Positions 1 to 64,000 of a DNA stretch of 64,000 bases are shown here, one piece after another; positions within the stretch are counted from its first letter, which is position 1, and every line of letters starts with the position of its first letter. The notes under the pieces were generated by a model. It made no database searches. It saw nothing but the letters and a program-made list of their open reading frames with translations, and was not told where the DNA came from. The stretch comes from Candidatus Omnitrophota bacterium (GTDB lineage: Bacteria; Omnitrophota; Gorgyraeia; 2-01-FULL-45-10), in NCBI GenBank assembly GCA_017993955.1, contig JAGOLR010000002.1, positions 26 through 64,025 of the forward strand, read 5' to 3'. Position numbers and translations under genes: made by a program.

Positions 1-3000
1 TGTATTAAAGATACGTCGATAGGCTGACCCTGTACAAAGTTAAGGTCGGGCCAGAAGAGGCCATCGGCTTCATCGACAGCAAAAGGCAATGCCGCGCGGG
101 CCTCTTTTTCGGTCAATTTTACATTACCGCCCCTCATGGATCTGGCTATCTCTTCTTCGTTAAACTTACCGGCCAGATTGTCCGAGTCGCCCTCGAAGAA
201 TACAAAATCTTTTCCTTGTTGTAATCCGTTCGCTTTAAATTCCGCGGGCGTTGTGATATAGCCGTTCAATTCCTTTACCGCGGTGACCATGAGAAGGTGT
301 CCCAAGGCCAGCATATCGTCGAGCTCTTCTCTTGTATACCCTTCGCCTGAAATGGTAAAGCTCGAGCCTGTGTTGGAGAACCTGACTAGGGTCATGGCCC
401 CGGTCTTTGCATTAGTTATATGAACACCACTTACAAGTTTTACCTTAGGATCTCCGAAATTTATGACGAATTTATGCTGTGTATCCGGGAACCATTTAGC
501 CGCGATCTCTTTCATCTTGTCGGCGATCGCATACTTATATTTGTCCTGCTCGGTAGGCAGCGACGGTTTTCTCTCATCTACCACCGTATCGCGCAGGTTA
601 TATTCAGACTGTATCCACGCAAGCTGCTCGGCCGGGTTCCTGCCGTTCCACTGGTGTTTCATGCAACCGAGCAGATACACCAAGAATAGCGCCGCGTTGT
701 CACCGCCCTGATAACCGGGATAGTTATGCTCGGCCGGAGCGCCCCAGTTTGCGTTGGTAAGCGGATTGGTAAATGCATGGCAAGTATTCTCCACTGCAAG
801 GTCTGCCGGAAGAGACGCCATACCCCTCATGAAGAAAGGATATCCGGCCTCGTGAGGCACTACCTTTACCGGCAGTCCTCTGTCGTTAAGAGCGCGCTCC
901 AGGTCCTTCGCGGCTACGCCGGTCCTCATGTCGGATATTACTGTAGGAACTCCCAGGCCCTTCTCTTTGTAGCTTACGGCCATATTCTCTATTGCGAGAA
1001 GAAGCAACTGCGAGCCGGTCATCGATATGACCTGCCCTTGCGGCGTTATCGCCACTATAGAACCCCTGTCACCGTCCGGATCGACGGCAAGCCAGGTACG
1101 ATTGGTATCCTGGGCCCTCTGCTTTATCCTGGCTATCGCCGCGGACTTATGCTCATTCGGGTCTATGATATGTTTTGTATCGTAATTCGCGTCGAGCTTT
1201 TCGTTATCTACGACGAGGTCTGTTACTCCGAGCCCTTTCAGTATGGTCACAAGGTTCTGGCCTATGGGGCTACCGCCCATGTCGACTCCGAGCTTAAGAC
1301 CCGACAATAACTCGTCCTCTTTTGTATTAACCGGCGCGGCCGTCGCTCTCAACATATCGGCGGCTACCTGTATATTATTCTTTGTGGTATCGCTTACCGT
1401 GATGACATTCATGCCTTTCGAGTCGGTCTTCTTTATAGGAGCGAAATCTTTGGAAGTTATGGAGTCATACAGGGTGCCGGATTCTACGCCCTCACAGTGG
1501 CGGACTTCGGGCCCGCAGTAAACTTCAGCGCCTATACCAAGCTTGGAACCGAGGAAATCCTCAGGCCTGTGGCTCATGGTAAAGTAGACCCAGTTGCCGC
1601 CCTCTCCGTTAAGCGCTTCGTAGAGTTGGCCGTAGTTACGTATATCGCCGCCGTTCATGACTCCCCAATAATAGATCCCGCCGCCGTTATCGAATATACC
1701 GGTCCTGAGTATGGCGTCTGCGAAAATCTGAGCGGCCTCGAAATGTTTCTGATACGCGTCAACCGCTATATGCAGGATGATGCCATCCTGTTTTCCGGTC
1801 TTCTCCTGAAGCTTCTTGGCGAATGCTAAAGCAAAAGCGACCGTAAATGCCGGGTTCTCCCTCCAGAACTTGGAGCGAATATCGTAGTACATGATACCGG
1901 CTTCTATTATCTCCTGGACAGATTTATCGGAGAGGCTATTTATAAAATCGCGCAGTTCATCTGTATAGTCACCGTTATTTTTAAAGAACCTTCCGTCCGG
2001 AGTGAAAATCCTGCCGTGTATGTCGGGAAGATTTACGCCCGCAACGATACCATCCTGTACCCTGGAAAGGGCGGTGGCCCTTGCGATATTAAGATCATCG
2101 CCGGTCTTGCCGGGGAATGAAAGCCTGGGAGCGCCGGTTCTTACGGCACCTACATCTATATCGGCAGACTTTGCGGCAAGCTCTTTCTCGATAGCTTCGC
2201 CGAGGGTTTTGTAACCCTTTCTCTCATGATAAACCTCGATTACCGTATCCGGATTTTCTGTCTGGCCAACTAACCCCAATGCTTTTAACCGATCAACTGC
2301 TACTGCCGCAGCAGGCTTAAAATAATCTTCCGAAAGATCGCTGAGCATAACTGCATCAGGGGCCAGTATAACGAAGATGGAAGCAAGAAGATTGACTGTA
2401 CTTGCGGCTTCTTTATCTTTTCTAAAATCTACCTCTCTGCCGCCAACGACACCGTAAAAATTGCCTCTATTCACAAGTAAGTTCGCCGCCGTAGGGAACT
2501 CTTGCAGGTTAACATTCTGGTAAATAGTGGAAGCCTGCTGTAAAGCTGATCTACCATATGCCAGATAGCCAAGGGCATCGGCCGGGATTATCTCTGCTGC
2601 AGGTGTAGCCAGAAGAAACCAGCCGACATCCTGTCTAAGCGCGTCTTCGTTAAAGCCCGGAGGCAATGCACCCAGCTTACCTTTGATAAAATCCTCTTTC
2701 AAGAAAACGGTCGTCATACCCCTGATAAGATCGACCCGCGAACTTATATATACGTAAGGATATTTCTTGTCTTTCAAGGCCGGATTATCTTTGAACGTTT
2801 CGGCAATGGGATTATCGTCGACTTGAGCCACTGTCATGGCCATAATAAGATCTGCAAGGGTCTTGATCCCGTACTTTTCCGGTAATCCCTTAAGCTGCCT
2901 TGTGGTCTCGTTATCGGCAAATGCGTCTTTTGTATCGGCCATTTCACTGACAGAGACCTTATCCAGGTTATTATCTAAAGCAAGAAGCGCAAGCCGCAGC

Positions 3001-5603
3001 TCTTTAGTTGGAGCGATAGCCTCTACCTCGATTTCGCTGGCTTCAGGATTTTCTATATGCGCTATCTCGTGCCTGAACGCCTGCGCTAACAGCGCGGTAC
3101 CGTTATATAAAGATAATATACTTGCCAGGTCGATCTCATCTATATATACCTGATTACGGGTAACGCCATAATGGAATATGACGTCTTTTAGGCCTGCGGG
3201 CAGCTTCTCCTTCAAACCGCGGACCACGACGAATTTATAAGGCGATTGGCCGAATATATTGTTCAACTCGGCCAGTTGGGAACTCACCCTCGCTTTGTCA
3301 CCAAGACGCGAGATGTCTTCATCCGTAGCCGCGTTTATCGTCCTCTCGCCAAAAAGTTTAGCCGTCCAGGCTGTATCGAGAATAGAGTAAGCCATCCCGT
3401 CATCTATGCTCTCCCCTATGGCGCCGTTTAAAGTACCTGCTATGCGGACCATAGACTGCGCGCCCACCCTGTAATACCTGAGCCCGTGGCCGTCCGCGGT
3501 AACTCCGGTAACGCCTTTACCGCGTATAGCGCCAACCTCATCACTACCGGATGCTGTCTGCGGAGCAATGCCGGCGTAGCGAGCTTCTACCCTTCTATAT
3601 ATCTTTTCGAAAGCGGTATTTAACTGCGCGGTACTCCATATATCTTCCAGTTTTTTCCTTATAGTAGTCTTTTCCGCATAAGAGAGAGTAGTAGCTCCGT
3701 TGGCCTCTTCCTGTAATTTAACCAGGGCATTTGTCATACCCAGAAGATAGGCCTCTTTGACGGTATTCTGGTCACGCACCAGTTGGTGGGTATCCGCCAT
3801 AGCAAAGACCTTCTGCATCCACCTCGAGACCATTATCATGGCATAAGAGACTTTTACCTGTTCTGTTCTGTCGATGATGGAGTCTATTAGGCTATCGAGC
3901 GAACCTCCGTCTATACCCTTAATGGCGCCGAAAGCGGCCCTTATCTCTTTTTCACTGAGTGGCACAAGCTCTGAGAGTATTATAGGAGCGAGCATCTCCG
4001 CCCGGGCAGCGCCGGTATCCGTAAGAAGGTCCTCGAATGAAGTGCGCTGGTTGGTGAGTATCTGTATATAAGGACTGGGTTCGTTCTTGGTTATGTTCGG
4101 GCAGATCACTATATAGGACATGCCCTCTTTTTCCAGCAATTTGGATATACCTTCGGAATGGAAGCCGCCGGTAACTAGTACGGCTATCCTCTCGCTATCC
4201 TTATTCATCGCGTTGATGGTATTGTCAACAAGGGCCTTGTCGCGCTTTATGGCTATAGCGTAGAAATCCTCGAGTTTTGGTATGCTTTTTGATACAGCCT
4301 CTGTAGGCGGCTCGAGTTCGTAATTGAAACCGAATTGTATCGATTTATTCTTGATGAAATCGGCAAAGACCTCCGGGGCGAATTCGCTCTTATGGGCCTT
4401 GTAATAGTCGTAATCGCCGTTCAATAATTTTATGTTGATGAGTCCTATTATCGTATCTACGTGGCGGGATAGCTTCTCAAGAGTGCGCTGGTCGTCGTTC
4501 TGGAAGAGCTTCTCCTTTATGGCGGTTTCGACAAGCTTTATCTCGTGGAAGAGTTTCTCGTTCTCTATCCTGGAGTAGACTGCGTTATATATCATGTAGT
4601 TAAAGAGGTTCGGGTAGTCTTTGGCAAGGTCCACTTCGTTCTGCTGGGTAAGGGCTTTTAAGTAAGTGTAAAATTCTACGGATGATATCTTGCCGACTTT
4701 GAAGGCAAGAGACTGGGTGACTAGCTTGGCTATCTGCTCTTTGGACATCTTTTTGGTAAGGACATCTATGACATTGGAGCGTTCTTTGTCAACGACATTG
4801 AAATTTATCTTCTTCTCGTAAATAAGAACGCTTACCAGCTTGAAGAAATTATCGTAAGCCCTGGCGTTTATCTTGTACTTCTCGCACATATCCTGGAGAT
4901 ACCGGATGTAGTCATTGAACTGGATCTTTTTGGACTCATAATCATCCATCTTGGAGTCCATGGTCTTCAAACCTTCGTTATATATATAACCTTTCAGCCG
5001 GTTCAATATGCTCTTAACCTGGTTATAATACTTCTCGGTCTCGTCTTTCAGTGGGTAGCTTGACGTGAAGGCATTAAGGTTCTGTATATAATATTCCCTG
5101 GTCTCCGCTCCGAAAAGCTTTATGGGGTAATCAGTAGTAATGGAGAGGAATTCCGGTCCGGTTATCTCGCCCTTCTTCATGAAATAGGTAGCGACTTCTT
5201 TGCGGATCTCTTCGTCCGGGAAGGCCTTGAACCAGGAGGTGTCTACTATGCCGTCGGCTCCTTCAACCGATACCAGCTTCAGCCCGTCGTTCTTCACAAA
5301 GCTCTCTACCATCTTGGCAATATTGGTCTGGGCTTCGTAGTTGCAGTGCGCATCCTGTATATGGATGACGAGCTTATCCTGGGAGCCTTTGTATTTGGAT
5401 TTCAATATCCCGGTGTCTTTAGGTATGACTATCTTTTCGGGGTCGGTGACTACTTCCGTCTTTGCCGCGGGTTCTGCAGCGGCAGTCTTGATGTCGGTCG
5501 GGGCTGCAAAAGCTATCGAGGATGCCATAAATGCTTGCGCTATAAAAACGGATACAGTCTTAATAAAGATAGTCCTGCCTGTGGTCATTCTTGCGAATAA
5601 CAT
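1..5603 (-). CDS. giant secreted multidomain protein, 3'-truncated by window edge (at least 1867 codons in window): signal peptide, conserved N-terminal module, HExxH module, alpha-D-phosphohexomutase (PGM/PMM-like) domain
   Basis: ATG at 5603-5601 with GGGAGG Shine-Dalgarno 6 nt upstream (5609-5614). The ORF track reports no complete minus-strand ORF in 1-5951, so this frame stays open to position 3. N-terminus MLFARMTTGRTIFIKTVSVFIAQAFMASSIAFA/AP is signal-peptide-like with an AxA site. Motifs read directly in frame: FTMSHRP (1560-1580), LAVDPDGDR (1065-1091), LLAQAFRHEIAHIE (3051-3092). Confidence 0.85.
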   Translation of the reverse strand, partial: MLFARMTTGRTIFIKTVSVFIAQAFMASSIAFAAPTDIKTAAAEPAAKTEVVTDPEKIVIPKDTGILKSKYKGSQDKLVIHIQDAHCNYEAQTNIAKMVESFVKNDGLKLVSVEGADGIVDTSWFKAFPDEEIRKEVATYFMKKGEITGPEFLSITTDYPIKLFGAETREYYIQNLNAFTSSYPLKDETEKYYNQVKSILNRLKGYIYNEGLKTMDSKMDDYESKKIQFNDYIRYLQDMCEKYKINARAYDNFFKLVSVLIYEKKINFNVVDKERSNVIDVLTKKMSKEQIAKLVTQSLAFKVGKISSVEFYTYLKALTQQNEVDLAKDYPNLFNYMIYNAVYSRIENEKLFHEIKLVETAIKEKLFQNDDQRTLEKLSRHVDTIIGLINIKLLNGDYDYYKAHKSEFAPEVFADFIKNKSIQFGFNYELEPPTEAVSKSIPKLEDFYAIAIKRDKALVDNTINAMNKDSERIAVLVTGGFHSEGISKLLEKEGMSYIVICPNITKNEPSPYIQILTNQRTSFEDLLTDTGAARAEMLAPIILSELVPLSEKEIRAAFGAIKGIDGGSLDSLIDSIIDRTEQVKVSYAMIMVSRWMQKVFAMADTHQLVRDQNTVKEAYLLGMTNALVKLQEEANGATTLSYAEKTTIRKKLEDIWSTAQLNTAFEKIYRRVEARYAGIAPQTASGSDEVGAIRGKGVTGVTADGHGLRYYRVGAQSMVRIAGTLNGAIGESIDDGMAYSILDTAWTAKLFGERTINAATDEDISRLGDKARVSSQLAELNNIFGQSPYKFVVVRGLKEKLPAGLKDVIFHYGVTRNQVYIDEIDLASILSLYNGTALLAQAFRHEIAHIENPEASEIEVEAIAPTKELRLALLALDNNLDKVSVSEMADTKDAFADNETTRQLKGLPEKYGIKTLADLIMAMTVAQVDDNPIAETFKDNPALKDKKYPYVYISSRVDLIRGMTTVFLKEDFIKGKLGALPPGFNEDALRQDVGWFLLATPAAEIIPADALGYLAYGRSALQQASTIYQNVNLQEFPTAANLLVNRGNFYGVVGGREVDFRKDKEAASTVNLLASIFVILAPDAVMLSDLSEDYFKPAAAVAVDRLKALGLVGQTENPDTVIEVYHERKGYKTLGEAIEKELAAKSADIDVGAVRTGAPRLSFPGKTGDDLNIARATALSRVQDGIVAGVNLPDIHGRIFTPDGRFFKNNGDYTDELRDFINSLSDKSVQEIIEAGIMYYDIRSKFWRENPAFTVAFALAFAKKLQEKTGKQDGIILHIAVDAYQKHFEAAQIFADAILRTGIFDNGGGIYYWGVMNGGDIRNYGQLYEALNGEGGNWVYFTMSHRPEDFLGSKLGIGAEVYCGPEVRHCEGVESGTLYDSITSKDFAPIKKTDSKGMNVITVSDTTKNNIQVAADMLRATAAPVNTKEDELLSGLKLGVDMGGSPIGQNLVTILKGLGVTDLVVDNEKLDANYDTKHIIDPNEHKSAAIARIKQRAQDTNRTWLAVDPDGDRGSIVAITPQGQVISMTGSQLLLLAIENMAVSYKEKGLGVPTVISDMRTGVAAKDLERALNDRGLPVKVVPHEAGYPFFMRGMASLPADLAVENTCHAFTNPLTNANWGAPAEHNYPGYQGGDNAALFLVYLLGCMKHQWNGRNPAEQLAWIQSEYNLRDTVVDERKPSLPTEQDKYKYAIADKMKEIAAKWFPDTQHKFVINFGDPKVKLVSGVHITNAKTGAMTLVRFSNTGSSFTISGEGYTREELDDMLALGHLLMVTAVKELNGYITTPAEFKANGLQQGKDFVFFEGDSDNLAGKFNEEEIARSMRGGNVKLTEKEARAALPFAVDEADGLFWPDLNFVQGQPIDVSLI
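350..1940 (-). other. alpha-D-phosphohexomutase (phosphoglucomutase/phosphomannomutase-like) domain within gene 1
   Basis: Catalytic-serine loop TxSHxP (FTMSHRP), Mg-binding loop DxDGDR (AVDPDGDR), a downstream ENTCHAFT loop (compare GEESGH) and RFSNTGSS (compare RPSGTEP phosphate-binding loop), all in the canonical order. Domain boundaries are approximate. Confidence 0.55.
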
Positions 5604-5684
5604 ATTTTTCCTCCCGGGATTTTTTGGAAATCTTTCCATATGCATTCTTTATTGGATAACTTTTTTATCGTTTTATATATATTA

Positions 5685-5712
5685 AGTTTATCATTTTTAA
5701 TAGTAATGTCAA
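5685..5712 (-). promoter_or_regulatory. putative sigma70-like promoter for gene 1 (-35 TTGACA at 5707-5712, 16-nt spacer, -10 TAAACT at 5685-5690, minus-strand reading)
   Basis: Hexamers read on the minus strand. They are embedded in a block conserved with the region upstream of gene 2 (GTCAATC..TGACTTTTTTA). Lies about 80 nt upstream of the ATG. Confidence 0.3.
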
Positions 5713-5778
5713 TCCATATAAACTGACTTTTTTAACACTCAACAAATATGGTGTTATTGCTAGGAGCTAGCACTTTTT

Positions 5779-5893
5779 CGTCAGGCGACGAAGCAATCTC
5801 TCTTTCGTCATTGCGAGGAATTATCGCTAAACTCATACGACGAAGCAATCTCTTTTTTAGATTGCTTCGGGCACTTCGTGCCCTCGCAATGAC
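5779..5893. repeat. nested-palindromic intergenic repeat element, copy 1 (a half-unit plus a full unit)
   Basis: cgtcaggcgacgaagcaatctctc + cgtcattgcgagga ... cgacgaagcaatct-cttttttt-agattgcttcg-ggcacttcgtgcc-ctcgcaatgac. Outer arms GTCATTGCGAGG/CCTCGCAATGAC; inner arms GACGAAGCAATCT/AGATTGCTTCG; central palindrome GGCAC-TTC-GTGCC. Confidence 0.85.
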
Positions 5894-5951
5894 AAACGAA
5901 AAATCCGGCTTTACAATAACAGGTTAAAATAGCACCCGGTACAAGAAGATG

Positions 5952-8900
5952 CTATGCCGCCCTAAGTATAAGTTTCACAAATTCTCTGTGCATCCTTATC
6001 TCTTCTTCGTAGTTTTTCGGGAGATTTTCCGGGAGATATTTAAATATATTCTTCTCTTCGTCTTTGGTAAGGTATGGAATGTTCCTCCAATAACCGCTCT
6101 GCGCGAAGAGTTCCAGTAATACTTCATAGCTATTCGTATCTACCGGACCGGCGAGCTCCAATTTTACCGCGTCGATCGACACTTCTTTCAATATCTCTTC
6201 GTAATCTTCTATCTCGCCTTCCCGCGCCCGGATACCGATATGCTTTATCCCTGATGCGCGCAATCCCGAAACTACCCCGTGCAGCTCTTCTTTTGTAACA
6301 GCGGTCACGTAAGGAGTAAGCCCCAGGGTATCTATATATCTTGCCACCTTGGCCTTATCGCTAGCCAGTTCCGGATCGGTGATAAGGACTATCTCTTTTA
6401 CCGGGTCATCATCTTTTGAAGAGACACCCTGCCTCTTCTGCCTTCCGGCTATCTTATCTCGCAGGGCATACATCATCTCGGCATCGAGGACTCCCTGCGT
6501 TGTGATAGAGACCGCTTTAGTCCTATCGCCGATTATGAAAGAATTAAGAAAAGCGCTTTCCGTATGGGCAAATTCTCTTGTATTGGCTATAGTCCTGGCA
6601 GCGATGGCCGGCTTAAGAGCTTCCAAGGAAGCCCTTACCGATTCTATATCCGCTGGAGAGACCGCAGGTATGGTCGCCGCGAGAGACTTTACTATATCTA
6701 CCATGCCCTCGACTGTCATGTATCTGAGACTTGAAGGATCCATGCTGTAAATATAGCCTTCATCGGGTGGATTGACATCTCTCTCTGTAGACATAAGATA
6801 TTCGCGCAAAGCCGGTATCGCCAACCCATACGGCAGATCGAGAACTACGCCGCGTCTTGCCCTCATCTTATATGCAAGATCCGAAAGCTTCGGATCTTCC
6901 GGGCTGTTGGTCTCTATCTCTACCAGGCTCACCCTTAATAACGGGAATGTGCTGTCTATGAAATTCCTTATGCCGTCCATGCCTTCGCCCGCTATGGTCC
7001 CGGAGGCTATACCGATTACTATATCGGCCCGCCCCGGCATCTTTCTCTGTATCTCTTCAAGGGCTTTTTGGGCCATCTCTCTTGACCGGGGTAGTTGAGC
7101 CTCTTCTTCTATATGCTCCAGGAGTCTATCTGCCAATCCGGATAATGTATATCTGGTATCATGGAAAGTTAATTCCCGCCCAAGAGACAGAGGATTCAAT
7201 GCGACATCTTGCAGAAAAGGGATAAAATATTTGGCTAGGTTTATTCTCTCGGCATCTACAATCTGATTGGATATATAGGACAAGGTAAGACCGGATATGG
7301 AGTTTTGCTCGCCGTTATACCGGACTTTTGTAGAGGAGGCTTCTTTGTCGTACACTATCTCCTTTAACATCTCGATAGAGCCCTGGGGGGAAAGATCCAT
7401 ATGCTGATACGTGGCAAATAATGCATAGACATTTACCGGCAATCTCGAAGTCTTGGATTGCATTATCCGGCCGGGCCTTGCGTGCAGTATTATATCCTTT
7501 ATAACTGGTAGCGAATACTTGTGAGGTATGCGATGTGGGTCTGAGAGGGCTGTTATTATATCTGCCGTGCGGGAGCGGCCGGTCTTTGGGTTAAAGGCAA
7601 GATCGTTGTATTCATTCATCACCTCCGCCCTCAGACTCTCGACCTTATGTGAATAATACAAATTCCTGAATATTACGAAGCTCGCCCATACAAAAAAGGC
7701 TACGCTTAAAAATGCCAGGATAGCTTCCGGCGCTATGATAAGCTTATCTGCGCCCCCGTGCAAAGGCATGATAAATATCCCGTGCGAAAGAGCGTTCTTT
7801 ATGGCCTTGCGCCAGGTCGGAAGACTCCCGGCTGCCTCCTCGAGTATCATCTCTGCTTTACGCCCCTCCACGTCTCTAGCCAACCTTATCTGGGCGCCGA
7901 CCCCGTCTGAGATCATAGAAAGGCCGTCATTTATCTCCCCCGACATAACCTCATCGGCGCATTCTCTCAGGGTAGTATATCTCAAATATTCTTTAAGCTC
8001 GCCGACCTTGTGGCTTTTTACCACCATGCTGACTTCGACCAATTTAAAGGTATCAAGTAGTGATATTATATAGAACAGGAACTTCCTGGAGTTTGCCCAT
8101 TCGCCGCATATACATACCTCTGCGCGGCTTGCCGGCGGCGCATGCCGGTTATAATCGTTAACACCATTAAAGGCATTGCGCACATTTCTCACAAATGCCG
8201 GGAAGAGGACATGGTATATCTTTTCAAGCCGCTCGTCGTCTCTTTCGTAGGCATCAGAAAAGCTCCTCTTTGACAGGTCGTTTGTGCCGATACTTATATA
8301 AGAGAATAGTCCTTCGCGCAATATCTCAGGTACGGCAGCGCACGCCGCGGGTGTTTCTATCATAGCCCCGAAACGGACCTTGTCGAGGTCGCTCTTGGCC
8401 AATCCTTCATCGACAAGTTCGGACTTGATTTTTGAGACCAGGTCTTTTAACATAGATGCCTGATCTTCATTCTCCACCATCGGGATAGTTATTCTTATAT
8501 TCTTTTTTTTGCTGGAGGCCGAGGCGCGCAAAAGAGCTCGTAGCTGGATCCTTATTATCTCCCGGCCCTTGATGTCCTCAAAATAGAACGGCACGCCGTA
8601 CAGAACCGGCCTTTCAGAAGTGACGTAACTGCGTCTTCCGCCTTCACCATCCACGGTGAACCCTACGGCGTCTGCTATGGAGACCATGTCTTTAAGCTTG
8701 TCCTTCTCCATGTCGAGAGTCCTGAAGGTGACCGGGCCCTCCACCGAATCTGCGGCCTTTAGGGCCTGAGCGTATATCTCGTCCTCGGTGGGTTCCACCT
8801 TCCGCATGTACATATTCTCCATCCTGATAAGCCCCACGCCTGCAGCCCCATAACCTTTAACCAGCGCAGCATCGGGCTCAATACGGGGTATGTCGGAGAG

Positions 8901-11900
8901 AAACGTTATCTTTTCGCCATCCAGCGTCTTGGACTCCTCAGAGCTGTGTTCGCGGTATATCTCTTTTAATATCTCCCTCTCCCTGCGCCGCTCTTCATAA
9001 TAGCGCATGACCGCAGGGTTAGATTGAGGATTGCGCACAATCCTGCGCCTGGACGCGTCTATAACTATAAGATCGCCCGTCTCGAGGTTTCGCAGATCCG
9101 GCACCCCCGGTATGACCATGATAGGCTCGCGCATATCCTCCATCAGCATGTCCTCTAAAGTTATCACCCAATGCGATCTTGAGTTGCCGGTCTCGGTGGC
9201 GATGGCGGCTATATCGGGATTCTTGTCGACGAATTTGAAGGCGTGTATCTGGTCCATGGCATCGGTAACATATATGGTGGTAGCCTCGTCTTCCTGATCT
9301 ATAGATGAAACCATACGGCCATCCATAGCTATGGCAAATAGCGCTGCAAACTTATTCAAGGTCCCGGCAAGAGAAGGGTCCGCCGCGGAATACTCTTGGG
9401 CGAACCGATAGACCAGCTCGCTCGCATTCGGCCCTCCGTAAGCTAGCGACAATACGATCTTTTCCGGAAGGCCGTCGATAAAGTCCTTTATAGAATCTCT
9501 TTCGTTCCTTCCCAGATACACCAACGCATCGGAAAAAGCTTCCTCGGCCTGACTTATTTCTATATCCATCACGCCATCGAGCTCAGGAAGCGGTCGGTCT
9601 GCATTATGCATGTGACGCACCAATTCCATCAAGGCCATGTAGGCATCCACGAGCCCCTCATAGACTTTCAACTTTACAGACTTCTCCGCCTCCGATATCC
9701 TCTCTTTCTTTATATCCGCTATATTTCCCATGAATGTCTGTACAATAGGCCACATCTCTCTGGCCTTATCAAGGAGCTTCACGTAGGAGCGGCGCTTTTC
9801 GCTTCTCACAAAACCCCTGACTTCGTCGAGCAATATCGGATCCGAAAGAAAGCTAATGGTATTTAAAGCAACCGACTTGGCCTCTTCGGTATTAGCCTCA
9901 TCTACAAGCCGCGCGGCGTTTATCTTCATGGCCTGTATCGTCCTGTCCAAAACGGCTATCTCTCTTTCGACCCTGTCGTCGGTAAGCCCCGAAGCCGCGT
10001 CTTCTATGTCACGCAGACTCGCCAGAAGCCCTTCGATCTTTCCCGCATCTTTATTCTTGCGATTTTTCCGAAGCCTGTCCAGATAAGGCTTGATAGAGAT
10101 ATCGAACGTGAATATAAAATTTTTACCTCTCTCCTCTAACGCTTTGAACGCCTTTTCGGTCGATTCTCCCAATTCGCGCAGGGAATCGCCGCTTAGGCCC
10201 AGACCTGGTACTATATTATCGATAGCCCTCCTCATCCTTTCCGATTGCTCGGCGATTTTGGTCTTACGCTGGCGGATGGTGTCATGCTCGGTCCACATGT
10301 CCTCATCGGCCATCTTTGTGCAATCAAGAAAGGAGACGGAACGTTGGACGGTTAGGAATAGAACCTCGTCGCCCTTTACGGAAGGTATCTCTATCTCCTC
10401 GGGCGTAAGACTTTCGAGATGGGACGCAAGCCTGTCAAGCTCCGCGAGCATAGACGGATCTGAATTTAATAATTCTTCGGAATCTATGTACCTATTCTTA
10501 TCCGGATAAAGGCTGCGGCAGAGGTCCTTCAACATCTCCGTCTGGCTCTCGTTTAGAGCGACGCCTCTGGCCTTATCGTCTTCCGGACCTAAAGATGATA
10601 TATTCTTTAGCTCAAAGACTGTTATACCCATCCCACCCGCGGCATACGACCAATTCGATATCGGATGCACCAATACCCCTTCATCGGCCATCCGGTTTAA
10701 AACCTCTGTAGTATCGTGTATAAGACGCGAGGACTCTTTACCGAATATCATCACTTCCGTGTGGTCAGCGTCCGGCGGGTTATACACCGTAAATATATGA
10801 TCGTTTTCTAAGGCCTCCACCATAAATTGTCTCGACATGCGGTAAGCCAGGCCGCATTCGCGCACTAATCTTTTCGGCGCCGCCGCCAATATATGTTCGC
10901 CCGGCATGCTCTTTATAAAATCCCCTACAAAGTTGCGCGGCACTTTCCTGAATAGGCGCCTCAACTCTGTGGTCATGATATCGCGCCTTTGGTCGGCCAG
11001 CATCTGTTTGAAATCGCTCTGGACTATCGCTTCTCTTTGCCATATATCCTGTATTGGGATGGCCATGAGATTGTTCTGTATATCACTTCCGTCATAAAAA
11101 CGATTTACGAACCATTCGGCCGCGGCCTTTGCCTTATCCGGGGGAAGGCTTGCCAGGTGCCCCAGGACGGCCTTCTCGGACCTGGAATAATATCTGCCGG
11201 AATGGAACATCTCCCTGCCTTCCGCCTGGAGCGATCTTTTAGCTTCCGAGAAGAATCTGTCAATGCGAGATTGCAGTTCTTTATTGGCCAGGGTCTTGCG
11301 GTGCAGAGGCAAGTCCACCTCTAATATTATCCGCGCTTCTTCGGCCTTCAACTCTTCCCTTGTAAGAGCAGCGTTGGAATGGGCAAGCTCGTGAGCCAGC
11401 CTTTCCGCCAATATGTGCAGGACGACTTCGCGATGGTCATATTCGTGCTCAGACAAGGTCTCCACAAAGTCTCTGTCGAATACAATATAGACATTGCCGT
11501 TATCGTCTATGTACTTTACGCAGTTGGTCCCCAGATTATTTACTACTTCTATCTGGACAGGCTTATCGCGTAATAACGGTATAAAATTAGCAAGAAATGC
11601 GCGGATCCTTTGAACTATGCTTTTAGGAAGAAGAACCTCGGTGCCCTTAAGCAGACCGTAAAAAGCTGTTGGGACAGCTTGCTCTCTCTTATAGAAGATG
11701 CCGTTACTATAACTATAGTCCCCCTCATATCTTTTAATAAAATCTTCCTTGGATATCCTTCTCGGGCTGCCGATAGGAACGGCCATAGTAGCGGCTTTCG
11801 TCTGATAAGCCTCGATCGACGGCACATACGCCTTCTCTTCGTATTCTCTGATAAAGCGCTCCATTGTGAAATGGGCCATTACGTCGTATATCACATTCTT

Positions 11901-14900
11901 GGATCTGGAAGTCCACTTGTCCTTGTCGCCCGCGAACTCTTTCATTAGACCCAGAAGCGCGGAGTACATATTCTCCCTGGTCTGATCATCCCTTTCCTTT
12001 GTGTCGCCTATATCGCTCTCTTTAAATATAACTGCCGCTCCCGGCGCGCTCAACGGTTCGCCTCCTTCAAGCGCTTCTACCGCTCCTTCCGATTCCAGGA
12101 CCCAGCCGTCCGGAGTGGAAAGGCTAACCACGCCGTTCAAACCGGCCTTCATGCCGCTGGTACCGCTTGCCTCCAAAGGAGGTATGGGGTTATTGAGCCA
12201 TACCGAGGCTATCCTGGTAAGATCCCTTGCCACAGAGATATTATAATTCTCCACGAAGAATGCCGTACCGGGATAACGGGAGATGAATTCGTTTATCTGC
12301 CTTATGATAAGCTGGCCCCGATCATCGGCAGGATGGGCCTTCCCTGCGAATACCACCTGGACCTTTACGCCCAGACGTTTAGCCTCTTCCATAAGGGCGT
12401 CGAGTTTAGGCAATATGAGATCGGAACGTTTGTAAGGAGCTGCCCTGCGGGCTATCACCACCACGAATGCGTCTTTGTCGAGTTCTACGCCGCGCGATTC
12501 TTTCAAGTGTTCCACGGCGCGCTCCCTAGATCTGTCAAGGACCTGCCGCAATGCCTCGTTATCGATACTGCCCAAAAGCGTCTTAAGCTCAGCCTCTGAT
12601 AATTCTGACAGGCGTCTATCTTGCGGTATCGCTCCGTCGCGCTTTGTTCTCGTCAGGCTTTCGGCAAGGATACTTTGCAATTCCGGGGATTGCCAGAACC
12701 GCCTGTGAACAGCATTCGTTATATAATCTATCGTATCGTCCTTATAAAGCCTTCTAGAAACCTCACCGTGTTTTTCGCTTACCCCGTTGGCATAACGGGA
12801 AAGGTTCAGAGCTAGCTTCGACAGATTTACCATATACTTGCCGTAAACTTCGCTTTCATAACTGCTGATGCCGAGTATATCTTCTATATCCATGCCGTTC
12901 ATGCCGGAGTAATTTTCAAAGAACCGTCTGAACATGCCTATGTCAAACTCCTCGTTACCATCCGGTATTGGGGTGTGTGAAGTAAAGGCCATCCTCTCCT
13001 TTACCGCTTCACGGGCTGCAGTAAAGGTAATGCCGGCTTCCATCAATACTTTTCTTTCGACCTTGCCTTCCCTTATCTGAACGTTGAGATCTTCTAAACC
13101 CAAACCTATCTTGGCGGCTCGCGCCTCCAGCTCCTGTCGTATAAGTTCTATGCCGGAAAGCGCGCTGTGGCCTTCATTCATGTGAAGAACCGCTATCTTA
13201 TGCCCCATAGCCTGGAGAGCCCGCACACCTCCGACTCCCAATAACAACTCCTGCATAAAACGCCAGTAATCCAGGTCCTTAGGCAGTATATTGCCCATAT
13301 GGTCCCTGCCTCTTGCGTAAAGATTGTGCGTCAGCTTTCGGGCATTAGGCTCTGGATTCAATGACTGATCGTCGTTTTCCGGAATATCTGTATCGAGAAG
13401 ATAGAGATCGACTCTGCCTACCCTTATATGCCATATCTTGGCGTATATGAATTTGCCCGGAGTAGACTCGACTTTTATTACTATATCTTTTCCGTTTTTA
13501 TCCTTGGCAATGTCACCGTATTTTTCGAAAGGTATATCCCTGTAATACTGGACCTGGCTTCCTACGGGAAGATCCGCATATTGCCCGCTCAGATGGTCCT
13601 CTTCCGTAACTATATGCTGTTCAAAAAATCCCGTCCTGTAAGCAAGCCCCATCGCCACAAAAGTGTTTTTTGGGTATCTGTCGTTGGCGGCCCAGAGGGT
13701 ATCGCCGGAAAGTATGCCGAGACCGCCGCTATAGATATTGAGCCACTGGGAAAGGCCGTACTCTAGGCTGAAGTACGCTATGCGTTCGCTCTTACCCAAT
13801 CCGAGAGACCTCCTTACCATCTTCTGCCTTTCATCGCCGTCCATGTACTTGTAATATCTGGACATAAGGGCAAGATAAGTGTTTATCTTTATTTCGGCAG
13901 AATCCGCCAGGGCGGCATCGAGCTCTTTCTTGAATGCGGCAAGTTCCGGGTCCTCTATCACGGCTATGTTCTTTGCTATCCTGCGCAATCGCGCCAGCAT
14001 CTCTTCGGAGTTAGCCACGACATTGGAAGAACCTTTTATAACAGCCGCCGGTTCGGCTATACCTATACTATCGGCAGTGGCCCCTGTGACTCGCCTGAGA
14101 CCTCTCATAAATAATCCGTTTTCTTTTACGACTCTTTCGAGAGCGGATACGGCGGGCTGTATATCTATGGTCTTTCTGGAAGCGCAGGCGAGTACCAGGT
14201 CGATGTCTTTTCTGGTAATGGCCCCTTCGTGCATATCGCCTACTTCGTGGGAGAGCTCGTGAGTTATACCCGCGGAGAGTATGATAGCGAATAGCTCTTT
14301 AGGCATATTGGGGGCTACTTCTTCGAAGAGTATTCTATTTATTCCTATAAAATTATTTTTTATGTGGTCTTCAAAAATGGATTGGGATCTTTCCACGAGG
14401 GCTATAGAGATGGTGCGTCCTTCAAGGGCTCTAAGGTCATCCGGGCCTCTCGTCTTTATCGCCTCTTCTATAAGCTTCTCCAGATCTATCCTGTATTGGT
14501 CGGAACCCAAAATATCGAGGATCTCTTGGTCCACTTCCGCCTTGAAGCGAACCGGGACGTCTTTGTCTGTACGGCTAAAACCTATATCGAGCGTTCTCAT
14601 GCCTCGGGCTGTTTTTATATAATCTATAGCAGCGGCGATATCGCTGGAAGAGTAATATAGCTCGCCCTGATCGGCCTTTATGTAAAATCCGTTTTGGCAA
14701 TGGTATTTTCCGCCAATCTTTGCCTCGTCAATCAAAGCCTGGAAATGCGCCGTCTCCGGAGCGTACAAATTTGCCGGCTGATAAGGATTTACTTCTACCT
14801 TCATGCCGGCCATATTGATCGTCCCGGAAACAAGACGCGCAGTCTTGTTATCAGGATCAAGCCTCGAGAGCCTGTCCTCAAGCTCCTTCTTCTTGCCTTC

Positions 14901-17900
14901 TTTAGCGATAAAGAGCGCAAACCCTCCGCCTCCGGCGCCGCAAAGCTTGCCGCCTGCCGCCAGATCGCTTACACTCTGAAATATACCTTCTATATAGCTA
15001 TTACTTGCTTCGGGGTTTAATATCTTCCATTCTTTCCAGAATTCGCCGACAAGCCTGCCCAGCTTATCTATATCTCCCGACCTGATCGCTTCGGATACGG
15101 CATCGTCCATACCGACAAGCCTTTCGCGCGATTCGGATTCTACGCGGTTATGGGTAATGTAATCTATAACGATCTTCCGCAGAATATCGCCTGCGAAATG
15201 GCTCTTACCAACGTAGTACAGAACTACCCTTTCCTGGAGCTTTCTTACGAACTCATCCGACACCGCGATAGGCTCTACTACCGGATGAGGCGCTCCCGGC
15301 TTTGAGGACACAAGCTTGACTCCGCCGAATATCCCGCCCACGGGATCCTGCCACCCTCCGCCTATATTCAGAATGTGCTCAAGAAAGAGAGTCGCGTTCA
15401 AGACCTCGTCTTTTGATTTGTTCTGCCCCGATATCCTATAAAGGCCTTCGAGAACGCAAGCGTCGAGAATACTTGAGACGCCGAGGCCGCTCCCCCGGGG
15501 CACATTCACTTCCACTTCAAGCTCTATCCCGCCTCCGAGAGATTCAAGTATTTCCGAAAGCGGCCTGGTTTCCGACATATCTATAATACCGGAGACTATA
15601 AATGCCGCCTTAAAAAGCCGCAGGGGATCTTTTTTGTCCTCATAATCGAATATCTCCTGGACAGAATCGACGACGTGTTTTATATCCAGGTCTTTAGAGG
15701 TTATACTTATAACGCGTTCTTCCAACCTCCGCACCTTGACCTTTATGGGCGTTTCCCCGTCCAGGTCGAAAGCCATATTCACGGCCCTCCCGCCCCTGTC
15801 AAATGTTATGGCGAAAAGATCGGAAGCTCCTCCGTGAGATAGATCTATCCTGACAGGCGAGGAGACGATGACCTCTTTATCTTTAAGGTCTTCCGGTATC
15901 TTTAACGCCTCGCGCGAAATCCCGATATTGCGCTTAATGGCGCTCTTTATAGTATTTATGGCAAGGTCTGTGTAATTATTCTCTATCCTTGCCCCGACGC
16001 CAAACCAGCTATATCTGGAGTATATGTGGCCTATCAACAGATAGGCCCTTGCCTTTGTAATTACGCTCGGGAATTCGCCTATGCTCTGCTTCAACCTTTC
16101 GGCAAGAGCAAATAATCTCCTTCTATCGCTTTCGGCTTTTGCCAGAAGTTCCAGGTTCGACATAGGGCTACCGGTATATAGGGCCTGCATGACTTCACCT
16201 ATGAATTCATCGCTCTTGGCTCTGAATACTGCGCCAGATCCTATCCCCGGCATATAATAAGCCGCCGGTTCCCTGTAACCAGCGGCATGCGATACTTCGT
16301 GCCTTTCTATGAAGTAACGCGCAATCCGTCCGGAGAGAGAGTTGTGGGGTATATTATCGTAAACCCTCCGGTAGGCTTCCGGTTTAGCTGAAGGATCGTA
16401 TGTAACGTCGCTGGAATCTGATATGTTGTACCATAGATACTCTATTTTCTCCGACGTACCGTTATACCGGGCAATATCGCGCTCATTACCGTTTGGACCA
16501 AACGTACTTACATGCGAAGATGCGAAGGCCCGCTTTATTTCTAGGGCTGTTATAAAATGTATGGCTGTATAGGCAAGGCCTAATCCGGAGATAAAGCCAA
16601 ACAAGAGATGCCAGTATCCGGGAAGTTGGACGGCAAATGTTATAAGTCCTGATCCGGTCACAAAGGATTCTGCAATAACTAACCATTTTATTACGGATAT
16701 ATTTATCGGACTGGGTTGCTCCTCGCTTTCGGAAGACACAGACCCTGCCTGCAGGAAATCGAATTCATCCGGTCGAACCGCATCGGAAGAGCCGTCGGGA
16801 CGCCCCTCTTTTATTATAGATATAACACCCGGATCTCTTTTTGCAAGTAGCGCCTTCATGGCGCTAAGAGGCCTATCATCGAGACCTTTGCCACCAAAGA
16901 AAGTACCGAATAACTCTAAAGTCCTTGATATAGGCTGGTAGTCTATGTTCCTTAGGGCGAGTAGACGGCCTGCGTTATTACCGTTCTCGAATACGTCGCA
17001 TAATATCAATATGTCAAGAAGGAGCTTCATCTCCCCTGTAGACATGCCCGATGTAGCAGCTATACTATCAAGCGCGGCAAAACTTTTTGGATAGAAGAAG
17101 TGGTTGTCTATTATGAACTTCTCGGCAGGCGTAAGGCTTATTCCTAGCTTGGCAAGCCTGTCTACAGAGTATCTTTCGTGGCTCAATTCGCTTACCAGCT
17201 CTTCGGCTTTCCCCGGAGGAAGGGGCTTGCCGTCCAGTGCGTAGGCGGCGGCTACTAACCTGCCGGCGCTTATATAGTACTTTTCGAAATCCGGATCGGC
17301 CGGCAATAAATATCTTTCCAATTCTGGGCGGTTCGCCAAAAGGCTCTTCATGTCGGCTACCATCTCTTCTTTCGGCGTGTGTACACGTATACCATATTTT
17401 TCTATCATTGCAATATTACCTTTGACCGCTCCAGACGCAACTTCTTCCACGGTAGCGGCAAGTCCGCCCAGATCGTGTATTGCGGATACCCTTCCGATAA
17501 GATCTACAAGCTCTTCTCTTATTCCAAGTTCGCGCGCTACGGATACGGCAAGTCTGGCCACCCTCCGGTTGTGAGATTTGTTTATATTCTCACCTCCGGA
17601 TAACGGCGATGGAGAAAATAGCTCCAGAAGCGCTTCGATGGGATATTCGCTTATGTGCCTTAAGGCGCTCGACTTTTCGGCAGATGGAAGAGAATCCATA
17701 TCTACTATATGGGTCTTTGCCTTATCGAATCCGGGATAAGGGCCTAAAATGATCTCTATGACTTTTGAGTCACTCGGGAACTCTATGGAATGGCCGGCGA
17801 GATTCAATATCATATCGCCCGCTTCCAGAACGACATCCCTGACAAGGACTCCCTCTTTCGTGTAGACCTTGCATTTCACAAGCCCTTCCTGTACTACGAA

Positions 17901-20900
17901 TAGTTCGGGAAGCGGATTTTCGATGGGCGAGTTCACATGAGGAGTAGCCGCAGGAGCCCCGCTTTTCGGAGATTTAAAACCTATGCCTATCGGGAAACCC
18001 GGGTTCGTAATGAGCGCGTATTTCTCGGAATTTATCTTAGCCTTCAATACAAGGGCAAGCTGGTTCCCGCTTTCGCCATTTACGACCTTAGGTACGCTTT
18101 CTCCCTGTATATTTAATGGAACCACGGAATCATCCGGGGATCTGACAACGTCGAGATCAGGCTTCTGAATTACCCTGCAGATCTTCGAGTCAGTGTTGGC
18201 TATGACATGATATTTTCCGAAAATGGTAGCGGTGTCTCCTTTGCCAAGGGTGATGGTCTCTTGCTTCTTGCCATTTTCGTATATGTCTATTTTTAGAAAA
18301 CCTTCTTTTACAAGAATAACTTCCTGAAGGGGGGCGTCTCCGGTTGTCTCGAACTCCTCGCCTTCCTTTAATATCCTGACCTCCAATCCTATCCTGGGGT
18401 CCGGAGTACCTTCGTAAAAGTTGTCGCTTTTTATCAGAAGCGCCAATCTCTCTCCATTCGCGGATATCTCCTGGGCCGGCCTTTCGCCATGGTAAGACCG
18501 GGGCTTCAAAAATTCCATCTCTCCAGGCCGTAACGCGTCGGATGACCTTTTAGGCCTTGATTCCAACATGAGTTCCATCATCCTGCGTTCTTCTCCTGCC
18601 AAAATAGCCCTGAGCGCGCTTATGGCTCTGGGGTCTAGCCCTTCTTTGGACTTAATATAGTTAAACGTAGACATTAAAGACTGATATTCTATGCCTCTCT
18701 GATAATGAAGCCTCTCAGCGTTGTTGCCGTTCTCAAATACATCGCATACTATGAGCACGGAGAGCATAAGCTTCGCCTCTTCCGGCGTTATGCCGCTCTT
18801 CGACGCTGCTTCTTCGTATTCTTCCATCCCCGCGGGATAGAATAGATGGTTTGAAATTAGAAATTCCTCTAAAGGATTTATTTCAAACCCCAGGTTCTTG
18901 AGGACATCCAAGCTATGCCGCTCGTGGCTTATGTCGCTGGTAATCCATTCGATCTGCCATGCATCAAGGGTCTCTCCGTCCATGGCTGAAGCCGCGGCGA
19001 CGACCCGGGCTATACTTACATAGTATTTATCATCGTCGGGGACGACATATCTTGAAAGTTCAGGCCTTTCCGCTATAAAGGCGCGCAGTTGTTCCAATGC
19101 ATCTTCTTTTCTTGGCTGGGAGGCAAAACCGTATCTTCTCAATATGGACTGGTTTAGCTCTTTGTCTTCTCTTGCTGTAAGCATCGCCTCGTTGGCGCAG
19201 CTTACATCGTGGACTATCCCCACCCTGCCCAGGATATCCACAAGCTCTTTCTTAAGACCGAGATCTTCCGCTACCATAACAGCGTAGGCGCTTACCCTCT
19301 TCACGTGCTCCCTGTTCAGTCCACCGCCTTTTATGTTGGGATAAAGGGCGCAAAGTTCTTCTATCGAATATTCAGCGAGCTTAGTCCTCGGTCTCTTCGC
19401 TATCTTAGAAGACTTGCGGTATAACTCCTCGTATCTATTACCGGCCTCTCGCCATGTCGAATCGAATAACATGCAGTTGGATACCAGCTTGCCCCATACA
19501 CCTCTATTCCTTTTAAATAACATGTAAGCAGAAGCTATAGCGTCATACATAGCCTCGGGGCTGTATTCATCAAAATTAAATCCGTTACCTTCTCCGGTCA
19601 TGGGATTAAAAGGAGTTATGACATCGCTAAGACCGCCGGTTTTGAATACTATTGGCACGGCCCCGTACCTCATCGCCTCCATCTGCACCAAATTGCAAGG
19701 CTCCGTACCGTAGCGCGAAGGTATTATAACCGCATCCGATGCCGCAAATACCGTCCTGGGTTCACCAAATTCAGTCCGTATGTGTATCCTGCCGGCGTAT
19801 TTCATCGAAAGCTCTCCCAGGCGCTGTCCGTATCCGCCTACGTCAGGACCCAGCATCACAAGCTCTACGTCTTGGCCAAGCTCGCTCATCATGCGGTCGA
19901 TATCGGATATTATGAGATCGATGCCTTTTATATAATCGTACCTTCCCACAAAACCTATGACAAATTTGTCATTGCCTTCCGCTAGGCCGCTGGCTCTTTG
20001 ATACCGCAGTTTGTTATTTCTTTTGCCTGCTGCGGACGTACCGGCGCCGAAGACATCCTTGGCGTCTATCCCTGCCGGGACCGCGGGATCCCATTCCGAA
20101 TGGCTTATACCGTTCAATATAGAAAAGTAAGAGCCGGCCTGGAAACGTTCCCGTAGGATATCCGCAAAATCGCCGGCCACTTTCGCATCCAATGTCTCCA
20201 TAAGGTAACTGTGCCCTACGGTATTTACGGTATCCGAAAATATTACGCCTGCCTTTAAAAGCGATACCCCGCCTTCATACCTGAAGGCGTCGCTGTGGCT
20301 TGTAATGATATCCGGACGGCCTGCGGCAAAGGTATTTGTCTTATCGGTGCCGAAAAGGCCTTTATATGTCAGATTATGGATTGTCAGATTCGCGGCTACA
20401 TCATGAAAATATTCGGCATACTCAGGGAGATTCCTCATGTAGAAAGGCACCAGTGCCGTATGCCAGTCGTTGGCGTTGACTACATCCGGTTTTATCTCGA
20501 GCGATTTGATAAGCTCTAGAGCCCCTGCCGATAACAGGGTGAACCTGTCAAGCATCGCATCGTCTCCGCCGCCATATGGGCCGCTCTCATTGAAATATTT
20601 CGGGTTTGTGAGCAGATAAGCCCACGTGCCGTTCAGGTAAGTCCTCCGGACTCCGAGCGTCACAGACTCGCCGCGCAACCAAACTTCCAAATTTATATTA
20701 AGGTCCTCGCCGGCTTTTACGTCGTATCCGGGGGTTATGACGGCGACTTCGTTACCGTTACTATTAAGGTACTCCGGAAGCTCCAGCGAGACATCCCCCA
20801 AACCGCCTGCCTGGGCCACCCGTCTCATCTCTGCGGTAACGTATATTACCCGCGATTTTCCGGGAGCTATAGGTTTGACGCCGAACTGCTCTTTCCTGAA

Positions 20901-22859
20901 CTGGGGCCATATCTTCTCCGTGGAGCGGGAGTAAGCTAAAAGCGACCGCAAAGCGCGGTCCACAAATGCCGGGCTCTTAGGCGTAAAACCTTCTACGGGG
21001 CGGTTACCGTGTTCTTCCTTGAAGGCCTTATAGAACTCGCGGTAATTTTTGGACCACAGCCCGACAAGCCTGTTAAGCTCTTCCGCTTTCGCCTTCTCGT
21101 CGCGTATATCCTTTGCCGCCTCATACAAGGCCCTGGTAAAATCCCCGGAGTAAGAGTCGAACTTCTCTTCTTCGGTCTTTGACGGATCCTGGGCGAAATA
21201 CGCCCTTGTAGCTATATGGTACTGCCCGGTCTTGAGGAGTTTTTCGTAAGGCTTCTTCTTGTTTGTCAATATAGCTATGTAAGGACGCTCGCCCTTAGAG
21301 GGGTCGAACTTCGGCAGCATAACAAGATAGGAGCATCTCCTGTCGCGCAATAGACCGGTAAGTCCGCTCGTATGGTATCCGCCGGTTATAAGACATGCGG
21401 CCCGGGCTCCTTCAGAGTTCATCCGGCGTATAGTATTCTCGACCATGACCCTATTGCGCTCTTCGGCTGTAGTGTAGAAACTTATGGCCGCGGGAAGGGC
21501 GTCAAATATATTCTTTATAGATGCCGGATCTTCTATGCCAAGACCTGTTTTGCGGGAAACCTTTTCTAAAATGGCCGTAAACGCCGCGGGGTTTAGGGAT
21601 CGGCTGATTTTTATAAGTTCGGAAAATTCGTCATTACCCAATTGGAGACTGAAGAGACCGCCGGCGTATTCCATAAAACGCATGCATAGATCCAGCGCCT
21701 TCTCATCGTCATTCCTATAGAGCTTATTCTTTATCGCCGCGGAATAGTCCCGCAATTGGTTTGGTATGGAAGGGATGTCTATCTTTTCGTATTCCGAGAT
21801 ATACTCCGCATACTTGCAGAAAGAGGAGAATCTGTAAGGGTCGACGCCGTTCTTCTCGGCGGTGGACTTAAGATATGCGTGAAAATCTCCCGATGATATC
21901 CCGCCCTTCTTGAATTCCATGATGGACGAGACAAAAACCTCGAGCTCATTTTTAGTAAGTCTATCTGTTATGGCCGATATTATCGCCTTACGTTCGTCGT
22001 TTGCTTTTTCGAAATCTATAGACTTTTCCTGGTGGGTCAGAAAGGCGAGTTTTTTCAGATCCTTGTAAGGTTCGAGATCCATCCCTGCCTTGGCCGCTAT
22101 CGGACTTAATACGGACCATAGATGCTTGAACGGGATCTTACCGTCTTTATAGAGCGAGACATTCCCGTCCAATGCCTTGAGATCCTCCGAGTAAAGCCTA
22201 GCTGCCATATTCTTCAGAAGTCTCGTCGTACCTTCTATGTCGGCTCCTACCGTCTCAGCCTTTTCGCATACGCTACGGAGTTCCTCGACATTCCTTTTAT
22301 AAAGCTCGTCCTCTTCTATGCCGTAAAGCGCTATGGGTTTTTCGGAAGTTATGGAGAAGAACTCGCCAGCGGACATCCTGCCCTCTTTCATAAGGTTCCG
22401 GGCGGTGTTATCGCGGACTTTGGCGTCTGGGAATGTTTTAAGTAGAGACGTATCGATATAACCGCTCGTCCCTTCTACGGCCACTACCTTGATGTCGTAG
22501 TTTTTGACGAGCGTATCCAGGATAGACGATATAGATTCCTGGGCGCCTAGATAGGCGTGGGCGTCTTGGATGTTTATGATCGTTTTTCGTTCATCGTTTA
22601 TCGTTGATCGTTCATCGTGAGACCAGGATTCGCGGATATCGGCAAGACTCTTTGGAATGTTAATGGAAGCGTTTACATTATTGGGTCTAAAAAAGGCTTT
22701 GTTATCTATACTTTGAGGATTTTCCGACGAGCTTGTGGGTTTTGAGACAGGCGTAACGGCGTCCTGCGCCCAAAGGATATCCTGGTTCACAAAAGTCACG
22801 ACGAGAATAGCCGCGACTATTTTGACCCAGATATGATTTTTAAAACTAAGTATGCTCAT
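5952..22859 (-). CDS. giant (5635 aa) signal-peptide-bearing multi-enzyme fusion protein: conserved N-terminal module, glycogen synthase (GT5), 2x HD-like, 2x cupin-like, GHMP kinase, alpha-glucan phosphorylase (GT35), PEP-utilising enzyme domains, HExxH motifs, 2 internal TM segments
   Basis: Uninterrupted 16.9-kb ORF from ATG 22859-22857 to TAG 5954-5952. N-terminus [33 protein letters not shown] is signal-like. Domain motifs were read in frame; coordinates were checked by back-translating EASGTSGMK at 12147-12173. Confidence 0.9.
   Translation of the reverse strand: [5635 protein letters not shown]
8160..9197 (-). other. PEP-utilising enzyme domains (phospho-histidine swivel domain plus PEP/pyruvate-binding TIM barrel; PPDK/PEP synthase/EI-like)
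   Basis: GNSRSHWVI (compare GGRTSHAAI); [12 protein letters not shown] (compare GIGLxRTEhmF); [12 protein letters not shown] (compare MIEvP); [13 protein letters not shown] (compare FFSIGTNDLTQ). Confidence 0.7.
11790..13802 (-). other. alpha-glucan (glycogen/maltodextrin) phosphorylase domain, GT35
   Basis: [10 protein letters not shown]...[47 protein letters not shown]; PLP-lysine motif [14 protein letters not shown], back-translated at 12147-12173. Confidence 0.85.
14760..15722 (-). other. GHMP sugar kinase domain
   Basis: ATP-binding motif [15 protein letters not shown] (compare PxGSGLGSSAA) and motif 3 [13 protein letters not shown] (compare KLxGAGGGG). Confidence 0.7.
16770..17627 (-). 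other. HD-domain-like module, copy 2
   Basis: [20 protein letters not shown]...[12 protein letters not shown]. Shares [11 protein letters not shown](E/G)RL and RPELxRY blocks with copy 1. Confidence 0.45.
18540..19367 (-). other. HD-domain-like module, copy 1 (H...HD metal-dependent phosphohydrolase signature)
   Basis: [22 protein letters not shown]...[11 protein letters not shown]. The module is internally duplicated; see copy 2. Confidence 0.45.
19410..20858 (-). other. glycogen/starch synthase domain (GlgA-like, GT5)
   Basis: N-terminal motif [20 protein letters not shown] (compare E/KTGGLxDV). C-terminal motif [36 protein letters not shown] (compare PSRFEPCGLxQ...GxxP.V.xTGGLxDTV). Confidence 0.85.
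22260..22577 (-). other. conserved N-terminal module shared with gene 1 (unassigned fold)
   Basis: [16 protein letters not shown]...[22 protein letters not shown]...[15 protein letters not shown] aligns with gene 1 IHIQDAHCNYEAQTNI...KLVSVEGADGIVDTSWFKAFPD...EFLSITTDYPIKLFG (nt about 5049-5381). Confidence 0.55.
22580..22621. repeat. imperfect heptanucleotide tandem repeat (TCGTTNN x6) inside the 5' end of gene 2
   Basis: tcgtttt tcgttca tcgttta tcgttga tcgttca tcgtgag. Encodes [15 protein letters not shown] on the minus strand. Confidence 0.6.
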
Positions 22860-22895
22860 TTATTCTGGCTTTTTGTTTTCCTATATAATGAATAA

Positions 22896-22923
22896 ATAAT
22901 ACACTATAAAAACTGTAAGTCAA
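22896..22923 (-). promoter_or_regulatory. putative sigma70-like promoter for gene 2 (-35 TTGACT at 22918-22923, -10 TATTAT at 22896-22901, minus-strand reading)
   Basis: Same conserved block as upstream of gene 1: gtcaatcttaaaaatatgacttttttat versus gtcaatccatataaactgacttttttaa. Confidence 0.3.
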
Positions 22924-22972
22924 TCTTAAAAATATGACTTTTTTATATCTTAATTCACACCTCGTCATTGCG

Positions 22973-23108
22973 AGGAGCCGGTGCGTTTTTCGCTCTGTGA
23001 TATCTACTTACGTCATTGCGAGGAGCCATCGTTTTTTCGTCAGGCGATATCCCCCCGTCATTGCGAGGAGGCTGACTATCTCGCGTTGGCCGACGAAGCA
23101 ATCTCTCT
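22973..23108. repeat. repeat element cluster, copy 2: three CGTCATTGCGAGGAG half-sites plus one CGACGAAGCAATCTCTC half-site, abutting the stop codon of gene 3
   Basis: cgtcattgcgaggag at 22973, 23021 and 23057; cgacgaagcaatctctc at 23090-23106, 3 nt before the TAA (23110-23112). Confidence 0.8.
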
Positions 23109-23109
23109 T

Positions 23110-26100
23110 TTACGCTGACGCCAGAGTCGTCTTCCTGCCCTCATTGATCTTCTTCAGGTCGTCGTACTTCTCCACTATCGCCGACGGAGTCACGATGAGT
23201 ATCCTGCGGACTGCGTCCGATCTATCGTTATCCACCATCGGTATATTAGGAAGCTCCCCGCTCGCCGCGAAGTCCACCGCCGTCAAAAGCAGATGCGTGA
23301 TATCCACGTCTATTTGGCTGTCGAGAGACTCGCCGTATTTCTCATAAGCCGCAAGGAGTCGAGACGGATTTATACCTATAAGATACGCCCTGGCCTCGCT
23401 GTCTGTACTGCGTAATGGAGCGAACGCGGAGGACTTCTCGATAGATTCCTGAGACGCTATCGCAACGACATTCGAAAGGCTCGTTCCGGTTACGTCCACT
23501 CTGAGCTTCAGCTCGCGCGCCACATCATTATCGCTCCCCGTTATTATCTCCACATCCCCGAGGCCCCAAGATGTCATCTTTCTATATATGATCGACTTCA
23601 TCTCGTTAAGGAATCGGTTCGTCATATTACGCTGTAGAGACCCCATCTCATCATAGGCCGGTATCCAGCCGGTGCCTATACCGACCAGGAACTTCTCTTT
23701 CCGTTGTTTAGCGTTTCTGGTTTGAGCTATCAAAGATGAGAAGACACCGTTTGCCTCTATTTCATCCAGGCCTTCCATCAATTCCTCCATAGCACGCGCT
23801 GCGTCCTCGGATAGGCCTGCCTTGGCTTTCTGGCTGGCGCCGGTTATTACCTCGCTTATCCTATGCATTACCTCGGCCGTGGAACCGGTACTTTCTATCT
23901 TTCCGGATGTCACATCCCCGCCCTGCCCCATGGCGTTAACAACGTCGGCCAAACCATTTGCCTTCTTTACCATTTTGGCACGGACATTATTCACGTATGA
24001 TTCTATCTCCGCAAAAAGACCGGAATTGTCCTGACTTAACGGCTCGGATTCTCCGGTAGCTCTTTTTTGATTTTGAATGTTTCGAAGAATTTCGGCAGGA
24101 TCTCCGGACTTTGCGCTATTACTGCCCCCGTCAGTCCAGCTAAACGTTTCTATCGCGGGGAAAGAATCCATAGAGGCGAAGTAACTCAACTCTATATCCT
24201 GCATGACAAATTCATCCTCCGGGATGTCGGCGCGCTCTCTTACTATCCTGTCAAGCTCTTCGGTCATGGCAACATAACTGTCGAACGCCTCGCGACTTTC
24301 AGATATAGGATTTACAAGATACCCCAAAGTAACATGAGCTTTATACCCTCCCGGCTCGCTTATCCCTGTAGCTTCCTCTATTAGAGACCGCAGCCTATTA
24401 ACAATAGCCAGATCTTTCTCGGTCTTTGGCTTCATCCTTACTATGAGAGGGCGCGTCATGCCTGATGGCCTGAAAGCTACCACGCTTTCCGGAACAAATA
24501 CCGGAGCCTTATCCGCAACAAACCCGCGAAGCGCCTCGTAAACACGCTCGGTTACTACTTCGTATGCGGCCTGTTCCCTGGCTTTCTCTTCAGAACGGAA
24601 ACCGCCTTTTTGTATAAGCTCAACAGCGCGTTTATTAATGGCATCTTTAGTCTCTTGATTAAGTTTCTCCCTATACTTACCCGCCCAATCTGACATGCAT
24701 ATTAGGTCGCTTAACGTAATATGTTCAGAACCTGAAGCCACCGTAGCTATGAATCCTCTTCCGTTTTCTTTAGGCCAATTATTAATTACACCTGTAAGTT
24801 CTCTGAAAAGCGGATAGTTTCTTTTAGGGTGGCTTGATATTACCGTAACTCCCTCGAAAAATACAGGTTTACCGTCAGGGCTGTATTTTTTATGCGCCTT
24901 TTGTATATCGCCACGAAAAGGACCCTTGGCCTCTTCAGCTTCGGGATATACGGGTCTCATAGAGATATTTTTCTCCTGCGACGATACACCATTTACCGCC
25001 TGCGTCATCATCCCGTCTTCCGCTCTTCTTATCTCTGTGGATTGTTCCGAATTACTCCTGTGATGCAGGAATACATAGACTATCATACCGGCTACGATCA
25101 ATGCCATCGCTGCGGGAAACCAATATGAATATAGGAAGTCGAACATAGCGCTGTTAAATTCGAACTGTGCTTTTTCTATAGGGAAAGAAAACCCTTCCGT
25201 AAATGCCGGCCCGGCGAGGGTCATGGCTAGAATCAATATACCCAAGACACCTTTAAGCGTACTCTGTTTGGGCGCCGTTATGGGCCTATATAGATTGCGC
25301 CAACCCTCGGGAGACGCAGCCCTCAAGCCAAGCTCCGATTGACTACTGCCCGGCTGGGATCCCACCCCTATTTCGGTCGCATCTACATACCCGGATATAT
25401 CACCCTTCTCGCCCGGCGCTGCGGCAAGATCCCTCGTAACAACAGGCAGTCTCGGACGATGTGGAGTCCTGTTAAATATATCGCGGGCAAATACGTCTTT
25501 TTCCTGCAATTTATCGAAATATCTCCTGATCCTCTCTGCGCACTCCGTATCCACACCGTCTCCCGGGACCGGACCCAATATTGCAGATAATCCCGCCTTT
25601 AACTCGCCTACGACGCGCTGTCTTGAACCGAAAGAAACCGCTTCCGCCAAGGACCTCCATTCTTCGTCGCCGTACCAACGCACCCGGCGGTCCACTCCAG
25701 GCACATCCATGGGATGCCCGGACACGTTCAACAGATATACAAGATCCCTCAAAAGCATAGGCGCCTTGAATAAATCCTCCCATTCGACATTAGCGCCCTT
25801 ATAATACATGAGGTCGCGAAGGTTGATGAGCGAAAGAAGGTTATCGCGCGCATTCTCGGAGCCGTCGCGGGCTATATATTTACCTTCTTTATCTTTCAGT
25901 ATATCCGCCACCTTTACCAAAGAGACCTTCTTTACGGCTCCGTCGTCCCCGATTATAACGGCACCGCCGCGTTCTGTCGATTCCAGCGCTCCGCTCACGC
26001 CTGCCTTGTTAGTGGACCCGGGATCGGCCTTGACTATCAAGCCTCCCGCGAAACTATCTATGACCTCTTCTTCGGTACTGCTCTTATGCCCTACGATTAT

Positions 26101-29100
26101 CCTGTCGACATCGAATATACTGCACAGAAGCGCGGCAAGTCTCGCCTGGTCTTCTTCTGTTCCGCTGTATTTGCTCTTCTTTATACCCAAAAAATCGTAA
26201 GTGACATTGTCAGGCTCCGAGGTGTTCTTTACGTAACTATTGTAAAATCTGGCCTGTCTTCGGGCAAAGGTAGGTGAATATTGCCCGTCCGATATCATGA
26301 TAAACCATCTGTACGCGTCCCTTATCCTGCCGGACGCAAGATCCGCAAAAAGTTCATCGGATCTTCCTGTCGCTATGAAACGGTCATAGCGCCTTGCGAA
26401 CTCTTCCAGGTTGGCGTTTACCTCTTCGTAATAACGAAGGACCGATCTCTTTTCGTCTTCGGTCACATCGCCGCGCCATCCGCCGTCTTCGCCCTTCAGA
26501 CGTACAAGCGGCATGCCTTCCAGATCCACAAGCCACCCGTCCTCGTTCATCGCAGGTATCGCGTGGACCAGAAGCGCCCTTTGGGGCTTATTTAAAGCCC
26601 TCCAGAATGAAAGCCCTCTGACCCATTTCTGGGTCTCTTCATTCTTGTCCGCGCGCAGTTCGGGCAGGGCCGATACGATATCCCACGCCTTGCCGTGCCA
26701 TAATGTCCTGGCCCAGTTCCTAACTCCTTGCGCATTCAAGAACTGCCTCTTGAGGTCACTCAGTATATCCTCTTCTTCCTTGGTGAGTTCGCCGGACAAA
26801 TCCCTTATATACTCATCCACTCCGAGGGCCCTCAGGTCCTCTCCTTTTAAAACGCCTCTCTTTACGGCTACCTTAACCCATATATTGAATATCGCCTGCT
26901 CGGAGACCGAACTCATCCCTCTGTAGCCGACCGATTTTTTAACATCCTTTTCAACGGCGGATTCCTTTTCCAGTTTTTTCAATTTACCCAGAACGCTTTC
27001 GATTAGAGCGGTATTCAGATCCCTGTAAGATCTTGACAGGGCTTCTATAGCCTCTTTCTCTTCGGGCGCGAACTTATCGAGCTCCCCTAATGAGGCGTAA
27101 AACCTCTCCCAGTCACCGCCAAGTTTTTCGTTTACATATGCCGAAAGCCCCTTTAACCGCATATGGAGTTCCATGTTGCGCAATTTGCCGAGTTCGTAAC
27201 GGCCCTGGGCAAAATTCTCCAGTCGCTTCAGGTCTATGCCCATTGACTTCAGCGCTCTCTTCTGCCCGGGATAGCGCTCGAGCATCCATACATGCAGGGC
27301 TATCGAGTATTCATCCCCAAGCGAAGCTCCTAAGAACCACAGATCGTGATCGCCTAGTGTGAAGCGGTCCACAAGACTCATCATCTCTTCGAACTGACTG
27401 CCGCGGTCGAGTAGATCGCCGACGACCCATACATCGATGCCGGGATTACTCTTTGTAAGCCTGTCGAGAGAATCGGGTGAACCGTGAGTATCCGCGGATA
27501 TGAGCTTGCCGAAACCCGTACGTGATCTCGCCTTCTGCTCTTCCATGTCGTGCGCAAATAGCTCAAAGAGCTTCGTAAACCTGCCGCCGTCGTAAGTAGC
27601 GCGCCTCTCCGGAGTGACTCCCCCGTCTCTCCTGGTCATAAACTCGCCCGATACTATCACCGGGGCCTTGGTTCGGGACGCGATGAAGCTTTTGAACCCA
27701 TCGAGTTCCCCGGGCGTACCTATAGGACCGTAACGCCTGTTCCTTACATTCTCTTTATCGGAGCGTCCTTTTACAGGAGGGAATACGGTCATAGCATCAA
27801 GAACCTCTTTCGCGGTCTGGGCGGTGTCATTTACTATACAGTAAGTGAAGAGGTCCCCAAAATCACATCCAGTATGCTTCTCTATCTGTTCGTATATGTA
27901 TATGTAAGGGTTTATGCCGTTCTTCGCCCTCATGAAATCGGTTTCGTTATCATACATGGGATTGAATACGAATACGGCTATGGCGCCTCGCTCCCGCGCC
28001 CTTATTATGGCGTCGGTTATTCCTACGGGTAGCAGATCTACCAGGATACTGGTATAGAAACTCCCAGGACCTAGGACATAGAAATCTCCTTCGCCGAGGC
28101 TGTCTATCTCCTCTATGCATCTTTCATACGCCATAGGATATTCGCGGCGGTTCCCGAATGAAAGCTCAGATATCACCTTTTCATGGCGGGTATTAGTTAT
28201 TTCATCCTGGCCCACGATACTGGGGCTGCCGTCGGCAAAAGAGATAGACATCTCGCTGTCATTGAGATCTATGCTTGTGGGGAGCGCGACCATTACGTCC
28301 TCCACACCGGCTATATCGCGGCAAAACCTGTCTAGCCCGCGCTGGATACCTTCGGCCGAGAATATGCCTTTGCCGTATCCCTTCTCGAGGAGTATAGAGC
28401 CTAAAAGCGCCAGGTTCTGCACGGTATGATTGGCGAGAGGCATCCTGGGGAATAACCTGTCAACGGCCTGGGCGGATTCAAGGAGGTTTCTGGAGAAGTC
28501 GGACCAGCCCAAATCGCTTCTTAGCGTAGGGTCTTTCTCCCCTCTCTTCTGCTGATCTATCAATAGGCCCTCTACTATATCTGAGAACTTTCTACCCTTA
28601 CCGGCCAGTTCGTCTTTGCTGAACCTGTGGCCAAGTATCTCTTTTCTTTTACGGGGCCCGCGGTTTACAATAGCCTTGGCGATATCGCCTAAAGCCAGCG
28701 AATCTATATCGAGCTTATCCTTTAATAACCTCCGTATCTTCCCGGTACTCCTTCCCGCGTCGAAAGGCGTGATAGCCTTTCTGACAGACCAGCCGTATCC
28801 TCCGAAAGTATCGTCGAAGAACTGTATCCCCGCCCCTCCTCCGGATATAAGCACCTTCCTCTTCCTGGATGTACTGCCCCCCGTTATAGCGGGTAGGCTT
28901 GGGGGGGTCGCGGCTTCGGACTGACGCAGTATGGCGTTCCATATCTCTTCCGGGCTTTGCGCGGATTCTGATATATCTAAAGGCAGCGTCTCTTCCTTTT
29001 GAACCCCATCATCGTAAATAATAGCGGTCTTCTCCCCGGTCAAAATGGCCTGGCCGTAAGATATAGTCGCCCCGAGATCCACAGCCGAAGCTATACCTAA

Positions 29101-32100
29101 AAATAACGCTATGGCGGCAAGCCATCGGCCTAGATAAGACCTCTTCTCGATACGGCGCGGAGAGGCGCTACCGGGTCGTGCCTCTTCCATACCCGCAAGA
29201 AGCACATTATGCGCTTCCTCCAACTGCGGGGCCTCCATCATGCCATCCCTGAAGAATGACGACCCCGCCACAAATATATTGGCACCCGCAGTCAGCGCAC
29301 TCTTTATGGTATCGCCATTTATGCCTCCGTCTATTTCTATAGGCCCATCATAACCGTAATAGAACCTGAGGCGTCTTATATTGGACAAGGCTGAAGGTAT
29401 GAACTTTTGATTGCCAAGTCCCGGATGGACGCTCATCTGCAGGACGATATCTATATCCTGGCGGTGCTCCATTATAAATCTCCCGGCCGAGTCTATTTTT
29501 GTATTCGGATTAAGGGCAATACCCGCCATGGCTCCTCGGCTTTTTATATAACGTAAAAGCCTTAAAAGCTTGCCTTTGTCCTCGAAACCCTCCCAGTGGA
29601 GCGTCACTATACCGGCGCAATTATCAAGATATTTGGCTATGTAGCTTTTTGTAACGTTCTCGTCGGTATCCATAATGTGGAGATCAAAAAGAGGCGTGAC
29701 GCCGAGCTCGCGCCTGTGGCACTCGTCCAGAACATCTTTTAAGAACCGCGGCGTTATTTTGTCGGTCGTATCTTTGCCGCCTTTTTGCACTATCGCGTTA
29801 CCTCTGCCCCCGCTGTTATTTATGCGGTCAAGATGCACGATGGGCCTGCGGCCTTCTCCGGCGAAGATCTCTATGGCATCAACGGTACTTTTGACGCGCT
29901 CTCCGTCGGGTACATTCAATACCGAAGGCGATATCACGAATTCGTCTGCTACAAGCGACGCATGTAAAGGCAACACGTACAGATAATATACTACTGCCAA
30001 GAGCGGTATAAATATGAGCCAGATAGGATGTAAGAATACGCTGCTTAAGATCCCATCAGAAAATATATCCTGAGCGGCATCCTGTGCAAACGCCCGGCCC
30101 GGGAAAAGCATCGCGGCAGTTAATACTCCTATAGTCCCGAGAATATTACGTCTGTCAGTACCCCGTCCGGCTGGACGATATTGGGCCTGGACGTTTCCGG
30201 CCGGCCCCTCATCATCGAATGAGGCAGGCGAGCTACTTTTAACCTTTATCTCGCCATTCCTGTATTCGACATCGAATAGATTCATTATGCCGGCCCTATT
30301 GGGATCAAGTCTCATGTTATCCCAAGAGCTTACTATACGGGCTACCCCATTTTTACCGGCTACAGCGTTCTCCACGTCCTGCCATCGCCGCAGCACAAGC
30401 GATCTTGCCTTATGCGCCGGCAGTCCGGCCAACCTCAAAGCCTCCATGGCTTTTTTAGCGACCAGTATCTTCGCCGCATCCGAGTGGGAAAAGACGACGG
30501 GCAAGCGTTCAGGGCTAAAGCGATTATTTTCCGCAAACCACATCATCCCCCTGATATAGTTAGACCTGCTTCCGCTTCCTTGAGAGTTAAGGATAGATTT
30601 ATAATATGAGGAGCGGAATAAGGGCCATTTCCAGAAGTTCGTGTTCCACATTATTAGAAATGCCGTCAACGCTAGAGCCGCGATGGCAAGTTGCGGGTGG
30701 GTGGATACCTGCTCCCATATGGCGGATAATACGCCTTCGCCACTCTCTACAACAGCCCCCCTTGTCACATCTTCCGCAAAGACCGGTCCTGATGTAAAGA
30801 TAGCGGCAAGTAGCGCAAATATTAAGATCCGCATATGTGCGGCATAGCCATTTTGGCCTATTTGACGATCGTATCCGGACTTTGACACAGAATCGCTTCT
30901 TCTGCCGTAGTCTGGATCGAGATCCAGGTCCACAAGTGCCTCCGCTATGGCCTCGCCTCCTTCGACATGGGAAGGCGTATTATTTATATCCTCAGCCAGA
31001 GCCCCTTCTCCCTTAATGGCTATCATAGACCATGAGCCGTTATATTGAAGTCCGCGTATCATCGTGCTTCCCATGGATTCGAGAAGTTGACGGGCCTCCT
31101 CTACAACGGGATCAGTGAATTGCGTATTGCCCCAGCCGGCGAACCCGCCCTCGTCAGCTACCGCCAAAAGCACTATCTCGCCGTCGGGAATGCTATTCAT
31201 ATAATCGATGAACTCTATGAAACTCTCAACGTTGGCGCGATCGCCGCCGTAAGTATCGAAGTTCCTGGTCTCTTTCATTCTTATGCCGGTATTTCTATCA
31301 AGGATGGCTACATTGATACCGCGTCCGCCGGTGCCGCCACCGCCCCTAAAATATACCGTTTTTTCTCCTATGCCGAATGAGGCGTCGCCATGCGAAGTCG
31401 CCGTAAGTAACGGCCTGCTGTTAAGCGCCACGGCGGCTTGGCCTTTCGTAAATCTGTCCTTCAAAGCATTAAAAGCCTCTTTAGGATTGCCGTCTATATC
31501 GGCAACCCCGAAATATTCTTCGTCGTTACGACCATCGGGTTGTCCGGAGTTGTTCTCACCGCTGGTATCCTGATGGTTCGGGAACCCCAGCTTCCACCAT
31601 TCATCACGCAATTCAAAGACAAGCCCTCCTATGGCTGTGCCGGCGGTCCTCTCGGCGGAAAGCTCGAAAAATATCTCGTCCCAGAGCCATCCGTTCACCT
31701 CTGCCTGCATGGCCTCATTTTCGTCTGGTATCCTGTGGTCAAAGGAGTCTGCCCCGAATTCAGATATAAAGATCGGCTTGTCCGATATGGAGCGCCATTG
31801 TTGGAACACGTCTTCCATGCTTGTACCCCGGTATATACTAAGACCCCAGACATCTACGCTCGGAACGAGCGTATTTACAATATCGGTGGTATATGCGTAA
31901 CCGTTCATCTCTAACGGGAATTCTTCCGGGCTTAATACGTGGTAACCCGGCACATGCGGGTCTGCGAATACAGTAGATACCGGGTGGTTATTATCTATCG
32001 ACTTTATAAGTTGCGCGGCCCTCTCGGTGAAATCGGCAGCATCGAGGCCGGATGCGAATTTTCCGTAGTAGTAATTGATATCCCATTCATTTCCTATAGC

Positions 32101-35100
32101 CCACATAAGAATGGCCGGATGGTCCTTGTAAGCCTCCACTACCCTTCTAACATTATCCATATCGGCCACTACCCCGTATCGGGGAGAATCTACGGCCATG
32201 ATGAGCTTTATGCCCATCCTGTAGAAAGCGTCCAGTATCTCGAAGGCCTCGGGACCGGTCCCAAAATCGTAATAAACTCTCGCGACATTTACGCCCATCC
32301 TCGACATGAGCGAAAGGTCGGCTTTGTACCATTTATAAAATTCCTGGGTTATTGTCGATACGGGCGCGCCCTTGGTGTGAGGCGACCAGTTGACCCCGCG
32401 CGCGACAAATGAATATTCCCCGCCCAGAGTGCCGTCCGGGAGCCTCTCCCGCACGAATAAACGCCTGTCATGCTCTTCTGCGTAAGCCAGGCTCGGAGAC
32501 CTTGGCACCGGCGGCAGCGTCTCGAGCATTATATATCCCGCGAATTGCGATACAAGGCCTGCCCTGTCTTTCGCCTGACACAATATCTCCTTTATACCGT
32601 CACCTTCTGAAAGGGTCATCGCCTTTGAAGTAACGGGTGTCTCCCATGATGTCCAGTTCTCCCCGCCATCCAGAGAGAACCTCAAAGCGCTCAAACCCGA
32701 ACCGGAATCCCGAGCGTTTATATTGACGGTGACACTCCTTGAATCGGTGGTCTCTTCACCGCCGTTTATCGTCAAAACGCCGGTGGGCGGTATCGTATCC
32801 AGGCGTATATCAAAGCTGTATTCTGCCCTCCCGCCCGAGGAATTGGTCTCGACTATAACGCGGGTATTGAGCCCTTCCGAAAGCTGGAAAACAGTCTGTC
32901 TGGGCTCTCCGTCTACCGTATAATCCACAGTAAGCACAGGCGAAGTCGTTATCTCCGGTATCTGGCTCATGATAGCTATGACGGGGTTTATCACGTTAGG
33001 TTTATTACAACCTGTCTGCCCGAGCAGGGCTGGCAAACCCAGGGATGCCAACATAATATTTACAAATGTCCTGCGTGAAGTAAGGCCGCTATCAGAGACG
33101 CTACCGGCTTTACCGATCTCTACAAAAAGTCCGGGCCATATGACTTTCTCTATCGTCCGTCTTACCTTATTCAATATGGCCGCATCTTTAGACGGAGCGT
33201 TTTGAGGCTCCGCGATACCGGCCGCCTCGGCAACCTCATCCAATATGATGACAGTCTTATCTTTAAGCTCTCCCGGGAATCTCGCTTCCAGGGTGGCTTG
33301 CAATCCTTTGTTTACGAATATTATTACGGCAGCCTCTCGCACCTCTTCCAGCGTAGCGGGCCTTGAATCTACTTTCACCGGCTCCTCGCCGAACTCTTGA
33401 CGGAACGCCTCCGCAAGAGGAGCATTTGTAGCCCCCCAACCGAGCTCGCTTTGATCGCCGGCCGCGCCGGAGCTCACCTTCATATATCTAGACAGTTCAT
33501 TTTTATTTATGAGATGGTTAAGGACCATCTGCATGGCGGGACTTCTGTTGTAATTAGAATTACAAACGCATAGTATGGGACCGGCCGGTCTAACCCACTT
33601 GGACTCGGTTTCGGCTACATAGCCCACTCTATCTGTAATACCGTTATTCTCTTCTACAGAAAAAGTATGCTCGTCAATAAAAGCCTTCTCCTCACCGGAT
33701 CCGGCGAGCGCCCAGATGTCAGCCGTTTCGATCTCAGGCGACATGGGCTTTATGCCTTCGGCGACCTCCCACGCGGTATTAGAAAAGGTGGCTTCCTTGG
33801 CTACAAGGTGGCGCATCCTAAGCGACAACTCTATGAGACCGTAACCTTTAGAGGCAGATCTGGACGAACTCGAGGCGTCTGCAATATATTGATAGATAAT
33901 AACCCCGATCAGAACCGCCAGAAAGACGCTAACCCCGAAGATGACATAATGATTAAATGTAAAATTTTTGAGTGCCGCAAATGAAAGATTTAAGATCACC
34001 GGCTGGACGGATTCCGTAAACGGTCCCGCGGCTTGCGCTGAAGCCGAGCCGGCGATAAATACCGCGGTTAAGAACGCGATCATTGGAGCAAGGCCTCGTA
34101 AATTACCCGAACTTCCGGCATCTTTTCTTTCCGCCGGGGCGTTGGCGATGGCTTTGAAGCCTTTCAACGCATCATCAACCATAGGTCTTAGTCTCGGATC
34201 CAGCTTGGCCGCATGCCTAAGATCTCTTTCGCCCTCGTCTTCCATATTAATAGCAAAATATAAAAGTCCCCTGTTATAATATGCGTTTGCAAAGTTAGGA
34301 TCGATCTTTATGGCTTTATTAAAATCATACAGCGCGAGACCTAGTAGGCCTGGCCCTTGCACGTAACTAAAACCACGGTTATTATAAGTAGATGCTTCGA
34401 TCTCATTCTCGGGGCTCAACTCAATAACCTTCGTCAGATCCTGAATAGCCCTAGGATAATCCCTTAATATGTCAAAGTATATACTACCCCTCATCTTGTA
34501 CGCATTAACATAACCTGGGTCTATGCTTATAGCGCGGGAAAAGTCTCGTAATGACTCCGGATACCTGCCCGCCACAAAATAACATGTCCCCCTATTATTG
34601 TAAGCATCGGGATTGTTGGGATTAAATTCTATAATTTTGGTAAAGTTATATATAGCTTTTGGATGATCCAGACCTAAGATGCCGCATGCAGCCACAAGAT
34701 TTTTATAAGCGGTATCGTTCCGGCCATTGAGTTCTAATGACTTGATAAAGTCTGATATCGCTCCAGGCACTCTGCCCAGCGCTAAATGGCATATTCCTCG
34801 TAAATTGTACGCTAGATCAAAATCCGGATTATGTTCTATGGCTTTATTAAGCGCGGTTAAAGCGTCATTATATCTATCTTGCTCGAAAGCCCTTTCTCCC
34901 TGCGTATAATATTTTGTGGCTTCGCTGATCCGGGCCGCGATATCACCTGCGTTCTCTTTGACATCCACATCGCCCGCTCGATGGCTGGGCAATATGCTGA
35001 ATAAACCGGATATTGCAAGAAATATAACCGCTAACCGCATCATAACTTTCATGGCAATCTTCTTTGATCTTGTGGCGCGATCTTCCTGATATACCACCCC

Positions 35101-38100
35101 GGAATTGTCAGCCAAGATATAACTTAATATTCGCCATGTTATGTAAGATGGTACCAATGCGGCAATTACTAATAAAAACGTTCTGGGAGTCACTGAAAAC
35201 CACGAGAAGTTGAATGCTTCTGACCCGCTTTGCGCAAATGCCGAGCCGGAGGCGAGCATGGCGGCGAGGAAGATGCCGAGCGTGCCTGTTATACCCGGGC
35301 TTTTTCCTTGCGGAGATTCGGGTTTCTCCGCAGTAGCCGTTTCCTCTTGGGGAGCATCCTTGATCTCTTCTTCGGCTCCTTCGGCCGGAACCCAATATCC
35401 CGCAGAACTTCCTCCGCCACTATAAGCGTCAAAGTACCCAGAATCGCTGTAGTCAGAATATCCGGTGTCGTTGTTGTTATCTTCGTACGAATTCCGTACT
35501 AGATCTTCATGATGAAGCCAATTTTTCCCACCGGTAATGCCGGCCATTAAGAAAAAGGTGGCGATGACAGGAAGCATCATTAAACAAGCGCTAAGAAAAC
35601 CGGGGAAGATTCCGATTATGTAGCTGAAAACTACCTCGAATCCGCTATGCGAAGTTTGAAGAGACGTGGCGCAGGCGATTGTGAAGTTAATTACCAAAAA
35701 TAATAGCGATGGCAACAATCCCAGACACATAGCAAGATCATTGCGTTCCGAGTCATGCGGCCTGCGTGAATATAGGCCAGCGATTACCCCTGTTATGGCC
35801 GGTACAACAAACATGAAAGTTATAAACGGATGCGATGATATCGCAAAATAAAAAGTTGATAATATTTTAGTTGCGCCGATATTTGTCGCGATACCGTCTG
35901 CCCATGCGCCGCTGGAGGCGAGCATGGCGACGAGGAGTATGTCGAGTTTGCCGGCCGTGCCCGGCCCATTCTTAGTCGTCCCTCGTCCTTCGTCCCTCAT
36001 CCCTCGATCTTCCATACCGTTCTGGGGAACGTCCCCGGCCTTGTTTCGCTTTTGCCCTTTCACTACATTAAGAACGGCGGGGGCATCTGTTATCGTTACA
36101 GTAGTTGAACCATATGAATTACCATAAGCGTCATACTCTTCCTGTTCTTCTTCGTGAGTTTTTGCCGGTACATATTCTACAGTAAAATCATACCCATTCT
36201 TCAAGCATTCCTTAATAACGTCCATCTGAGATGACGTAATATTCGCATCGTTGCCATCAAGAACATTAAGGGTATTCAGAATGCTTTTTACCAAGCCCGG
36301 GTCCGAAACCCTTTTAACGGCTTCCGCTATACGTTCTTTCTCGTACCCAACCCCCCATTGATTATGAACCTTATCGCTTTCTATCCTCTCCAATGCTCCT
36401 ACAACATAATCCGGCATTGTGCTGTCTATAAGCTCCTGCAGATCATGTCCCATAGATACGAGAATAGAAGCGCACACATCGCTTTCAAGAGCTTTAATCG
36501 CAGCGGCGCGAAAACTGGTTCTAAGATGAATGATGCATTTTTCAGTAATGCGTGTACGTAATTCGACTAATAAGCCATCATCGGCTCCAAGTTTTTTTGC
36601 CGCATCTATGATTGGTTTTTCCACATCACTATATAACCCATTAGCAAAGTTACCATGATCTATATACTGCTCCAGTAATGAGATAGCTCGCGGATCGCCG
36701 AAATTACCGAGCTCTACGACTACCTCCTCAGCAACATATCCGGAGGTGTAGTATTTCAACAATACATCCTTATGAAGCTGGAACAATTCTTCCCGCGTGG
36801 CGCCAAGATCTTGATACGCCCTTATCAATGCCCTGTACACAAAACTGCTCCCGGATTCGGCAAGCGGAGACAAAAGTTTCATGACAGACTTATCACCAGA
36901 TTGCCCCAAAACCTCTACTGAAGCTGCTAGTCTATCTCCCTCAACTGAACGCCAATTTTTAACAAGCCTAAGCGCCTGAGGATGGGATATTTTTTCGCCT
37001 GACCTTGGCATCCCGATATCTTTACGTGCAGTTTTATTCGCAAGTCCGGGTTTTTCGCCAGAAGATGCCTCCGATACAGGCTTTTCCATTCGAGAAACTT
37101 CTCCTACGCTTCTTTTAAAAGCGTTTCCCATAACGATATTTAACAAAGAAAGTCCCGCCAGAGGTAGCCAGAAGCCCGAACAGTAAGAAAAATATTCGGT
37201 CGCGAGAACTGTTAGGAATAGATATGCGGTCAGGCCCAAAAACTTATGATCTCTGAAATAGGAGACGGCTTTAAGCATTACCCTGGAAAGAGTCGGACGG
37301 TAATTATCTAGATATCCATACGCAAAGCTCGCTACGATTACCCCGAAGCTGACCGGATGAAAAGGCGCCATTAAAAATACAACTGCCGGGACGCCAACTT
37401 TGGCAGGATTTATATCGCGCTTAAATACCTTCTTTGCTATGAGCCATATAATGGCGCTCGCCAAAAAGACTATGGCTGTAACGATTATGCCATCTATGAA
37501 AAGCTGTCCTAAACTTAAAAGTGGCGCACCGTAAGGTGTGACCTGTATCGGGAGCGTGCCGGTAGGACCTGCCGGAAGAGGCATATGCCCTCCCATGGAA
37601 GGACCTCCGAAATACGACGGTTGCGCAGCTGCCAATCCGGACGCGAGCATGGCGGCGAGGCCGCCTAACAGGAAAGGAATAAAAGAATGCGCCCGCAAGG
37701 ATGGTGTGGACCGGCGACCTCTGGTCTCGAGCCATTTTTTGAGTGCTTCTATCTCTGAGAGACGCCATCTCTTCTTAGCCTCAACCTTAGCTGCGTCGCC
37801 TTTTATCTCTTCCCATCTGGCGAATTGGGCATCTACAAAAAGGTCCTCGCCTAAAACCCTGTAGTTATCTAAAGGCGGCAACGTACGCCTGAATATATCC
37901 ACGCCTGAAATAGGAATCGCTCCCGAATATGCGGTAAGTTTTCTCCTTATGACCTGGGCCATCGGTAGTTTCTCGCCCCTCGCCGCCTTTTTCAGTGTTT
38001 CAAGCCCCACCACTTCGTAATTGGCCTCAAGCCCCGGAGCGATCTCTTTGGCGGTTACCTTAAGCTTGGATGATGCAATGCGGGTGAACTCCTTTTCCCC

Positions 38101-41100
38101 ATCCACGACTACTACTATATCTATATCGTTAGGGCTATCGGACCATGCGTAACTACCCATCAGATATATAGAAACCAGGGGCTTATCCGCGGAAATCATC
38201 CCATTCTCGTATAGGGTAGCGACGACGGCCGGGATCTTGGATCGGATAATTTGTATTTTTGAAACGGCCTTATCGGTCTTATCTTTGCTGTCGGCAATAC
38301 TATGCCACATCCAGCTCCTGGTCTTAAGGATATCGGCAATGGACCTGATGCTCCGTATTACCATTCCTTCGCGCGACAGGTCTAAAGTCCCCGCGTCCAG
38401 TTCCCAAGGAGCTACATCCGGTGCGTATTCGGGAGCGAGCCTTCCCGTACGTATGGCTTCGGCCACACGGTCATGCACTGCCTCAGGCAGCGAAGACGCT
38501 CCGCCCAACCTGAGCACAAGCTGCGCAGGTTTATCAAGCACAGTATTGCTATACTGCATTGGGCTACCGTACACATCATAATATTCCTCTTCCTCCTCAT
38601 GTGTACTGGGCGGGATATATTCGGCCCTGACAGCCTGGGCCGCCTCTATGAAAGATGTTACGAGCTCTATTTGCTGCAAGGTCATAACCGCATAATCGTC
38701 ACTATAACCGTATGTGCGCGAACCTTCCTTGACATGCGAAAGATACGGGACCATAGAAGCAAGGAGCGGGTTGCTTATGGCAATAAGAGACCCGGCACTC
38801 GCAGACCTGACCCTGCTATCGGTGTCGCCCACCCCACTTAACAATGGTATGACCGAACGCTCATCTTTTATCTTTCCTAAAGACGCCGCGGCGGCGGCGC
38901 GGTCTAACCGGGAGGATTTATCGGCCAATATGGCTATAAGCGGCTCCGCAGCGCGGATGTCGCCGGATTCGCCTAGCGCCGTTACGGCTGCGTTGGCTAC
39001 ACCTTTATCGGGGTCGGTAAGCGCGTCATTGATAAGCTCAAACGCGGATCGATCCTTTATCGCGCCTAAAGTCTGCACAGCTGATTTACGTGTATTGGCA
39101 TCCTCATCAGAGAGTAGAGTCTTTAATGCCGGTATAGCCGGTGCCCCCACTTCACCCAGCTTATTCCAGTCACCGGTAGCGACCGCATACGCTATCTCTT
39201 CACCTTTATTTACGGGTTTCCATTCCAATTTTTTCAGCGAATCCGCCGCTATCCTGCGGTTAACGGTATCCGAATCTGACAGGGCTACTACTAGGGCAGG
39301 GGCGGCTTTCTTGTCCCCTATGGCGCCTAATGCCTCTGCAGTTTTACCGCGGACCGCCTTTGACGGGTCCTGGATTAAAGGCTCTAACGCCTTAACTGCT
39401 GTGGAAGCTTTTACCCTGCCGAGTATGGTCGCCGCGCCGGCGCGTATATGCTCATCCGCGTTCTTCAAAGCGGCAATAAGGAGCGTCTCCCTGCGAGGAT
39501 CCTGAATATTGATTATCGCGGTGACAACCGTCTGATGTAATTCAACCTCTGCCAATAAACCGATAAGGCTTTCCAGGGCGCGCGGATCCTTTATCTTCCC
39601 AAGCGCCTCCGCGGCCGATTTCCTTACGCCCTCTGCCGGATCTTTCAGTAATCCTACGAGGGGGATAACAGCCCGCGAATCGCCTATCTCGCCCAGCGAC
39701 CATGCCGCGAGCTGCCTCTTATACTCGTTCTGCGCCGCAAAACATTTTATGAGGTCCTGGACAGCCGGCACATCTATATTGGCCAGAGCTTCGGCAGAAG
39801 CCCGCCTTATCGCGTGTTCCCGGGAATCAAGATTCGATATCAATGCGGCAATAGCCCTCACTTCTTTGATCTTACCTAAAACACGCGAAGATGAAACTAC
39901 AACCTCTTTATTCCGGCTTGAGAGCCCGGCCAATAAACGCGGGGTAGCGCGCGTTCCGAGTAATACAAGCGCCTCTTCCGCCCTCGCAGGAACTCCGTAT
40001 TCATAACTCCCAAGCCGCCACATATGCCAGCGCACAGGGAAAAATAAACGCCATATGATAAAGAACGCGGCGGTACCCAGCGCCAACCCTGCCATCGACG
40101 CGACAACCACGAATCCCAAAGGATGCGCTGCAAAAAGCTCATGGATGATTGATGATAATGTCTTTGTGCCAAAATTTGATGTGCTTTCGCCTGCAAACGC
40201 CGAAGCTGAGGCGAGCATGGCGGCGGTCGTGGCGATAAGAAGAACAGGAAGTTTCGTCGTTCGCGATTTGCCATCGACTTCTTCAGCAAATCGTCCCGAG
40301 CGAAGCGAGGGATCTTGTTCGTAGTTCGTATTTCGGATAATATTAGAAGTATCCTCAAAAAGCCGGTCGATTCCGGAATCTATAGTTCTAATTTCATCGA
40401 TCGCTTTCTCCATATCGCCTTCCCCACCCTGCATTATCCGAGTAAGGTTTTCGACGGCCGTTTTCCGCGCTCCATCTAATCTATCCAGTTCGGTTCCGTC
40501 TATCAAGGCAGGCATATTCTCATACGTTCTATCAAGCAGCGGGACCTGATCAATAACCGCTTCAGCAGGCACTGTGGTATTCGGTGGATAGGTGTCTAGT
40601 CCTGTTTTTTCCGAGTTGGGGACCGCAGAGCCTTCGCCTTTTTTAAGAAACGGCTTAACATTAATAGATAAAACTGACTGTACAAGCCAGTCGCTTCGGT
40701 AAGGATATGACGCATACTCTTTCCTGTCCGGATCCCAAACATAGATCACGGCGCGGCGCCCATCTACGGTCGCAATAAGACTGCCATCGCCGATAGGATA
40801 CGAATTCTGGAGCCAGTCAACTACATAATTATCTCCGTTGACAAACGGCAATCCCGAGAAATCATATATCTTCGCCACTTTATAATCTTTATCCAGGAGA
40901 ATTACGCGGCCGTTCTGGCTATCGGACAGGATATATCCTCCGTTATAATAGATCGCCCCATGCGGTTTATTAAGGTCTTTCAATACAATGCGCGTCCGAC
41001 CCGTAGCCTTCTCTATCTCGATAAGCTGGCCCGGATCAAAAAGAGTGGCCATTATAGTATTCCCATCACGGCCGTAATCGGCCCAGTTCGGACCTGCGCC

Positions 41101-42948
41101 ATAGAAAGCTCTTTCCAGGCCGACCGGCGAATCGACCTTACTTATATCTATGACAACACGGTAGTCCTGCCCGGGCTTTAGATCTTCTCTGACCTTATTC
41201 TCAAATCTCCTAATATATTCTTCCCTTGATAGCACTGTAGTATCCGAAAAACCCGCGATAGGCCGGTCTTTTTCGGTAAGCGTCATGCCGAATTTATTCT
41301 TGCCATACCCGTTCTCCCATGCCAGCCATTCGTAAACTACATTTCCTGATACGATATCTACTTCGAGAATACGGTCCAAGCCGGTGCTAGCAACCAATAT
41401 TAATCCTGGATCGGCAGGATGAAACTTAACCGTGTGTAACAGTTTAAATTCCGGGTTCCTGATGCGTTTTTTAATCTCTTTTGTAGATGTATCGATAATG
41501 ATTATCTCTTCCGAAAAGACTACGGCTATGACGTCATCGCGTACGGCGATATCCCTCGGCTCAACGCCGGATATCTCCCATAGACTTCTGGAGGTCTCCG
41601 CGATATCGTTTACAGTCATAATAAATAAAGAGGTGGGCTCGCTTATCGGCCTTGCTGGCTCGTAAAGCTTACCCGTATCTTTATGTATCCCGATCCTTCT
41701 TGCCTTAAGTTCCGGCGAATTAACGCCTTTCACGACAAAAGCTACCGGAATATTACCGCCAAGGCCACTGACTTCCTTAAAGTCATCGGCAATGCGGACC
41801 ACGGTAGGCTGCGCGGTGGATACGCTGTCGTCCGTTTTTATCTGAGAAAATGAACGCGACGCCATAAGCGGTAGCCCCAAGAATAAGAAAGCCAAAAGAC
41901 CACCTATACCTGCCCCTAAAAATACGCTTATAACTAAGGTCATCACAAATTTGACCGACCACATATCTATACCGGTTACCCCCTCAGCAAATGCCGGCAA
42001 GGCCACGAGCATCATAATTAAAGAGGAAGCGATTATCTTCCGAATACTTATAGTCTTTTCTGGAGCTAATTGGTGGCTTACTTGGGCTATGGGTTCGGAG
42101 ATTGTGACTTGCTTATCGTCTGTTAGATTGCTTCGTCGTTCCGCCTCCGGCGGAACTCCTCGCAATGACGGACTAGACGTCTCGCGTCTTACGTCTAACG
42201 TCTCACCTCTTACGTCTTGCGTCTTGCGATCTTCAACAGTCGTCTCTCTCGATTTGCCATCGGCTTCTTCAGCAAACCGTCCCGAGTGAAGCGAGGGATC
42301 TCCTTCATCCCCCATCTCTCGTTCTTCCACAGACGTCTCACGTCTTACGTCTAACGTCTCACGTTCTTCCACGGACCCCGCCACAGACGTCTTACGTCTT
42401 GCGTCTTGCGTCTCACGTTCGTCATAATCCTCCGGCAGGACCTTCACTGCGTACTTGTCCCCGATCACCCAGTCGTATCCTGCAAGCTCCCTTATAGCGA
42501 GATTATCTTTCTCGGAGATATATATGAGAGACTTCTTGCCATCCGGCGGGTTGTAAAGCATGGTGATAACGCCGTCTTTAAACCTTACATGGGAAAGGTC
42601 GATGCCGTATAGCGCCCTGTATGTCTTAAGGCGCCTAAAAAGAGCTCCTTCGATATGCTGTTCCGGGAGCTGCCCTATCTTGTGAAGATCGTCGCCCATC
42701 AGGTATTTGGCGATGTCGTATATAGCTACTACAAGCCCCCTCTCCGCGAGCACCGATGCCTGAAGTTCAGCGGCGAATTCGTTGACCGGCTGAGTCTGGC
42801 CTACCGATGGAAGCGCCAAGGTCGAGGCGGAAGGCTGGCGCGGCGTGCCGTCTTCCGGATGCGCCCAACTGATATCAAGAGAGAGAAAAGCGGCGATGAG
42901 AATGATGGAGATGACTTTAATAGCGAAGTGGGAACGGAAATTGATCAT
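23110..42948 (-). CDS. giant (6612 aa) signal-peptide-bearing modular protein; enzyme and scaffold modules separated by TM hairpins with internal signal-peptide-like segments: beta-propeller-like region, HEAT, nucleotidyltransferase-like, TPR, LMW-PTP-like, Ig-like plus clan GH-A glycosidase, ILEI/PANDER-like, ribulose-phosphate 3-epimerase, CofD/YvcK, class III FBPase-like metallophosphatase, 2H phosphoesterase
   Basis: Uninterrupted 19.8-kb ORF from ATG 42948-42946, with AAGGGGG SD 6 nt upstream, to TAA 23112-23110. N-terminus [31 protein letters not shown]. Domain coordinates were checked by back-translating [10 protein letters not shown] at 29413-29442. Confidence 0.9.
   Translation of the reverse strand: [6612 protein letters not shown]
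24304..24741 (-). other. 2H phosphoesterase (LigT-like) domain
   Basis: Two HxT/Sx motifs about 130 aa apart: SEHITLSDL and KAHVTLGYL. Confidence 0.45.
27049..27576 (-). other. metallophosphoesterase of the class III fructose-1,6-bisphosphatase (Bacillus Fbp-like) type
   Basis: [49 protein letters not shown] compared with Fbp [45 protein letters not shown] (GDxxDRG ... GNHD/GDHD ... LWxGA). Confidence 0.55.
27934..28866 (-). other. CofD/YvcK (UPF0052, LPPG:FO 2-phospho-L-lactate transferase / gluconeogenesis-factor family) domain
   Basis: [14 protein letters not shown] (compare vvlGGGtGlsxLLrGL); [15 protein letters not shown] (compare vtvaDDGGSsGrLRr); [26 protein letters not shown] (compare iiGPGSlyTSilPnLlvpgi.eAl). 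Confidence 0.65.
29239..29931 (-). other. ribulose-phosphate 3-epimerase domain
   Basis: DLHIMD (compare DVHLMV); [28 protein letters not shown] (compare VLVMSVNPGFGGQKFIPSxLxKIRxLR); [30 protein letters not shown] (compare IEVDGGIN...AGANxxVAGSAIF). Confidence 0.8.
31114..31356 (-). other. ILEI/PANDER (FAM3)-like GG domain
   Basis: [67 protein letters not shown] matches the GRGINV...FDTY...SIPDG.IVL.AV.DE pattern of the ILEI domain. Confidence 0.4.
31459..32826 (-). other. Ig-like (Big-type) domain followed by a clan GH-A (GH5/GH2-like) glycoside hydrolase TIM barrel
   Basis: Ig-like: [58 protein letters not shown]. GH-A: acid/base [10 protein letters not shown] (NE) and nucleophile IFISEFG (xSEFG). 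Confidence 0.5.
33229..33591 (-). other. low-molecular-weight protein-tyrosine-phosphatase / ArsC-like module (CX5R P-loop)
   Basis: [19 protein letters not shown] compared with the LMW-PTP signature V-C-L-G-N-I-C-R-S-P-M-A-E (C-X5-R-S-P). Confidence 0.4.
34174..34926 (-). other. TPR repeat array
   Basis: Repeated 34-aa units with AY.N.G......G....A..D..KA....P consensus ([14 protein letters not shown]..., [14 protein letters not shown]..., [14 protein letters not shown]...). Confidence 0.75.
38749..39861 (-). other. HEAT repeats (PBS-lyase type)
   Basis: Repeated AxALGxIGDxRAxxPLIxLLxDxxxxVRxxAAxAL units, e.g. [44 protein letters not shown]. Confidence 0.7.
42125..42171. repeat. copy of the intergenic palindromic repeat element embedded in frame in the coding sequence of gene 3 (encodes [17 protein letters not shown], aa 259-275)
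   Basis: agattgcttcg-tcg-ttccgcctccggcggaa-ctcctcgcaatgacgg: the same arms as the intergenic copies, with central palindrome TTCCGCC-TCC-GGCGGAA. Confidence 0.8.
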
Positions 42949-43015
42949 TATAGACCCCTTGGTTTTGTTAAATCCAAATTACAAATTTCAAAATCCAAAT
43001 AAATGAAAATCTTCT

Positions 43016-43104
43016 CTTCGTCATTGCGAGGAGCTATTGCTAGACTCAGGCGACGAAGCAATCTATTTTTTAGATTGCTTCGGCCCTTCGGGCCTCGCAA
43101 TGAC
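43016..43104. repeat. nested-palindromic repeat element, copy 3 (full unit)
   Basis: cgtcattgcgaggag-ctattgctagactcagg-cgacgaagcaatct-attttttt-agattgcttcg-gcccttcgggc-ctcgcaatgac. Confidence 0.85.
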
Positions 43105-43134
43105 AAATAAGAAATCGTATTACTCAATAACAAT

Positions 43135-43428
43135 TCAGAGTATAGTATTGTAAAGATCTTTGAAGTCCGGATTCGACTTCTTAATCAATGCTAACTTATC
43201 GGCCCGTGAACCGCCCTTTATTTTCTTCTCCCGCTCTATAGCATCTTTAATGCTATCAAATATCTCATAATGAATAAGCTTCGTAATGTTGTATTTCTTG
43301 GTGAAGCCTTCTACTGATTTTTCCTTATGTTCGTAAACACGTTTTACCAAATCACTCGTTACCCCTGCATAGATAGCTCTGTTCGTTTTATTGGTCATCA
43401 GATATACATATCCGCGCTTATCTTGCAC
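43135..43428 (-). CDS. GIY-YIG nuclease superfamily protein (small URI-domain endonuclease, COG2827-like), 97 aa
   Basis: MQDKRGYVYLMTNKTNRAIYAGVTSDLVKRVYEHKEK...KLIHYEIF...AIEREKKIKGGSRADKLALI shows the GIY/YIG, R, E and hYxE signature blocks typical of the family. GTG start at 43428-43426 (an internal ATG at residue 11 is an alternative); TGA stop at 43137-43135. Confidence 0.85.
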   Translation of the reverse strand: MQDKRGYVYLMTNKTNRAIYAGVTSDLVKRVYEHKEKSVEGFTKKYNITKLIHYEIFDSIKDAIEREKKIKGGSRADKLALIKKSNPDFKDLYNTIL

Positions 43429-43444
43429 TTTAATTCTTTCTTTT

Positions 43445-43489
43445 AGATTGCTTCGTCCTTCTCACTTCGCTCGAAGTCCTCGCAATGAC
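43445..43489. repeat. partial repeat element, copy 4 (right half), 17 nt upstream of the GIY-YIG start
   Basis: agattgcttcg-tccttctcacttcgctcgaagtc-ctcgcaatgac; the central cttcgctcgaag is itself palindromic. Confidence 0.75.
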
Positions 43490-43568
43490 AGGCTGAATTT
43501 TGTCATTTGTCATTGTTAACCCCGCTTTGCGCATTACGTTTTACGCTTCCGCTAGTCTTTATAAATCT

Positions 43569-43613
43569 ATAAACAAAACCGCCAGACCGATTTTCGAGCC
43601 ATTCAGTCTGGCG
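43569..43613 (-). terminator. rho-independent terminator downstream of gene 4 (minus strand)
   Basis: Minus-strand CCGCCAGAC-(17-nt loop)-GTCTGGCGG followed by TTTTGTTTAT. An adjacent second hairpin GAGTAG-n12-CTACTC followed by TGACGTTTT on the plus strand suggests a bidirectional terminator. Confidence 0.5.
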
Positions 43614-43760
43614 GAGTAGATACAATTTTTGCTACTCTGACGTTTTAGCTTACACCTATGCATATTAGTTTCATTTTTTATCAAATTCTACTATATAATT
43701 TATCACAGCTACTGCTTTAAATCAATGCAAGTCCTTCTGTCTTTTTTCTCCCTAACCTGT

Positions 43761-43849
43761 TGTCATTACGAGGAGCTATCGCCAAACTCAGGCGACGAAG
43801 CAATCTCTTTTTTTAGATTGCTTCGGGCACTTCGTGCCCTCGCAATGAC
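43761..43849. repeat. nested-palindromic repeat element, copy 5 (full unit)
   Basis: tgtcattacgaggag-ctatcgccaaactcagg-cgacgaagcaatct-cttttttt-agattgcttcg-ggcacttcgtgcc-ctcgcaatgac. Confidence 0.85.
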
Positions 43850-44150
43850 GCAGATGCGATTCTTTCGAACCTCTCACTTTACGCTTTTCGCTTTATCCCA
43901 CCGCGACATCCAGAAGAATGGGGCGGGATTCCACCTCGCCCTTAAAAGATTGTGATAGCGGAAAAAGCCCGTCCTCGCTCCTAAGGGAGCCGCTTGGCAG
44001 AGCCCCCAAAGAAGCGAAGACGGATACCCTCGCTTACGCTTTACAATGGCGGAAGCGGGGTGGGGTAATATCGTCGTTCATAGATCGTAGTTCGTTAAAG
44101 AACGGATAATTTCATTAATTGTCTATCGTTAAAGAACAGCTAATACCGTC

Positions 44151-44270
44151 CGTCATTGCGAGGAACCATCTTTTTATTTCATGTGACGAAGCAATCTCTT
44201 TTTTTAGATTGCTTCGGGCACTTCGTGCCCTCGCAATGACGAAAGAATAATTTCGTGCCCTCGCAATGAC
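44151..44270. repeat. nested-palindromic repeat element, copy 6 (full unit with a duplicated right arm), ending 13 nt from the stop of gene 4
   Basis: cgtcattgcgaggaa...gtgacgaagcaatct-cttttttt-agattgcttcg-ggcacttcgtgcc-ctcgcaatgac-gaaagaataattt-cgtgccctcgcaatgac. Confidence 0.85.
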
Positions 44271-44282
44271 AAATAACGATGA

Positions 44283-47200
44283 TTACGCCGCGGACGATAT
44301 GAGCTCGATCATCGTCTTATACGCTTCGTAGTCGCCGGTTATATCTCTGGGTTCAGCGGGCGGCAGATAGATGAATCTGTTACCTTCTATCTTAAGCCCC
44401 GGTATGCCGAACTCTTCCGCGCTCGATGCTCCGGGCTTACTGACTATAGCCAAGAGCACTTGATATGTATTCATCGTAAGGAGCACTTCTGTCCCGTCCC
44501 TGTCCCTCATCCTTACCGGCTGACCGTCTTTTTTGTAAGCCTGCACCTCGAGGAACTTACTGTCGCCCGAAGGCATGCCGATCTCGTTCGCGGCGGCCCT
44601 TATCCCTATATTGGCTATAGCTGCCTTTGTCTCATCGGCCGCGAGGGCAACTATATCCTGATATGTGCGGCCTCTCTTATCTATGAAGACTATATCGGAG
44701 ACGTCTCCGTAACCCGACGCCCTCACAAAGGCCTTCGCCCTTTCAAGCGAGGCGATCTTATCGCCGTATATGAATACGTTCTTCACGCCAAGGTCCTTCG
44801 CCTTCTTCATATTATCGGCAAAGAACGGATCCTGCTCCGCCACCTTCTCTGTCGTAGCGATAACGGAGCCTTGAGCCACTACCTTCGGCATAGCCATGCC
44901 GTTATATGTAGAGCGTATTACGCTCTTACGCTCTTCCATCTGAATCTTGGCCCTCATAATTATAGGCGACACTTTGGCGGCTATGATAGACCCGTATTCG
45001 GGACCCATCTGATCTCTGTAGGCCTGGTCAAGATTATACCTGTCGATATCCTCAAGGGTATATTTTAACTCCGCCAATATATTCTGCAATTCCTCCAGGG
45101 TAGTATTGCTCACCAATATCTCACCGGCGTCAATGCTTATATTGTCTATGAGATCTTTCATATCAGTGCTCTCGTCTTCGAACAAGCTCTTGTCTATAAA
45201 TACGCCATTGCACCCGTCTTCCGCTATCGTTTTATTAAAGCCCTCCACCCCTTCTGTAAATACCGTAATGGTAGCCATGCCACTTCTTAGATATTGGCCG
45301 AAAATAGGATTATCCTTCATGGCTTCCTCTACGACTATCCTATCCCCTCCCCTGGATACGCCTATAACGAACTTCCCGCCTTTAAGCCGTGCAACCTCGG
45401 TAACTCCGGCTTCCGGCTTGCGCGGTAATTTTATGGAGGTGATCTGCCCATAACGGCCGAGGCTCGCGAGATAGGTATTTAAGTTTGGTATTGCAGTATC
45501 ATAAGGAGTATCAACTATGACTCCTTTTTTGGCCTTTCTCGCATGCATGACCTTCGAAAGCGCATCAACGCTATTCTCCTGTATGTCGCAGAAGCCTATA
45601 TCTAGGCCCGGATGGCCGCTTGTGATTATAGCCTTTAGGTCCTCTATCTCCTCATCTGTCATCACACCCGTAGGTATACCTACCAAGACATCCTGGTTCA
45701 TCACCCTGTTCTGAAAATTGACCACTGCGTTATAATTCAAAAGAGCTCTCATATACGCGCCTATAAGAACCTCGTAGCTTTCTACCTCTATCGGAACCTC
45801 CGGTCTCAGTATCGGCAGAGCGACCTGAGCGGCTCGTAGTGAATGCGGGACATTGTCGGCTGTTTCGGATACGCTGTCGATTATCGACAGGGCGCGCTCT
45901 CTGGTAAGACCGAAATCTCTCATCAGGTCTCCGACACTTAATGACGGGAAATCGTTTACCGCAAGGACATCGGGACTCCTGGCCTGCCCTACGAAGAACC
46001 GCACCTTTATGGGCCTGCCTTCTTCGGCCGTCTTCTTCTCTATGATGAACTTCGCCGTAAAGAGGAAAGATCCGTCGGCCAACTCATCCACAAGACACAG
46101 CTCGTCGCCCGATCTCAATCCGTCGAGCACTCCGGCGTTCTTAGCCTGCTCATAGATAGCATCCAATACATTGGCGGTAGTCCCGCCCTTTGCGTATTCC
46201 CCGGCAAGATACTCCATCATAAGGCGTTCGAGGTTTTCATAGTTTTTCGGTATATTTTCGTAATCCGGATTGTCGGGATCTTCCAATAGCCCGGCCAAGC
46301 GGTTGATCTGCATATTTATCTTGCCCTTGAAAGATTCGCTCACCGTATCTCTGGATATGAAGAACATATAACCGTTCACATCCCTGTTATTCAACTGGCG
46401 GGTCAGGTAGAAAGACTGGAATACGCTGCCCGCACCCCTGGCTATGAACAGATACCTGTCGGTGCTCTCTTTATCGAAATACGGCACGAAGTAGGAATTG
46501 CCCTCGGCGAGTGTCTGGGCGCCGTTATATGAACAACGCGCCTCCCGCCTACGGCCGGGATAAGATTCGACTTTGATGGCCCATGCATCTCCGTATCTTT
46601 CCGGATCCCTTACTATATTAAGAAGACCGGGATACTGCTCGGTGCCGTCACCGTAGAAATATCTTGAGAAATCGTTGTATTCCGCGGAATATTTGACCAT
46701 GCCGTTCATATAGGCCCTGGCCTTTTCCTGAAGTTTTCTCAATATCTCTTCCTTTGTAAATTCCCTGTACTTGCCATCAGGGCCCATCTTCAGATCGGCC
46801 GTGCTGAGCCCGACCCAGAAGTTGGTCAGATTCGCTATATCCATGGCAAATGTTATTCTTATGGCCTTCAACTCGTCATTTATCCTGACTGGCTCGGCGA
46901 CAGCCCTGTCACCTTCCATATTGAGCGCCTGGGATATCCTGTTAAGTATCTGCAGCATTTTCAGGCGTATCTCATAAGGACAATCATCTACCACATCGAG
47001 CATAAGCCTGTAAGATGGCTTCAATTTTGCCGCCAGCCTGAAATATGCGTTCCTGGTCTTTTCCACGTCGTTATCGATGATAAGGCCTGGGTGGGTCCCT
47101 CTAAGTTCGGCGAGTTCCGAATCGACCGCTTCCCATATTATACCGGTTATACTCTTCTTCATAACCGGTGATTGAAGCGCCGGGGGCGGGAGGGTCATGC

Positions 47201-50200
47201 CTATAATGTCTCTTTGGAGCGCGTCGATATCCTCCTGGCTTAAAGGTTTGCCGTCTTTATTGATCTCATATATTATGACGCTGACCCCGTTAAAGATGGT
47301 ATGATTCGGGGTATATACTATGCTTGCGCCGTTACGCCTTATTACTTCCCCAAGACTGGCTATCAGGCCCGTCCTTTCTTCCGATACCAGCATAACGTCT
47401 GTTCGTTCCACTTCTGGCGGGTTTGATATCTTTATGCTTGGGATGCCGGTCTTCTTTACTTCTTTATAAGAATCCACTACTTCGGTAAGCTGCTTTGTGA
47501 ATCTCTCCGGCTGGTCATTGACGATATTCCTGTGGCCTATAGGCATGGAGTTGACCACCGTATTCAGGAATAGCGATATGTCTTCGTCTCCATCCGACAA
47601 TGTATCTATAGCTTTCCCTATCTTCATGTAAGTAACTATGTGCTTGATGCCTCCCCATACAGAGGTGATAGCTACGTCGGTGGGGATTCCGTTTATAACG
47701 CAGACGGCGAATATCACGATAGGCGACAAGATAAGAAATGCCGGTATTATCCACATACCGGTAGGAACGAGGCTTCCCAGCATGACAGATGCCGGCACGA
47801 TCGAGACGAAGGCGTAACGATCCGATCTCATGGAAGAAGGTAATATTATTTCTGACGCGTATGAGTAGAGGGCGGCAAGCGAAGTCAGGGCGAGAGTAAA
47901 TACCATGGTAGCGTTGGCAAATATCTCGTGGATCTGGCCGATCAGGTCGGATCTACCGGGTTCTATGCCAAGTTTTGTATGCAGGAACCAGTGCGCATTC
48001 TCGTGCGCGGATATTAGAGATTTGGTAAAGCCGGAAAGCGATTCGTATTCCCTGGACACCAGAGGGTCTATCTCCACATTATTGGTGGCTGGGTTGTATC
48101 TTACCGGAGGCGCCCTCTCGCCTGGAGTCACGGCTTCCAATCTCGATTGTTTAGAGGCGAGGACATCTTCCAGATTCCGTATAGCGCGATAAGTAACGAA
48201 TAAGAATACAGGCGATGCCAGTAATGCATAACCAGCCAGAACTAGAAGTAGCGGTGACCCCGAGAGATAAGCGCCGCCCATACCCATAAGCCCCGCGGCG
48301 CTTGTCAGCCCGGCAGTCTTTAGTTGACCCTTGGAGGTTATGGCGGCTCTTCTTGCATACCGGATAAGGCCGAGATAGTCATCCCTATCCTGCGCCATAG
48401 CCACTTTGTGAGCATCGTCGAAATTTGCGTATGTCTTGAAGTCGTGTATTATGGCACCGGTACCGTCATATATGGGGACAGGATTACCATGGAGATCGAT
48501 AGTCGAATTAGGCAGAATGCCTTCTCTTATCAGGATATCATTTCTTCTGAGGGCTGCGTAGGCTTTCATCCCCTTTAACCATGTAAGGTCTCCCGTAGGT
48601 ATCTCGGGCGCTACCATACCTGGTATATCCCTATCCTGCGACAAAGGCAACGTCATCTCTTCTGATATAAGAGCATCCAGGGTATCTTTTATGTCGTAAT
48701 ACCCGTATAACCTGTTATAAGGCACTCCCCTTCTGCCGCCTGTGGCCTGCTCTTCCTTTTTACTAAGCCTCTCTATCACGGCCTTCAGCACAGGGTGCTT
48801 TGCGGCAAGGCCTTCCCATAACGTAAGATGCTTCTTATCGCGGCTCAATGCAAGTCCGCCCTTTGTCTTGGTGGGATTGGCCATCATCTCAAATAATGCG
48901 TTTATACCTTCTCTCTGCCGCAGATTAAGATAAGAACCGAACATCTGGACATCCAGCGCTCCCGCAGGATGCAGCAATATAAGATCGTTTATCCTGTGTA
49001 TGCAACCTGTACGGCCGCCTCTCGAATATATATATTTCATAGCCGGAAGCTCCAGTCCAACCTTTTCCGCGACAGGCTGGCCGGCCGGACCTTCGGTTAC
49101 CTTAAGCGTATAGGCATTTGGCCCCTTTATCCAGAAGAGTTCGGCAAACGCGAAACCGTGATTCCATGTAACTTTCTGTTTGTCCGGATTCTCTGTGGGG
49201 ACGAGCTCTCCCTTGTCGTTGAACTCGTATGCGACCCCATATCCGCCATCGACGAATACCACATTCTCAGGGTTGAGCCCGAAGAAAGGCCTGCCGGAGA
49301 GCTTGCTTGGCGACATGAACATTTCGTGTATCTGGGAGGCGATATCATCCGATAGATTAACGACAAGCTTCAGGTTGGCGAATATCTTATTTACGTCGTC
49401 ATCCGATAGATTATGGGTCCTCGCCAGATTGAATATCCCTTGCTCAAGCGCCAGCATCGCTCTCTCGCCTACATTTATCCTCTGAGCATAGGGTGGTATC
49501 TCAGATATAAGACCGGTCCTTAAAGCTATATCCCATATATCTATATTGGCTATCCTGGATTCGTCGGGGCTTATCTCGAAATCTTTTTCGTTTATAGGCA
49601 CCCCCGCCGCCTCGAGAGCATCCCTTCTTTCTTTGAGAGCCTTCTTAAGCGAGTCATACATGCGGCTTGCCTGGCCGGCAAAAGGCATCTGGAGGCATAA
49701 CTCGCCGGATAAAAGCGCGTCTATGGCCTTTCCGTTATCCTGGAAGTCTTCCACTATGGCAAGCGGGGCAACGTCGATCTCTTTCTCCATAGTAAGGGTC
49801 TCTCGCGAATTCAGCTCGTCTATGATAGCATCTACGTTTTGTCTGGATGACCTATCGCTGAACATATCGCCTCTTCGGGACCCGACAAAACTATTTATCC
49901 TCTTACCCATCACTTCCGGCCTATAGCTATATTCCAGATATTTCTCCTGCGCCGCGCGGACACGCATATCTATCTCATCCTGCCCTACTCCGGACGGGAT
50001 AGACGCTTCAATCGCAAGCTTTATAAGAGTGGGGACGAAGAGCCTGTTATTCTCGGATAGCAGGTCTTCATGCAGGAATATTGTGTTTGTGCGTTCGTTG
50101 AAAGTACCCGCAGCCTCTTTTAACTTGGCGCGCAGGCCGTAATTATTGCTCAATAGCGCGAATGGAGGCGCCCTTATAGACTGCGTGCTCAATAATTGAT

Positions 50201-53200
50201 CGAGCACATCCCTGGCGCTGGGCTCATCTATATCGCCGAGGATGTCTATCACAGGCTCTACCACATAACGATTGACTGGCTTTGCCATATCAGGCGTAAG
50301 ATCCTCTAATCTCGATATCTTACCCAGATCCGATTCGAACCTTATGGAGAACTCCATGGCCAAATCTCTTACTTCGTCTTCTTCAAGGACTTCGCCGTTA
50401 CGCGTGACCTCCAGTATGGTTATATTTATATCCCCGAAACGCGTAGATATGGAAGACTGTACTCCCAGCATCTTATCCTCAAGTATCCTGCCCACATCGC
50501 CTATTATGCTCGGTCTTTCCGGAGTTATCTTGGATACAAGCATGATATCGGTGTGGCCTACCGGGACCATCACAGGCCCGCCGGCTGCGTCTTTTACGGT
50601 AACGGTAGGATTTAATACCTTCGAACTCACTCCTTCGCTAGACTTGGTCTTTTTATAAAGATCCAATATATCGTTAAGCTGTTCTCGGAAACGCGCCCTT
50701 TCGGTTACCGATAAGCCTTTCTGGCCGGCTATTTCATGACGCCGGACTATATTCTTATGAGTCTGAGGCATGGCGTGCACTACCGCGTTAAGAAGATTGC
50801 GGGCCTCATCTTTAGATATATCATTTTCACCGGATACTATATAACGTATCTCACTCTTTATTATCCTGTCCGCTGCCGCAATACGGTACGTCTTCCAGAG
50901 AGTGTAAGGCACTATAAATACCGGAGCGATGATCATAGCTATCGCGGCTATTATAGGCGACAGCGCCATAACCGTATTCGCGGCTATCTCGTGCAGATAA
51001 GAATGGTCGCTGTAATTGATCCCTAAGACGGCATGTAAGAACCAGTGCGTGTTCTCATGGACCCATATCATTATCCTGGTGAAACGGGCCATCTTATTGT
51101 ATTCATCTATAAGCATAGGATTTATGTCGACACGGCCGTTCAAAGGATTATAACTGATAGGCAGCTTATCTTTTTCTCCCGCGTCGGCCAGCGTCTGCTC
51201 GAACCTCTTTATCTTAGGATACGTAATAAGGAGGAATGCCGTAGATACTGTCACGCCGTAGTATACACAGAGAAATAGCGGAATACTCGATGATGCTCTA
51301 AGAGATATATAAATACCTACGTAAGCTGACAAAGCCAAAACTGCTATGCCTGTCCAGAATTGCCCTCTGGAAGTTATGGGAGCGGGGCTTTCGACTACGA
51401 ACAAGCCCGGGTCTTGCAGTTTAACACTGGCCGATATCTCACCTCTGTCGATCAGCATGGTAACTATATTGTAAACGGCAAAACGCGCATCTTTATTGCT
51501 AGCCGAAATTACTGGCGTATTATTATCGTCTCTTAGAAGCGTGTGGCCCATTATCTGCGATATGTCGAATTCTGTCCCGGGCTTAAAGTTACCCACTATC
51601 TCTTTTATGATAGGATACAGACCCGCGATCTTATGTAGTTTGGCATCACGTGCCCTTTCGGCCTTAAGATTGGTCTCCTGCTGCCAGGCGTCGAAATTCT
51701 TTCCGGTATCGGCTATTTTCCTGTGCTCAAGATCGTTGACTTTTGTCCCGTCTGGAAGCGCTTTCTCATCCTTTACATTGCCTCTTAGACGATATATGTC
51801 GTCTACTTGTTGCCCTGCTTGATCAATCAAGGATACGTGCGTATAAGCCTCGTCAAAATTGAGCACCCTATTCGGGAAATACCCCACAAGAAGCCCTTCG
51901 CCGCCTTCGAATGAACCGGCATATTTGAATTCGCTCGATTCTACGTAGTAATCTTCTCCGAAGGCCAAAACCTCTCCCTTATCCAGCTCTATGACTGTAT
52001 TAGATAGTATAGTATGCTTACCTATTCTGACAACTCCTTTACCTATGATATTAGTCCTGTATATGAAGAGATCGGCGCCGTTATTTTTAAGTTGCTTTAA
52101 ACGGTTATTCATAAACCGCAGTACCTTGTCCCTGTCTGCCAGATCGCGCGGGTTTGTCATGCCGGGAAGAGCCACAACTCTCCCATCCTTATACATGACT
52201 TCAAGGGTCGTCCTGGGATCTATATAAGACTCCATGACATTCTCGTCTACAGGCGTCAAACCGGCATTCTTTCTATTTTCCGGATCGAAGGCCCTCTTCT
52301 GCGCGGTCTCCAGATAAGTCCATGGATATCCGGCGTCGTTCCATATATAACCCTCACCCAGATTCACTACATATATAGGATATTTAGCGACGTAAGATGA
52401 GGCCAGGTCGTATACTCTCTGGAGGTCCTCGTCTGAAGCTATCTTCTTCCACGTGGCTGGTATCTTGGTCCTGTCTACCTTGCCTGTATCGTCCACGGGT
52501 CTTCTCATCATGGCCTGGCCCAGGGTGTCGAATAAACCGAACCCGTAAGCCTCAAGAAGAGTCAACTTCCTCTTACCGTCCGGGCTATCTACAGCGCTTG
52601 GAACGTTGAATAGATCCTCCAGGTCATCAAGGGCCCCGTTCTCTCCGTCCTTACCTTCTTCCCTGGCCGTAAAGGCAAGTTGGAATGTGTTTATTAGCAA
52701 GGTACCGTCTGTTTTAAGGGCCGTGTCGATTATTTCTTCTATTTTGCCTTTTTCCAGGAAGTCGATGAGACGGCCGGTTTGGGGGTCGGCCGCGAGTATG
52801 CCGAGTTGGGTAAGATTCGCGTCATCTATGCGTTCAAGGATGGGACCAAAATTGGCGGACTCGAATAACGCCCTTATTTTGCTTTCGTCTGCGCCTTGCG
52901 CCCTCAGGTTCCTGGCGTCTTCTACTATCTCGCGGAGATTGTCGGCGCGCGACATGTCATCTTTACCCAGGACCAGCGCCGGCGCACCGAAGAATAATGC
53001 CTTGGCATCGGCTGGTATAGCGGAAATGTGCTTACCTCCTACTGTCATGTAGGATGGCGCTATGTCGTTGTCACTGCCACCCATAGTCTTCCAATTCTTG
53101 CCCCTGCCCGGTAACTGTGCAAGGATCGCAAGCTGGGCCTCGAACTGCATCTCCATGAAAGATTTATTCAATACCCTGAGGCGCCCCTGGAATATCTTAA

Positions 53201-56200
53201 GCAGCGTCAATAGATAGTTCCTTGTCTTCATACCCGCGTCGGTGACAAAGATATGAGACCATTGCTTATTCTGGCGTGCCTTCCTCAGCCCAAGCACTAC
53301 TCCGGTCAGGTCGCTCTTGCCTTCGTCTATATCAAGCTCCACCGGCAACATGCCTACACTGCTGTTACTGAACTTCCTTAGATCGGATCCTATGCTGTCT
53401 TCATAGATCTCTTTCGAAGCCGGCTGTATGCGCCTGAATAGCCCTATGAATGTCCTGTAGCGAAGCGGCAGGCGGCCTTCCTGCGCTAGCTCAAGGAACG
53501 CGCGCTTTAGCAGTATATAGTCCTCCGGAGTCCTGCATAAGATAGGCCTCATCTTCCCTGTCTTTGGATCCGGGGTCTTGTCGAGGATCTGCTTCTTGTA
53601 TTCCAGGACTATACTGGAAGGGTCTTCAGGCCTTGAGGATAATAACCTTAAAATAGTCCTAACAGTCGATATAAGGGCCTGATTTGAATCCAGATTAGCT
53701 GCCAGGAGCGATACCTTATTTATCTCGTTCATGTATATCTGGAGTAATAGCACCCTTGCGCGGGCAGACGGGGCTCTTGAATTTATAAAGCTCTCAGGTT
53801 GCGAAGGCATACCGGCGGATTCGAGCTCTATGTGCATGGCCTCGTGTCTGAAGGCCTCGAGAAGTATATCTATCATAGCCTTCTTCAAATTCTCATCCTT
53901 GAGACTCGCATAAACCGTATTCAGAGCTTGTATATAAATGTCGCTTATATAGGCCTGTTTCCTGCCTCGGCCGGCATGGAGAAGTATATCGGGATGTATA
54001 GTAGAGCCTGAGGCTTCTCTGAATATGACCACGTCAAACTCCTGCTCATCGGCAGGGTTTATCTTAAAAGGAAGTTCACTGCGGCGCTGTCTTATAGCAT
54101 CGAGCAATGGGAGATTCCTTGAGTCCACTTCTATATCTATATCGCCTTCTAAAGGCTTTATAGCCTGGCGCCTATTGAATAACATGGTAGGCGGATTGGC
54201 CTTGTCCTTTATGCGGAAGGCAAGATACTTCGTGTAATAAAGATTCTGGTCTGGAGATATTGGTTCGCCCCTAAGCGTGATACCGCCGCCCTGTACAGGC
54301 GCTTCTGGTGCCGGCGCCAACTCGCCGGCCTTGGGTAAGGCAAATACCAGAGCTGATGTAGACCAGGTCCTTGCCATAGACCTGCCGGTACCGGTCCTGC
54401 CTGCGGCTGAGGCGGTGACGAGCTCGTCATTAAACCTTATATTGGCATCACCGCCGTTAGATAATAGTATGGCATTTATAGCGCCTTTCTCGCGGATCAG
54501 CCTAGCCATCTCCCAAGGCATCCTGCCTTGCCCCTTCTCTCTGTCTCCGGCGACTGTAAGCAATATAAGTTCGCCGTTAGCGCCTATACCCAGGATATTG
54601 TACTGATACTGGAATTGGAGATGCAGGTTATCGTCGAATTCGTCCCGCATAGCCAATGTCTCGTCTTCGGTCTTGACTCGGCCATCTTTCACCAACTGCT
54701 GGCCATAGACTGTTACTGAGACCTTATCGGTTATATCTTCTCCGGAATCGGCTAATATGACTTTATCTTTCGCGCCTTTTACGCCTTTGATAAATAATAA
54801 TCTTTCTATAGTGATTCTACCGTATGGCGTCTTCCAGGCGACCAACGATGTATATTCCCTGGTCTTAAGCCTGCCGCTTGAGTCCGGATGCATGCTGAGT
54901 CCTCTAGAATTAAACTCACCATCAGCATGATATATGACACCGTCTTTAAACATCACGAAGTGGCCGTTAAAATATATATTTGAATGCGGTATTACAATAT
55001 AGTCTCTCCCGGCGATCTCAGGCCTTAATGCATCTATGTGGTCATCAATAGGCTCTAGCGGTACCACCCCTTCCTGAGCTTGGTCGTCTATGCGCATCTT
55101 ATGAGGCAACTCGGAGCGGTCGAAACGCATCCTGCCGTTTATCTCTCTACCATCACTAAGGCGGTCCTGCACATTCAGCAACATTACCGATCCGGATGGT
55201 ATGACCATGCTGAATTCCTGTATCTTGCCTTCCTGCATATGACGCAAGATATCTATGGTTTTAGCGGTAGCGCCTATAAGGTGCATGTTGGACTGGTTCA
55301 GCAATCTGAGCGCGGCATCGAGTATTTCGGGATTTTTATTGAGGTACTCTACGACTTCCTGCTGGGCCGTGGCTTTGCCGGCCTTGGGGTGAGCGGTAAC
55401 GAATTCTTTGTAGTAAGCTATTGCGTTCGAGAATTTGTCTAGATCCCGGAAAAACCTTGAAGCGACGGCGGCGAGTGATGCGGGCGTCGCGCCTGCTGAT
55501 AGATAAGCGCGGCGTATTAAGGTAAATAAAGCCCTGGCCCTGTATGACGGGGCTTGAGAGTCGATGGCAGATTCGTCCTGAGGCGGCGCCTGGGCTCTCT
55601 CAGTTCTTATATGCTCTATCTCATGCCTGAAAGCCTCAAGGACTATTTCTACAAGAGTCTGCCTGTCTTCGTAATCTTCCAGGCTTGTATATATGGCGTT
55701 GAGGGAGTTTATATAGTAGTCATTGATATACGCCTGCCTTCTACCGCGGCCCGGATGCAATATAACATCGGGATGCAGGTTACCGCCTTTTAATATCACT
55801 ACGTCAAAACCGTCATCGCCAAGCTCTCCCCTCTTGGCCCTCAGCATATTCATAATCGGCAGTTCTCTCTTATCCATATACAGCTTTATATCGCCTTCCA
55901 TATCGGATACGCGGTCGCTGAATAAGGTGGTCGCCGCCCCCGGAGTCAATATGATATTTTTTATATCCTCGACGTTAAATCTCTCATGATCGGGTATCTG
56001 TTCGCCGGATATCATTATAGCGCCGCCAGCAGTTTCAGCAGGCAAAGTCCCCGGCTCTGGCAACGCATATTTTGAAAGTACCGTTATGCTATCAGTCAGA
56101 CCTTCGTAATAATAAAGTACGGCCTCGTCTGATTTACATTCACCCCAATCTTTAGCGCGCAACTTGCCAAGCGTATTGGATAAAATCTCTGCTTCGTTGT

Positions 56201-59200
56201 CGGTAAGCTCATCTATGAGATAACCTATAGTAGTATGAGGGATATAATCCTGGTACGGCATTGTCTCGCCTGGCATGCGCGCTTGGCACAACCTATATAC
56301 CTCCTCGATAGTCGTGATATCTGCCGCGCCAAGAGTCATCGGTACATACAATGCTCCATTCGGCATAATATCGACGCCCTGACCCTTTAAAATCATCGAA
56401 TGCAACCTGGTAGATAACACTTCATCGGCCACGGCCTTCCTCCGCTCTATGTCGTTTTCACTAAAGGCACGGGCGGATGTCTTAAACCCTACTATAGTTA
56501 CATGAGCGGTCTCGGGATTATTCCATGATATCTTATCCAATATGCTCTGAGGCAGCTCAGCCTTCATGGATTCCTGCGCGCTTTGCATCAATCCAGGCGC
56601 TACAGGGAAAGCTGAATATATGCTATACGCTTCCTCGATTACCCTTTCCCGGCTTACCTCGAGTCTATCGCGAACTGATATCTCTTCGCCTGGTACAACC
56701 TCTCCCGGACTCTTAGGTAGCCCCATTACCTGGGCATCATATGTAATAAAGTTGCCTTTTGCATCGTAGGTCTCTTTGAGAGGCATAATGGCTTCTTTAT
56801 TTACCGCGGGAACCTGTTTCCAGATAAATTGATTTACCCATGCGGCTATCTCATCCCTAAGCTTGCCCTGGCGGCCGGTGACATCCGGCAGATCCAGATC
56901 TTTACGCGATAGATCATTCAGAGTGCCGTTGATAACGGCACCGGGATCGCTGAGGAACGCGTTAATATCCAGGAACTTTTTCTTCTCTAGATCTGTCAAT
57001 TCCATCTCTCTGCTCGTCATCAAAGGATTTCTCTGGACGGCAAGCTTCTCTATGAACTCCCGCCACTCTTCCGGGTGTGTTCTGATAATATGTTCGAGCA
57101 CCGACTCATTGAATCCAAGATCACGAGGTAATGATAGGGAGTTCCTTACATTCATAGCTTCAGTCTCTACAAGACTTCTAAGGAATTTTTCAAATTCTTT
57201 CAATGCATTATCCCTATCCGTATCCGTCTTATAAGTCCTCCTTATAAGACTACTTATTTCATCCACGTTCTTGCCGGCAAATGCTCCTTCTTCGGCGTCT
57301 GTCAACTTCTGGGTAATATCTTTGCTATCCTTTAGTGCCTTCAAGAAGTTCTTAAGCGCGGCGTCTTTCGGCGCAGAACTCCCCAATGCATTCACTATAT
57401 CCGCGTCTGACGCGCCACTTATAACCAGACTACTCACTTTTTTAGCTGTCTTATCGTCCATATCAAAACTGAAACGCTTAATAAACCCGCTCCCATCCGG
57501 GTTTTCGGCAAGCATGTTAAAATCGAAATAGTATCCGCCGCGCAGGAACTTCATATGCGGATAATGCGTATACAACGTCAGCGCATTTCTAAGGGCCCTG
57601 CGTTCTCTTACAGACATCGTCTGACCGGCTTTGATATAACCTATATCTTCCGCTATCTGTTCCTCTGTAAATATTCTATACTCCGCAGCCTTCGCAGATT
57701 TCAGATAGTCATCTATTTTCTTGCGCATTTCCCGGCTCTTCCAGCCATAGTATTTTTCTGTTACAAATCCCTTAAGAATAAACGGAACCAGCAACAAAGC
57801 AAATCCTGACGCTGTCCAGTTTAGACTCGCCGCCCATATGCCATACAAGATAACCCCGGCGAAAGGAATGAAAGCAAATGATATGAACCTGTATGGTTTC
57901 CATATCTTGTCCTTCATGATAGACTGCCAGGACCAAACTATAGACGACAACCCGCCTTTTATTATAGCCTTTGCCATCTCTCTCTTATTGCTATCGACCA
58001 ATATCCATACTATAGCCGGGGCAGCCATTATGAAAGGCGCTAACGTAGAACTTGAGACAGCCATTGAAGCCAGTAATAGGTTAACAAATACAGCTATATT
58101 GCTTATGGCTTTCTTATGTAGAGGTTCGGGTCTGTCTTTAGGGAATATTAAACCTTCTAAGGTCACTAATAATTGCATAGCCGCTATAATACCTAAGGCT
58201 ATAAGGTAAGTAGCCGGCACAGCGGTAAGTCCTACCATGATCCCGTCTGCGGCCGGGAATATTGAATGGACCAAGGCCCGCAGGGCCGGCAAACCAAAGT
58301 ATACAGCGCCTCCCGCTCCGATAGTTGTTGCAAATCCGGCTAAACTGCCCAACCAACGCGTTTTCAAATTATCGAATATACGTTTATTGTTGAACATATA
58401 TCCAGAAACCAGATATGAGGTTACAAGCATAGAATAAAGCATAGCTGTGCCAAATGCGGTTCCCGGGAAGAAAGGTGCGGCCACTATAAGAAGAGGTATC
58501 ATTATGGCCCCTATCATAGCGCCTCTCTTGTTTACCTCATGTATGAAACGAAGCGTCAAAATTACCGAAGGCGTCATACGTTTAGTAGCGGGGAATACGT
58601 CTTTACCGCCTAAAGTATCCTGAATGATCGCGTCAAAATAGTGAGGATGTTCGGAAGTGGCGCCGAAAGATATGCCGGGCCTGAAGAATGCCGCATACAT
58701 AAATCTTATGAATCCGAAAGGCGAGCCATAAAGGCTATTCATGAGTATTATCGATGTAAGAGTTATCGAAAGCGCCAGCGTAAGGCCAAGCCCCACAAAT
58801 ACAATACCGAACGGGAAGGCCAAGGCGGGATCGATATTAAGTATTGCGCTAAATAGCAGGAATGAGATACCTGTCAGCACTACCAATACCTTAAGGCTCC
58901 AGAAAGCCGCGATATTGAACATATGGGTCCACTTCCAGTGCAAGGGCGCCTTGGAACTGTAAGCGAATAGTATGCCCAGGGCATCCTGTACCATTTCATA
59001 ATGGTCGGCCGCGTATTTTTTATCCGGGGCCAGGTCCGCAAGCCATGTGGTGGTCTTACCCCATCCTATCAGCATGCCATGGTTGTAGGCTATTCTGAGG
59101 CCGTTTGCGAAACCGAAGAATGTCAGCGTAAGGTCTTCTGCGTTCCTTATTATGGGAGCTATGCCGTACATCTGCTCCATAACCTCTTTATGCATGTACT

Positions 59201-62200
59201 TGCCGTACTCGCCTACTACGCCCGTCTCTTCCATAAATAGCTGTGTCATCATGCACCACGAGCGCTCTATGCTGGCTTTGATATCCGCGAACGGGCTAAG
59301 AGCCGCATCGGCTCCGTAAAGCGGATAGCTTAACCCCATTATGTTCGGACGCGACAGCTCATCCACGTTATTGGGTAGCCACAGCGTCTCTTCCGGCCTC
59401 GGGTTCATATTAGCATCCAGGCGCATCGATACCCCGTGCCTGTATCTTCCGAAATTAGATATTATGGCCGCCTTGACACCTACCGCCACCTCCGGTATCT
59501 GCACAACTCCGTTAAGCCACTTGGTGGCAGGACCTGGAGGACCTCTCACACCTGTATTGGCAAGGCGGGATATGTAGAAATTATTCTCCGGACGGTCGAA
59601 TATGAATTTATCCGAAAGCATAGGATCCTTGCCAGGCGGAGCGCCTTGTACAACAGTATATACATGAAACTTCTCCTTCACGAGATTGTCGTAATAGAGA
59701 TCAAATTTAATGAATTCCATCTCATCCTTGTCCAGATAGGTTGAGCCCAAAACCAGTCCTTGCTCGGCATCAGTCAATATAACAATTGGCAGCCACCCGG
59801 TTCTTGTAATAACGCCTTTAAGACTTTCGATACGGTCTGCCGGCATGCCACTCTTGGCAAGAATATCTAAAACTTTACCCGCAAGCGACTTTCTTTCAGA
59901 GCCGCCTGCCTCCGGGCCGTATTTATTCTTGAGCGTAATATATCGACCGTTATAGAAGCTATTTTCAGCCAAGTCTCGGAATGACCTGTACATCGTCTTA
60001 TAACCTTCCAGGGTCCTCCGCACTCCGGGCAGGCGCATATTAGCCCAGTCGACTATTCTTTCCTTTATGACCTCAAAATCATCTTTAGTATAGCCAATGG
60101 CCGACATCTCCGATTCCAATTTAGCGGCATCGGTATCCCGGCTGAAATTTATGACCCTCAAAAGCTTCTTGACGTCTTCTTTTGCATCCATGTTATCGAC
60201 GAAGTTGCGCCATTCATCCGGGTAACTTTCCGCCACCAGGTGGTAGAGTTCGGTGGGATACGCGCTCTGATCGAAATCCCATATCTTAGTGCCGGATTTG
60301 TCTTGTTTACTAGCCACATAAGATGTGAGGTCTTCCCAAGTCTTCGCGAACTCTTCTTCGTAAGCAGAATTATAACCTACCGTGAAAGGCCTCTCTGTCC
60401 ATTGCCTGAAGATGGGCGGGGTATCCTTCCTGTAGAATGTATTGAGTATCCTCTTTAACCTCTCGAGCCCTCTTGCAGTGCTTATCTCTACATGTTCGAA
60501 TTGAAGCAATTTGTCGCGCTCGGCGGTACCGATATGCCCTTCATTCCATAAGCAGTATATCTGGTATTTATAAGAAGAAAGCGCCCTAGAAGCGACCTCT
60601 TCGTCATTTTGGAACCTATCGACCCTGTAATTATCGAAATTCGCATTATGGTAGAAATCTTTTATTCTCGCATCTTTCCAGAAGAGATAACCGGTCAATA
60701 ACGCGGAAGTCAGCATAGCCAAAGGCAGTACATAAAGCCCGGCCGAACCTAAGGCGGCTCCTATAGCCGAATAAGCGCCTGTACCTACACCGTATATATT
60801 CGCTGCGATGCTTAAGCCTCCGAAGGCCGCAAGCCCTGCACCGGATATAACACTTACCATGCCGGCTATGCTTCCTGATATTCCTCTTGGCTCACTACCC
60901 TTGCCCGTAAGTTTAAATTTAACCGCATCTAGGGCCGCGTTGACATCGAGCCTTCCGTATCTTACATCGAACATGTGCCTTTCTTTGATGGCCTTAAGTA
61001 TCACCGGCACCTGTCCCGAATACATGGAGCCCCTAAGCATGAATATGAAGAATAGCCCTAATAATAAATGGACAGGCAGTCCTATGAATAGAGCGAACTT
61101 CAATCCCGTAAGTCCGAACATTCCAGAAAGCATCGGAAGCGCAAATATCCATGAGAATATGGGCAGGGACAGGTTCAATAACCCCGGTATAGAGAATGTG
61201 AGATGTTCGAGATGGCGCGGTTTACCGCTTATCTCTCGTACCTTCAATATCGATTTCTGCCATATCAAAAGCGATCCGGCGGCGGTAAGAGACGATAACC
61301 ATACCGGCAGGCCTATGCTATTTGCGCCAAAGGCTATGCCTATGCCGGCAGCTATTGCTACAAACTCCCTGAATCCTGGTATTATCCTGCCCCATCTTTC
61401 AAAATGAGAGATGCTCCGGATGGCCTTATTCTGCTCTTCCTCGGAAAGCTTATTCCATTCGTCTTCTGCCATAAATGCATGTTCTGGTCTGCCCTGAGAC
61501 CTCATCTTCTTGAATATACCTATCTGGCTGTCCATAAGCCCGGTTGGAGCCACCGCAAGGCTGTCTATGAATCTGTCCCATCCGCCTTCGCTCAGCCTGT
61601 CAAACCCTACCTGCGCAAGTTTAAGAGTCAAGAGAAGCAGGGTAGCAACGACAGGCGTTACAGTAGTGATGGATGAGAAATAACCGTATAAGAAATGGCT
61701 TCCGGCAATTGCCAATATCGACATAGCGGAAATAAAATAGCCGTCTAGAAATGTTATAGCTTTAAGGGTCCTTATGGGCGATATGTAAACTGTAGGCCTT
61801 GTAAATATGGGCATCTGGGCTTCTTTCATGCTCTCGAAAGCCGGCGGAAGCATAAGCCTGTCTACTATCTCCTGCATGATGTAGCCGTGCATCGGTTCGT
61901 TTTTAGTTCGTGACCATTCAAATACCTTCCTCATGGTCTTATAGGGCACGACTTTGTTATCATCAAGAGCATTAACTTCTGTGGCTATATTCTGAGGCAG
62001 AGACGCTACGTTGTTTAATATTTTCTTGAATATGCTGCCGGTCAATTGATAACCCTGGAACGGATCCTCGTAATCTTTGGTCGCCATCATCCTGGAGAGA
62101 TAAACTTCCTCAAAATACGAGCGCCATATCCAGTTCTCGATTCCCTTTCTCAATTTGTGGTTTACCTTGAAGTACTGGTCGCCTAATAGATACAGTACGC

Positions 62201-64000
62201 AGGCGGCCCTGTCAGAAGCTTCTGGTATCAGCATATCCGGCTTACCGGCCTTGTCCAGTGACTCTGTCAATTTCAGAAGATGCCTGGTCCACACTATCTG
62301 GTCCTGGAGATTGCCCGACATAAATTGATACAGTTCCGTAAGGAACGCCTGTTCAAGCGGCACCTCATACCAGCCCATATACGCCTTAACGTCACCGGCC
62401 TCTTCTTTTATCCTGTCGATCTCATCTTGTATATCTTTTCTCATTTCCGGATCGGCGGTACGGGCAAGTTTCTGCCTTAAAGCATCTAACCTGTTGCCGA
62501 GCCTGGCTTGTTCGGGAGTGGCCATAGAACGCGCCCGTTCTGTCTTGAACCATGGGTTACGGTCAAAATCTTTCTTATCGGTAAGCCACGGACAACTGGC
62601 CAATTGATCTGAATCATGGTATCCCCATATCCTCTTAACCGCGAGGTTCCTGTCAGCGAGGCTGCTTATAAGCTGATCTACCATCTTGTCATACAGATAT
62701 TCCAGGAAGTTCGGGTTCTTTTCACCGCGCAACGAGGTAAGACATGGGTCGTTCACCAGTACCTTTTGCCCGTTGATGGTCCAGAAATTGCCGCTCTTAT
62801 CTAGATTAGCGGCATTCAATCCCCGTTTTTCAGCGTACTTTATCAATTGAGGTTTATAGACATTCTTAACCATAGCCCTGTAAAGACGGTCTGCCGCTGA
62901 ATTGGCTTTCAAAGCCTGCGGCAATTTAGCCAGATCCGATTGGACTTCTTTTATGGAAGCTGCAAGGACTGAAAGACCTTTGCCTGGCCCATACAGATTA
63001 TCGCCCATATCTATAAGATCGTTCATGGCCGCGGCAAGATTTCCGACATCCTCAGGGAATAATTCGGATATCTTTTGTTTGGCGGATAGTCCATCCTTAG
63101 CCTTTAATATGTCATCCAGAATGCCTGCTCCGCGGTCGGGACCGCCACCCTTACCCTTACCGCCTTTAGCCACCGGCAATGAAGCCTTCTTCTTAGTCTC
63201 CATGTGAGACCTGGCCATCCTGAAGACCTTGAAAATTATGACTAAGCCGATAATGACTGGAATAGCTGACATCACAGTCACGCCTGTCTTCCTGACTCGA
63301 TCACCGAATCCCTCTCTCATCTCCCGAAGTATGGCATATTGCTCATCCGAAATTATCGGTACATTATGTTTCGGGCTCAATATCTGAGCTAATAGACTGT
63401 TAACTATGAACCTGTCATAGAAACCAGGGCTCAAATTTGCCATTGTGCGACCTGTGGTCTGGTCATAAAGCCAGCCGTACTTGTCGTATGTCCATCCGAT
63501 AGCTTGAGGATCTCTCATCTCGGCCCGGAATTTATTATGGTGTATAACCATAAGCTTGCCGTTGTAAAAATGTCTGTTGGGTATGCTGGGAGCAAAAATC
63601 TCTTCCGGATTTTTTTCCATCCATTCTGATATAAAGCCGGCCCGGTCAGCGTCGAATTCAAAGTTCCATACCTCGCCCTGGCGTCTTGCATCATACGCCC
63701 GTACGAATATCTTATACGGTATTCCGTCTCCCAGACTAATACCGAACTCATTTTTCATTTTTACTGAATAGCTAGGTGCCTCGAATATATCGTAGTACTG
63801 GATTATCTCTTTAGGGGCAAATTCCGTAGGCTCGTAGAACTCTGAATGCAATCTGCCGTCAGCTCGCAGAGTAACGCCTTTCAATGCTTTCTCGCGGTCA
63901 TCTATGATCTCGAACTTTACAAATATGCCACCGGAAGCGTCTTTATATAAACTGAGATGATTTGCTCTGGCCACTTTGCTGATCGAAACATAAGTATCGC
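44283..64000 (-). CDS. giant (at least 6563 aa in window) polytopic membrane multidomain protein: several multi-TM blocks, 2H phosphoesterase, 2x HExxH module (shared with genes 1 and 2), 2x TM/HENxHWFLH module, 2x ACT-like, UDP-sugar pyrophosphorylase-like region; 5' end probably outside the window
   Basis: Open frame from the window end to TAA 44285-44283. The first in-window start candidate is GTG 63974-63972 (ORF track), but the frame is open through 64000, there is no SD before the GTG, and there is no N-terminal signal peptide, unlike the other three genes. The HENTH motif was back-translated at 51045-51059. Confidence 0.85.
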   Translation of the reverse strand, partial: DTYVSISKVARANHLSLYKDASGGIFVKFEIIDDREKALKGVTLRADGRLHSEFYEPTEFAPKEIIQYYDIFEAPSYSVKMKNEFGISLGDGIPYKIFVRAYDARRQGEVWNFEFDADRAGFISEWMEKNPEEIFAPSIPNRHFYNGKLMVIHHNKFRAEMRDPQAIGWTYDKYGWLYDQTTGRTMANLSPGFYDRFIVNSLLAQILSPKHNVPIISDEQYAILREMREGFGDRVRKTGVTVMSAIPVIIGLVIIFKVFRMARSHMETKKKASLPVAKGGKGKGGGPDRGAGILDDILKAKDGLSAKQKISELFPEDVGNLAAAMNDLIDMGDNLYGPGKGLSVLAASIKEVQSDLAKLPQALKANSAADRLYRAMVKNVYKPQLIKYAEKRGLNAANLDKSGNFWTINGQKVLVNDPCLTSLRGEKNPNFLEYLYDKMVDQLISSLADRNLAVKRIWGYHDSDQLASCPWLTDKKDFDRNPWFKTERARSMATPEQARLGNRLDALRQKLARTADPEMRKDIQDEIDRIKEEAGDVKAYMGWYEVPLEQAFLTELYQFMSGNLQDQIVWTRHLLKLTESLDKAGKPDMLIPEASDRAACVLYLLGDQYFKVNHKLRKGIENWIWRSYFEEVYLSRMMATKDYEDPFQGYQLTGSIFKKILNNVASLPQNIATEVNALDDNKVVPYKTMRKVFEWSRTKNEPMHGYIMQEIVDRLMLPPAFESMKEAQMPIFTRPTVYISPIRTLKAITFLDGYFISAMSILAIAGSHFLYGYFSSITTVTPVVATLLLLTLKLAQVGFDRLSEGGWDRFIDSLAVAPTGLMDSQIGIFKKMRSQGRPEHAFMAEDEWNKLSEEEQNKAIRSISHFERWGRIIPGFREFVAIAAGIGIAFGANSIGLPVWLSSLTAAGSLLIWQKSILKVREISGKPRHLEHLTFSIPGLLNLSLPIFSWIFALPMLSGMFGLTGLKFALFIGLPVHLLLGLFFIFMLRGSMYSGQVPVILKAIKERHMFDVRYGRLDVNAALDAVKFKLTGKGSEPRGISGSIAGMVSVISGAGLAAFGGLSIAANIYGVGTGAYSAIGAALGSAGLYVLPLAMLTSALLTGYLFWKDARIKDFYHNANFDNYRVDRFQNDEEVASRALSSYKYQIYCLWNEGHIGTAERDKLLQFEHVEISTARGLERLKRILNTFYRKDTPPIFRQWTERPFTVGYNSAYEEEFAKTWEDLTSYVASKQDKSGTKIWDFDQSAYPTELYHLVAESYPDEWRNFVDNMDAKEDVKKLLRVINFSRDTDAAKLESEMSAIGYTKDDFEVIKERIVDWANMRLPGVRRTLEGYKTMYRSFRDLAENSFYNGRYITLKNKYGPEAGGSERKSLAGKVLDILAKSGMPADRIESLKGVITRTGWLPIVILTDAEQGLVLGSTYLDKDEMEFIKFDLYYDNLVKEKFHVYTVVQGAPPGKDPMLSDKFIFDRPENNFYISRLANTGVRGPPGPATKWLNGVVQIPEVAVGVKAAIISNFGRYRHGVSMRLDANMNPRPEETLWLPNNVDELSRPNIMGLSYPLYGADAALSPFADIKASIERSWCMMTQLFMEETGVVGEYGKYMHKEVMEQMYGIAPIIRNAEDLTLTFFGFANGLRIAYNHGMLIGWGKTTTWLADLAPDKKYAADHYEMVQDALGILFAYSSKAPLHWKWTHMFNIAAFWSLKVLVVLTGISFLLFSAILNIDPALAFPFGIVFVGLGLTLALSITLTSIILMNSLYGSPFGFIRFMYAAFFRPGISFGATSEHPHYFDAIIQDTLGGKDVFPATKRMTPSVILTLRFIHEVNKRGAMIGAIMIPLLIVAAPFFPGTAFGTAMLYSMLVTSYLVSGYMFNNKRIFDNLKTRWLGSLAGFATTIGAGGAVYFGLPALRALVHSIFPAADGIMVGLTAVPATYLIALGIIAAMQLLVTLEGLIFPKDRPEPLHKKAISNIAVFVNLLLASMAVSSSTLAPFIMAAPAIVWILVDSNKREMAKAIIKGGLSSIVWSWQSIMKDKIWKPYRFISFAFIPFAGVILYGIWAASLNWTASGFALLLVPFILKGFVTEKYYGWKSREMRKKIDDYLKSAKAAEYRIFTEEQIAEDIGYIKAGQTMSVRERRALRNALTLYTHYPHMKFLRGGYYFDFNMLAENPDGSGFIKRFSFDMDDKTAKKVSSLVISGASDADIVNALGSSAPKDAALKNFLKALKDSKDITQKLTDAEEGAFAGKNVDEISSLIRRTYKTDTDRDNALKEFEKFLRSLVETEAMNVRNSLSLPRDLGFNESVLEHIIRTHPEEWREFIEKLAVQRNPLMTSREMELTDLEKKKFLDINAFLSDPGAVINGTLNDLSRKDLDLPDVTGRQGKLRDEIAAWVNQFIWKQVPAVNKEAIMPLKETYDAKGNFITYDAQVMGLPKSPGEVVPGEEISVRDRLEVSRERVIEEAYSIYSAFPVAPGLMQSAQESMKAELPQSILDKISWNNPETAHVTIVGFKTSARAFSENDIERRKAVADEVLSTRLHSMILKGQGVDIMPNGALYVPMTLGAADITTIEEVYRLCQARMPGETMPYQDYIPHTTIGYLIDELTDNEAEILSNTLGKLRAKDWGECKSDEAVLYYYEGLTDSITVLSKYALPEPGTLPAETAGGAIMISGEQIPDHERFNVEDIKNIILTPGAATTLFSDRVSDMEGDIKLYMDKRELPIMNMLRAKRGELGDDGFDVVILKGGNLHPDVILHPGRGRRQAYINDYYINSLNAIYTSLEDYEDRQTLVEIVLEAFRHEIEHIRTERAQAPPQDESAIDSQAPSYRARALFTLIRRAYLSAGATPASLAAVASRFFRDLDKFSNAIAYYKEFVTAHPKAGKATAQQEVVEYLNKNPEILDAALRLLNQSNMHLIGATAKTIDILRHMQEGKIQEFSMVIPSGSVMLLNVQDRLSDGREINGRMRFDRSELPHKMRIDDQAQEGVVPLEPIDDHIDALRPEIAGRDYIVIPHSNIYFNGHFVMFKDGVIYHADGEFNSRGLSMHPDSSGRLKTREYTSLVAWKTPYGRITIERLLFIKGVKGAKDKVILADSGEDITDKVSVTVYGQQLVKDGRVKTEDETLAMRDEFDDNLHLQFQYQYNILGIGANGELILLTVAGDREKGQGRMPWEMARLIREKGAINAILLSNGGDANIRFNDELVTASAAGRTGTGRSMARTWSTSALVFALPKAGELAPAPEAPVQGGGITLRGEPISPDQNLYYTKYLAFRIKDKANPPTMLFNRRQAIKPLEGDIDIEVDSRNLPLLDAIRQRRSELPFKINPADEQEFDVVIFREASGSTIHPDILLHAGRGRKQAYISDIYIQALNTVYASLKDENLKKAMIDILLEAFRHEAMHIELESAGMPSQPESFINSRAPSARARVLLLQIYMNEINKVSLLAANLDSNQALISTVRTILRLLSSRPEDPSSIVLEYKKQILDKTPDPKTGKMRPILCRTPEDYILLKRAFLELAQEGRLPLRYRTFIGLFRRIQPASKEIYEDSIGSDLRKFSNSSVGMLPVELDIDEGKSDLTGVVLGLRKARQNKQWSHIFVTDAGMKTRNYLLTLLKIFQGRLRVLNKSFMEMQFEAQLAILAQLPGRGKNWKTMGGSDNDIAPSYMTVGGKHISAIPADAKALFFGAPALVLGKDDMSRADNLREIVEDARNLRAQGADESKIRALFESANFGPILERIDDANLTQLGILAADPQTGRLIDFLEKGKIEEIIDTALKTDGTLLINTFQLAFTAREEGKDGENGALDDLEDLFNVPSAVDSPDGKRKLTLLEAYGFGLFDTLGQAMMRRPVDDTGKVDRTKIPATWKKIASDEDLQRVYDLASSYVAKYPIYVVNLGEGYIWNDAGYPWTYLETAQKRAFDPENRKNAGLTPVDENVMESYIDPRTTLEVMYKDGRVVALPGMTNPRDLADRDKVLRFMNNRLKQLKNNGADLFIYRTNIIGKGVVRIGKHTILSNTVIELDKGEVLAFGEDYYVESSEFKYAGSFEGGEGLLVGYFPNRVLNFDEAYTHVSLIDQAGQQVDDIYRLRGNVKDEKALPDGTKVNDLEHRKIADTGKNFDAWQQETNLKAERARDAKLHKIAGLYPIIKEIVGNFKPGTEFDISQIMGHTLLRDDNNTPVISASNKDARFAVYNIVTMLIDRGEISASVKLQDPGLFVVESPAPITSRGQFWTGIAVLALSAYVGIYISLRASSSIPLFLCVYYGVTVSTAFLLITYPKIKRFEQTLADAGEKDKLPISYNPLNGRVDINPMLIDEYNKMARFTRIMIWVHENTHWFLHAVLGINYSDHSYLHEIAANTVMALSPIIAAIAMIIAPVFIVPYTLWKTYRIAAADRIIKSEIRYIVSGENDISKDEARNLLNAVVHAMPQTHKNIVRRHEIAGQKGLSVTERARFREQLNDILDLYKKTKSSEGVSSKVLNPTVTVKDAAGGPVMVPVGHTDIMLVSKITPERPSIIGDVGRILEDKMLGVQSSISTRFGDINITILEVTRNGEVLEEDEVRDLAMEFSIRFESDLGKISRLEDLTPDMAKPVNRYVVEPVIDILGDIDEPSARDVLDQLLSTQSIRAPPFALLSNNYGLRAKLKEAAGTFNERTNTIFLHEDLLSENNRLFVPTLIKLAIEASIPSGVGQDEIDMRVRAAQEKYLEYSYRPEVMGKRINSFVGSRRGDMFSDRSSRQNVDAIIDELNSRETLTMEKEIDVAPLAIVEDFQDNGKAIDALLSGELCLQMPFAGQASRMYDSLKKALKERRDALEAAGVPINEKDFEISPDESRIANIDIWDIALRTGLISEIPPYAQRINVGERAMLALEQGIFNLARTHNLSDDDVNKIFANLKLVVNLSDDIASQIHEMFMSPSKLSGRPFFGLNPENVVFVDGGYGVAYEFNDKGELVPTENPDKQKVTWNHGFAFAELFWIKGPNAYTLKVTEGPAGQPVAEKVGLELPAMKYIYSRGGRTGCIHRINDLILLHPAGALDVQMFGSYLNLRQREGINALFEMMANPTKTKGGLALSRDKKHLTLWEGLAAKHPVLKAVIERLSKKEEQATGGRRGVPYNRLYGYYDIKDTLDALISEEMTLPLSQDRDIPGMVAPEIPTGDLTWLKGMKAYAALRRNDILIREGILPNSTIDLHGNPVPIYDGTGAIIHDFKTYANFDDAHKVAMAQDRDDYLGLIRYARRAAITSKGQLKTAGLTSAAGLMGMGGAYLSGSPLLLVLAGYALLASPVFLFVTYRAIRNLEDVLASKQSRLEAVTPGERAPPVRYNPATNNVEIDPLVSREYESLSGFTKSLISAHENAHWFLHTKLGIEPGRSDLIGQIHEIFANATMVFTLALTSLAALYSYASEIILPSSMRSDRYAFVSIVPASVMLGSLVPTGMWIIPAFLILSPIVIFAVCVINGIPTDVAITSVWGGIKHIVTYMKIGKAIDTLSDGDEDISLFLNTVVNSMPIGHRNIVNDQPERFTKQLTEVVDSYKEVKKTGIPSIKISNPPEVERTDVMLVSEERTGLIASLGEVIRRNGASIVYTPNHTIFNGVSVIIYEINKDGKPLSQEDIDALQRDIIGMTLPPPALQSPVMKKSITGIIWEAVDSELAELRGTHPGLIIDNDVEKTRNAYFRLAAKLKPSYRLMLDVVDDCPYEIRLKMLQILNRISQALNMEGDRAVAEPVRINDELKAIRITFAMDIANLTNFWVGLSTADLKMGPDGKYREFTKEEILRKLQEKARAYMNGMVKYSAEYNDFSRYFYGDGTEQYPGLLNIVRDPERYGDAWAIKVESYPGRRREARCSYNGAQTLAEGNSYFVPYFDKESTDRYLFIARGAGSVFQSFYLTRQLNNRDVNGYMFFISRDTVSESFKGKINMQINRLAGLLEDPDNPDYENIPKNYENLERLMMEYLAGEYAKGGTTANVLDAIYEQAKNAGVLDGLRSGDELCLVDELADGSFLFTAKFIIEKKTAEEGRPIKVRFFVGQARSPDVLAVNDFPSLSVGDLMRDFGLTRERALSIIDSVSETADNVPHSLRAAQVALPILRPEVPIEVESYEVLIGAYMRALLNYNAVVNFQNRVMNQDVLVGIPTGVMTDEEIEDLKAIITSGHPGLDIGFCDIQENSVDALSKVMHARKAKKGVIVDTPYDTAIPNLNTYLASLGRYGQITSIKLPRKPEAGVTEVARLKGGKFVIGVSRGGDRIVVEEAMKDNPIFGQYLRSGMATITVFTEGVEGFNKTIAEDGCNGVFIDKSLFEDESTDMKDLIDNISIDAGEILVSNTTLEELQNILAELKYTLEDIDRYNLDQAYRDQMGPEYGSIIAAKVSPIIMRAKIQMEERKSVIRSTYNGMAMPKVVAQGSVIATTEKVAEQDPFFADNMKKAKDLGVKNVFIYGDKIASLERAKAFVRASGYGDVSDIVFIDKRGRTYQDIVALAADETKAAIANIGIRAAANEIGMPSGDSKFLEVQAYKKDGQPVRMRDRDGTEVLLTMNTYQVLLAIVSKPGASSAEEFGIPGLKIEGNRFIYLPPAEPRDITGDYEAYKTMIELISSAA
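47505..48287 (-). other. TM plus HENAHWFLH module, copy 2 (paralogue of 50715-51377)
   Basis: RYNPATNNVEIDPLVSREYESLSGFTKSLISAHENAHWFLHTKLGI followed by four TM helices. Confidence 0.45.
48435..49757 (-). other. UDP-sugar pyrophosphorylase (UDPGP/UAP1-like) region, tentative
   Basis: LQMPFAGQASRMYDSL compared with the LAGGQGTRLG nucleotide-binding loop; overall size fits the UDPGP family. Weak call. Confidence 0.3.
50715..51377 (-). other. TM hairpin plus HENTHWFLH module, copy 1
   Basis: YNPLNGRVDINPMLIDEYNKMARFTRIMIWVHENTHWFLHAVLGI flanked by TM helices. HENTH was verified at 51045-51059. Confidence 0.45.
53829..54041 (-). other. conserved HExxH module, copy 2 in gene 4
   Basis: DVVIFREASGSTIHPDILLHAGRGRKQAYISDIYIQALNTVYASLKDENLKKAMIDILLEAFRHEAMHIELE. 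The gene 1 homologue reads DVIFHYGVTRNQVYIDEIDLASILSLYNGTALLAQAFRHEIAHIE. Confidence 0.5.
55605..55811 (-). other. conserved HExxH module, copy 1 in gene 4 (family also present in gene 1 at about 3051-3250 and, in divergent form, in gene 2 at about 11370-11477)
   Basis: DVVILKGGNLHPDVILHPGRGRRQAYINDYYINSLNAIYTSLEDYEDRQTLVEIVLEAFRHEIEHIRTE. Confidence 0.5.
56175..56522 (-). other. 2H phosphoesterase (LigT-like) domain in gene 4
   Basis: HxT/Sx pair: ETAHVTIVGF and IPHTTIGYL. Confidence 0.45.
57750..59777 (-). other. large polytopic membrane-embedded module of gene 4 (at least 12 predicted TM helices; function unassigned)
   Basis: Hydrophobic stretches such as VLVVLTGISFLLFSAILNI, FGIVFVGLGLTLALSITLTSIILM, AMIGAIMIPLLIVAAPFF, IMVGLTAVPATYLIALGIIAAMQLLV and FISFAFIPFAGVILYGIWAASL. 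No diagnostic glycosyltransferase motif was found. Confidence 0.4.

Follow-up and report, generated by a model that had tools for sequence, protein, structure and literature searches.

What do four open frames of thousands of codons each, lying one behind the other on the same strand of an Omnitrophota genome, encode, and on which side of the membrane would their products act? The window, i.e. the whole stretch of 64,000 nucleotides analyzed, is a chromosomal segment of a Candidatus Omnitrophota bacterium in which at least four very large genes lie in tandem. The four frames, designated A to D (Table 1), are all on the minus strand. As the initial annotation had described, they occupy about 97% of the window (62,109 of 64,000 bases, 97.0%, from an ORF listing and a six-frame scan), and on the plus strand the scan of the 64,000-nt window found no frame longer than 265 codons. 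The short gaps between them (303 nt for A/B, 250 nt for B/C and 1,334 nt for C/D) are filled with palindromic repeats: GTCATTGCGAGG occurs in 14 copies compared with 0.26 expected and GACGAAGCAATCT in 9 copies compared with 0.08 expected, both being present in all three gaps. The only small gene, of the GIY-YIG type, lies together with repeats between C and D here, whereas in a sister species this cassette is located between C and B.

Table 1 Features of the giant-gene array. Positions are counted from the first nucleotide of the window; a slash marks a predicted cleavage site.
Feature	Positions	Strand	Details
Gene A	3..5648	-	At least 1,882 codons; open frame; C-terminus beyond left edge
A signal-peptide-like segment	5499..5570	-	aa 27-50, ...SSIAFA/AP; hydropathy and sequence
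A head domain, TIKI/TraB/EreA-like	3849..5366	-	Homology to B head; weak Pfam PF04187 (ChaN/Tiki superfamily), E 0.05
A single TM segment	2331..2405	-	aa 1082-1106; hydropathy
A phosphoglucomutase/phosphomannomutase-like module	249..1661	-	PGM_PMM_II 28.6 bits, cut-off 29.3
A/B gap	5649..5951	.	Palindromic repeats; promoter-like site at 5712-5685
Gene B	5952..22859	-	5,635 aa; complete
B signal peptide	22764..22859	-	aa 1-32, ...DILWA/QD; pattern kept across homologs
B head domain	20925..22592	-	TIKI/TraB/EreA/ChaN-type core with large helical insert; D99, H101, E129, H496 conserved
B GT5 glycogen/starch-synthase module	19395..20852	-	Glyco_transf_5 5.3e-52, Glycos_transf_1 6.5e-17; PDB 6gne 2.2e-51
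B HD-domain motif, weak	19203..19310	-	Pfam 8.4e-05, 23.3 bits
B GHMP sugar-kinase module, L-fucokinase type	14790..15797	-	Pfam GHMP N and C; PDB 9iip/5yys 4.5e-45
B alpha-glucan phosphorylase module, DUF3417 + Phosphorylase	11814..13793	-	Pfam 5.7e-24; PDB 9l6i 1.3e-70
B PTS Enzyme-I-like PEP-utilising module	8022..9998	-	PEP-utilizers_C 4.5e-40; PDB 2hwg 5.6e-22
B TM segment	7656..7751	-	aa 5037-5068; hydropathy maximum 2.52
B conserved C-terminal tail	5955..6089	-	...FKYLPENLPKNYEEEIRMHREFVKLILRAA; tail HMM i-E 2.4e-08
B/C gap	22860..23109	.	CGTCATTGCGAGGAGCC in three copies; promoter-like site at 22923-22896
Gene C	23110..42948	-	6,612 aa; complete
C signal peptide	42862..42948	-	aa 1-29, ...DISWA/HP
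C low-complexity spacer-like stretch	42055..42456	-	aa 165-298
C internal membrane hairpins/clusters	25057..42054	-	aa 299-366, 900-973, 1754-1876, 2340-2474, 2553-2657, 2950-3027, 4034-4105, 4269-4334, 4605-4631, 5896-5964
C HEAT-repeat scaffold	38749..39687	-	HEAT_2 3.6e-58
C TPR scaffold	34189..34911	-	TPR_1 2.8e-35
C low-molecular-weight phosphatase (LMW-PTP) module	33145..33576	-	LMWPc 2.8e-05, 24.8 bits
C glycoside-hydrolase TIM barrel, GH2_C / GH-A type	31711..32412	-	Pfam 3.7e-08
C ILEI domain	31009..31323	-	Pfam PF15711, 5.1e-21
C ribulose-phosphate 3-epimerase-like (RPE) barrel	29239..29841	-	Pfam 1.3e-28; PDB 4nu7 1.3e-23
C CofD/YvcK-like module	27796..28851	-	Pfam 3.5e-14; PDB 2ppv 7e-08
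C metallophosphoesterase motif	27169..27501	-	FBPase_2 9.8e-09, profile positions 188-277 of 639 only; Metallophos 5.6e-05
C/D gap	42949..44282	.	GIY-YIG gene with nested palindromic repeats on its flanks
GIY-YIG gene	43135..43428	-	97 aa; Pfam E 1.4e-16
Gene D	44283..63998	-	At least 6,571 codons; frame open to right edge, N-terminus probably outside window
D NAGPA-like (phosphodiester glycosidase) region	54444..54761	-	Borderline, 25.1-25.3 bits, cut-off 25
D conserved C-terminal tail	44286..44411	-	...NRFIYLPPAEPRDITGDYEAYKTMIELISSAA; tail HMM i-E 8.9e-06

The proteins resemble neither NRPS/PKS megasynthases nor repeat adhesins, in agreement with the initial annotation. Pfam scans of all tiles of the four proteins contained no condensation, adenylation, ketosynthase, Ig or cadherin domain at E ≤ 0.01, and none of these families appeared when A, D and the stretches of B and C without annotation were rescanned at E ≤ 1. 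The thiolation and acyltransferase domains of such megasynthases were likewise absent from those scans. There were no Ig-like, cadherin or RTX arrays, HEAT and TPR being the only repeats found with Pfam, and self-BLAST of the proteins revealed no long internal repeats.

Proteins B and C instead carry enzyme modules for sugars and sugar phosphates, with largely intact catalytic motifs, set between TM hairpins and HEAT/TPR scaffolds. The proposal that normally free-standing enzymes are concatenated in this manner is thus borne out for these two proteins by Pfam and PDB-sequence searches, which recovered GlgA, GlgP, a GHMP kinase and a PEP-utilising enzyme in B, and RPE, CofD and a GH-A hydrolase, a GH2_C-type TIM barrel, in C. 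The GT5 + GT1 module of B covers the full length of GlgA as represented by PDB 6gne and retains the NDWH, GRxxxxKG, EPC and TGGL motifs; in place of KxGGL it has QAGGL (Lys to Gln). The phosphorylase module retains EASGTSGMKA with the PLP lysine. The GHMP kinase corresponds by its PDB sequence match to the L-fucokinase domain of FKP, and retains PRGSGLGVSS, GGGWQD and GAGGGGF. The PtsI-like module retains RTLD, IETPAA, SIGTNDL and CICGE and has a candidate catalytic His in GNSRSHW. The RPE barrel of C keeps HLD, DLHIM and IDGG, and carries an insert of ~35 aa. Three of the enzymes named initially fared less well: the match of "FBPase III" is an 85-residue metallophosphoesterase stretch for which no PDB match was found, the 2H phosphoesterase is a marginal match in D (E 0.029), and no UDP-sugar pyrophosphorylase was recovered for the UDP-sugar PPase-like region. 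About half of the total length is without a detectable domain.

Gene A comprises, in this order, a signal peptide, a head domain, one TM segment and a PGM-like module, and its N-terminal 540 amino acids are 29% identical to B. The PGM-like module contains the catalytic TMSHRP and the metal loop DPDGDR; apart from PGM domain II, which scores below its threshold, Pfam found no family in A at E ≤ 0.01. Gene D has polytopic membrane regions at residues 747-1106, 1693-2081, 4214-4370 and 5242-5447. In Pfam, D gave only the borderline NAGPA and the 2H-type matches, and no PDB sequence homolog was found. Accordingly, the earlier statement that each protein strings enzymes together applies to B and C, not to D, and to A only in so far as the PGM motifs go. 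By hydropathy, A and B have only 2–4 hydrophobic segments, compared with ~20 or more each in C and D.

Following the signal peptide, A and B share a TIKI/TraB/EreA-like head of ~550 residues with the signature IQDAH...EG...GGxH, whereas B and D share a family-specific C-terminal tail. No Pfam or NCBIfam model reaches threshold on the head. The AF2 model of the B head (pLDDT 84) suggests a parallel β-sheet core with flanking helices, matching the TIKI/TraB/EreA/ChaN superfamily. In a comparison of 37 sequences, the four residues listed for this head in Table 1 show at least 90% conservation, and the 28-residue spacing of H101 and E129 equals that of His85 and Glu113 in Bcr135 (PMC6254334); the putative correspondence to the 2His/2Glu set follows motif order rather than superposition, with Asp as the first acidic residue. 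Compared with the TIKI/TraB/erythromycin-esterase/ChaN/RRSP/HopBA1 superfamily, the head has an all-helical insert of ~300 residues, carries Asp in place of the first Glu, and forms the N-terminal part of proteins thousands of residues long. The head occurs in at least 9,740 protein clusters at 50% identity and is N-terminal in all 150 of the best-scoring proteins, the lengths of which range from 506 to 7,834 residues. Homologs of the B head (n = 52) are Omnitrophota MAG or nameless metagenome proteins, the named ones nearly all from Candidatus Omnitrophota/Omnitrophica, and the 12 related loci fetched belong to MAGs labelled Omnitrophota or "uncultured Planctomycetia". The tail, with the consensus YxP...D..E....Y......L..A-COOH, was recognized at the extreme C-terminus of B and D by an HMM built from 24 other proteins, which gave no matches on reversed sequences; the C-terminus of C resembles it weakly. 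C has no head domain.

The initial annotation read the array as a carbohydrate-storage metabolon. Related proteins with the head, however, carry GDH, radical SAM, CMP kinase, PKD and RHS, and because this cargo is unrelated, a dedicated glycogen role is weakened; judged by predicted domain content, such a role is not a property of the family, its cargo being heterogeneous. No NTP_transferase or alpha-amylase/branching family was detected by Pfam within the 64-kb window, i.e. neither GlgC nor GlgB. A metabolon of this type also needs cytoplasmic enzymes, whereas A, B and C start with predicted signal peptides of the canonical Sec type and in B no TM segment separates the signal peptide from the GlgA-like module.

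The best explanation, which we favor with moderate confidence, is a membrane-stapled enzyme chain with most modules on the cytoplasmic face, coupling outer glycan processing to internal metabolism. By means of its signal peptide the growing chain would be brought to the Sec translocon, with the head exposed in the periplasm, while TM segments and hairpins would fasten the chain to the inner membrane. On the cytoplasmic face, most enzyme modules would then form a co-localized set of fixed stoichiometry, for glucan synthesis and phosphorolysis, hexose-phosphate interconversion, sugar-1-kinase activity and PEP-dependent phosphotransfer. The head, the GH barrel/ILEI and the NAGPA-like region would constitute an outward-facing minority, and the protein would couple the processing of envelope- or host-derived glycans to the internal sugar-phosphate and glycogen metabolism of a host-dependent cell. 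A cytoplasmic location is suggested by the charge bias of 26 isolated hairpins from the window and related giant proteins (K+R density of 0.178 in the flanks and 0.067 in the loops, background 0.133), together with the first C helices, which have basic N-flanks and AxA C-ends. The requirement of the modules for ATP, ADP-glucose and PEP suggests the same, as do the radical SAM/B12, CMP kinase and glutamate dehydrogenase that adjoin the head in relatives. In A, a single TM segment lies between head and PGM, as it does most often in the family (51 of 101), which likewise speaks for the cytoplasmic face.

The weakest step of this explanation is the sidedness of the B modules. Between the signal peptide and residue 2059, B has no segment with hydropathy ≥ 1.5, and simple rules therefore place GT5 beside the exported head, in the periplasm. 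Helix parity counting the signal peptide of C puts its hairpin-flanked modules outside, contrary to the charge rule, and the first single TM segment after the head shows no charge bias (105 compared with 103 K+R, 43 family members). Also against the membrane-stapled chain are the changed KxGGL motif of GT5, gene D, a third of the array, to which no function could be assigned, the heterogeneous cargo of relatives and the published domain predictions cited below.

That the arrays are instead exported and act at the surface against host or prey, the West-Roberts / Kizina reading, is possible though rather unlikely. The body of the chain would cross the inner membrane and the modules would act in the periplasm, on the surface or inside attached prey, for example by converting prey glucans to sugar phosphates, with only short loops and the C-terminal region kept in the cytoplasm. 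The canonical, conserved signal peptides predicted for A, B and C and the TM-free run of ~2,000 residues in B are consistent with export, as are the charges around the signal peptide (246 K+R in the N-flank and 88 on the C-side, 68 family members) and the AF2 model of B, in which a disordered linker separates the isolated N-terminal helix from the head. So are the families that we take to be extracytoplasmic in character, both here (ILEI, GH TIM barrel, NAGPA) and in relatives (PKD, RHS, beta-helix, cell-wall hydrolase, PG_binding, OEP). The hairpin charge distribution is the opposite of that required, however; the ATP-, ADP-glucose- and PEP-dependent modules, whose motifs are largely kept, would be without periplasmic substrates, and the radical SAM/B12 and NAD(P)-dependent GDH cargo of relatives is hard to square with export. 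Also in favor of export, predictors put most of these domains outside according to both preprints on such proteins (bioRxiv 10.1101/2023.11.21.568195; bioRxiv 10.64898/2026.06.07.730766), and attached cells are published to have more of the V. archaeovorus giant protein.

Cleavage of the giant chains into separate membrane-anchored enzymes would fit either topology and appears unlikely. One gene would yield a fixed-ratio set of smaller proteins; signal peptidase I would make the cuts at the AxA sites within C, the TIKI-like head would make them as a protease, or both would contribute. About ten internal segments of C have the full anatomy of signal peptides, with a basic n-region, an h-region of 12–15 residues and mostly an AxA end (AFA/E, AFA/G, AAA/Q, AWA/D, AFA/Q, ASA/Q, VFA/E, AFA/Q, ASA/V and AFT/E), and in most a TM helix follows 20–35 residues further on. 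This AxA feature is absent from the hairpins of homologous giants in other species, however, and gene fusion could have left the segments behind without their being functional sites. The head retains a TIKI-type His/Glu constellation, the TIKI-family member RRSP is an endopeptidase, and cleavage by other peptidase domains was proposed earlier for these giant proteins, but the head is missing from C itself.

It is very unlikely that the modules are pseudoenzymes, which a scaffold or coat would retain for ligand binding or for structure and not for catalysis. The Lys to Gln change in GT5, the partial or divergent modules (the insert-bearing RPE, the motif-only "FBPase" and the weakly scoring CofD) and the domain-free half of the total length point in that direction, whereas the intact PLP lysine, GHMP motifs I–III, the Cys and PEP-binding residues of EI, the Ser and metal loop of PGM and the His/Asp of RPE argue against it.

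The ORFs are real genes under purifying selection, because an independent assembly is 99.98% identical and dN/dS is 0.08-0.10. The independent contig (L013, from ENA) matches the window at 99.98% over 27528..22619 and at 99.4% over 22589..20291; it spans the C/B junction and confirms the C-terminal 1,472 residues of C. Relative to a sister species, dN/dS is 0.083 for the C-terminus of C and 0.099 for the B head, values that cover these two regions only and not the enzyme modules. The sister MAG contains fragments of a B orthologue, 72–85% identical over the head, the EI module and the C-terminus. It is extremely improbable that chimeric assembly or spurious fusion of ordinary genes produced the giant ORFs: the source organism is uncultivated, residues 165-298 of C resemble a translated intergenic sequence with a repeat element, and the low-coverage contig has indels in B, but against this stand the agreement of the second assembly across the C/B junction, the strong purifying selection, the thousands of head-bearing homologs of 2-7.8 thousand residues in other assemblies, and the head and tail at the N- and C-terminal ORF ends, as complete genes should have.

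The features that are new here are the head, the tail, the internal signal-like helices of C and a copy of the intergenic repeat in frame within C. A joint reading of them is offered with low confidence: a head-and-tail family that brackets exchangeable cargo, grows by read-through fusion and is cut as a polyprotein. The Sec signal peptide, the TIKI-type hydrolase head and the tail may bracket freely exchangeable cargo. The giant genes may grow by read-through fusion of neighboring genes across repeat-bearing spacers, an indication being that the intergenic palindromic element lies in frame within C at 42125-42169, directly ahead of the first of the internal helices that resemble signal peptides. 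The AxA helices may let signal peptidase or the head release membrane-tethered enzymes in fixed ratios, for which flavivirus polyproteins would offer an analogy to a bacterial polyprotein strategy.

The array is a further example, in a smaller size class, of the known Omnitrophota "Archaeovorin / multi-enzyme" giant proteins; such proteins are described in two preprints (bioRxiv 10.1101/2023.11.21.568195; bioRxiv 10.64898/2026.06.07.730766), and the first impression that they were undescribed has to be withdrawn. In West-Roberts et al. 2023 (bioRxiv 10.1101/2023.11.21.568195), a 39,678-aa protein of Velamenicoccus archaeovorus serves as the Archaeovorin type sequence. That study considered genes above 90 kb, i.e. 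>30,000 aa, most with a divergent SecA_DEAD, listed PPDK among the domains, and reported T2SS/T4P genes upstream and PilZ downstream. Neighbors of this kind would lie beyond the present window, which the four genes fill, and no longer contig of the species was found. Common to both are the Omnitrophota origin and HEAT, GT5 glycogen-synthase-like, GT1, TPR, glycoside hydrolase, PGM/PMM, FBPase-like and PEP/pyruvate-utilising domains, although an Archaeovorin-like one-chain set (GT5, GT1, HEAT, TPR, glycoside hydrolase, central-carbon) pertains to B and C only. Numerous TM helices (here in C and D), large unannotated stretches and cytoplasmic-type enzymes predicted outside are also shared. The proteins here have 5.6-6.6 thousand residues rather than >30,000 and form a tandem array; SecA_DEAD, C39/S8 peptidase, NUDIX and methyltransferase domains were not found by Pfam (all tiles at E ≤ 0.01, part at E ≤ 1). 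The Archaeovorin paper makes no mention of an N-terminal TIKI-like head or a C-terminal tail.

The catalog of Nielsen & Lui 2026 (bioRxiv 10.64898/2026.06.07.730766), with a threshold of 10,000 residues, includes among its "multi-enzyme metabolic clusters" a starch-synthase/GT1/PGM module. Its class 1 / Pfam "Module 2" (sugar metabolism) shares with the present proteins many distinct Pfam families per polypeptide, none dominating, the co-occurrence of PF08323, PF00534 and PGM, SP+TM or TM-only architectures, and about one TM helix per few hundred residues. The proteins here are under 10,000 aa, a size class outside that survey, and the accessible descriptions do not name the GlgP, fucokinase-type GHMP kinase, EI-like, RPE and CofD modules. 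Compared with free-standing GlgA, GlgP, Pgm and PTS Enzyme I, the modules have full-length domain coverage and largely kept motifs, but are fused in one membrane-anchored chain; the EI module is 25–31% identical to canonical enzymes, and no HPr or EII partners were seen in the window. MARTX toxins, of which RRSP is itself a module, and viral polyproteins may serve as functional analogies only, as very long chains with several unrelated catalytic modules that are possibly processed; here RTX repeats, a CPD autoprocessing domain and a T1SS context are all lacking, and processing is hypothetical.

The head and tail signatures provide a simple handle with which to collect thousands of related proteins, and lead one to ask whether the sorting, processing or assembly of these proteins is controlled by a TIKI-type hydrolase and a C-terminal motif. 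The locus is a comparatively small, fully resolved case of giant proteins, with complete genes B and C, a B protein that has few TM segments, and an orthologue in a sister species; with its largely kept motifs it is therefore suited to module-wise expression or reporter fusions. Enzymes active on the cytoplasmic face would make this a rare bacterial example of part of a metabolic pathway carried on a single membrane-stapled chain; enzymes acting outside would point to metabolic effectors used on a host.

Four giant genes on the minus strand, A to D (table), cover 62,109 of the 64,000 bases of the window (97.0%), and the longest frame on the plus strand has 265 codons. The A/B, B/C and C/D gaps measure 303, 250 and 1,334 nt, respectively, and the last of these encodes a 97-residue GIY-YIG protein (Pfam, 1.4e-16). 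All three gaps contain nested palindromic repeats composed of the units GTCATTGCGAGG, present in 14 copies against 0.26 expected, and GACGAAGCAATCT, present in 9 copies against 0.08 expected. The frame scan thus bears out the initial annotation in its picture of co-directional giant genes separated by repeat-filled gaps. Its statement that these are not NRPS/PKS or adhesin genes also holds, as the Pfam scans of all four proteins reject both.

Coordinates of the giant open frames in the window.
Feature	Coordinates	Strand	Length and extent
A, giant open frame	3..5648	minus	1,882 codons; frame cut by the left window edge
B, giant open frame	5952..22859	minus	5,635 aa
C, giant open frame	23110..42948	minus	6,612 aa
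D, giant open frame	44283..63998	minus	at least 6,571 codons; open at the right edge

An independent ENA contig (L013, sample ERZ2648158, coverage 2.4x), which runs from the end of C across the gap into the start of B, is 99.98% identical to the window over 4,910 nt and 99.4% identical, with a few indels, over a further 2,300 nt. Sister-species contigs from GCA_029565635.1, two JGI metagenomes and one ENA assembly carry the C-terminus of C (91% nucleotide identity) and the B head (78%), with dN/dS values of 0.083 and 0.099, respectively. Additional fragments of B orthologues with 72–85% identity cover its Enzyme-I-like module and its C-terminus. Because of these contigs, dN/dS values and fragments, chimeric assembly or spurious fusion is a very unlikely source of the giant genes; an assembly artefact was rejected on the independent contig and the dN/dS values. 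A longer contig of the species was not found by exact look-up of the GIY-YIG protein or by GTDB and metagenome scans for the N-terminus of D. At L013:4911-4996, compared with window positions 22590-22618, the linker that joins the B signal peptide to the head is longer by 57 in-frame nucleotides, and in the protein alignment the added stretch includes SNLKEIASSPDEKAPSPRNDD; the length of this linker therefore varies between strains.

The GIY-YIG gene and its nested palindromes form a cassette (43135-43428, flanks 42949-44282) located between D and C in the window and, with 75% nucleotide identity, between C and B in the sister species. Since its position differs, the cassette appears to be mobile, occupying gaps between giant genes. 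Promoter and terminator scans of the gaps yielded nothing beyond shuffled expectation, and an Rfam scan of the window returned zero families. A stretch of ~240 nt in the C/D gap (43860-44100, minus) lacks ORFs and repeats, has G+C-rich self-complementary segments and no Rfam match, and could be a small RNA or leader.

The intergenic repeats also occur inside C. Residues 165–298 (42055-42456), directly preceding the first internal signal-peptide-like helix, are of low complexity and built from short nucleotide repeats. They include a full, in-frame copy of the intergenic palindromic element (42125-42169, residues 261–275) in the order GTCATTGCGAGG, hairpin, GACGAAGCAATCT, which is translated as SPSLRGVPPEAERRSNL. 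The stretch looks like a translated spacer. This single locus suggests that giant genes may grow when neighbouring genes fuse by read-through across a spacer that carries repeats, a process that would account for the full signal-peptide anatomy of the internal C segments. A 23-nt direct repeat, GATCCCTCGCTTCRCTCGGGACG, translated as DPSL(H/R)SGRFAEE, occurs twice in C and at no third site in the window: one copy (42278-42300) lies within the spacer-like stretch ahead of the first hairpin and the other (40292-40314) directly precedes the second (residues 900–973).

Domain content was determined by tiling all four proteins through Pfam, with additional rescans at lenient thresholds, and by aligning the main modules to PDB sequences. 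The B protein begins with a signal peptide and the 550-residue head. It contains a full-length GT5 + GT1 glycogen/starch synthase (Pfam 5e-52; PDB 6gne, 2e-51), in which the motifs NDWH, GRxxxxKG, EPC and TGGL are intact and QAGGL replaces KxGGL, followed by a weak HD motif. Next in order is a GHMP kinase (4.5e-45) that has all three GHMP motifs intact and most resembles the L-fucokinase domain in Bacteroides FKP, and then a DUF3417-type alpha-glucan phosphorylase (PDB 9l6i, 1.3e-70) that preserves the PLP-lysine motif EASGTSGMKA. The PTS Enzyme-I-like module that follows (PEP-utilizers_C, 4.5e-40) retains the PEP-binding residues and the active-site Cys, with a candidate phospho-His in GNSRSHW. 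The protein ends with a single strong TM segment (5037–5068) and a 567-residue C-terminal region. Two similar motifs, ITPEEAKLMLSVLIVCDVF and MSTGEMKLLLDILILCDVF, at residues ~1357 and ~1939 (about 18790 and 17040), suggest that an unknown domain is duplicated within the unannotated 900-residue stretch past the HD motif.

The C protein starts with a signal peptide and comprises HEAT (3.6e-58) and TPR (2.8e-35) scaffolds, an RPE-like barrel with intact HLD, DLHIM and IDGG motifs, a CofD/YvcK domain, a LMW phosphatase, a GH2_C-type TIM barrel and an ILEI domain. In the A protein, the signal peptide and head are followed by a single TM segment and a PGM/PMM-like region. Domain II alone of this region scores (28.6 bits, under the 29.3 cut-off), and A has both the catalytic serine loop TMSHRP and the metal loop DPDGDR. 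The D protein shows a borderline NAGPA match alongside polytopic hydrophobic regions; searches of Pfam (E ≤ 1), NCBIfam and PDB sequences came back essentially empty, with zero PDB homologues and zero NCBIfam matches. The list of enzymes in the initial annotation is therefore largely supported by the Pfam and PDB searches for B and C; it is thin for A and wrong for D. Its FBPase III in C comes down to a short metallophosphoesterase match spanning 85 of 639 profile positions, with no PDB match; its 2H phosphoesterase is represented by weak matches in D (E 0.029) and C (0.27), and its UDP-sugar PPase-like region was not recovered in these scans.

The A and B heads, which are TIKI/TraB/EreA-like, share 29% identity across the first 540 residues. 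Residues D99, H101, E129 and H496 are nearly invariant and occur in the order of the 2His/2Glu set; the 28-residue spacing between H101 and E129 equals that of the Bcr135 His85/Glu113 pair. The A head gives a weak match to PF04187 (ChaN/Tiki), and no Pfam or NCBIfam model covers the head. This region opens large ORFs in 12 GTDB genomes, with unrelated bodies downstream. A profile search of 1.84 billion representatives yielded 9,740 head clusters, including 6,671 at E ≤ 1e-30. The head was N-terminal in each of the 150 best-scoring proteins, which range from 506 to 7,834 residues; among the 134 of these that were new relative to an earlier search for B-head homologues, 30 have at least 5,000 residues and none reaches 8,000. 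The named B-head homologues are all hypothetical proteins of Candidatus Omnitrophota MAGs except two, labelled Vogelbacteria and Planctomycetota. A literature search found no paper connecting Omnitrophota with TIKI or TraB. Three other Omnitrophota species share one gene layout upstream of their head-bearing giant gene (L005:2-9367, L006:1095-9273 and L008:3-9313). In L005 Pfam identifies an OEP (TolC-like) protein, an adaptor of the HlyD type and two RND pumps of the AcrB type; L006 was scanned for the adaptor only, and the layout of L008 was inferred from gene sizes. An OEP domain also occurs inside the L006 giant protein itself.

The opposite end of these proteins is also conserved. Giant ORFs ending within the window and related loci share a similar amphipathic final stretch, and most of the 60 longest head-bearing representatives end with the motif YxP(4-6)D/N..E....Y......L..A-COOH. 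An HMM built from 24 tails, none from the window, matches the last residues of B (2.4e-08) and D (8.9e-06); 15 of its 18 matches end within 3 residues of the C-terminus, and reversed sequences gave 0. The C tail shows only a vague similarity to the motif. Family-wide conservation is limited to the last ~40 residues, and a broadly conserved C-terminal domain was not found in B: its last 567 residues match the sister orthologue only and blastp among C-termini was negative. Family members include short proteins, and one of these, P0021 (1,021 residues), finishes with a tail-like sequence. Head and tail therefore look like constant ends around variable cargo. In a Pfam census of 13 complete family members the cargo is very mixed and includes glutamate dehydrogenase, UDPGP, ARMT1, PEP-utilisers, phosphorylase, radical SAM with B12-binding, GHMP kinase and HD domains as well as PKD, RHS, beta-helix, NosD, cell-wall hydrolase and peptidase M50; related loci add CMP kinase, PG_binding_1 and OEP. 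Four related loci (L001:1-19804, L003:3-20686, L010:1-21589 and L002:3-10845) have a second giant ORF upstream of the head-bearing gene, stopping between a few hundred and a few thousand bases short of it; tandem arrays of giant genes are therefore common in the family. By eye these upstream ORFs end tail-like, and the tail HMM confirms L001 only.

Giant ORFs are a recognised Omnitrophota trait (Seymour et al. 2023, PMC10066038), and concatenated metabolic enzymes have been published, so the megaprotein kind is not undescribed as initially proposed. West-Roberts et al. (2023) defined 'Archaeovorins' by HEAT, GT5 (glycogen-synthase-like), GT1, TPR, glycoside hydrolases and many TM helices, and recorded triosephosphate isomerase, PGI, FBPase, PGM/PMM, aldolase and pyruvate phosphate dikinase domains. 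Nielsen & Lui (2026) defined a 'multi-enzyme metabolic cluster' class and a sugar-metabolism Pfam module of PF08323 (153 proteins), PF00534 and PGM, and reported a signal peptide or TM helices in 94% of long proteins. In contrast to both groups, the window proteins, at 5.6–6.6 thousand residues, fall under the size thresholds of both papers, their genes form a tandem array, and no SecA_DEAD, C39/S8, NUDIX or methyltransferase domain is detectable in them. A to D are very probably smaller, tandem members of this known Omnitrophota multi-enzyme giant-protein kind.

The location of the modules relative to the membrane is a conflict likewise discussed by Nielsen & Lui (2026). Across 26 isolated hairpins, taken from the window and from related giants, the 15-residue flanks have a K+R density of 0.178 and the loops one of 0.067, the background being 0.133. 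Nearly every first helix of the C hairpins has a basic N-flank and an AxA-type end; the second helix follows after 20–35 acidic or neutral residues and is succeeded by basic residues. These charges and this anatomy, the requirement of the enzymes for ATP, ADP-glucose or PEP, and the radical SAM and NAD(P) enzymes of relatives favour a cytoplasmic location. Targeted by a signal peptide, the proteins would be stapled to the inner membrane, with most enzyme modules working as a co-localised set on the cytoplasmic face and a minority facing outward. This mechanism taken by itself is tentative, falling a little short of probable; jointly with membership of the known kind it is the best overall reading, held with modest confidence.

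Export of the enzyme arrays, directed at a host, is favoured by the signal peptides, the detached N-terminal helix and the early part of B; as a rival reading it is unlikely. The signal-peptide pattern of A, B and C is textbook-like and conserved family-wide, with 246 K+R on the N-side and 88 on the C-side. B has no hydrophobic segment between residues 33 and ~2059, and its GT5 module must therefore lie on the same side as the head. A simple reconciling scheme with the head outside, one TM segment and PGM inside fits A and not B; no arrangement is commoner in the family than a single TM segment after the head (51 of 101), and the first single TM past the head shows no charge bias. Burial of the N-terminal helix within the head, which would have settled the paradox, was rejected, as an AF2 model including the helix shows it isolated on a disordered 30-residue linker. 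Among relatives, PG_binding, OEP and cell-wall hydrolase domains were taken to be extracytoplasmic and GDH and radical SAM cytoplasmic; a helix-parity test on relatives rested on hydropathy-only helix calls, too uncertain to set topology.

A polyprotein cut at internal AxA sites or by the head, which is compatible with either topology, is improbable. AxA hairpins were rejected as a family-wide feature, as homologues carry plain hairpins. A pseudoenzyme scaffold is very improbable, and an artefact has next to no probability.

Cytoplasmic-face assembly within the known kind remains the preferred reading. A dedicated 'carbohydrate-storage metabolon', as initially suggested, is weakened by the mixed cargo of the relatives, the absence of GlgC and GlgB from the window and the unassignable D, a third of the array. 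The class is already known, and the window locus, combined with the signatures of head and tail, makes its function more tractable to study.

What the first reader, a model, noticed from the sequence alone, without database searches (positions are those of the whole stretch)
5049..5712. Genes 1 and 2 are paralogous at their N-termini and share a conserved upstream promoter block
Protein: gene 1 IHIQDAHCNYEAQ...KLVSVEGADGIVDTSWFKAFPD...EFLSITTDYPIKLFG versus gene 2 INIQDAHAYLGAQ...KVVAVEGTSGYIDTSLLKTFPD...EFFSITSEKPIALYG, and further downstream YIQILTN versus YIAILTN. DNA: gtcaatccatataaactgacttttttaac (5707-5739) versus gtcaatcttaaaaatatgacttttttata (22920-22948), each 100-150 nt upstream of the start, contains a TTGAC(A/T) -35 on the coding strand. 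This indicates that the giant genes arose by duplication and divergence with a common N-terminal targeting module and co-regulated promoters. The module (QDAH...VEG..G..DTS...FPD) is unassigned.
Basis: seen in the sequence. Interest (0 to 1): 0.55.

Follow-up and report, generated by a model that had tools for sequence, protein, structure and literature searches.

The report
Shared enzyme head on giant genes
Two neighbouring giant genes of an Omnitrophota bacterium begin with the same undescribed ~530-residue exported module, probably a TIKI/erythromycin-esterase-type hydrolase. Thousands of large Omnitrophota proteins carry this module, and it comes with a promoter signature conserved across the phylum.

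Summary
Gene 1 (<1..5603, minus strand) and gene 2 (5952..22859, minus strand) align over 542 residues at their N-termini (29% identity, E 6e-70) and nowhere else. Both promoters carry AAAGTCA-N-ATTGAC, which occurs only at these two places in the window.

The module is a large Omnitrophota family (more than 10,000 clusters at 50% identity) with no Pfam or NCBIfam model. It is always N-terminal on 1-6 kaa multi-enzyme proteins, or it stands alone. It consists of a conserved cleavable signal peptide and an alpha/beta core split by a ~270-residue helical insert.

Two independent AlphaFold models hit only EreC, Bcr135 and HopBA1 among alpha/beta folds. D84-x-H86, E114, R454 and GGxH482 are invariant in about 330 sequences, with TIKI-like spacing. 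I read it as an exported TIKI/Ere-type hydrolase head. Fold-level E-values and profile matches are weak.

Genes 1 and 2 are ancient paralogues in the head only, so whole-gene duplication is not supported.

The promoter block belongs to a phylum-wide signature: GTTAAG-N-ATAAAAWAGTTAG, 10-11 nt, TTGACW, N16-17, TATAMT, then a second box in the leader. I found it at most module genes and at none of about 27 other intergenic gaps. What binds the boxes is unknown.

The parts
4014..5603 (-). Gene 1 N-terminal module (residues 1-530): signal peptide 1-33 (5505-5603), alpha/beta N-lobe 55-168 (5100-5441), helical insert 169-434 (4302-5099), alpha/beta C-lobe 435-520 (4044-4301)
   Evidence: BLASTP; family profile 683 bits; AlphaFold model with mean pLDDT 86.5 and its secondary structure
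5346..5354 (-). Codons for D84-A85-H86 of gene 1 (first His motif). The other invariant residues are E114 (5262-5264), R454 (4242-4244) and H482 (4158-4160)
   Evidence: D 335/336, H 336/336, E 337/337, R 329/329 and H 328/328 across the family; codons read
21222..22859 (-). Gene 2 N-terminal module (residues 1-546), a paralogue of the gene 1 module
   Evidence: second AlphaFold model with pLDDT 88.7 and pTM 0.83
5685..5712 (-). Gene 1 core promoter: TTGACA (5707-5712), 16 nt, TG-n-TAAACT (5685-5690)
   Evidence: same position and form in 56 of 66 homologous loci
5723..5743 (-). Gene 1 upstream box GTTGAGTGTTAAAAAAGTCAG, ending 10 nt before the -35 hexamer.
5656..5666 (-). Gene 1 leader box AAAAAAGTTAT, about 19 nt after the -10 hexamer
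22896..22923 (-). Gene 2 core promoter: TTGACT (22918-22923), 16 nt, TATTAT (22896-22901)
22934..22954 (-). Gene 2 upstream box ATTAAGATATAAAAAAGTCAT
22865..22874 (-). Gene 2 leader box AAAAAGCCAG, directly before the ATG
43697..43756 (-). Third, weaker copy of the same arrangement: GTTAGG..AAAAAAGACAG, 11 nt, TTGATT, 17 nt, TAAATT, with leader box AAAAAATGAA at 43670-43679. It lies about 750 nt upstream of gene 3, which lacks the module
   Evidence: Read by eye. The promoter scan did not report it (8 of 12 matches). Tentative

Best explanation
Genes 1 and 2 each begin with one copy of an undescribed Omnitrophota module of about 530 residues.

Shown: the module is a family of more than 10,000 sequence clusters. 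It is always at the extreme N-terminus of large multi-enzyme proteins, or it stands alone. It starts with an unusually conserved Sec-type signal peptide that ends in (S/A)-F-A. It then folds, by prediction, into an alpha/beta core interrupted by a ~270-residue helical insert. It keeps D-x-H, E, E, R..N and GGxH invariant.

Inferred: the core belongs to the TIKI / TraB-PrgY-GumN / ChaN / erythromycin-esterase superfamily. It is an active hydrolase (peptidase or esterase) that works outside the cytoplasmic membrane, as the first part of the protein to be exported. The His-Glu pair would activate water, as proposed for the Ere and TIKI enzymes. I put this at about 0.65.

More speculative (about 0.2-0.25): its substrate is the giant exported proteins themselves, meaning their conserved leaders or inter-domain linkers. 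[quoted passage not shown]

The two copies are ancient paralogues attached to unrelated bodies, which indicates domain shuffling.

Both genes have their own sigma-70-type promoter embedded in a phylum-wide signature: a ~21-nt box 10-11 nt upstream of the -35 hexamer, and a similar box about 22 nt after the -10 hexamer. This most likely marks a common regulatory input. The binding factor is unknown.
For: Paralogy: (E 6e-70).

Family size and position: one search finds 10,157 clusters at E<=1e-3 and 7,046 at E<=1e-30, and the module sits at residues ~10-530 of proteins of 1-5.5 kaa. Searches find 224 genomic loci, nearly all Omnitrophota by record title; of the best 80, 73 are fused to a long ORF and 5 stand alone.

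No curated family.

Fold: two independent models. Foldseek against the PDB returns EreC 6xcs/6xcq (probability 0.92 and 0.80 with the g2 model, 0.41 with the g1 model), Bcr135 3b55/2rad and HopBA1 5t09 (probability 0.60, rmsd 5.8 A over 121 columns). These are essentially the only recurrent alpha/beta hits; nearly all other hits are helical bundles or long helical assemblies. The only clan that recurs among the weak Pfam hits to the core is Tiki: PF04187 (best E 0.003) on residues 438-484, and PF01963 (E 0.18).

Residues: D84, H86, E114, R454 and H482 are invariant in 328-337 sequences. The spacings are H-to-E 28 and R-to-H 28. Bcr135 has H85/E113, and RRSP has E3900-x-H3902, E3930, R4001 and H4030 (PMC6254334).

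Export: positively charged n-region, hydrophobic core and an AxA-type site in both the fused and the stand-alone forms.

Promoter. Of 52 composite-motif matches in 624 kb, 47 lie directly upstream of module genes. The leader box is present in 35 of 42 loci, against 12.5% expected by chance. None of about 27 other intergenic gaps carries the signature.

Against: The first acidic residue is Asp where RRSP has Glu.

There is no evidence at all on the substrate. Two of the five stand-alone genes I looked at lie in ordinary neighbourhoods, which weakens a strict link to the processing of giant proteins.

The promoter signature is not exclusive. Full-signature promoters precede a module-less protein (L158) and a small MEDS-like protein (L125).

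Transcription starts are unmapped.

Confidence: 0.65

Rival explanations
1. The head is a non-catalytic targeting or anchoring module: a signal peptide followed by a structural domain that tethers or scaffolds the giant protein at the membrane.
For: The position is always N-terminal and a conserved signal peptide is present. The large helical insert could be a scaffold. Catalytically dead TIKI-fold domains exist, for example PMT C1/C2 (PMC6254334).
Against: D-x-H, E, E, R and GGxH are invariant across about 330 sequences that otherwise share only 25-30% identity. That pattern is the mark of an active site rather than a scaffold. Stand-alone copies occur in ordinary neighbourhoods where there is nothing to anchor.
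Confidence: 0.15
2. Genes 1 and 2 are products of a duplication of a whole giant gene followed by divergence.
For: The genes are adjacent, in tandem and on the same strand, and they share the head and the promoter signature.
Against: No similarity exists beyond residue ~545 at E<=1e-3, and the domain contents differ. The heads are 29% identical, whereas g1 has relatives at 60-84% identity in other genomes and g2 belongs to another subfamily. The same head sits on many different bodies and also stands alone. Only 1867 residues of g1 are in the window, so its far C-terminus could not be compared.
Confidence: 0.07
3. The shared upstream block is only what any strong sigma-70 promoter in an AT-rich genome looks like (an A-tract UP element plus a -35 hexamer). 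It says nothing about common regulation.
For: The A-tract lies where a distal UP subsite would be (my own knowledge of UP elements). The pairwise similarity of the two window blocks is modest (p ~0.007). Two signature promoters precede other genes.
Against: The conserved part extends beyond an A-tract (GTTAAG ... AGTTAG) at fixed spacing, and it is repeated in the leader. No other intergenic gap or predicted promoter in about 730 kb of Omnitrophota DNA carries it.
Confidence: 0.12
4. The core is a different hydrolase fold with a D-x-H motif, for example a calcineurin-type metallophosphoesterase.
For: A D-x-H motif follows the first strand, and several invariant acidic and His residues could bind metal.
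Against: No Pfam Metallophos hit to the module. No such structure appears among the Foldseek hits of either model. The GNHE and GHxH motifs are absent.
Confidence: 0.04

Closest known systems
TIKI / TraB-PrgY-GumN / ChaN / erythromycin esterase superfamily (Pfam PF01963, PF04187; structures EreC 6xcs, Bcr135 3b55, HopBA1 5t09, RRSP)
   Same: Parallel-sheet alpha/beta core. A His follows the first strand, a Glu lies 28 residues later after the next strand, and a conserved Arg in the helix precedes the last G-x-x-H strand. A helical region is inserted between the two halves. Many members are extracytoplasmic or membrane-tethered.
   Different: No significant sequence or profile match. The insert is far larger (~270 residues). 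Asp replaces the first Glu. The module is restricted to Omnitrophota. It is fused to the N-terminus of multi-kiloresidue enzyme arrays.
N-terminal C39 and S8 peptidase domains of Omnitrophota giant proteins (West-Roberts et al. 2023, bioRxiv 10.1101/2023.11.21.568195)
   Same: A putative hydrolase domain placed next to the signal peptide at the start of a giant protein. The authors suggested that such domains process the giant protein.
   Different: Unrelated fold and sequence. That paper describes most N-terminal regions as lacking identifiable domains and does not describe this module.
'Multi-enzyme metabolic cluster' class of Omnitrophota long proteins, sugar-metabolism module (Nielsen and Lui 2026, bioRxiv 10.64898/2026.06.07.730766)
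   Same: Genes 1-3 have that content: starch synthase, GT1, PGM, kinases, HEAT/TPR repeats, with a signal peptide and a few to many TM helices.
   Different: That catalogue covers proteins of 10 kaa or more. It reports no shared N-terminal domain and no promoter.
Operator pairs flanking a promoter, and ops/nut-type leader elements that load processivity factors (my own knowledge)
   Same: Two similar boxes lie about 72 bp apart around the core promoter, one of them in the transcribed leader of very long genes.
   Different: No binding factor is known. There is no sequence resemblance to ops. Nothing was tested.

Membership tests
TIKI/Ere/ChaN superfamily | Alpha/beta fold with a parallel beta-sheet core flanked by helices, structurally similar to solved members | tested here: inconclusive
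TIKI/Ere/ChaN superfamily | First catalytic His directly after the first core strand (GxxH / ExH) | tested here: met
   D84-A-H86 follows strand 78-84. H is present in 336 of 336 sequences.
TIKI/Ere/ChaN superfamily | Catalytic Glu about 28 residues after that His, at the end of the next strand | tested here: met
   E114 follows strand 110-113 and is present in 337 of 337 sequences. The spacing is 28, as in Bcr135 H85/E113 and RRSP H3902/E3930.
TIKI/Ere/ChaN superfamily | Conserved basic residue near the active site, followed by a second G-x-x-H after a strand | tested here: met
   R454 (329/329) lies in helix 435-468. G479-G480-F-H482 (328/328) follows strand 473-479. The R-to-H spacing is 28, against 29 in RRSP.
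TIKI/Ere/ChaN superfamily | Significant sequence or profile similarity to a family of the clan | tested here: not met
   PF04187 gives a best E of 0.003 at 15 bits, below its cut-off of 27.7, in 3-4 members only. PF01963 gives 0.18. hhalign against the YbaP profile gives probability 1.9%. PDB profile searches found nothing.
TIKI/Ere/ChaN superfamily | Hydrolase activity dependent on the His/Glu residues | not testable with these tools
   Needs biochemistry.
Sec-type cleavable signal peptide | Positively charged n-region, hydrophobic h-region, small residues at -3 and -1 | tested here: met
   The consensus is K/R (91%) ... F (89%) ... N-(I/V)-(A/S)-F-A (A 90%). The stand-alone members show classical AxA sites. 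No dedicated predictor was run.
Sigma-70-type promoter | TTGACA and TATAAT hexamers 16-18 nt apart upstream of the gene | tested here: met
   10 of 12 matches for both genes. 56 of 66 homologous loci score at least 9.5 of 12 at the same place. The transcription start was not mapped.
Whole-gene paralogues (duplicated giant genes) | Collinear similarity along the gene bodies | tested here: not met
   The only alignment is g1 12-527 / g2 10-542. The domain contents differ.

The most novel reading that the evidence does not exclude
The module is a dedicated maturation peptidase of the Omnitrophota giant exported proteins. It would remove their unusually conserved leader or cut the polyprotein between enzyme units, acting in cis when fused and in trans when stand-alone. 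Its genes would form a regulon controlled through the paired 21-nt boxes, or the boxes would load a processivity factor needed to transcribe genes of 15-250 kb. This would be a new branch of TIKI-type proteases coupled to a phylum-specific control element for giant genes.
Probability: 0.15. Interest if true: 0.8.

Novelty: new variant of a known kind. Interest (0 to 1): 0.6.

Why it matters
How Omnitrophota make, export and use proteins of thousands to more than 100,000 residues is an open question. Published surveys describe the N-terminal regions of these proteins as largely unannotated.

This analysis gives one of the commonest N-terminal heads a boundary, a structural model, a candidate catalytic site and a candidate superfamily. 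The head covers thousands of sequence clusters.

The head is shared by enzyme arrays with different content and also exists alone. It is therefore a tractable ~500-residue target for expression, activity tests and antibodies. The giant proteins themselves are not tractable in this way.

The conserved promoter and leader signature gives a concrete sequence for finding the regulator, or for defining a regulon, in the roughly 180 complete genomes now available.

Tried and rejected
- **Family and structure databases.** Pfam, NCBIfam and PDB sequence searches with single sequences, the full profile and a core-only profile gave no significant family.
- **hhalign against TraB.** I compared the core profile with E. 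coli YbaP and with a 12-sequence YbaP alignment. Neither comparison was significant, but the alignment was of low diversity (67-82% identity), so the test is weak.
- **Module in genes 3 and 4.** Absent by profile search.
- **Fission test.** The 2792-aa gene that follows the stand-alone module in L001 has no BLASTP similarity to g1-g4.
- **Structured leader or riboswitch.** Rfam gave 0 hits. Leader folding energies have median z -0.52, and only 17.5% fall below -2. Rejected as a general feature.
- **Leader box as a Shine-Dalgarno site or a conserved upstream ORF.** The box is usually 40-115 nt from the ATG, and a separate AAGGAG follows it. The short ORFs after the box are not conserved (by eye).
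- **Metagenome-wide scan for the box plus the -35 hexamer.** The pattern was too unspecific.
- **First specificity control.** It had only 4-8 other intergenic gaps, because the flanks are mostly giant genes. I repeated it on five loci with 10-kb flanks.
Full report
**Layout.** The window carries four very long ORFs in tandem on the minus strand. Gene 1 starts at ATG 5603, behind GGGAGG, and runs off the window start, so 1867 residues are seen. Gene 2 is 5952..22859 (5635 aa), gene 3 is 23110..42948 (6612 aa) and gene 4 is 44283..63974 (6563 aa). The closest database protein (97% identity) and almost all other relatives are from Candidatus Omnitrophota MAGs. The bodies are arrays of enzymes. 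Gene 1 has a phosphoglucomutase domain. Gene 2 has starch synthase GT5 plus GT1, HD, GHMP kinase, glycogen phosphorylase and a PEP-utilising domain. Gene 3 has HEAT/TPR repeats, an LMW phosphatase, GH2, ribulose-phosphate epimerase, CofD and FBPase. This matches the published 'multi-enzyme metabolic' class of Omnitrophota long proteins.

**Check of the observation.** BLASTP between the four proteins gives one strong hit: g1 12-527 against g2 10-542, 29% identity, E 6e-70. Nothing else links g1 and g2. A family profile scores g1 683 bits and g2 563 bits and finds nothing in genes 3 and 4. The DNA blocks lie at 5708-5736 and 22919-22947. They match at 21 of 29 positions, and the local alignment is reached by 14 of 2000 shuffles. 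The pattern AAAGTCA-N8-14-ATTGAC occurs only at these two sites in 64 kb, where none is expected. Both blocks end in a -35 hexamer of a sigma-70-type promoter with 10 of 12 matches. The corrections are small coordinate shifts and the distance of the g2 block from its ATG, which is 60-88 nt and not 100-150 nt.

**What the module is: distribution.** A word-indexed search found at least 126 relatives. Many are complete ~520-560-aa proteins on long contigs. An exhaustive profile search of 1.84 billion representatives found 10,157 clusters at E<=1e-3 and 7,046 at E<=1e-30. Most of the best 150 are proteins of 1,000-5,500 residues with the module at residues ~10-530. In one genome per species, 224 loci encode it. 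Of the best 80, 73 continue into an ORF that runs more than 1000 residues beyond the module, and 5 are stand-alone. The bodies differ from protein to protein. Of five stand-alone genes, three lie next to large multi-enzyme genes: 20 nt before a 2792-aa gene, 43 nt after a 14,181-aa gene, and 44 nt before a 2284-aa TIM/FBPase/GAPDH protein. The other two lie in ordinary neighbourhoods. Pfam and NCBIfam have no model for the module. The two papers on Omnitrophota giant genes do not describe it. One of them states that N-terminal regions generally lack identifiable domains apart from C39 or S8 peptidase domains.

**What the module is: structure.** AlphaFold models built from family alignments are confident. 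The g1 model (residues 1-560) has mean pLDDT 86.5. The g2 model (residues 60-552) has pLDDT 88.7 and pTM 0.83. Both show the same parts: an N-terminal hydrophobic helix, a disordered linker, and an alpha/beta domain whose strands lie at 65-71, 78-84, 110-113, 117-119 and 162-166 and again at 473-479 and 496-502. A helical insert of about 270 residues separates the two halves, and a disordered linker follows residue ~520. That is where the stand-alone proteins end. Foldseek against the PDB gives no significant E-value, because the helical insert attracts helical bundles. In both models, however, essentially the only recurrent alpha/beta hits are members of the TIKI/erythromycin-esterase superfamily:
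- EreC 6xcs and 6xcq: probability 0.92 and 0.80 with the g2 model, 0.41 with the g1 model.
- Bcr135 3b55 and 2rad.
- HopBA1 5t09: probability 0.60, rmsd 5.8 A over 121 columns.

The weak Pfam hits to the core point the same way. PF04187 (ChaN, Tiki superfamily) has a best E of 0.003 on residues 438-484, and PF01963 (TraB/PrgY/GumN) has 0.18.

**Conserved residues.** In 337 aligned family members that are otherwise as low as 25-30% identical, the following are conserved:

| Residue | Conservation |
|---|---|
| D84 | 335/336 |
| H86 | 336/336 |
| Q92 | 336/336 |
| E114 | 337/337 |
| E167 | 335/337 |
| R454 | 329/329 |
| N461 | 318/329 |
| G479-G480-x-H482 | 328/328 |

These residues sit at the C-terminal ends of the core strands. 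Their spacing (H86 to E114 = 28, R454 to H482 = 28) matches the catalytic set described for the superfamily. Bcr135 has H85/E113. RRSP has E3900-x-H3902, E3930, R4001 and H4030, the '2His/2Glu' set plus a conserved basic residue (PMC6254334).

**Export.** The family's N-terminus is a Sec-type signal peptide of unusual conservation: K/R 91%, S 66%, F 89%, N 57%, F 61% and A 90% at g1 positions 15, 18, 25, 29, 32 and 33, ending in (A/S)-F-A. Stand-alone members have classical AxA sites. The module is therefore probably the first part to reach the periplasm. Gene 2 has few further hydrophobic segments (near 2085 and 5046), whereas genes 3 and 4 are polytopic. A related leader (K..S..L...F...DI.WA) heads the module-less gene 3, both large genes after the stand-alone module in L001, and L158.

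**Evolution.** The g1 head has relatives at 60-84% identity in many other MAGs, and 116 of 333 compared sequences are at least 50% identical to it. The g2 head is at most 46% identical to anything retrieved, 54% to a g2-like metagenome fragment, and 29% to g1. The two heads are ancient paralogues. Their bodies are unrelated at E<=1e-3. The head also occurs alone and on many other bodies. A modular head joined to different enzyme arrays explains this better than duplication of a whole giant gene. Only the first 1867 residues of gene 1 could be compared.

**The promoter.** I aligned the upstream regions of 66 homologous loci, the two window genes included. Fifty-six have TTGAC(A/T), 16-18 nt, TATA(A/C)T at a similar distance from the start. 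Immediately upstream, at fixed spacing, is a conserved box: GTTAAG, 3-4 nt, ATAAAA(A/T)AGTTAG, then 10-11 nt to the -35 hexamer. A second, similar box (GTAAA, 5-7 nt, AAAAAGTAAGAT) lies in the leader. It starts a median 22 nt (mostly 15-28) after the -10 hexamer, in 35 of 42 loci, against 12.5% expected by chance. Both window genes have both boxes. A composite pattern (box core plus spacer plus TTGAC) matches 52 times in 624 kb on both strands. Of these, 47 are directly upstream of module genes and 5 are inside coding sequence. In five loci with 10-kb flanks, the signature precedes the two stand-alone module genes that have their own promoter, and it precedes none of about 19 other intergenic gaps. 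Eight further gaps also lack it. It is not exclusive, because full-signature promoters in metagenomes precede a module-less protein with the related leader (L158) and a small MEDS-like protein (L125). A third, weaker copy of the whole arrangement lies at 43697-43756, about 750 nt upstream of gene 3 (read by eye; not reported by the scan). The two box cores are about 72 bp apart, roughly seven helical turns. That would suit a regulator that binds both sides of the core promoter. Other possibilities are an UP-type element plus a separate leader element, or a loading site for a processivity factor on very long genes. Leaders are not generally structured and match no Rfam family. So shared regulation has comparative support but is not shown.

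**Mechanism, with steps marked.**
- Shown: paralogous heads, the extent of the family, N-terminal position, the invariant residue set, the signal-peptide pattern and the conserved promoter signature.
- Inferred: TIKI/Ere-type fold, hydrolytic activity through the His-Glu pair, and action outside the cytoplasmic membrane.
- Speculative: that the substrate is the giant proteins' own leaders or linkers, by analogy with the C39 and S8 domains at other giants' N-termini and with the action of TIKI and PrgY on N-terminal or signal-derived peptides (the latter from my own knowledge). An esterase acting on carbohydrate is equally open, given the sugar-metabolic bodies and the polysaccharide context of GumN and Bcr135.

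**Verdict.** The finding points to an undescribed, very large, phylum-restricted branch of a known hydrolase superfamily. That branch serves as a standard N-terminal head of large exported enzyme arrays and is tied to a conserved promoter and leader signature whose binding factor is unknown.

Noticed in passing
window 5781-5904, 22963-23110, 43001-43110, 43435-43510, 43761-43861, 44142-44273: Every space between a giant gene's stop and the next promoter is filled with GC-rich palindromic repeat units. The units are built from CGTCATTGCGAGG / CCTCGCAATGACG and GACGAAGCAATCT / AGATTGCTTCGTC, with copies up to 97% identical. They look like miniature mobile or REP-like elements.
   Followed up: partly
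window 43135-43425 (-): A 96-aa GIY-YIG nuclease gene (Pfam E 1.4e-16) sits among those repeats, between genes 4 and 3.
   Followed up: partly
window 43545-43760 (-): A third copy of the box / -35 / -10 / leader-box arrangement is followed by a long-loop hairpin with a T-run (gccagac...gtctggcggttttgttt). This could be a short transcript, or an attenuated leader far upstream of gene 3. Neither the promoter nor the hairpin passed the simple scans, and Rfam gave no hit.
   Followed up: partly
window 42849-42948 (gene 3 N-terminus), 22760-22859 (gene 2 N-terminus); L001 11559 and 20016; L158: Giant proteins with and without the module share an unusually conserved signal-peptide pattern: K-(I/V)-(I/V)-S-(I/V)-x-L-(I/V)-x-x-F-x-x-x-(D/Q)-(I/T)-x-(W/Y)-A. 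This hints at a dedicated sorting or processing step.
   Followed up: partly
window 5952-22859 (-): Gene 2 strings glycogen synthase (GT5+GT1), an HD domain, a GHMP kinase, glycogen phosphorylase and a PEP-utilising domain behind a signal peptide. Only two further hydrophobic segments follow. Taken at face value, nucleotide-sugar and PEP-dependent enzymes would lie outside the cytoplasm.
   Followed up: no
window 63974 (gene 4 start): The listed GTG start of gene 4 has no signal peptide, and the first hydrophobic helix is at residue 232. The true start, or the upstream context, lies at or beyond the window edge. Gene 4 has almost no Pfam matches; the only hit is a weak one to NAGPA.
   Followed up: no
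L207 9319-9567: A called 82-aa ORF just upstream of a stand-alone module gene contains the full promoter signature, so the call is probably spurious.
   Followed up: no
L083 (JAJCYG010000042.1), P0100, and loci titled 'uncultured Planctomycetia': A few module genes sit in MAGs labelled Actinomycetes, Patescibacteria or Planctomycetia. These are probably binning or labelling errors rather than occurrences outside Omnitrophota. I did not check.
   Followed up: no

Follow-up and report, generated by a model that had tools for sequence, protein, structure and literature searches.

Probable Ssn-related motifs and a predicted Ssn-family nuclease gene beside giant genes of Candidatus Omnitrophica

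The Ssn proteins, nucleases that act on single-strand DNA, were described as a family by Chenal et al. (2025, Nat Commun 16:2388; PMC11893778). Knowledge of these proteins and of the Ssn-related motifs (SRMs) comes mainly from Neisseria and from a few Proteobacteria, and Rickettsia is among the SRM-rich genera (PMC11893778). The neisserial repeat, NTS, reads CGTC-ATTCCCGCG-MAV-GCGGGAAT-C-YRG. In Neisseria, cleavage is governed mainly by the three bases 5' of the palindrome, the C immediately 3' of the palindrome matters most for binding, and SsnA is inactive on RNA; the authors likened Ssn/SRM to the REP/RAYT system (PMC11893778).

The repeats described here share with REP/BIME and RAYT their form, as short, oriented, extragenic hairpins in many copies and often in inverted, BIME-like pairs, and the flanking of the gene for a putative cognate single-strand-specific enzyme by its own repeats. 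The partner gene is, however, that of a GIY-YIG nuclease rather than of an HUH/Y1 (IS200/IS605-like) transposase, and the motif carries GTC, whereas the REP head is GTAG. A listing of the window ORFs showed no gene evident as such a transposase. A sequence-only reading of this DNA had suggested, among other roles, that the elements are REP-like, and both that idea and its description of the sequence were close in spirit to what we find, namely oriented hairpin repeats accompanied by a small nuclease gene.

We analysed a 64-kb stretch of a Candidatus Omnitrophica genome (the window) and conclude that its repeats are very probably SRMs, the cognate sites of an Ssn-family nuclease encoded at 43135..43428(-). 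What we describe is a further instance of a system already known, rather than an element of a new kind, and it extends the range of Ssn/SRM to an uncultured Omnitrophica genome. The conclusion is supported directly by the repeat family, its conserved hairpin architecture, the homology of the encoded protein to SsnA, and the tight association of gene and repeats in 80 related loci.

Repeat units of the window

The arm GTCATTGCGAGG, with at most one mismatch allowed, had 14 matches in the window against 0.26 expected, and the arm GACGAAGCAATCT had 9 against 0.08. These arms were present at all seven places where the sequence-only reading had put them. The basic repeat is an oriented unit of 32-47 nt, composed of arm A, a spacer, and arm B, that occurs in either orientation and has the formula (Y)GTC-ATTGC-GA-[variable inner hairpin]-GAA-GCAAT-C, in which a GNA triloop frequently closes the inner hairpin. 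Every intact unit reads GTC-ATTGC…GCAAT-C. The window holds 12 intact units and three decayed or partial ones (at 22964, 23012, and 44250-44270).

The element of ~90 bp is a composite of two units in a convergent pair, one of a long class (L) and one of a short class (S). A nested palindrome of this size had been proposed as the consensus of the family; it is found in full (~85-90 bp) only at 5807-5893, 43020-43104, 43762-43849, and 44152-44240, the remaining places being occupied by a tandem array and two lone units. The four composites are 68-97% identical in pairwise comparison, spacers included. The first joins an L unit at 5807..5851(+) to an S unit at 5859..5893(-), GTCATTGCGAG-GGCAC GAA GTGCC-CGAAGCAATCT, which folds as single-stranded DNA at -9.2 kcal/mol (z = -3.8). 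Beside it, a degenerate L unit (GTTATTGCTAGG...GACGAAGCAATCT) at 5753..5799(+) lies between the stop of giant gene 1 and the point where the leftmost giant ORF starts. The second consists of an L unit at 43020..43064(+) and an S unit at 43072..43104(-) with the inner hairpin GGCCC-GAA-GGGCC. The third pairs 43762..43806(+), an L unit with the arm GTCATTACGAGG (G in a related strain), with an S unit at 43815..43849(-), and the fourth pairs an L unit at 44152..44197(+) with an S unit at 44206..44240(-). The tandem array at 22964-23104 comprises three same-sense units: two L units in which the B arm has decayed (…GATATC… replaces GACGAAGCAATC; 22964..23055, +) and an intact L unit at 23057..23104(+). 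The lone units are at 42125-42169 and 43445-43489.

The window has four giant ORFs on the minus strand, the fourth of which starts near 5645 and continues past the left end. Each of the three gaps that separate them carries units, as the sequence-only reading held, but the copy at 42125-42169 is not in a gap and lies inside ORF 23110..42948. Units do sit right at giant-gene stops. By our reading, the intact unit of the tandem array ends 5 nt away from the stop of ORF 23110..42948, and a duplicated S-unit 5' half (GTCATTGCGAGGGCACGAA) at 44250..44270(-) ends 12 nt away from that of ORF 44283..63974, values close to the 3 and 13 nt of the sequence-only reading.

Within the composites, the gap between the two units is a T-run of only 6-10 nt, which makes the entire element a single long palindrome, and since L and S units converge, each DNA strand carries one unit in recognisable sense. 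Such convergent pairs of hairpin motifs around a short spacer, beside large surface-protein genes, recall the Neisseria intergenic mosaic elements (NIMEs), in which dRS3 inverted repeats bound segments, but the window pairs differ from the NIMEs in this narrow spacing. At the gonococcal locus considered below, +/- NTS pairs are 50-125 nt apart.

The nuclease gene and its repeats

A GIY-YIG gene of 97 codons, which the sequence-only reading did not include, lies at 43135..43428(-) between repeat units. Its predicted single-domain product matched Pfam GIY-YIG (PF01541) over residues 6-76 (E 1.4e-16), and no other Pfam family reached E 0.01; the only NCBIfam match was weak and below threshold, and a PDB sequence search returned only distant UPF0213 relatives (E 0.014). 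A tblastn search with the 97-aa protein found two N. gonorrhoeae chromosomes (E 5e-20 and 1e-19), well within the E < 1e-10 by tblastn that defines Ssn homology in the Ssn paper (PMC11893778). The gonococcal ORF matched has 94 aa and is surrounded by 9 canonical NTS repeats; it contains the residues Y6, Y17, and E64 that have been reported for SsnA. In a pairwise comparison, the two proteins were 44% identical over 90 residues without gaps (E 4e-32), and Y9, Y20, and E67 of the 97-aa protein aligned with Y6, Y17, and E64 of the SsnA orthologue, indicating that the three catalytic residues are kept. This match depends on the GTG start at 43428. The database annotation is an 87-aa protein from Met11, without Y9, and it is this form that is recorded, the exact 97-aa form having no database record. 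The Ssn family is delimited by CDD cd10448; we assigned the protein instead from its SsnA homology and catalytic residues.

The gene is flanked on both sides. An L unit at 43445..43489(-), in gene sense, lies 17 nt upstream of the start codon and corresponds to the usual upstream end of a cassette, and the composite 43020-43104 lies 30 nt past the stop codon. An SsnA-homologous gene flanked by the repeats is the decisive feature for the Ssn/SRM identity.

The same arrangement recurs among relatives. In 80 metagenomic loci (203 kb) encoding proteins 52-71% identical to the 97-aa protein, we found 152 units against 0.2 in shuffled sequences, with 44 same-sense units upstream and 40 antisense units downstream, all at most 50 bp from the gene, so that the units around related ssn genes point outward. 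Among the 64 loci with room on both sides, 36 had units on both and 50 on at least one. Thermodesulfovibrio hydrogeniphilus and one Planctomycetota contig showed the same association.

The exact motif had at least 120 matches in genome contigs from at least 10 bacterial phyla, and it occurred in viral contigs too. The matches listed include Alpha- and Gammaproteobacteria, Bacteroidota, Chloroflexota, Cyanobacteria, Patescibacteria, Zixibacteria, Planctomycetota, Desulfobacterota, Firmicutes, and Campylobacterota. An ssn gene was present at only 2 of the 120 matches listed, as expected if many dispersed sites share one gene. In 172 units from other genomes, the 3' flank read Y-M-G, and 94% had C or T at position -1. 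Period-7 tandem arrays, which we considered as a possible cleavage scar, occur beside units of the window but were found at only 2 of 560 flanks elsewhere, and the idea was dropped.

By analogy with the Neisseria enzyme, the Ssn-like protein would bind the folded unit when the DNA becomes single-stranded, during replication, transformation, conjugation, or repair, and would cut a few nucleotides 5' of GTC; duplex DNA and RNA would not be substrates. The outcome may be a controlled recombination of single-stranded DNA around these loci and possibly the spread of the repeats themselves.

Hairpin architecture and possible roles in RNA

Our results show several features in common with NTS/SRM and SsnA: a single-domain GIY-YIG protein of ~95 aa with conserved Tyr, Tyr, and Glu; oriented hairpin repeats that bracket its gene on both sides; the shared frame CGTC-ATT…AAT-C followed by Y-R/M-G; and many dispersed copies, mostly intergenic and frequently in inverted pairs. 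The stems differ. Whereas NTS has one perfect 9-bp stem, the subclass found in the window is bipartite, with a clamp of 5 bp (ATTGC/GCAAT), an internal loop conserved as GA/GAA (or GAGGA/GACGAA), and a freely varying inner hairpin. The setting differs as well, the host being Candidatus Omnitrophica, with giant genes adjacent and one unit in frame inside an ORF.

The hairpins of this subclass are supported by folding and by covariation of their stems. As single-stranded DNA, S units folded at -8 to -9 kcal/mol (z -2.1 to -3.8), and the folding of the L units of the composites was unconvincing in isolation (z -1.1 to +0.9). Of the S-type inner sequences, 187 were distinct, and 139 of these had a Watson-Crick stem anchored at the ends and at least 2 bp long, compared with ~16 in shuffles; the stems comprised 51 different sequences, and the commonest triloops were GAA, GCA, and GTA. 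The outer stem showed the compensated variants ACTGC/GCAGT, ATCGC/GCGAT, and ATTAC/GTAAT. GCGNAGC has been described as a DNA mini-hairpin of exceptional stability (PMC13037366).

The published SRM pattern, HGTCWYN(0-2)YYVSBRHN(0-5)WNVSBRGN(0-2)RNCYNB, matched none of the units in the window (one unrelated match was found there) and none in the 203 kb of related loci; the gonococcal control gave 9. By the operational definition of the Ssn authors, the window units are thus not SRMs. A very widespread subclass, with its ATTGC clamp, GA/GAA loop, and variable inner hairpin, escapes the pattern, and surveys based on it may undercount SRMs if the subclass is as common as the matches listed suggest. 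The subclass also supplies naturally varied substrates for what Ssn enzymes read, clamp and loop as opposed to inner stem, and these could be useful for the single-stranded DNA tools being developed from Ssn enzymes. In the literature searched, the sequence strings turned up only as primer coincidences.

The sequence-only reading had offered a role as terminator or mRNA stabiliser. In such a role, hairpins at the 3' ends of giant-gene mRNAs would stop transcription or block 3' exonucleases. The two stop codons followed by units at 5 and 12 nt are in agreement with such REP-like RNA elements, as is the stability of the composites, which as single strands prefer an arm-to-arm fold-back of -27 to -29 kcal/mol (z -6 to -8; DNA parameters) on either strand; this fold-back would also hide the hairpins of the single units. 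Within 42900-44350, the part scanned for terminators, no unit carried a hairpin followed by a T-run, and one other site did, against 1.0 expected. The T-run of the composites sits in the loop, not 3' of the hairpin. Searches of Rfam gave no match in the whole window at the gathering score and none at E up to 1 in 42900-44300. Moreover, ssn genes are bracketed by the same units whatever genes are their neighbours, units are also found upstream of genes and inside an ORF, and Neisseria SsnA ignores RNA. We consider a role in RNA very unlikely and find no support for the terminator and stabiliser proposal. In a scan of the repeat cluster, promoter and terminator sites were no commoner than chance, and a tRNA/tmRNA scan gave no match.

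Origin of the paired and in-frame units

How units that are probably SRMs came to be paired is a separate question. The composites of ~90 bp may be non-autonomous, internally deleted copies of a selfish cassette (unit, ssn, inverted unit) served by Ssn in trans. This proposal extends the Ssn/SRM explanation and does not exclude it, and we regard it as a tentative possibility, on balance rather doubtful. Full cassettes have inverted units at both ends, with their GTC ends outward; 1-15 nt separate the upstream unit from the start codon, and 4-15 nt separate the stop from the unit downstream. They tend to have an L unit upstream and an S unit downstream (L-S 14, S-S 10, L-L 3, S-L 2). Dispersed copies in other genomes formed 43 convergent and 5 divergent pairs, with gaps of 20-32 nt, and an L and S combination was seen in 29 of the 43 convergent pairs and in all three pairs of the window that were scored. 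The identity among the window composites, which extends through their spacers, and the spread of the motif and of 60-78% identical proteins over many phyla point in the same direction. On S. meliloti pSymB, a unit, the last ~95 nt of ssn, and an inverted unit adjoin a full cassette, but this deletion intermediate is a single case and belongs to a different motif subclass. No ssn remnant was found in the gaps of the window and no empty site was found, and strand transfer is not a known activity of a GIY-YIG nuclease acting alone.

Like MITEs, the composites are ~90 bp long, have terminal inverted repeats, exist in several near-identical copies, and have a plausible gene-bearing parent. The suggestion that they are MITEs in the classical sense is not supported by the data, as 78 convergent pairs showed no target-site duplication above a re-paired control, no insertion polymorphism was observed, and the partner gene is a nuclease. 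For the comparison of strains, we used a 3.9-kb Logan contig and a 17-kb ENA contig, reached through the 87-aa annotated protein; two strains 99.65% identical over 17 kb had the same set of copies, none gained or lost, which gives no sign of mobility on this scale. The convergent pairs and the deleted cassette outline how dispersed repeats could derive from an autonomous cassette, a route that can be tested.

The SRM-type sequences inside giant ORF 23110..42948 bear on a further alternative. The L unit at 42125..42169(-), with the inner hairpin TTCCGCC-GGA-GGCGGAA, is in frame and encodes the peptide SPSLRGVPPEAERRSNL; its frame has no stop in 117 codons, compared with 7 and 11 in the other same-strand frames. 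A relic of a second SRM-like subclass (GTCCCGAGCGAAGCGAGGGATC) lies at 40293..40314(+), antisense to the ORF, and a second copy with one mismatch lies at 42279..42300(+). Rickettsia palindromic elements (RPEs) reportedly occur in frame within protein genes. The window unit resembles them as a palindromic repeat that leaves the coding frame unbroken, whereas the present case amounts to one intact unit and two relics, and the likeness is one of description.

Near-identical border repeats of 45-90 bp could serve as recombination substrates that drive the shuffling, duplication, or fusion of modules among the paralogous giant genes. Units are carried by every gap of the giant-gene array, the three in-frame sequences lie within a giant ORF, and two of these three stand just before signal-peptide-like segments that recur 8 times in this ORF, as if spacers that once lay between genes had been absorbed. 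A relic is, however, present at only 2 of ~9 module borders, no rearrangement was seen between the two available strains, and the repeats are not specific to giant genes, as they occur in ordinary contexts in many phyla. Module recombination would in any case be a by-product of the repeats and not their identity, and as an explanation of them it has little probability in our view. Improbable, too, is a combined scenario in which paired units are gene-less copies of a selfish cassette of ~400 bp that spreads through single-stranded DNA without target duplications in at least 10 phyla and viruses, and in which the in-ORF units of Omnitrophica are fossil gene borders absorbed as linkers during the fusion of adjacent genes for secreted proteins into giant ORFs. 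The in-frame copies hint at a route of giant-gene assembly.

Elsewhere, 39 of 193 units appeared to lie in long open frames; this count is an overestimate, as spot checks revealed mostly stop-free intergenic stretches that connect two genes in G+C-rich genomes, and we discarded it. The units, most probably SRMs, probably explain why some predicted proteins contain odd or spurious peptide segments, of which …SLRG…RRSNL… is an example here.

Hairpin units in the window

The sequence-only reading had reported nested palindromes of about 90 bp at seven places, and the non-random character of these repeats was borne out. In the 64-kb window, the arm GTCATTGCGAGG (at most one mismatch) matched 14 times against 0.26 expected and the arm GACGAAGCAATCT nine times against 0.08 expected, with every match inside those seven places. 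The basic repeat, however, is a single oriented unit of 32–47 nt, GTCATTGCGAG…CGAAGCAATC(T), found in both orientations; 12 intact and three decayed or partial units are present. Short-class (S) units consist of GTCATTGCGAG, a G+C hairpin with a GAA loop, and CGAAGCAATC, whereas long-class (L) units have ~15 nt between GTCATTGCGAGGAGC and GCGACGAAGCAATC. The ~90-bp palindrome is an L unit joined by a T-run of 6–10 nt to an inverted S unit. Four full copies of this composite exist (5807–5893, 43020–43104, 43762–43849, and 44152–44240), mutually 68–97% identical with spacers counted in; the other places hold a tandem of three L units (22964–23104, the 3' arm decayed in two) or single units (42125–42169 and 43445–43489). 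The last two composites are separated by a 300-nt G+C-rich spacer (43850–44150, minus strand), whose RNA fold of −103 kcal/mol (z −3.0) was better than those of shuffled sequences. Rfam, tRNA, and tmRNA searches of this spacer gave no match, and it contains no convincing ORF. At 44222–44270, the 5' half of a unit and its upstream flank alone are duplicated in tandem with a 22–30-nt period, as also seen on a Planktothrix agardhii plasmid (L005, 1190–1270 and 1830–2040).

Folded as single-stranded DNA, the S units formed an ATTGC/GCAAT clamp, a small internal loop, and an inner hairpin (−8 to −9 kcal/mol, z −2.1 to −3.8). Across all fetched loci we collected 279 distinct inner sequences, 187 of them S-type; an end-anchored Watson-Crick stem of at least 2 bp was present in 139 of the 187, compared with ~16 in shuffles, and these 139 used 51 different stem sequences. 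The most frequent inner loops were GAA, GCA, and GTA. The inner stem is thus conserved as structure only, whereas the clamp and the GA/GAA loop are conserved by sequence. The commonest unit overall is GTCATTGCGAG-CGAAG-CGAAGCAATC; its core, GCGAAGC, is a classic, very stable DNA mini-hairpin (PMC13037366). The L units of the window composites folded poorly alone. For the whole composite as single-stranded DNA, arm-to-arm fold-back was favored (−27 to −29 kcal/mol), which would compete with the single-unit hairpins.

An SsnA homolog with its catalytic residues kept

A 97-aa ORF (43135..43428, minus strand), hereafter the ssn gene, lies in the 1.3-kb gap separating two giant genes; its product scores E 1.4e-16 against the catalytic domain of GIY-YIG nucleases. 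The gene starts 17 nt downstream of one unit, and 30 nt separate its stop from a composite. Database searching returned 2,742 relatives, among them a 100% identical one from a 73.8-kb contig, entered as [quoted passage not shown]; those with 60–78% identity are labeled Omnitrophota, Elusimicrobia, Thermodesulfovibrio, Candidatus Harrisonbacteria, and Nanoarchaeota. The public annotation starts at Met11 and gives 87 aa. We preferred the GTG at 43428, because the 87-aa form loses the first catalytic tyrosine; the resulting 97-aa protein aligns end to end with SsnA, the single-stranded DNA nuclease of Neisseria.

The SsnA protein of Neisseria meningitidis (94 aa) consists of a single GIY-YIG domain; it binds its repeat, the NTS (CGTCATTCCCGCGMAVGCGGGAATCYRG), exclusively in single-stranded form, with cleavage a few nucleotides upstream (Chenal et al. 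2025; PMC11893778). Cutting depends most on the three bases that precede the palindrome at its 5' side and binding most on the C immediately 3' of it, and related hairpins, termed Ssn-related motifs (SRMs), stand beside ssnA homologs in many bacteria (PMC11893778). We assessed homology against NZ_CP119140.1 and NZ_CP119142.1, two 2.17-Mb N. gonorrhoeae chromosomes recorded as plasmids in PLSDB, and obtained matches at E 5e-20 and 1e-19. The matching ORF, which carries no annotation in the fetched region of NZ_CP119140.1, encodes 94 aa with Tyr-6, Tyr-17, and Glu-64 and lies among nine canonical NTS repeats. Pairwise, the two proteins share 44% identity over 90 residues with no gaps (E 4e-32), and Tyr-9, Tyr-20, and Glu-67 of the window protein align with those catalytic residues.

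The window units have the same frame as the NTS, CGTC-ATT…AAT-C. The published degenerate SRM pattern recovered nine sites in the gonococcal control locus but none of the window units and no site in 203 kb of related loci, because the clamp-loop-hairpin stem violates its assumption of a perfect stem. Despite this failure, we class the element as an SRM on the basis of the partner-protein homology, the gene-repeat architecture, and the shared frame. Judged from sequence, the family is probably explained by the Ssn/SRM system published in 2025 and not a new kind of element. The family adds to that system a new phylum, a subclass of motifs missed by the published pattern, gene-less pairs that are palindromic, and a single copy in frame. 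By analogy with Neisseria, the window protein would bind single-stranded DNA at the folded unit and nick it a few nucleotides 5' of GTC, and a convergent pair would offer one site on each strand. A possible outcome is that recombination of incoming or exposed single-stranded DNA near the flanked genes is limited or shaped; the repeats might also be multiplied.

Cassette architecture in 80 relatives and dispersed copies

In 80 metagenomic loci encoding proteins 52–71% identical to the window protein, a loose pattern (GTC, any 5-mer, GA, …, GAA, complement of the 5-mer) found 152 units, compared with 0.2 in shuffles, and 148 of them had the ATTGC clamp. The 50 bp upstream of the gene accounted for 44 same-sense units and the 50 bp downstream for 40 antisense units. 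Where both sides offered room (64 loci), 36 loci had units on both sides and 50 on at least one. In the 29 fully bracketed cassettes (unit, ssn gene, inverted unit), 1–15 nt separate the first unit from the start codon and 4–15 nt separate the stop from the inverted unit, GTC ends outward. Thermodesulfovibrio hydrogeniphilus has a like arrangement, with ATTGC/GCAAT and a compensated ACTGC/GCAGT variant, and Planktothrix and Sinorhizobium show it with different clamp sequences. The gene-repeat link is general for this motif. The units bracket ssn genes regardless of the neighboring genes, which argues against the earlier proposal of a terminator or REP-like mRNA stabilizer; moreover, no unit in the scanned stretch 42900–44350 carries a hairpin-plus-T-run, and Rfam gave no match, either for the whole window at gathering score or for 42900–44300 at E up to 1. 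The Planktothrix nuclease gene sits between an MmeI-type restriction-modification gene and the DISARM gene drmA.

The exact motif GTCATTGCGAG-N3-33-CGAAGCAATC had at least 120 matches in a species-representative genome collection; those listed include Alpha- and Gammaproteobacteria, Bacteroidota, Chloroflexota, Cyanobacteria, Patescibacteria, Zixibacteria, Planctomycetota, Desulfobacterota, Firmicutes, and Campylobacterota. It also occurred in at least 120 IMG/VR contigs filed as viral (L207–L326), some with 4–6 copies (e.g. L221, L242, and L252); in another (L227), a phage capsid domain is preceded by a unit lying in an open frame. An ssn gene was present in only 2 of the 120 loci listed from genomes, consistent with numerous scattered sites and few genes in each genome. 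Most dispersed copies were convergent pairs (43, against 5 divergent ones), with gaps of 20–32 nt, often CAG…CTG, a design identical to that of the window composites except for the longer spacer.

The sequence-only reading had also proposed non-autonomous mobile elements (MITEs). As classical MITEs the composites found no support: 78 convergent pairs showed no target-site duplication above a re-paired control, and the set of copies was the same in two strains (99.65% identity over 17 kb). In a softer mobile reading, the pairs may derive from cassettes by internal deletion. Most pairs combine one L with one S unit, and cassettes tend to have the L unit ahead of the gene and the S unit behind it; on Sinorhizobium meliloti pSymB, a cassette reduced to a hairpin, a short leader, the last ~95 nt of the gene, and an inverted hairpin adjoins a full cassette (L327, 161–322 and 446–812). 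Against this reading, the other gaps of the window contain no ssn remnant.

Giant ORFs and in-frame copies

The window has four large minus-strand ORFs, of 5,635, 6,612, and 6,563 aa and one cut by the left edge (1–5650, start near 5645, at least 1,880 aa), which continues past the window end. Units occupy all gaps of this array, as the sequence-only reading had stated, but the unit at 42125–42169 falls outside the gaps, in frame within the 6,612-aa ORF (23110..42948, minus strand). The 117 repeat-rich codons around it have no stops in the ORF frame, compared with 7 and 11 in the strand's other frames. A Neisseria parallel to the units lining the giant genes is the clustering of repeats around large surface-protein genes.

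The 6,612-aa ORF contains three in-frame SRM-type relics, two of them right before signal-peptide-like segments that recur eight times. This placement is at most suggestive of recombination or fusion of giant genes. The ORF reads as a chain of modules, each starting with a signal-peptide-like hydrophobic stretch (…AAMLASGSAFA…) encoded by a 40-nt DNA repeat (25195, 30082, 30772, 34033, 35230, 35896, 37621, and 40189), and looks like many secreted-protein genes joined in one frame.

Period-7 tandem arrays (ACGTCTN, CAAATTA, TTTGTCA, and CTTTACG) lie near the GTC side of several units (42177–42225, 42333–42364, 42387–42418, 42975–43000, 43499–43514, and 43877–43895), and three are read in frame within the giant ORF (RETLDVRRET…). 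They are not a general companion of the units: elsewhere, such arrays were present in just 2 of 560 unit flanks. A second SRM-like motif, GTCCCGAGCGAAGCGAGGGATC, occurs in the giant ORF at 40293–40314 and 42279–42300 (plus strand), within 67-nt repeats (40254–40320 and 42240–42306), and is read in frame as the peptide DPSLRSGRFAEE. It resembles, minus "AT", the subclass GTC-ATCCC-GA-GCGNAGC-GA-GGGAT-C, which is intact in four fetched loci (L221, L231, L135, and L182).

Follow-up and report, generated by a model that had tools for sequence, protein, structure and literature searches.

A giant Omnitrophota polypeptide with a signal peptide carries GlgA-type synthase, α-glucan phosphorylase, GHMP kinase and Enzyme-I-like modules and belongs to a large modular family

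Omnitrophota are tiny, host-dependent bacteria. One ORF from a Candidatus Omnitrophica MAG, here called ORF B (5952..22859; GenBank MBP7055307.1), raises the question of how enzymes for making and for phosphorolysing α-glucan come to stand on one polypeptide that opens with a secretion signal, and on which side of the membrane such a chain would work. ORF B is the second in a row of four giant ORFs in the window, by which we mean the whole 64-kb stretch of DNA analysed, and it lies on the minus strand, as do all features described below. It reads from an ATG through 5,635 codons with zero internal stops, confirming the single uninterrupted polypeptide reported by a first-pass annotation. An in-frame TAA lies immediately 5’ of the ATG, and the N-terminus lines up with those of homologs. 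Because 5,635 sense codons follow one another without a stop at 49% GC, a chance origin of ORF B is excluded. Promoter- and terminator-like sites flanking the ORF are in no excess over chance.

The contig comes from a metagenome assembly, and the junction between the GlgA module and the downstream part of ORF B has no independent support, being present on this single contig only; separate genes might have been fused by chimeric assembly or by a mis-called ORF. Against this stand the stop-free frame, GC content and skew that are uniform along the whole ORF, fragments from a second, independent MAG that match at 94% (aa 2135-2888) and 96% (aa 2892-3715), the collinearity of a relative, P0001, with aa 2706-4969, and homologous giant ORFs that number in the thousands, some of them on complete long-read genomes. 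The fragments and P0001 together make a chimera unlikely across aa 2135-4969, and the orthologous cassettes of ORF B and P0001 are 46-49% identical across more than 2,800 aa. On the even GC and skew, the collinearity and the independent fragments we reject an assembly artefact, the probability of which we regard as negligible.

The families assigned in the first-pass annotation (GlgA, GlgP, GHMP kinase and PEP-utiliser on one chain) agree with HMM searches and with alignments to solved structures, and each of its hallmark motifs was located in the translation. Firstly, a GlgA-type glycogen/starch synthase (GT5 + GT1) occupies aa 670-1149 (19413..20852). It matches Glyco_transf_5 (PF08323, 174 bits) and Glycos_transf_1 (PF00534, 60 bits) and aligns end to end with the structures of SS4, SSI and E. 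coli GlgA (E 2e-51 to 1e-46). It scores 353.7 with TIGR02095 glgA (cut-off 328.45), stays under every GlgA equivalog cut-off (e.g. NF001898, 316 vs 603) and is at most 31-37% identical to free-standing GlgAs. Residues D798, H828, N829, N916, R973, K978 and E1053 are (nearly) invariant in the 120 nearest GlgAs, and we take them to be the equivalents of the catalytic D137, H161, N162, N246, R300, K305 and E377 of E. coli, a numbering taken from an E. coli sequence 27% identical to the target. Two features set the catalytic loop (SRYGTEPCNL, aa 1048-1057) apart from the canonical EPCGL form: E1053 is preceded by a 2-aa “GT” insertion, and an invariant Gly is replaced by N1056, each found in 0 of the 120 relatives. 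Since this loop is non-canonical, the module may be inactive or shifted in specificity. As for the KTGGL lysine singled out earlier for checking, KTGGLSDV is indeed present (aa 1073-1080), but it is a C-terminal look-alike; at the N-terminal KxGGL position (AQAGGLGDV, aa 682-690), Lys15 is replaced by Gln683, whereas 91 of the 120 relatives have Lys.

Secondly, an α-glucan phosphorylase (GT35) with PLP-lysine K3571 spans aa 3023-3713 (11721..13793). It is of the TIGR02094 type (429.7 vs 191.7; PF00343, 79.5 vs 27), unlike the GlgP/MalP type (TIGR02093, 65 bits vs a cut-off of 553). It aligns with PDB 9l6i (E 3e-71) in two stretches on either side of a ~35-aa insertion, and the motifs EASGTSGMK (aa 3563-3571), RRAAPYKR (3471-3478) and GKAHPAD (3506-3512) match those of 9l6i, so that the PLP lysine and the basic phosphate-site residues are kept; FTSHTPIP lies at aa 3292-3299. 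Thirdly, a GHMP sugar-1-kinase (aa 2325-2688, 14796..15887; PF00288, 36.4 vs 22.3; PF08544, 26.1 vs 21) has as its nearest relative the fucokinase half of Bacteroides Fkp, the whole of which it aligns with (PDB 5yys, E 2e-48). R2337, D2505 and the glycine-rich motifs II (PRGSGLGVSS, aa 2454-2463) and III (GAGGGG, 2641-2646) are kept in that alignment, including the equivalents of Fkp R592 and D762, which we take to be catalytic. Bacteroides fragilis Fkp (PDB 5yys, 9iip) is a bifunctional L-fucokinase/GDP-fucose pyrophosphorylase, and the cassette in ORF B corresponds to its kinase half only: the match covers positions 581-971 of the 974 in the Fkp profile, at 265.8 against a cut-off of 721, and with the pyrophosphorylase half missing, membership in the bifunctional family is rejected. 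Upstream of the kinase lies linker L1 (aa 2104-2327, 15879..16550), which moves together with the GHMP cassette and has an HEVSH at aa 2187.

Lastly, an Enzyme-I-like module (aa 4557-4945, 8025..9191) combines a PEP-binding TIM barrel (PEP-utilizers_C, PF02896, 135.6 bits vs 22.8; motifs MIETPAA, aa 4833-4839, and GTNDLSK, 4858-4864) with a putative phospho-histidine, H4563, in TGNSRSH, whose likeness to the GGRTSH of EI was judged by eye; Pfam detects no phospho-histidine swivel domain (PF00391) on ORF B. Alignment to E. coli EI 199-530 (2hwg) places R4679, R4713, E4835, N4860/D4861 and C4918 at R296, R332, E431, N454/D455 and C502, presumably the catalytic residues and Mg/PEP ligands. True PtsI membership is rejected on the family score, which is far below the cut-off (TIGR01417, 134.7 vs 341.7). 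The region before it (aa 3876-4560, 9180..11234) is kept in P0001 and a further relative, P0002; it has zero Pfam or PDB matches, with PEP-utilisers_N (PF05524, the N-terminal HPr-binding domain) scoring weakly and below threshold at about aa 4288-4355 (15.3 vs 24.4, E 0.022). P0001 retains everything from the phosphorylase to the Enzyme-I-like module as a unit.

Are these modules still enzymes? It has been emphasised in published proposals that giant proteins serve prey adhesion and cell-wall digestion, and the cassettes could accordingly be non-catalytic binders of carbohydrates or other ligands. The GlgA module lends itself to such a reading, with its unique GT insertion, the Gly-to-Asn change beside the catalytic Glu, the Lys15-to-Gln change and its 31-37% identity to free-standing synthases, and all NCBIfam equivalog cut-offs are missed. 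However, the four modules all keep catalytic or cofactor residues (PLP lysine, GHMP motifs, Mg/PEP ligands and Cys of EI), and the identity to the P0001 cassettes is what purifying selection on enzymes would be expected to leave. Systematic loss of catalytic residues, raised in the first-pass annotation as a sign of pseudo-enzymes, is thus rejected from the alignments of the four modules and the 120 nearest GlgAs, the exceptions being confined to GlgA, and a purely binding scaffold appears improbable.

A synthase and a phosphorylase on one chain had also suggested a futile cycle. In a glycogen cycle, energy is dissipated where NDP-glucose is made (GlgC/UGPase), and GlgA and GlgP are ordinarily expressed together in bacteria. 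HMM searches detect no NDP-glucose pyrophosphorylase or other nucleotidyltransferase domain on ORF B. Thus, with the ATP-consuming pyrophosphorylase step off the chain, ORF B is unlikely to be a futile-cycling machine, and its glucan synthesis would need sugar nucleotide from outside. The E. coli pathway, whose glgBXCAP operon is named in PMC11046441, uses the same enzyme families (GlgA, PDB 2qzs/3d1j), and its HPr-GlgP regulation is echoed by the conserved block from phosphorylase to Enzyme-I-like module; ORF B differs from it in the GlgA loop and in that GlgC, GlgB and HPr domains are not detected on the chain.

Between the synthase and the kinase lie two HD-like (HD-GYP-related) modules, copy 1 (aa 1181-1452, 18504..19319) and copy 2 (aa 1759-2037, 16749..17585). 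The duplication proposed earlier is real: chunked BLAST aligns aa 1236-1485 with aa 1815-2070 at 40% identity (E 2e-56). Both copies have H...HD; PF01966 scores 19.5 against a threshold of 22, and the family profile finds the HD-GYP enzymes 5z7c (6.6e-5) and 4mcw (3e-3) over the H..HD helix pair only. A single-sequence PDB search with aa 1150-2060 gives no match, and at Pfam E ≤ 1 the eight unannotated segments of ORF B give practically none. The supposed cupin duplication fares less well. Two beta-barrel-like segments (aa 1469-1750, 17610..18455; about 1469-1565 and 1598-1710) are mutually related (Smith-Waterman z = 8.3, 0 of 500 shuffles), but their cupin identity is unconfirmed, Cupin_2 staying below threshold (E 0.14, 12.3 vs 27.2) and cNMP_binding, also sub-threshold, scoring higher (E 0.002); the second copy matches neither. 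At most, the segments could plausibly form a generic double-stranded beta-helix.

The ends of the chain define its family. Giant modular proteins with a signal peptide, a head, a string of independently folding cassettes and a tail form a very large family, to which ORF B truly belongs. The Sec-type signal peptide (aa 1-31, 22767..22859) has a basic n-region, a hydrophobic core (aa 10-28) and a signal-peptidase-I-like site (NQDILWA|QD), with a net charge of +3.0 ahead of the core and -0.9 past it; it was proposed in the first-pass annotation and is kept in 203 of 213 complete N-termini of the head family. The head follows (aa 32-640, 20940..22766). It shares the α/β fold of the EreA/ChaN/TraB/TIKI-like superfamily, of which HopBA1, RRSP, EreC and ChaN are examples, with the core divided by a ~300-aa helical insert. 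Its invariants are Q98 D99 H101, E129 G130, G493 G494 H496 and R525, with H101, E129 and H496 invariant across 18 sequences. No Pfam or NCBIfam model covers this domain. The tail (aa 5279-5635, 5955..7025) is ~360 aa of α/β structure with a generic HAD-like/Rossmannoid fold, found in 39 of 124 proteins and each time 0-8 aa from the C-terminus. With sequences clustered at 50% identity, a head profile search returns no fewer than 9,402 clusters (6,190 with E ≤ 1e-30), and in the best 150 matches the head starts inside the first ~130 residues. The best 80 genomic loci are all from MAGs labelled Omnitrophota or “uncultured Planctomycetia” and frequently have two or three heads per contig, spaced about 30 kb apart; same-head relatives reach ~8 kAA among the matches listed. 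“Uncultured Planctomycetia” is a coarse MAG label.

Cargo varies between these ends. When aa 1-5000 were used as query, 119 of the 120 best relatives matched ORF B at aa 1-600 only, and P0001 carries a GHMP cassette like that of ORF B at another position. Thus, the first-pass annotation was right that HD modules were duplicated internally, but the dominant growth process is cassette shuffling among paralogs. A constant delivery part with variable cargo is also the plan of modular multi-effector toxins such as MARTX and polymorphic toxins, to which the family comes near. Relatives of ORF B bear SecA DEAD domains.

ORF B is not a one-off. It is one of four tandem giants, and it belongs to an already described class, the giant multi-enzyme proteins of Omnitrophota, reported as “Archaeovorins” (West-Roberts et al. 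2023, bioRxiv 10.1101/2023.11.21.568195) and as class 1 “multi-enzyme metabolic clusters” (Nielsen & Lui 2026, bioRxiv 10.64898/2026.06.07.730766). Shared features are the Omnitrophota origin, unrelated enzyme Pfams tiling one chain, the signal peptide, sparse TM helices and clustered giant genes, together with the family's GT5 + GT1, PGM, FBPase, PEP/pyruvate-utilising, HD, HEAT/TPR and radical-SAM domains. GT5 is the second commonest domain type in giant Omnitrophota proteins, whose N-terminal regions are described as without identifiable domains (10.1101/2023.11.21.568195). The main texts of the two preprints make no mention of the GT35 phosphorylase, the GHMP kinase, the GT5 + GT35 pairing or a conserved head or tail. 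At 5,635 aa, ORF B is below the length cut-offs of these catalogues (≥10 kAA; “giant” ≥30 kAA), which would therefore largely miss the family that the conserved head (9,402 clusters) and tail define.

On which side of the membrane, then, do the cassettes work? Location and function of giant Omnitrophota proteins are an acknowledged gap in knowledge. Their glycolytic domains are predicted to be extracellular (10.1101/2023.11.21.568195), and 94% of long proteins have a signal peptide or TM segment (10.64898/2026.06.07.730766). ORF B bears on this paradox, in which export is predicted for chains that bear metabolic enzymes, and its own main puzzle is one of topology: enzymes that depend on cofactors stand behind a secretion signal. 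With three to four hydrophobic segments and four well-understood, assayable enzyme families, it is a small and tractable test case. The two internal TM segments proposed earlier are both found by hydropathy: a hairpin of two hydrophobic helices (aa 2057-2103, 16551..16691), with an equivalent ahead of the GHMP cassette of P0001, and a single strongly hydrophobic helix (aa 5046-5064, 7668..7724). The topology proposed here for ORF B is based on hydropathy and charge bias. Across the family, Kyte-Doolittle counts of TM segments from head to tail are even in 18 proteins and odd in 10, so that parity is too crude a guide.

With moderate confidence we read ORF B in full as an exported, envelope-tethered α-glucan/sugar-phosphate enzyme chain of the head-cargo-tail family. 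Sec would export the chain, its few TM helices would hold it at the envelope or host interface, and the cassettes, with α-glucan and sugar phosphates as their likely theme, would work there as separate tethered enzymes that make and phosphorolyse α-glucan and process sugar phosphates from host or prey. The HD-like and beta-barrel modules, two of each, would have a putative regulatory role. To our knowledge no mechanism is known that exports a ~620-kDa chain, which counts against this reading. ATP-, PEP- and NDP-sugar-dependent enzymes are without an obvious substrate source outside the cytoplasm.

Alternatively, the N-terminal hydrophobic segment and the TM segments would do no more than anchor the chain at the inner membrane and the cassettes would stay inside the cell, where one scaffold would serve ordinary glycogen and sugar-phosphate metabolism, with control exerted by the HD/beta-barrel modules and by PTS-like coupling of the phosphorylase to the Enzyme-I-like module. 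The cassettes are of cytoplasmic type, dependent on ATP, PEP, NDP-sugar or PLP and with catalytic residues intact; radical-SAM, B12-binding and GHMP domains, hardly imaginable extracellularly, occur in relatives that have a signal peptide but lack TM segments; the phosphorylase-to-Enzyme-I block of P0001 fits such control, as does the regulation of E. coli glycogen phosphorylase by the PTS protein HPr (PMC11046441); and West-Roberts et al. warn that a missed TM segment could yield a false localisation. We consider this arrangement possible, though rather doubtful.

Export of the enzymes in question has a precedent. Chlamydia secretes GlgA, GlgB, GlgX, GlgP and MalQ, but not GlgC (Gehre et al. 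2016, PMC4829429), PGM is secreted as well (PMC9251005), and C. trachomatis GlgA is found in the host cytosol (PMC3722199). Like the ORF B host, Chlamydia is a host-dependent member of the PVC superphylum; it co-exports synthase, phosphorylase and PGM, so that glycogen is made and then consumed outside the bacterial cytoplasm, and just as its GlgC is unexported, a pyrophosphorylase is not on the ORF B chain. In contrast, Chlamydia sends separate, normal-sized enzymes without signal peptides through type 3 secretion, whereas in ORF B the enzymes are fused on one giant Sec-signal chain, the export of which we infer. If the Chlamydia-like reading is true, external glycogen handling by host-dependent bacteria would be wider in the PVC superphylum than known. 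A bolder proposal would make the whole family a Sec-exported polymorphic system of metabolic effectors, strings of cytoplasmic-type enzymes (in ORF B the synthase, the phosphorylase, the sugar kinase and a PEP phosphotransferase) sent to the contact zone with the host or prey, or into the host or prey itself. Drawing on the ATP, PEP and sugar nucleotides of the host, they would first sequester a glucan pool and later mine it, in the manner of the type-3-secreted Glg enzymes of Chlamydia, with the EreA/TIKI-like head and HExxH modules freeing cassettes by proteolysis. This joint claim, host-pool mining and proteolytic release included, we offer as speculative.

Whether the chain stays whole matters to both localisations. 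HExxH modules flank the phosphorylase, L2 on its 5’ side (aa 2705-2923, 14091..14747; HELSH, aa 2867-2871) and L3 on its 3’ side (aa 3700-3875, 11235..11762; HELAH, aa 3823-3827). They are homologous (hhalign probability 96%, E 1.6e-9), with the His and Glu of HExxH invariant, and the HExxH of L1 is not homologous to either. TIKI and TraB, of the same superfamily as the head, are proteases. The head hydrolase, the HExxH modules or both might therefore split the chain, once made or exported, into individual enzymes, in which case GlgA and GlgP would never be one active molecule. The superfamily also contains the protease RRSP, the head retains the invariant His/Glu/His, and West-Roberts et al. 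raised self-cleavage for C39/S8 domains in other giants. However, the HExxH-module profile matches zincin metalloproteinases marginally and below significance (1kuf, E 0.017), which keeps the protease reading hypothetical; neither a third metal ligand nor a cleavage site is identified, and chance HExxH motifs are expected in long proteins. Self-processing is thus unlikely on present evidence.

The neighbours of ORF B are giant ORFs as well. ORF A (3..5648; at least 1,882 aa, truncated by the window start) is a paralog whose head is 29% identical to that of ORF B, with a weak PGM_PMM_II domain. ORF C (23110..42948; MBP7055308.1; 6,612 aa) carries HEAT/TPR, GH2, ribulose-P 3-epimerase, CofD/YvcK-like, class III FBPase and LMW-PTP cassettes, and the adjacent giants would thus contribute PGM-, FBPase- and ribulose-P-epimerase-like cassettes. 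ORF D (44286..63998; at least 6,571 aa, its N-terminus beyond the window end) has numerous TM segments and ends in the same C-terminal tail as ORF B.

Four giant ORFs lie in a row on the minus strand and together hold more than 20,000 codons within the 64 kb window: ORF A (3..5648; at least 1,882 aa, truncated by the window start), ORF B (5952..22859; 5,635 aa), ORF C (23110..42948; 6,612 aa) and ORF D (44286..63998; at least 6,571 aa, truncated by the window end). G+C content and skew are uniform across the whole window. ORF B is a real ORF, with an ATG start codon and an in-frame TAA immediately 5', and all the motifs quoted for it in the first-pass annotation were found in place. Exact look-up returned it as GenBank MBP7055307.1, on a 73.8-kb contig, under the record title 'MAG: alpha-glucan family phosphorylase [Candidatus Omnitrophica bacterium]', and ORF C as MBP7055308.1, annotated 'fructose-bisphosphatase class III'. 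Fragments from a second MAG match ORF B residues 2135-2888 and 2892-3715 with 94-96% identity. Assembly artefacts therefore do not account for the fusions downstream of aa 2135; this support does not extend to the GlgA junction. Among the neighbours, ORF C combines HEAT/TPR, GH2, ILEI, ribulose-P 3-epimerase, CofD/YvcK-like, class III FBPase and LMW-PTP domains with ~25 hydrophobic segments, while ORF D has many TM segments, nearly no Pfam matches and repeated '...HEN.HWFLH...' segments.

The first-pass annotation had placed a glycogen synthase, a glycogen phosphorylase, a GHMP kinase and a PEP-utilising enzyme on the ORF B chain, and profile searches bore out all four family calls with scores above curated cut-offs: Glyco_transf_5 and Glycos_transf_1 at aa 670-1149 (TIGR02095 glgA, 353.7 vs a cut-off of 328.45), GHMP_kinases_N/C at aa 2437-2666, TIGR02094 alpha-glucan family phosphorylase (429.7 vs 191.7) and PEP-utilizers_C (135.6 bits). 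All four modules also align over their full length to solved enzymes, namely plant SS4, SSI and E. coli GlgA (E 2e-51 to 1e-46), 9l6i for the phosphorylase (E 3e-71), the kinase half of Bacteroides Fkp for the GHMP module (E 2e-48) and residues 199-530 of E. coli Enzyme I for the PEP module (E 2e-21). Systematic loss of catalytic residues, named at first pass as what would refute the observation, was not found across the four modules. The phosphorylase retains the PLP lysine K3571 (EASGTSGMK) and the phosphate-site motifs RRAAPYKR and GKAHPAD, the GHMP module its two glycine-rich motifs and the equivalents of Fkp R592 and D762, and the Enzyme-I-like barrel the equivalents of R296, R332, E431, N454/D455 and C502. 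Just upstream of this barrel, 'TGNSRSH' resembles a phospho-histidine motif by eye only; a swivel domain was not detected in ORF B by Pfam, and the PtsI family score of the module is far under its cut-off. In the GlgA module, D798, H828, N829, N916, R973, K978 and E1053, which are invariant in the 120 nearest free-standing GlgAs, are all retained, and three deviations from these relatives are seen. Gln683 stands in place of Lys15 (E. coli numbering), a 2-residue 'GT' insertion lies immediately before the catalytic Glu, and Asn1056 replaces the invariant Gly of EPCGL, the latter two occurring in 0/120 relatives. Identity of the module to any free-standing GlgA is 31-37%; free-standing GlgAs are present in Omnitrophota (P0191 and P0239 from our protein search). 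All four cassettes appear capable of catalysis, although GlgA carries a reservation.

These cassettes sit between two terminal domains, giving ORF B a head-cargo-tail architecture. The head, ~600 aa long (aa 32-640, window 20940-22766, minus strand), has an EreA/ChaN/TraB/TIKI-like fold with invariant H101, E129, H496 and R525 and no Pfam or NCBIfam model; the same domain opens ORF A (aa 27-542, window ~4020-5570, minus strand), where a weak PGM domain accompanies it. A search with ORF B aa 1-5000 was used to collect the best 120 proteins (2.8-8 kAA), in 119 of which similarity to ORF B is limited to aa 1-600, and those that are named are all Candidatus Omnitrophota. In every relative the head starts at most 175 residues from the N-terminus (median position 17), preceded by a conserved signal-peptide-like sequence ending 'QDIxWA|QGG'. 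A strongly hydrophobic core is found in 203 of 213 complete N-termini, with a mean net charge of +3.0 before it and -0.9 after it, the n-side being the more positive in 203/203; Ala occupies position -1 of the xWA motif in 98 of 111 cases. The N-terminal signal peptide proposed at first pass is of the Sec type, and its features are common across the family's N-termini. Among 1.84 billion representative proteins, the head profile matches 9,402 clusters, 6,190 of them at E<=1e-30, and the best 80 loci in species-representative genomes all come from MAGs whose label is Omnitrophota or the coarse 'uncultured Planctomycetia'. On several contigs two or three genes with a head lie ~30-40 kb apart, as in the Omnitrophota contigs PLNN01000019.1 (loci L017, L048 and L069), WJMG01000045.1 (L050 and L056) and JAVCCB010000015.1 of Candidatus Tantalella remota (L032 and L057), so that tandem arrays of giant genes recur in other MAGs. 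The tail, ~360 aa (aa 5279-5635, window 5955-7025, minus strand), is found in at least 39 of 124 family proteins including ORF D (aa 6295-6571, window 44286-45116, minus strand), each time 0-8 residues from the C-terminus and ending '...F.YLP..P.DY..E...Y......AA*'; its model resembles a generic HAD-like/Rossmannoid fold and nothing more specific. Both head and tail appear not to have been described before.

Between head and tail, the cassettes are shuffled among family members. P0001 (46% identity) is collinear with ORF B 2706-4969, in the order L2 (an HExxH module), phosphorylase, L3 (a second HExxH module), an unannotated conserved region and the Enzyme-I-like module; GlgA is absent from P0001, and the cassette made of the hydrophobic hairpin, the linker module L1 and the GHMP kinase sits at a different position than in ORF B. 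Apart from ORF B, the pairing of GT5 with a phosphorylase is seen in just one of the 120 relatives, P0073. Cassettes seen elsewhere in the family are PGM, branching-enzyme, UDPGP/NTP-transferase, SecA, radical-SAM, glutamate-dehydrogenase and HEAT/TPR. In ORF B, hydropathy places hydrophobic segments where the first pass had put them: one at the N-terminus, a hairpin at ~2057-2103 and, at 5046-5064, a strong helix. Four relatives (P0003, P0022, P0023 and P0075) have signal peptide, head and tail without any internal hydrophobic segment, and P0003 bears radical-SAM, B12-binding, UDPGP and GHMP domains. These four are the sharpest form of the paradox of cytoplasmic-type enzymes on an apparently exported chain. 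The main rival to export, a cytoplasmic metabolon anchored at the membrane, gains support from the cofactor requirements of the cassettes and from radical-SAM-bearing relatives with a signal peptide and no TM segment; the uniformity of the signal-peptide features across the family speaks against it.

Either localisation would also fit a putative polyprotein, which the head, the HExxH modules or both would cut. The two modules flanking the phosphorylase, L2 (aa 2705-2923, window 14091-14747, minus strand) and L3 (aa 3700-3875, window 11235-11762, minus strand), are homologous with HExxH invariant in both (hhalign probability 96%), and they recur in P0001, P0008, P0010, P0011, P0013 and P0014. 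They may be minimal zincin-like peptidases processing the chain, their match to zincin metalloproteinases being marginal (E 0.017). The proposed HD-like duplication was confirmed, with aa 1236-1485 and 1815-2070 sharing 40% identity (E 2e-56); this module is a recurrent ~275-aa cassette of the giant-protein family, and its profile matches HD-GYP phosphodiesterases over the H..HD motif only. Two mutually related segments sit between the copies (z = 8.3). Of the duplicated cupin claimed at first pass, the relatedness stood and the cupin identity was not confirmed, because matches to cNMP-binding and cupin domains were sub-threshold.

Overall, the first-pass observation stands and its interpretation is borne out in part. 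The futile cycle suggested there is not implied. Profile searches found no nucleotidyltransferase (GlgC/UGPase) on the ORF B chain, so that glucan synthesis would need an external sugar nucleotide, and in bacteria GlgA and GlgP are usually encoded in the same operon and expressed together. We infer that the chain may be exported and anchored at the envelope or at the interface with the host, where each cassette would work as an enzyme of its own on alpha-glucan and sugar phosphates. The best precedent for exported Glg enzymes is Chlamydia trachomatis, like Omnitrophota a member of the PVC superphylum: GlgA, GlgB, GlgX, GlgP and MalQ, not GlgC, are secreted into the vacuole, where they first build and later consume glycogen (PMC4829429), and PGM is likewise secreted (PMC9251005). 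The glgBXCAP operon, and the regulation of E. coli glycogen phosphorylase by the PTS HPr, are on record (PMC11046441); more speculatively, the conserved block from phosphorylase to Enzyme-I-like module might echo that regulation.

The general phenomenon is already published. In giant Omnitrophota proteins HEAT repeats rank first among the domains by frequency and GT5 'glycogen synthase' ranks second, alongside GT1, TPR, PGM, FBPase, aldolase and pyruvate-phosphate dikinase; an extracellular location was predicted for many domains, and the authors noted N-terminal regions without identifiable domains (West-Roberts et al., bioRxiv 10.1101/2023.11.21.568195). 'Multi-enzyme metabolic clusters' have since been defined as a class, with 153 of 779 long proteins containing PF08323, 94% bearing a signal peptide or TM, and a topology said to contradict an intracellular reading (Nielsen & Lui, bioRxiv 10.64898/2026.06.07.730766). 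The main text of neither study mentions glycogen (GT35) phosphorylase, GHMP kinases, PF02896 or a futile cycle. Since both catalogues begin at >=10 kAA, ORF B is a new, smaller member of the described giant proteins. It is a compact test case for the topology paradox.

Just one small ORF intervenes between the giant genes (97 aa, MQDKRGYVYLMTNKTNRAIYAGVTSDL...YEH..., 43135-43428, minus strand). It lies in the 1.3-kb C-D gap and looks like a putative GIY-YIG nuclease family protein. A nested palindromic repeat, GTCATTGCGAGG...GACGAAGCAATCTC-Tn-AGATTGCTTCG...CCTCGCAATGAC, is absent from the B-C gap and present as one copy in the A-B gap (5781-5904) and ~4 in the C-D gap (43001-43114, 43435-43524, 43762-43861 and 44142-44273); it looks like a REP/MITE-like element.
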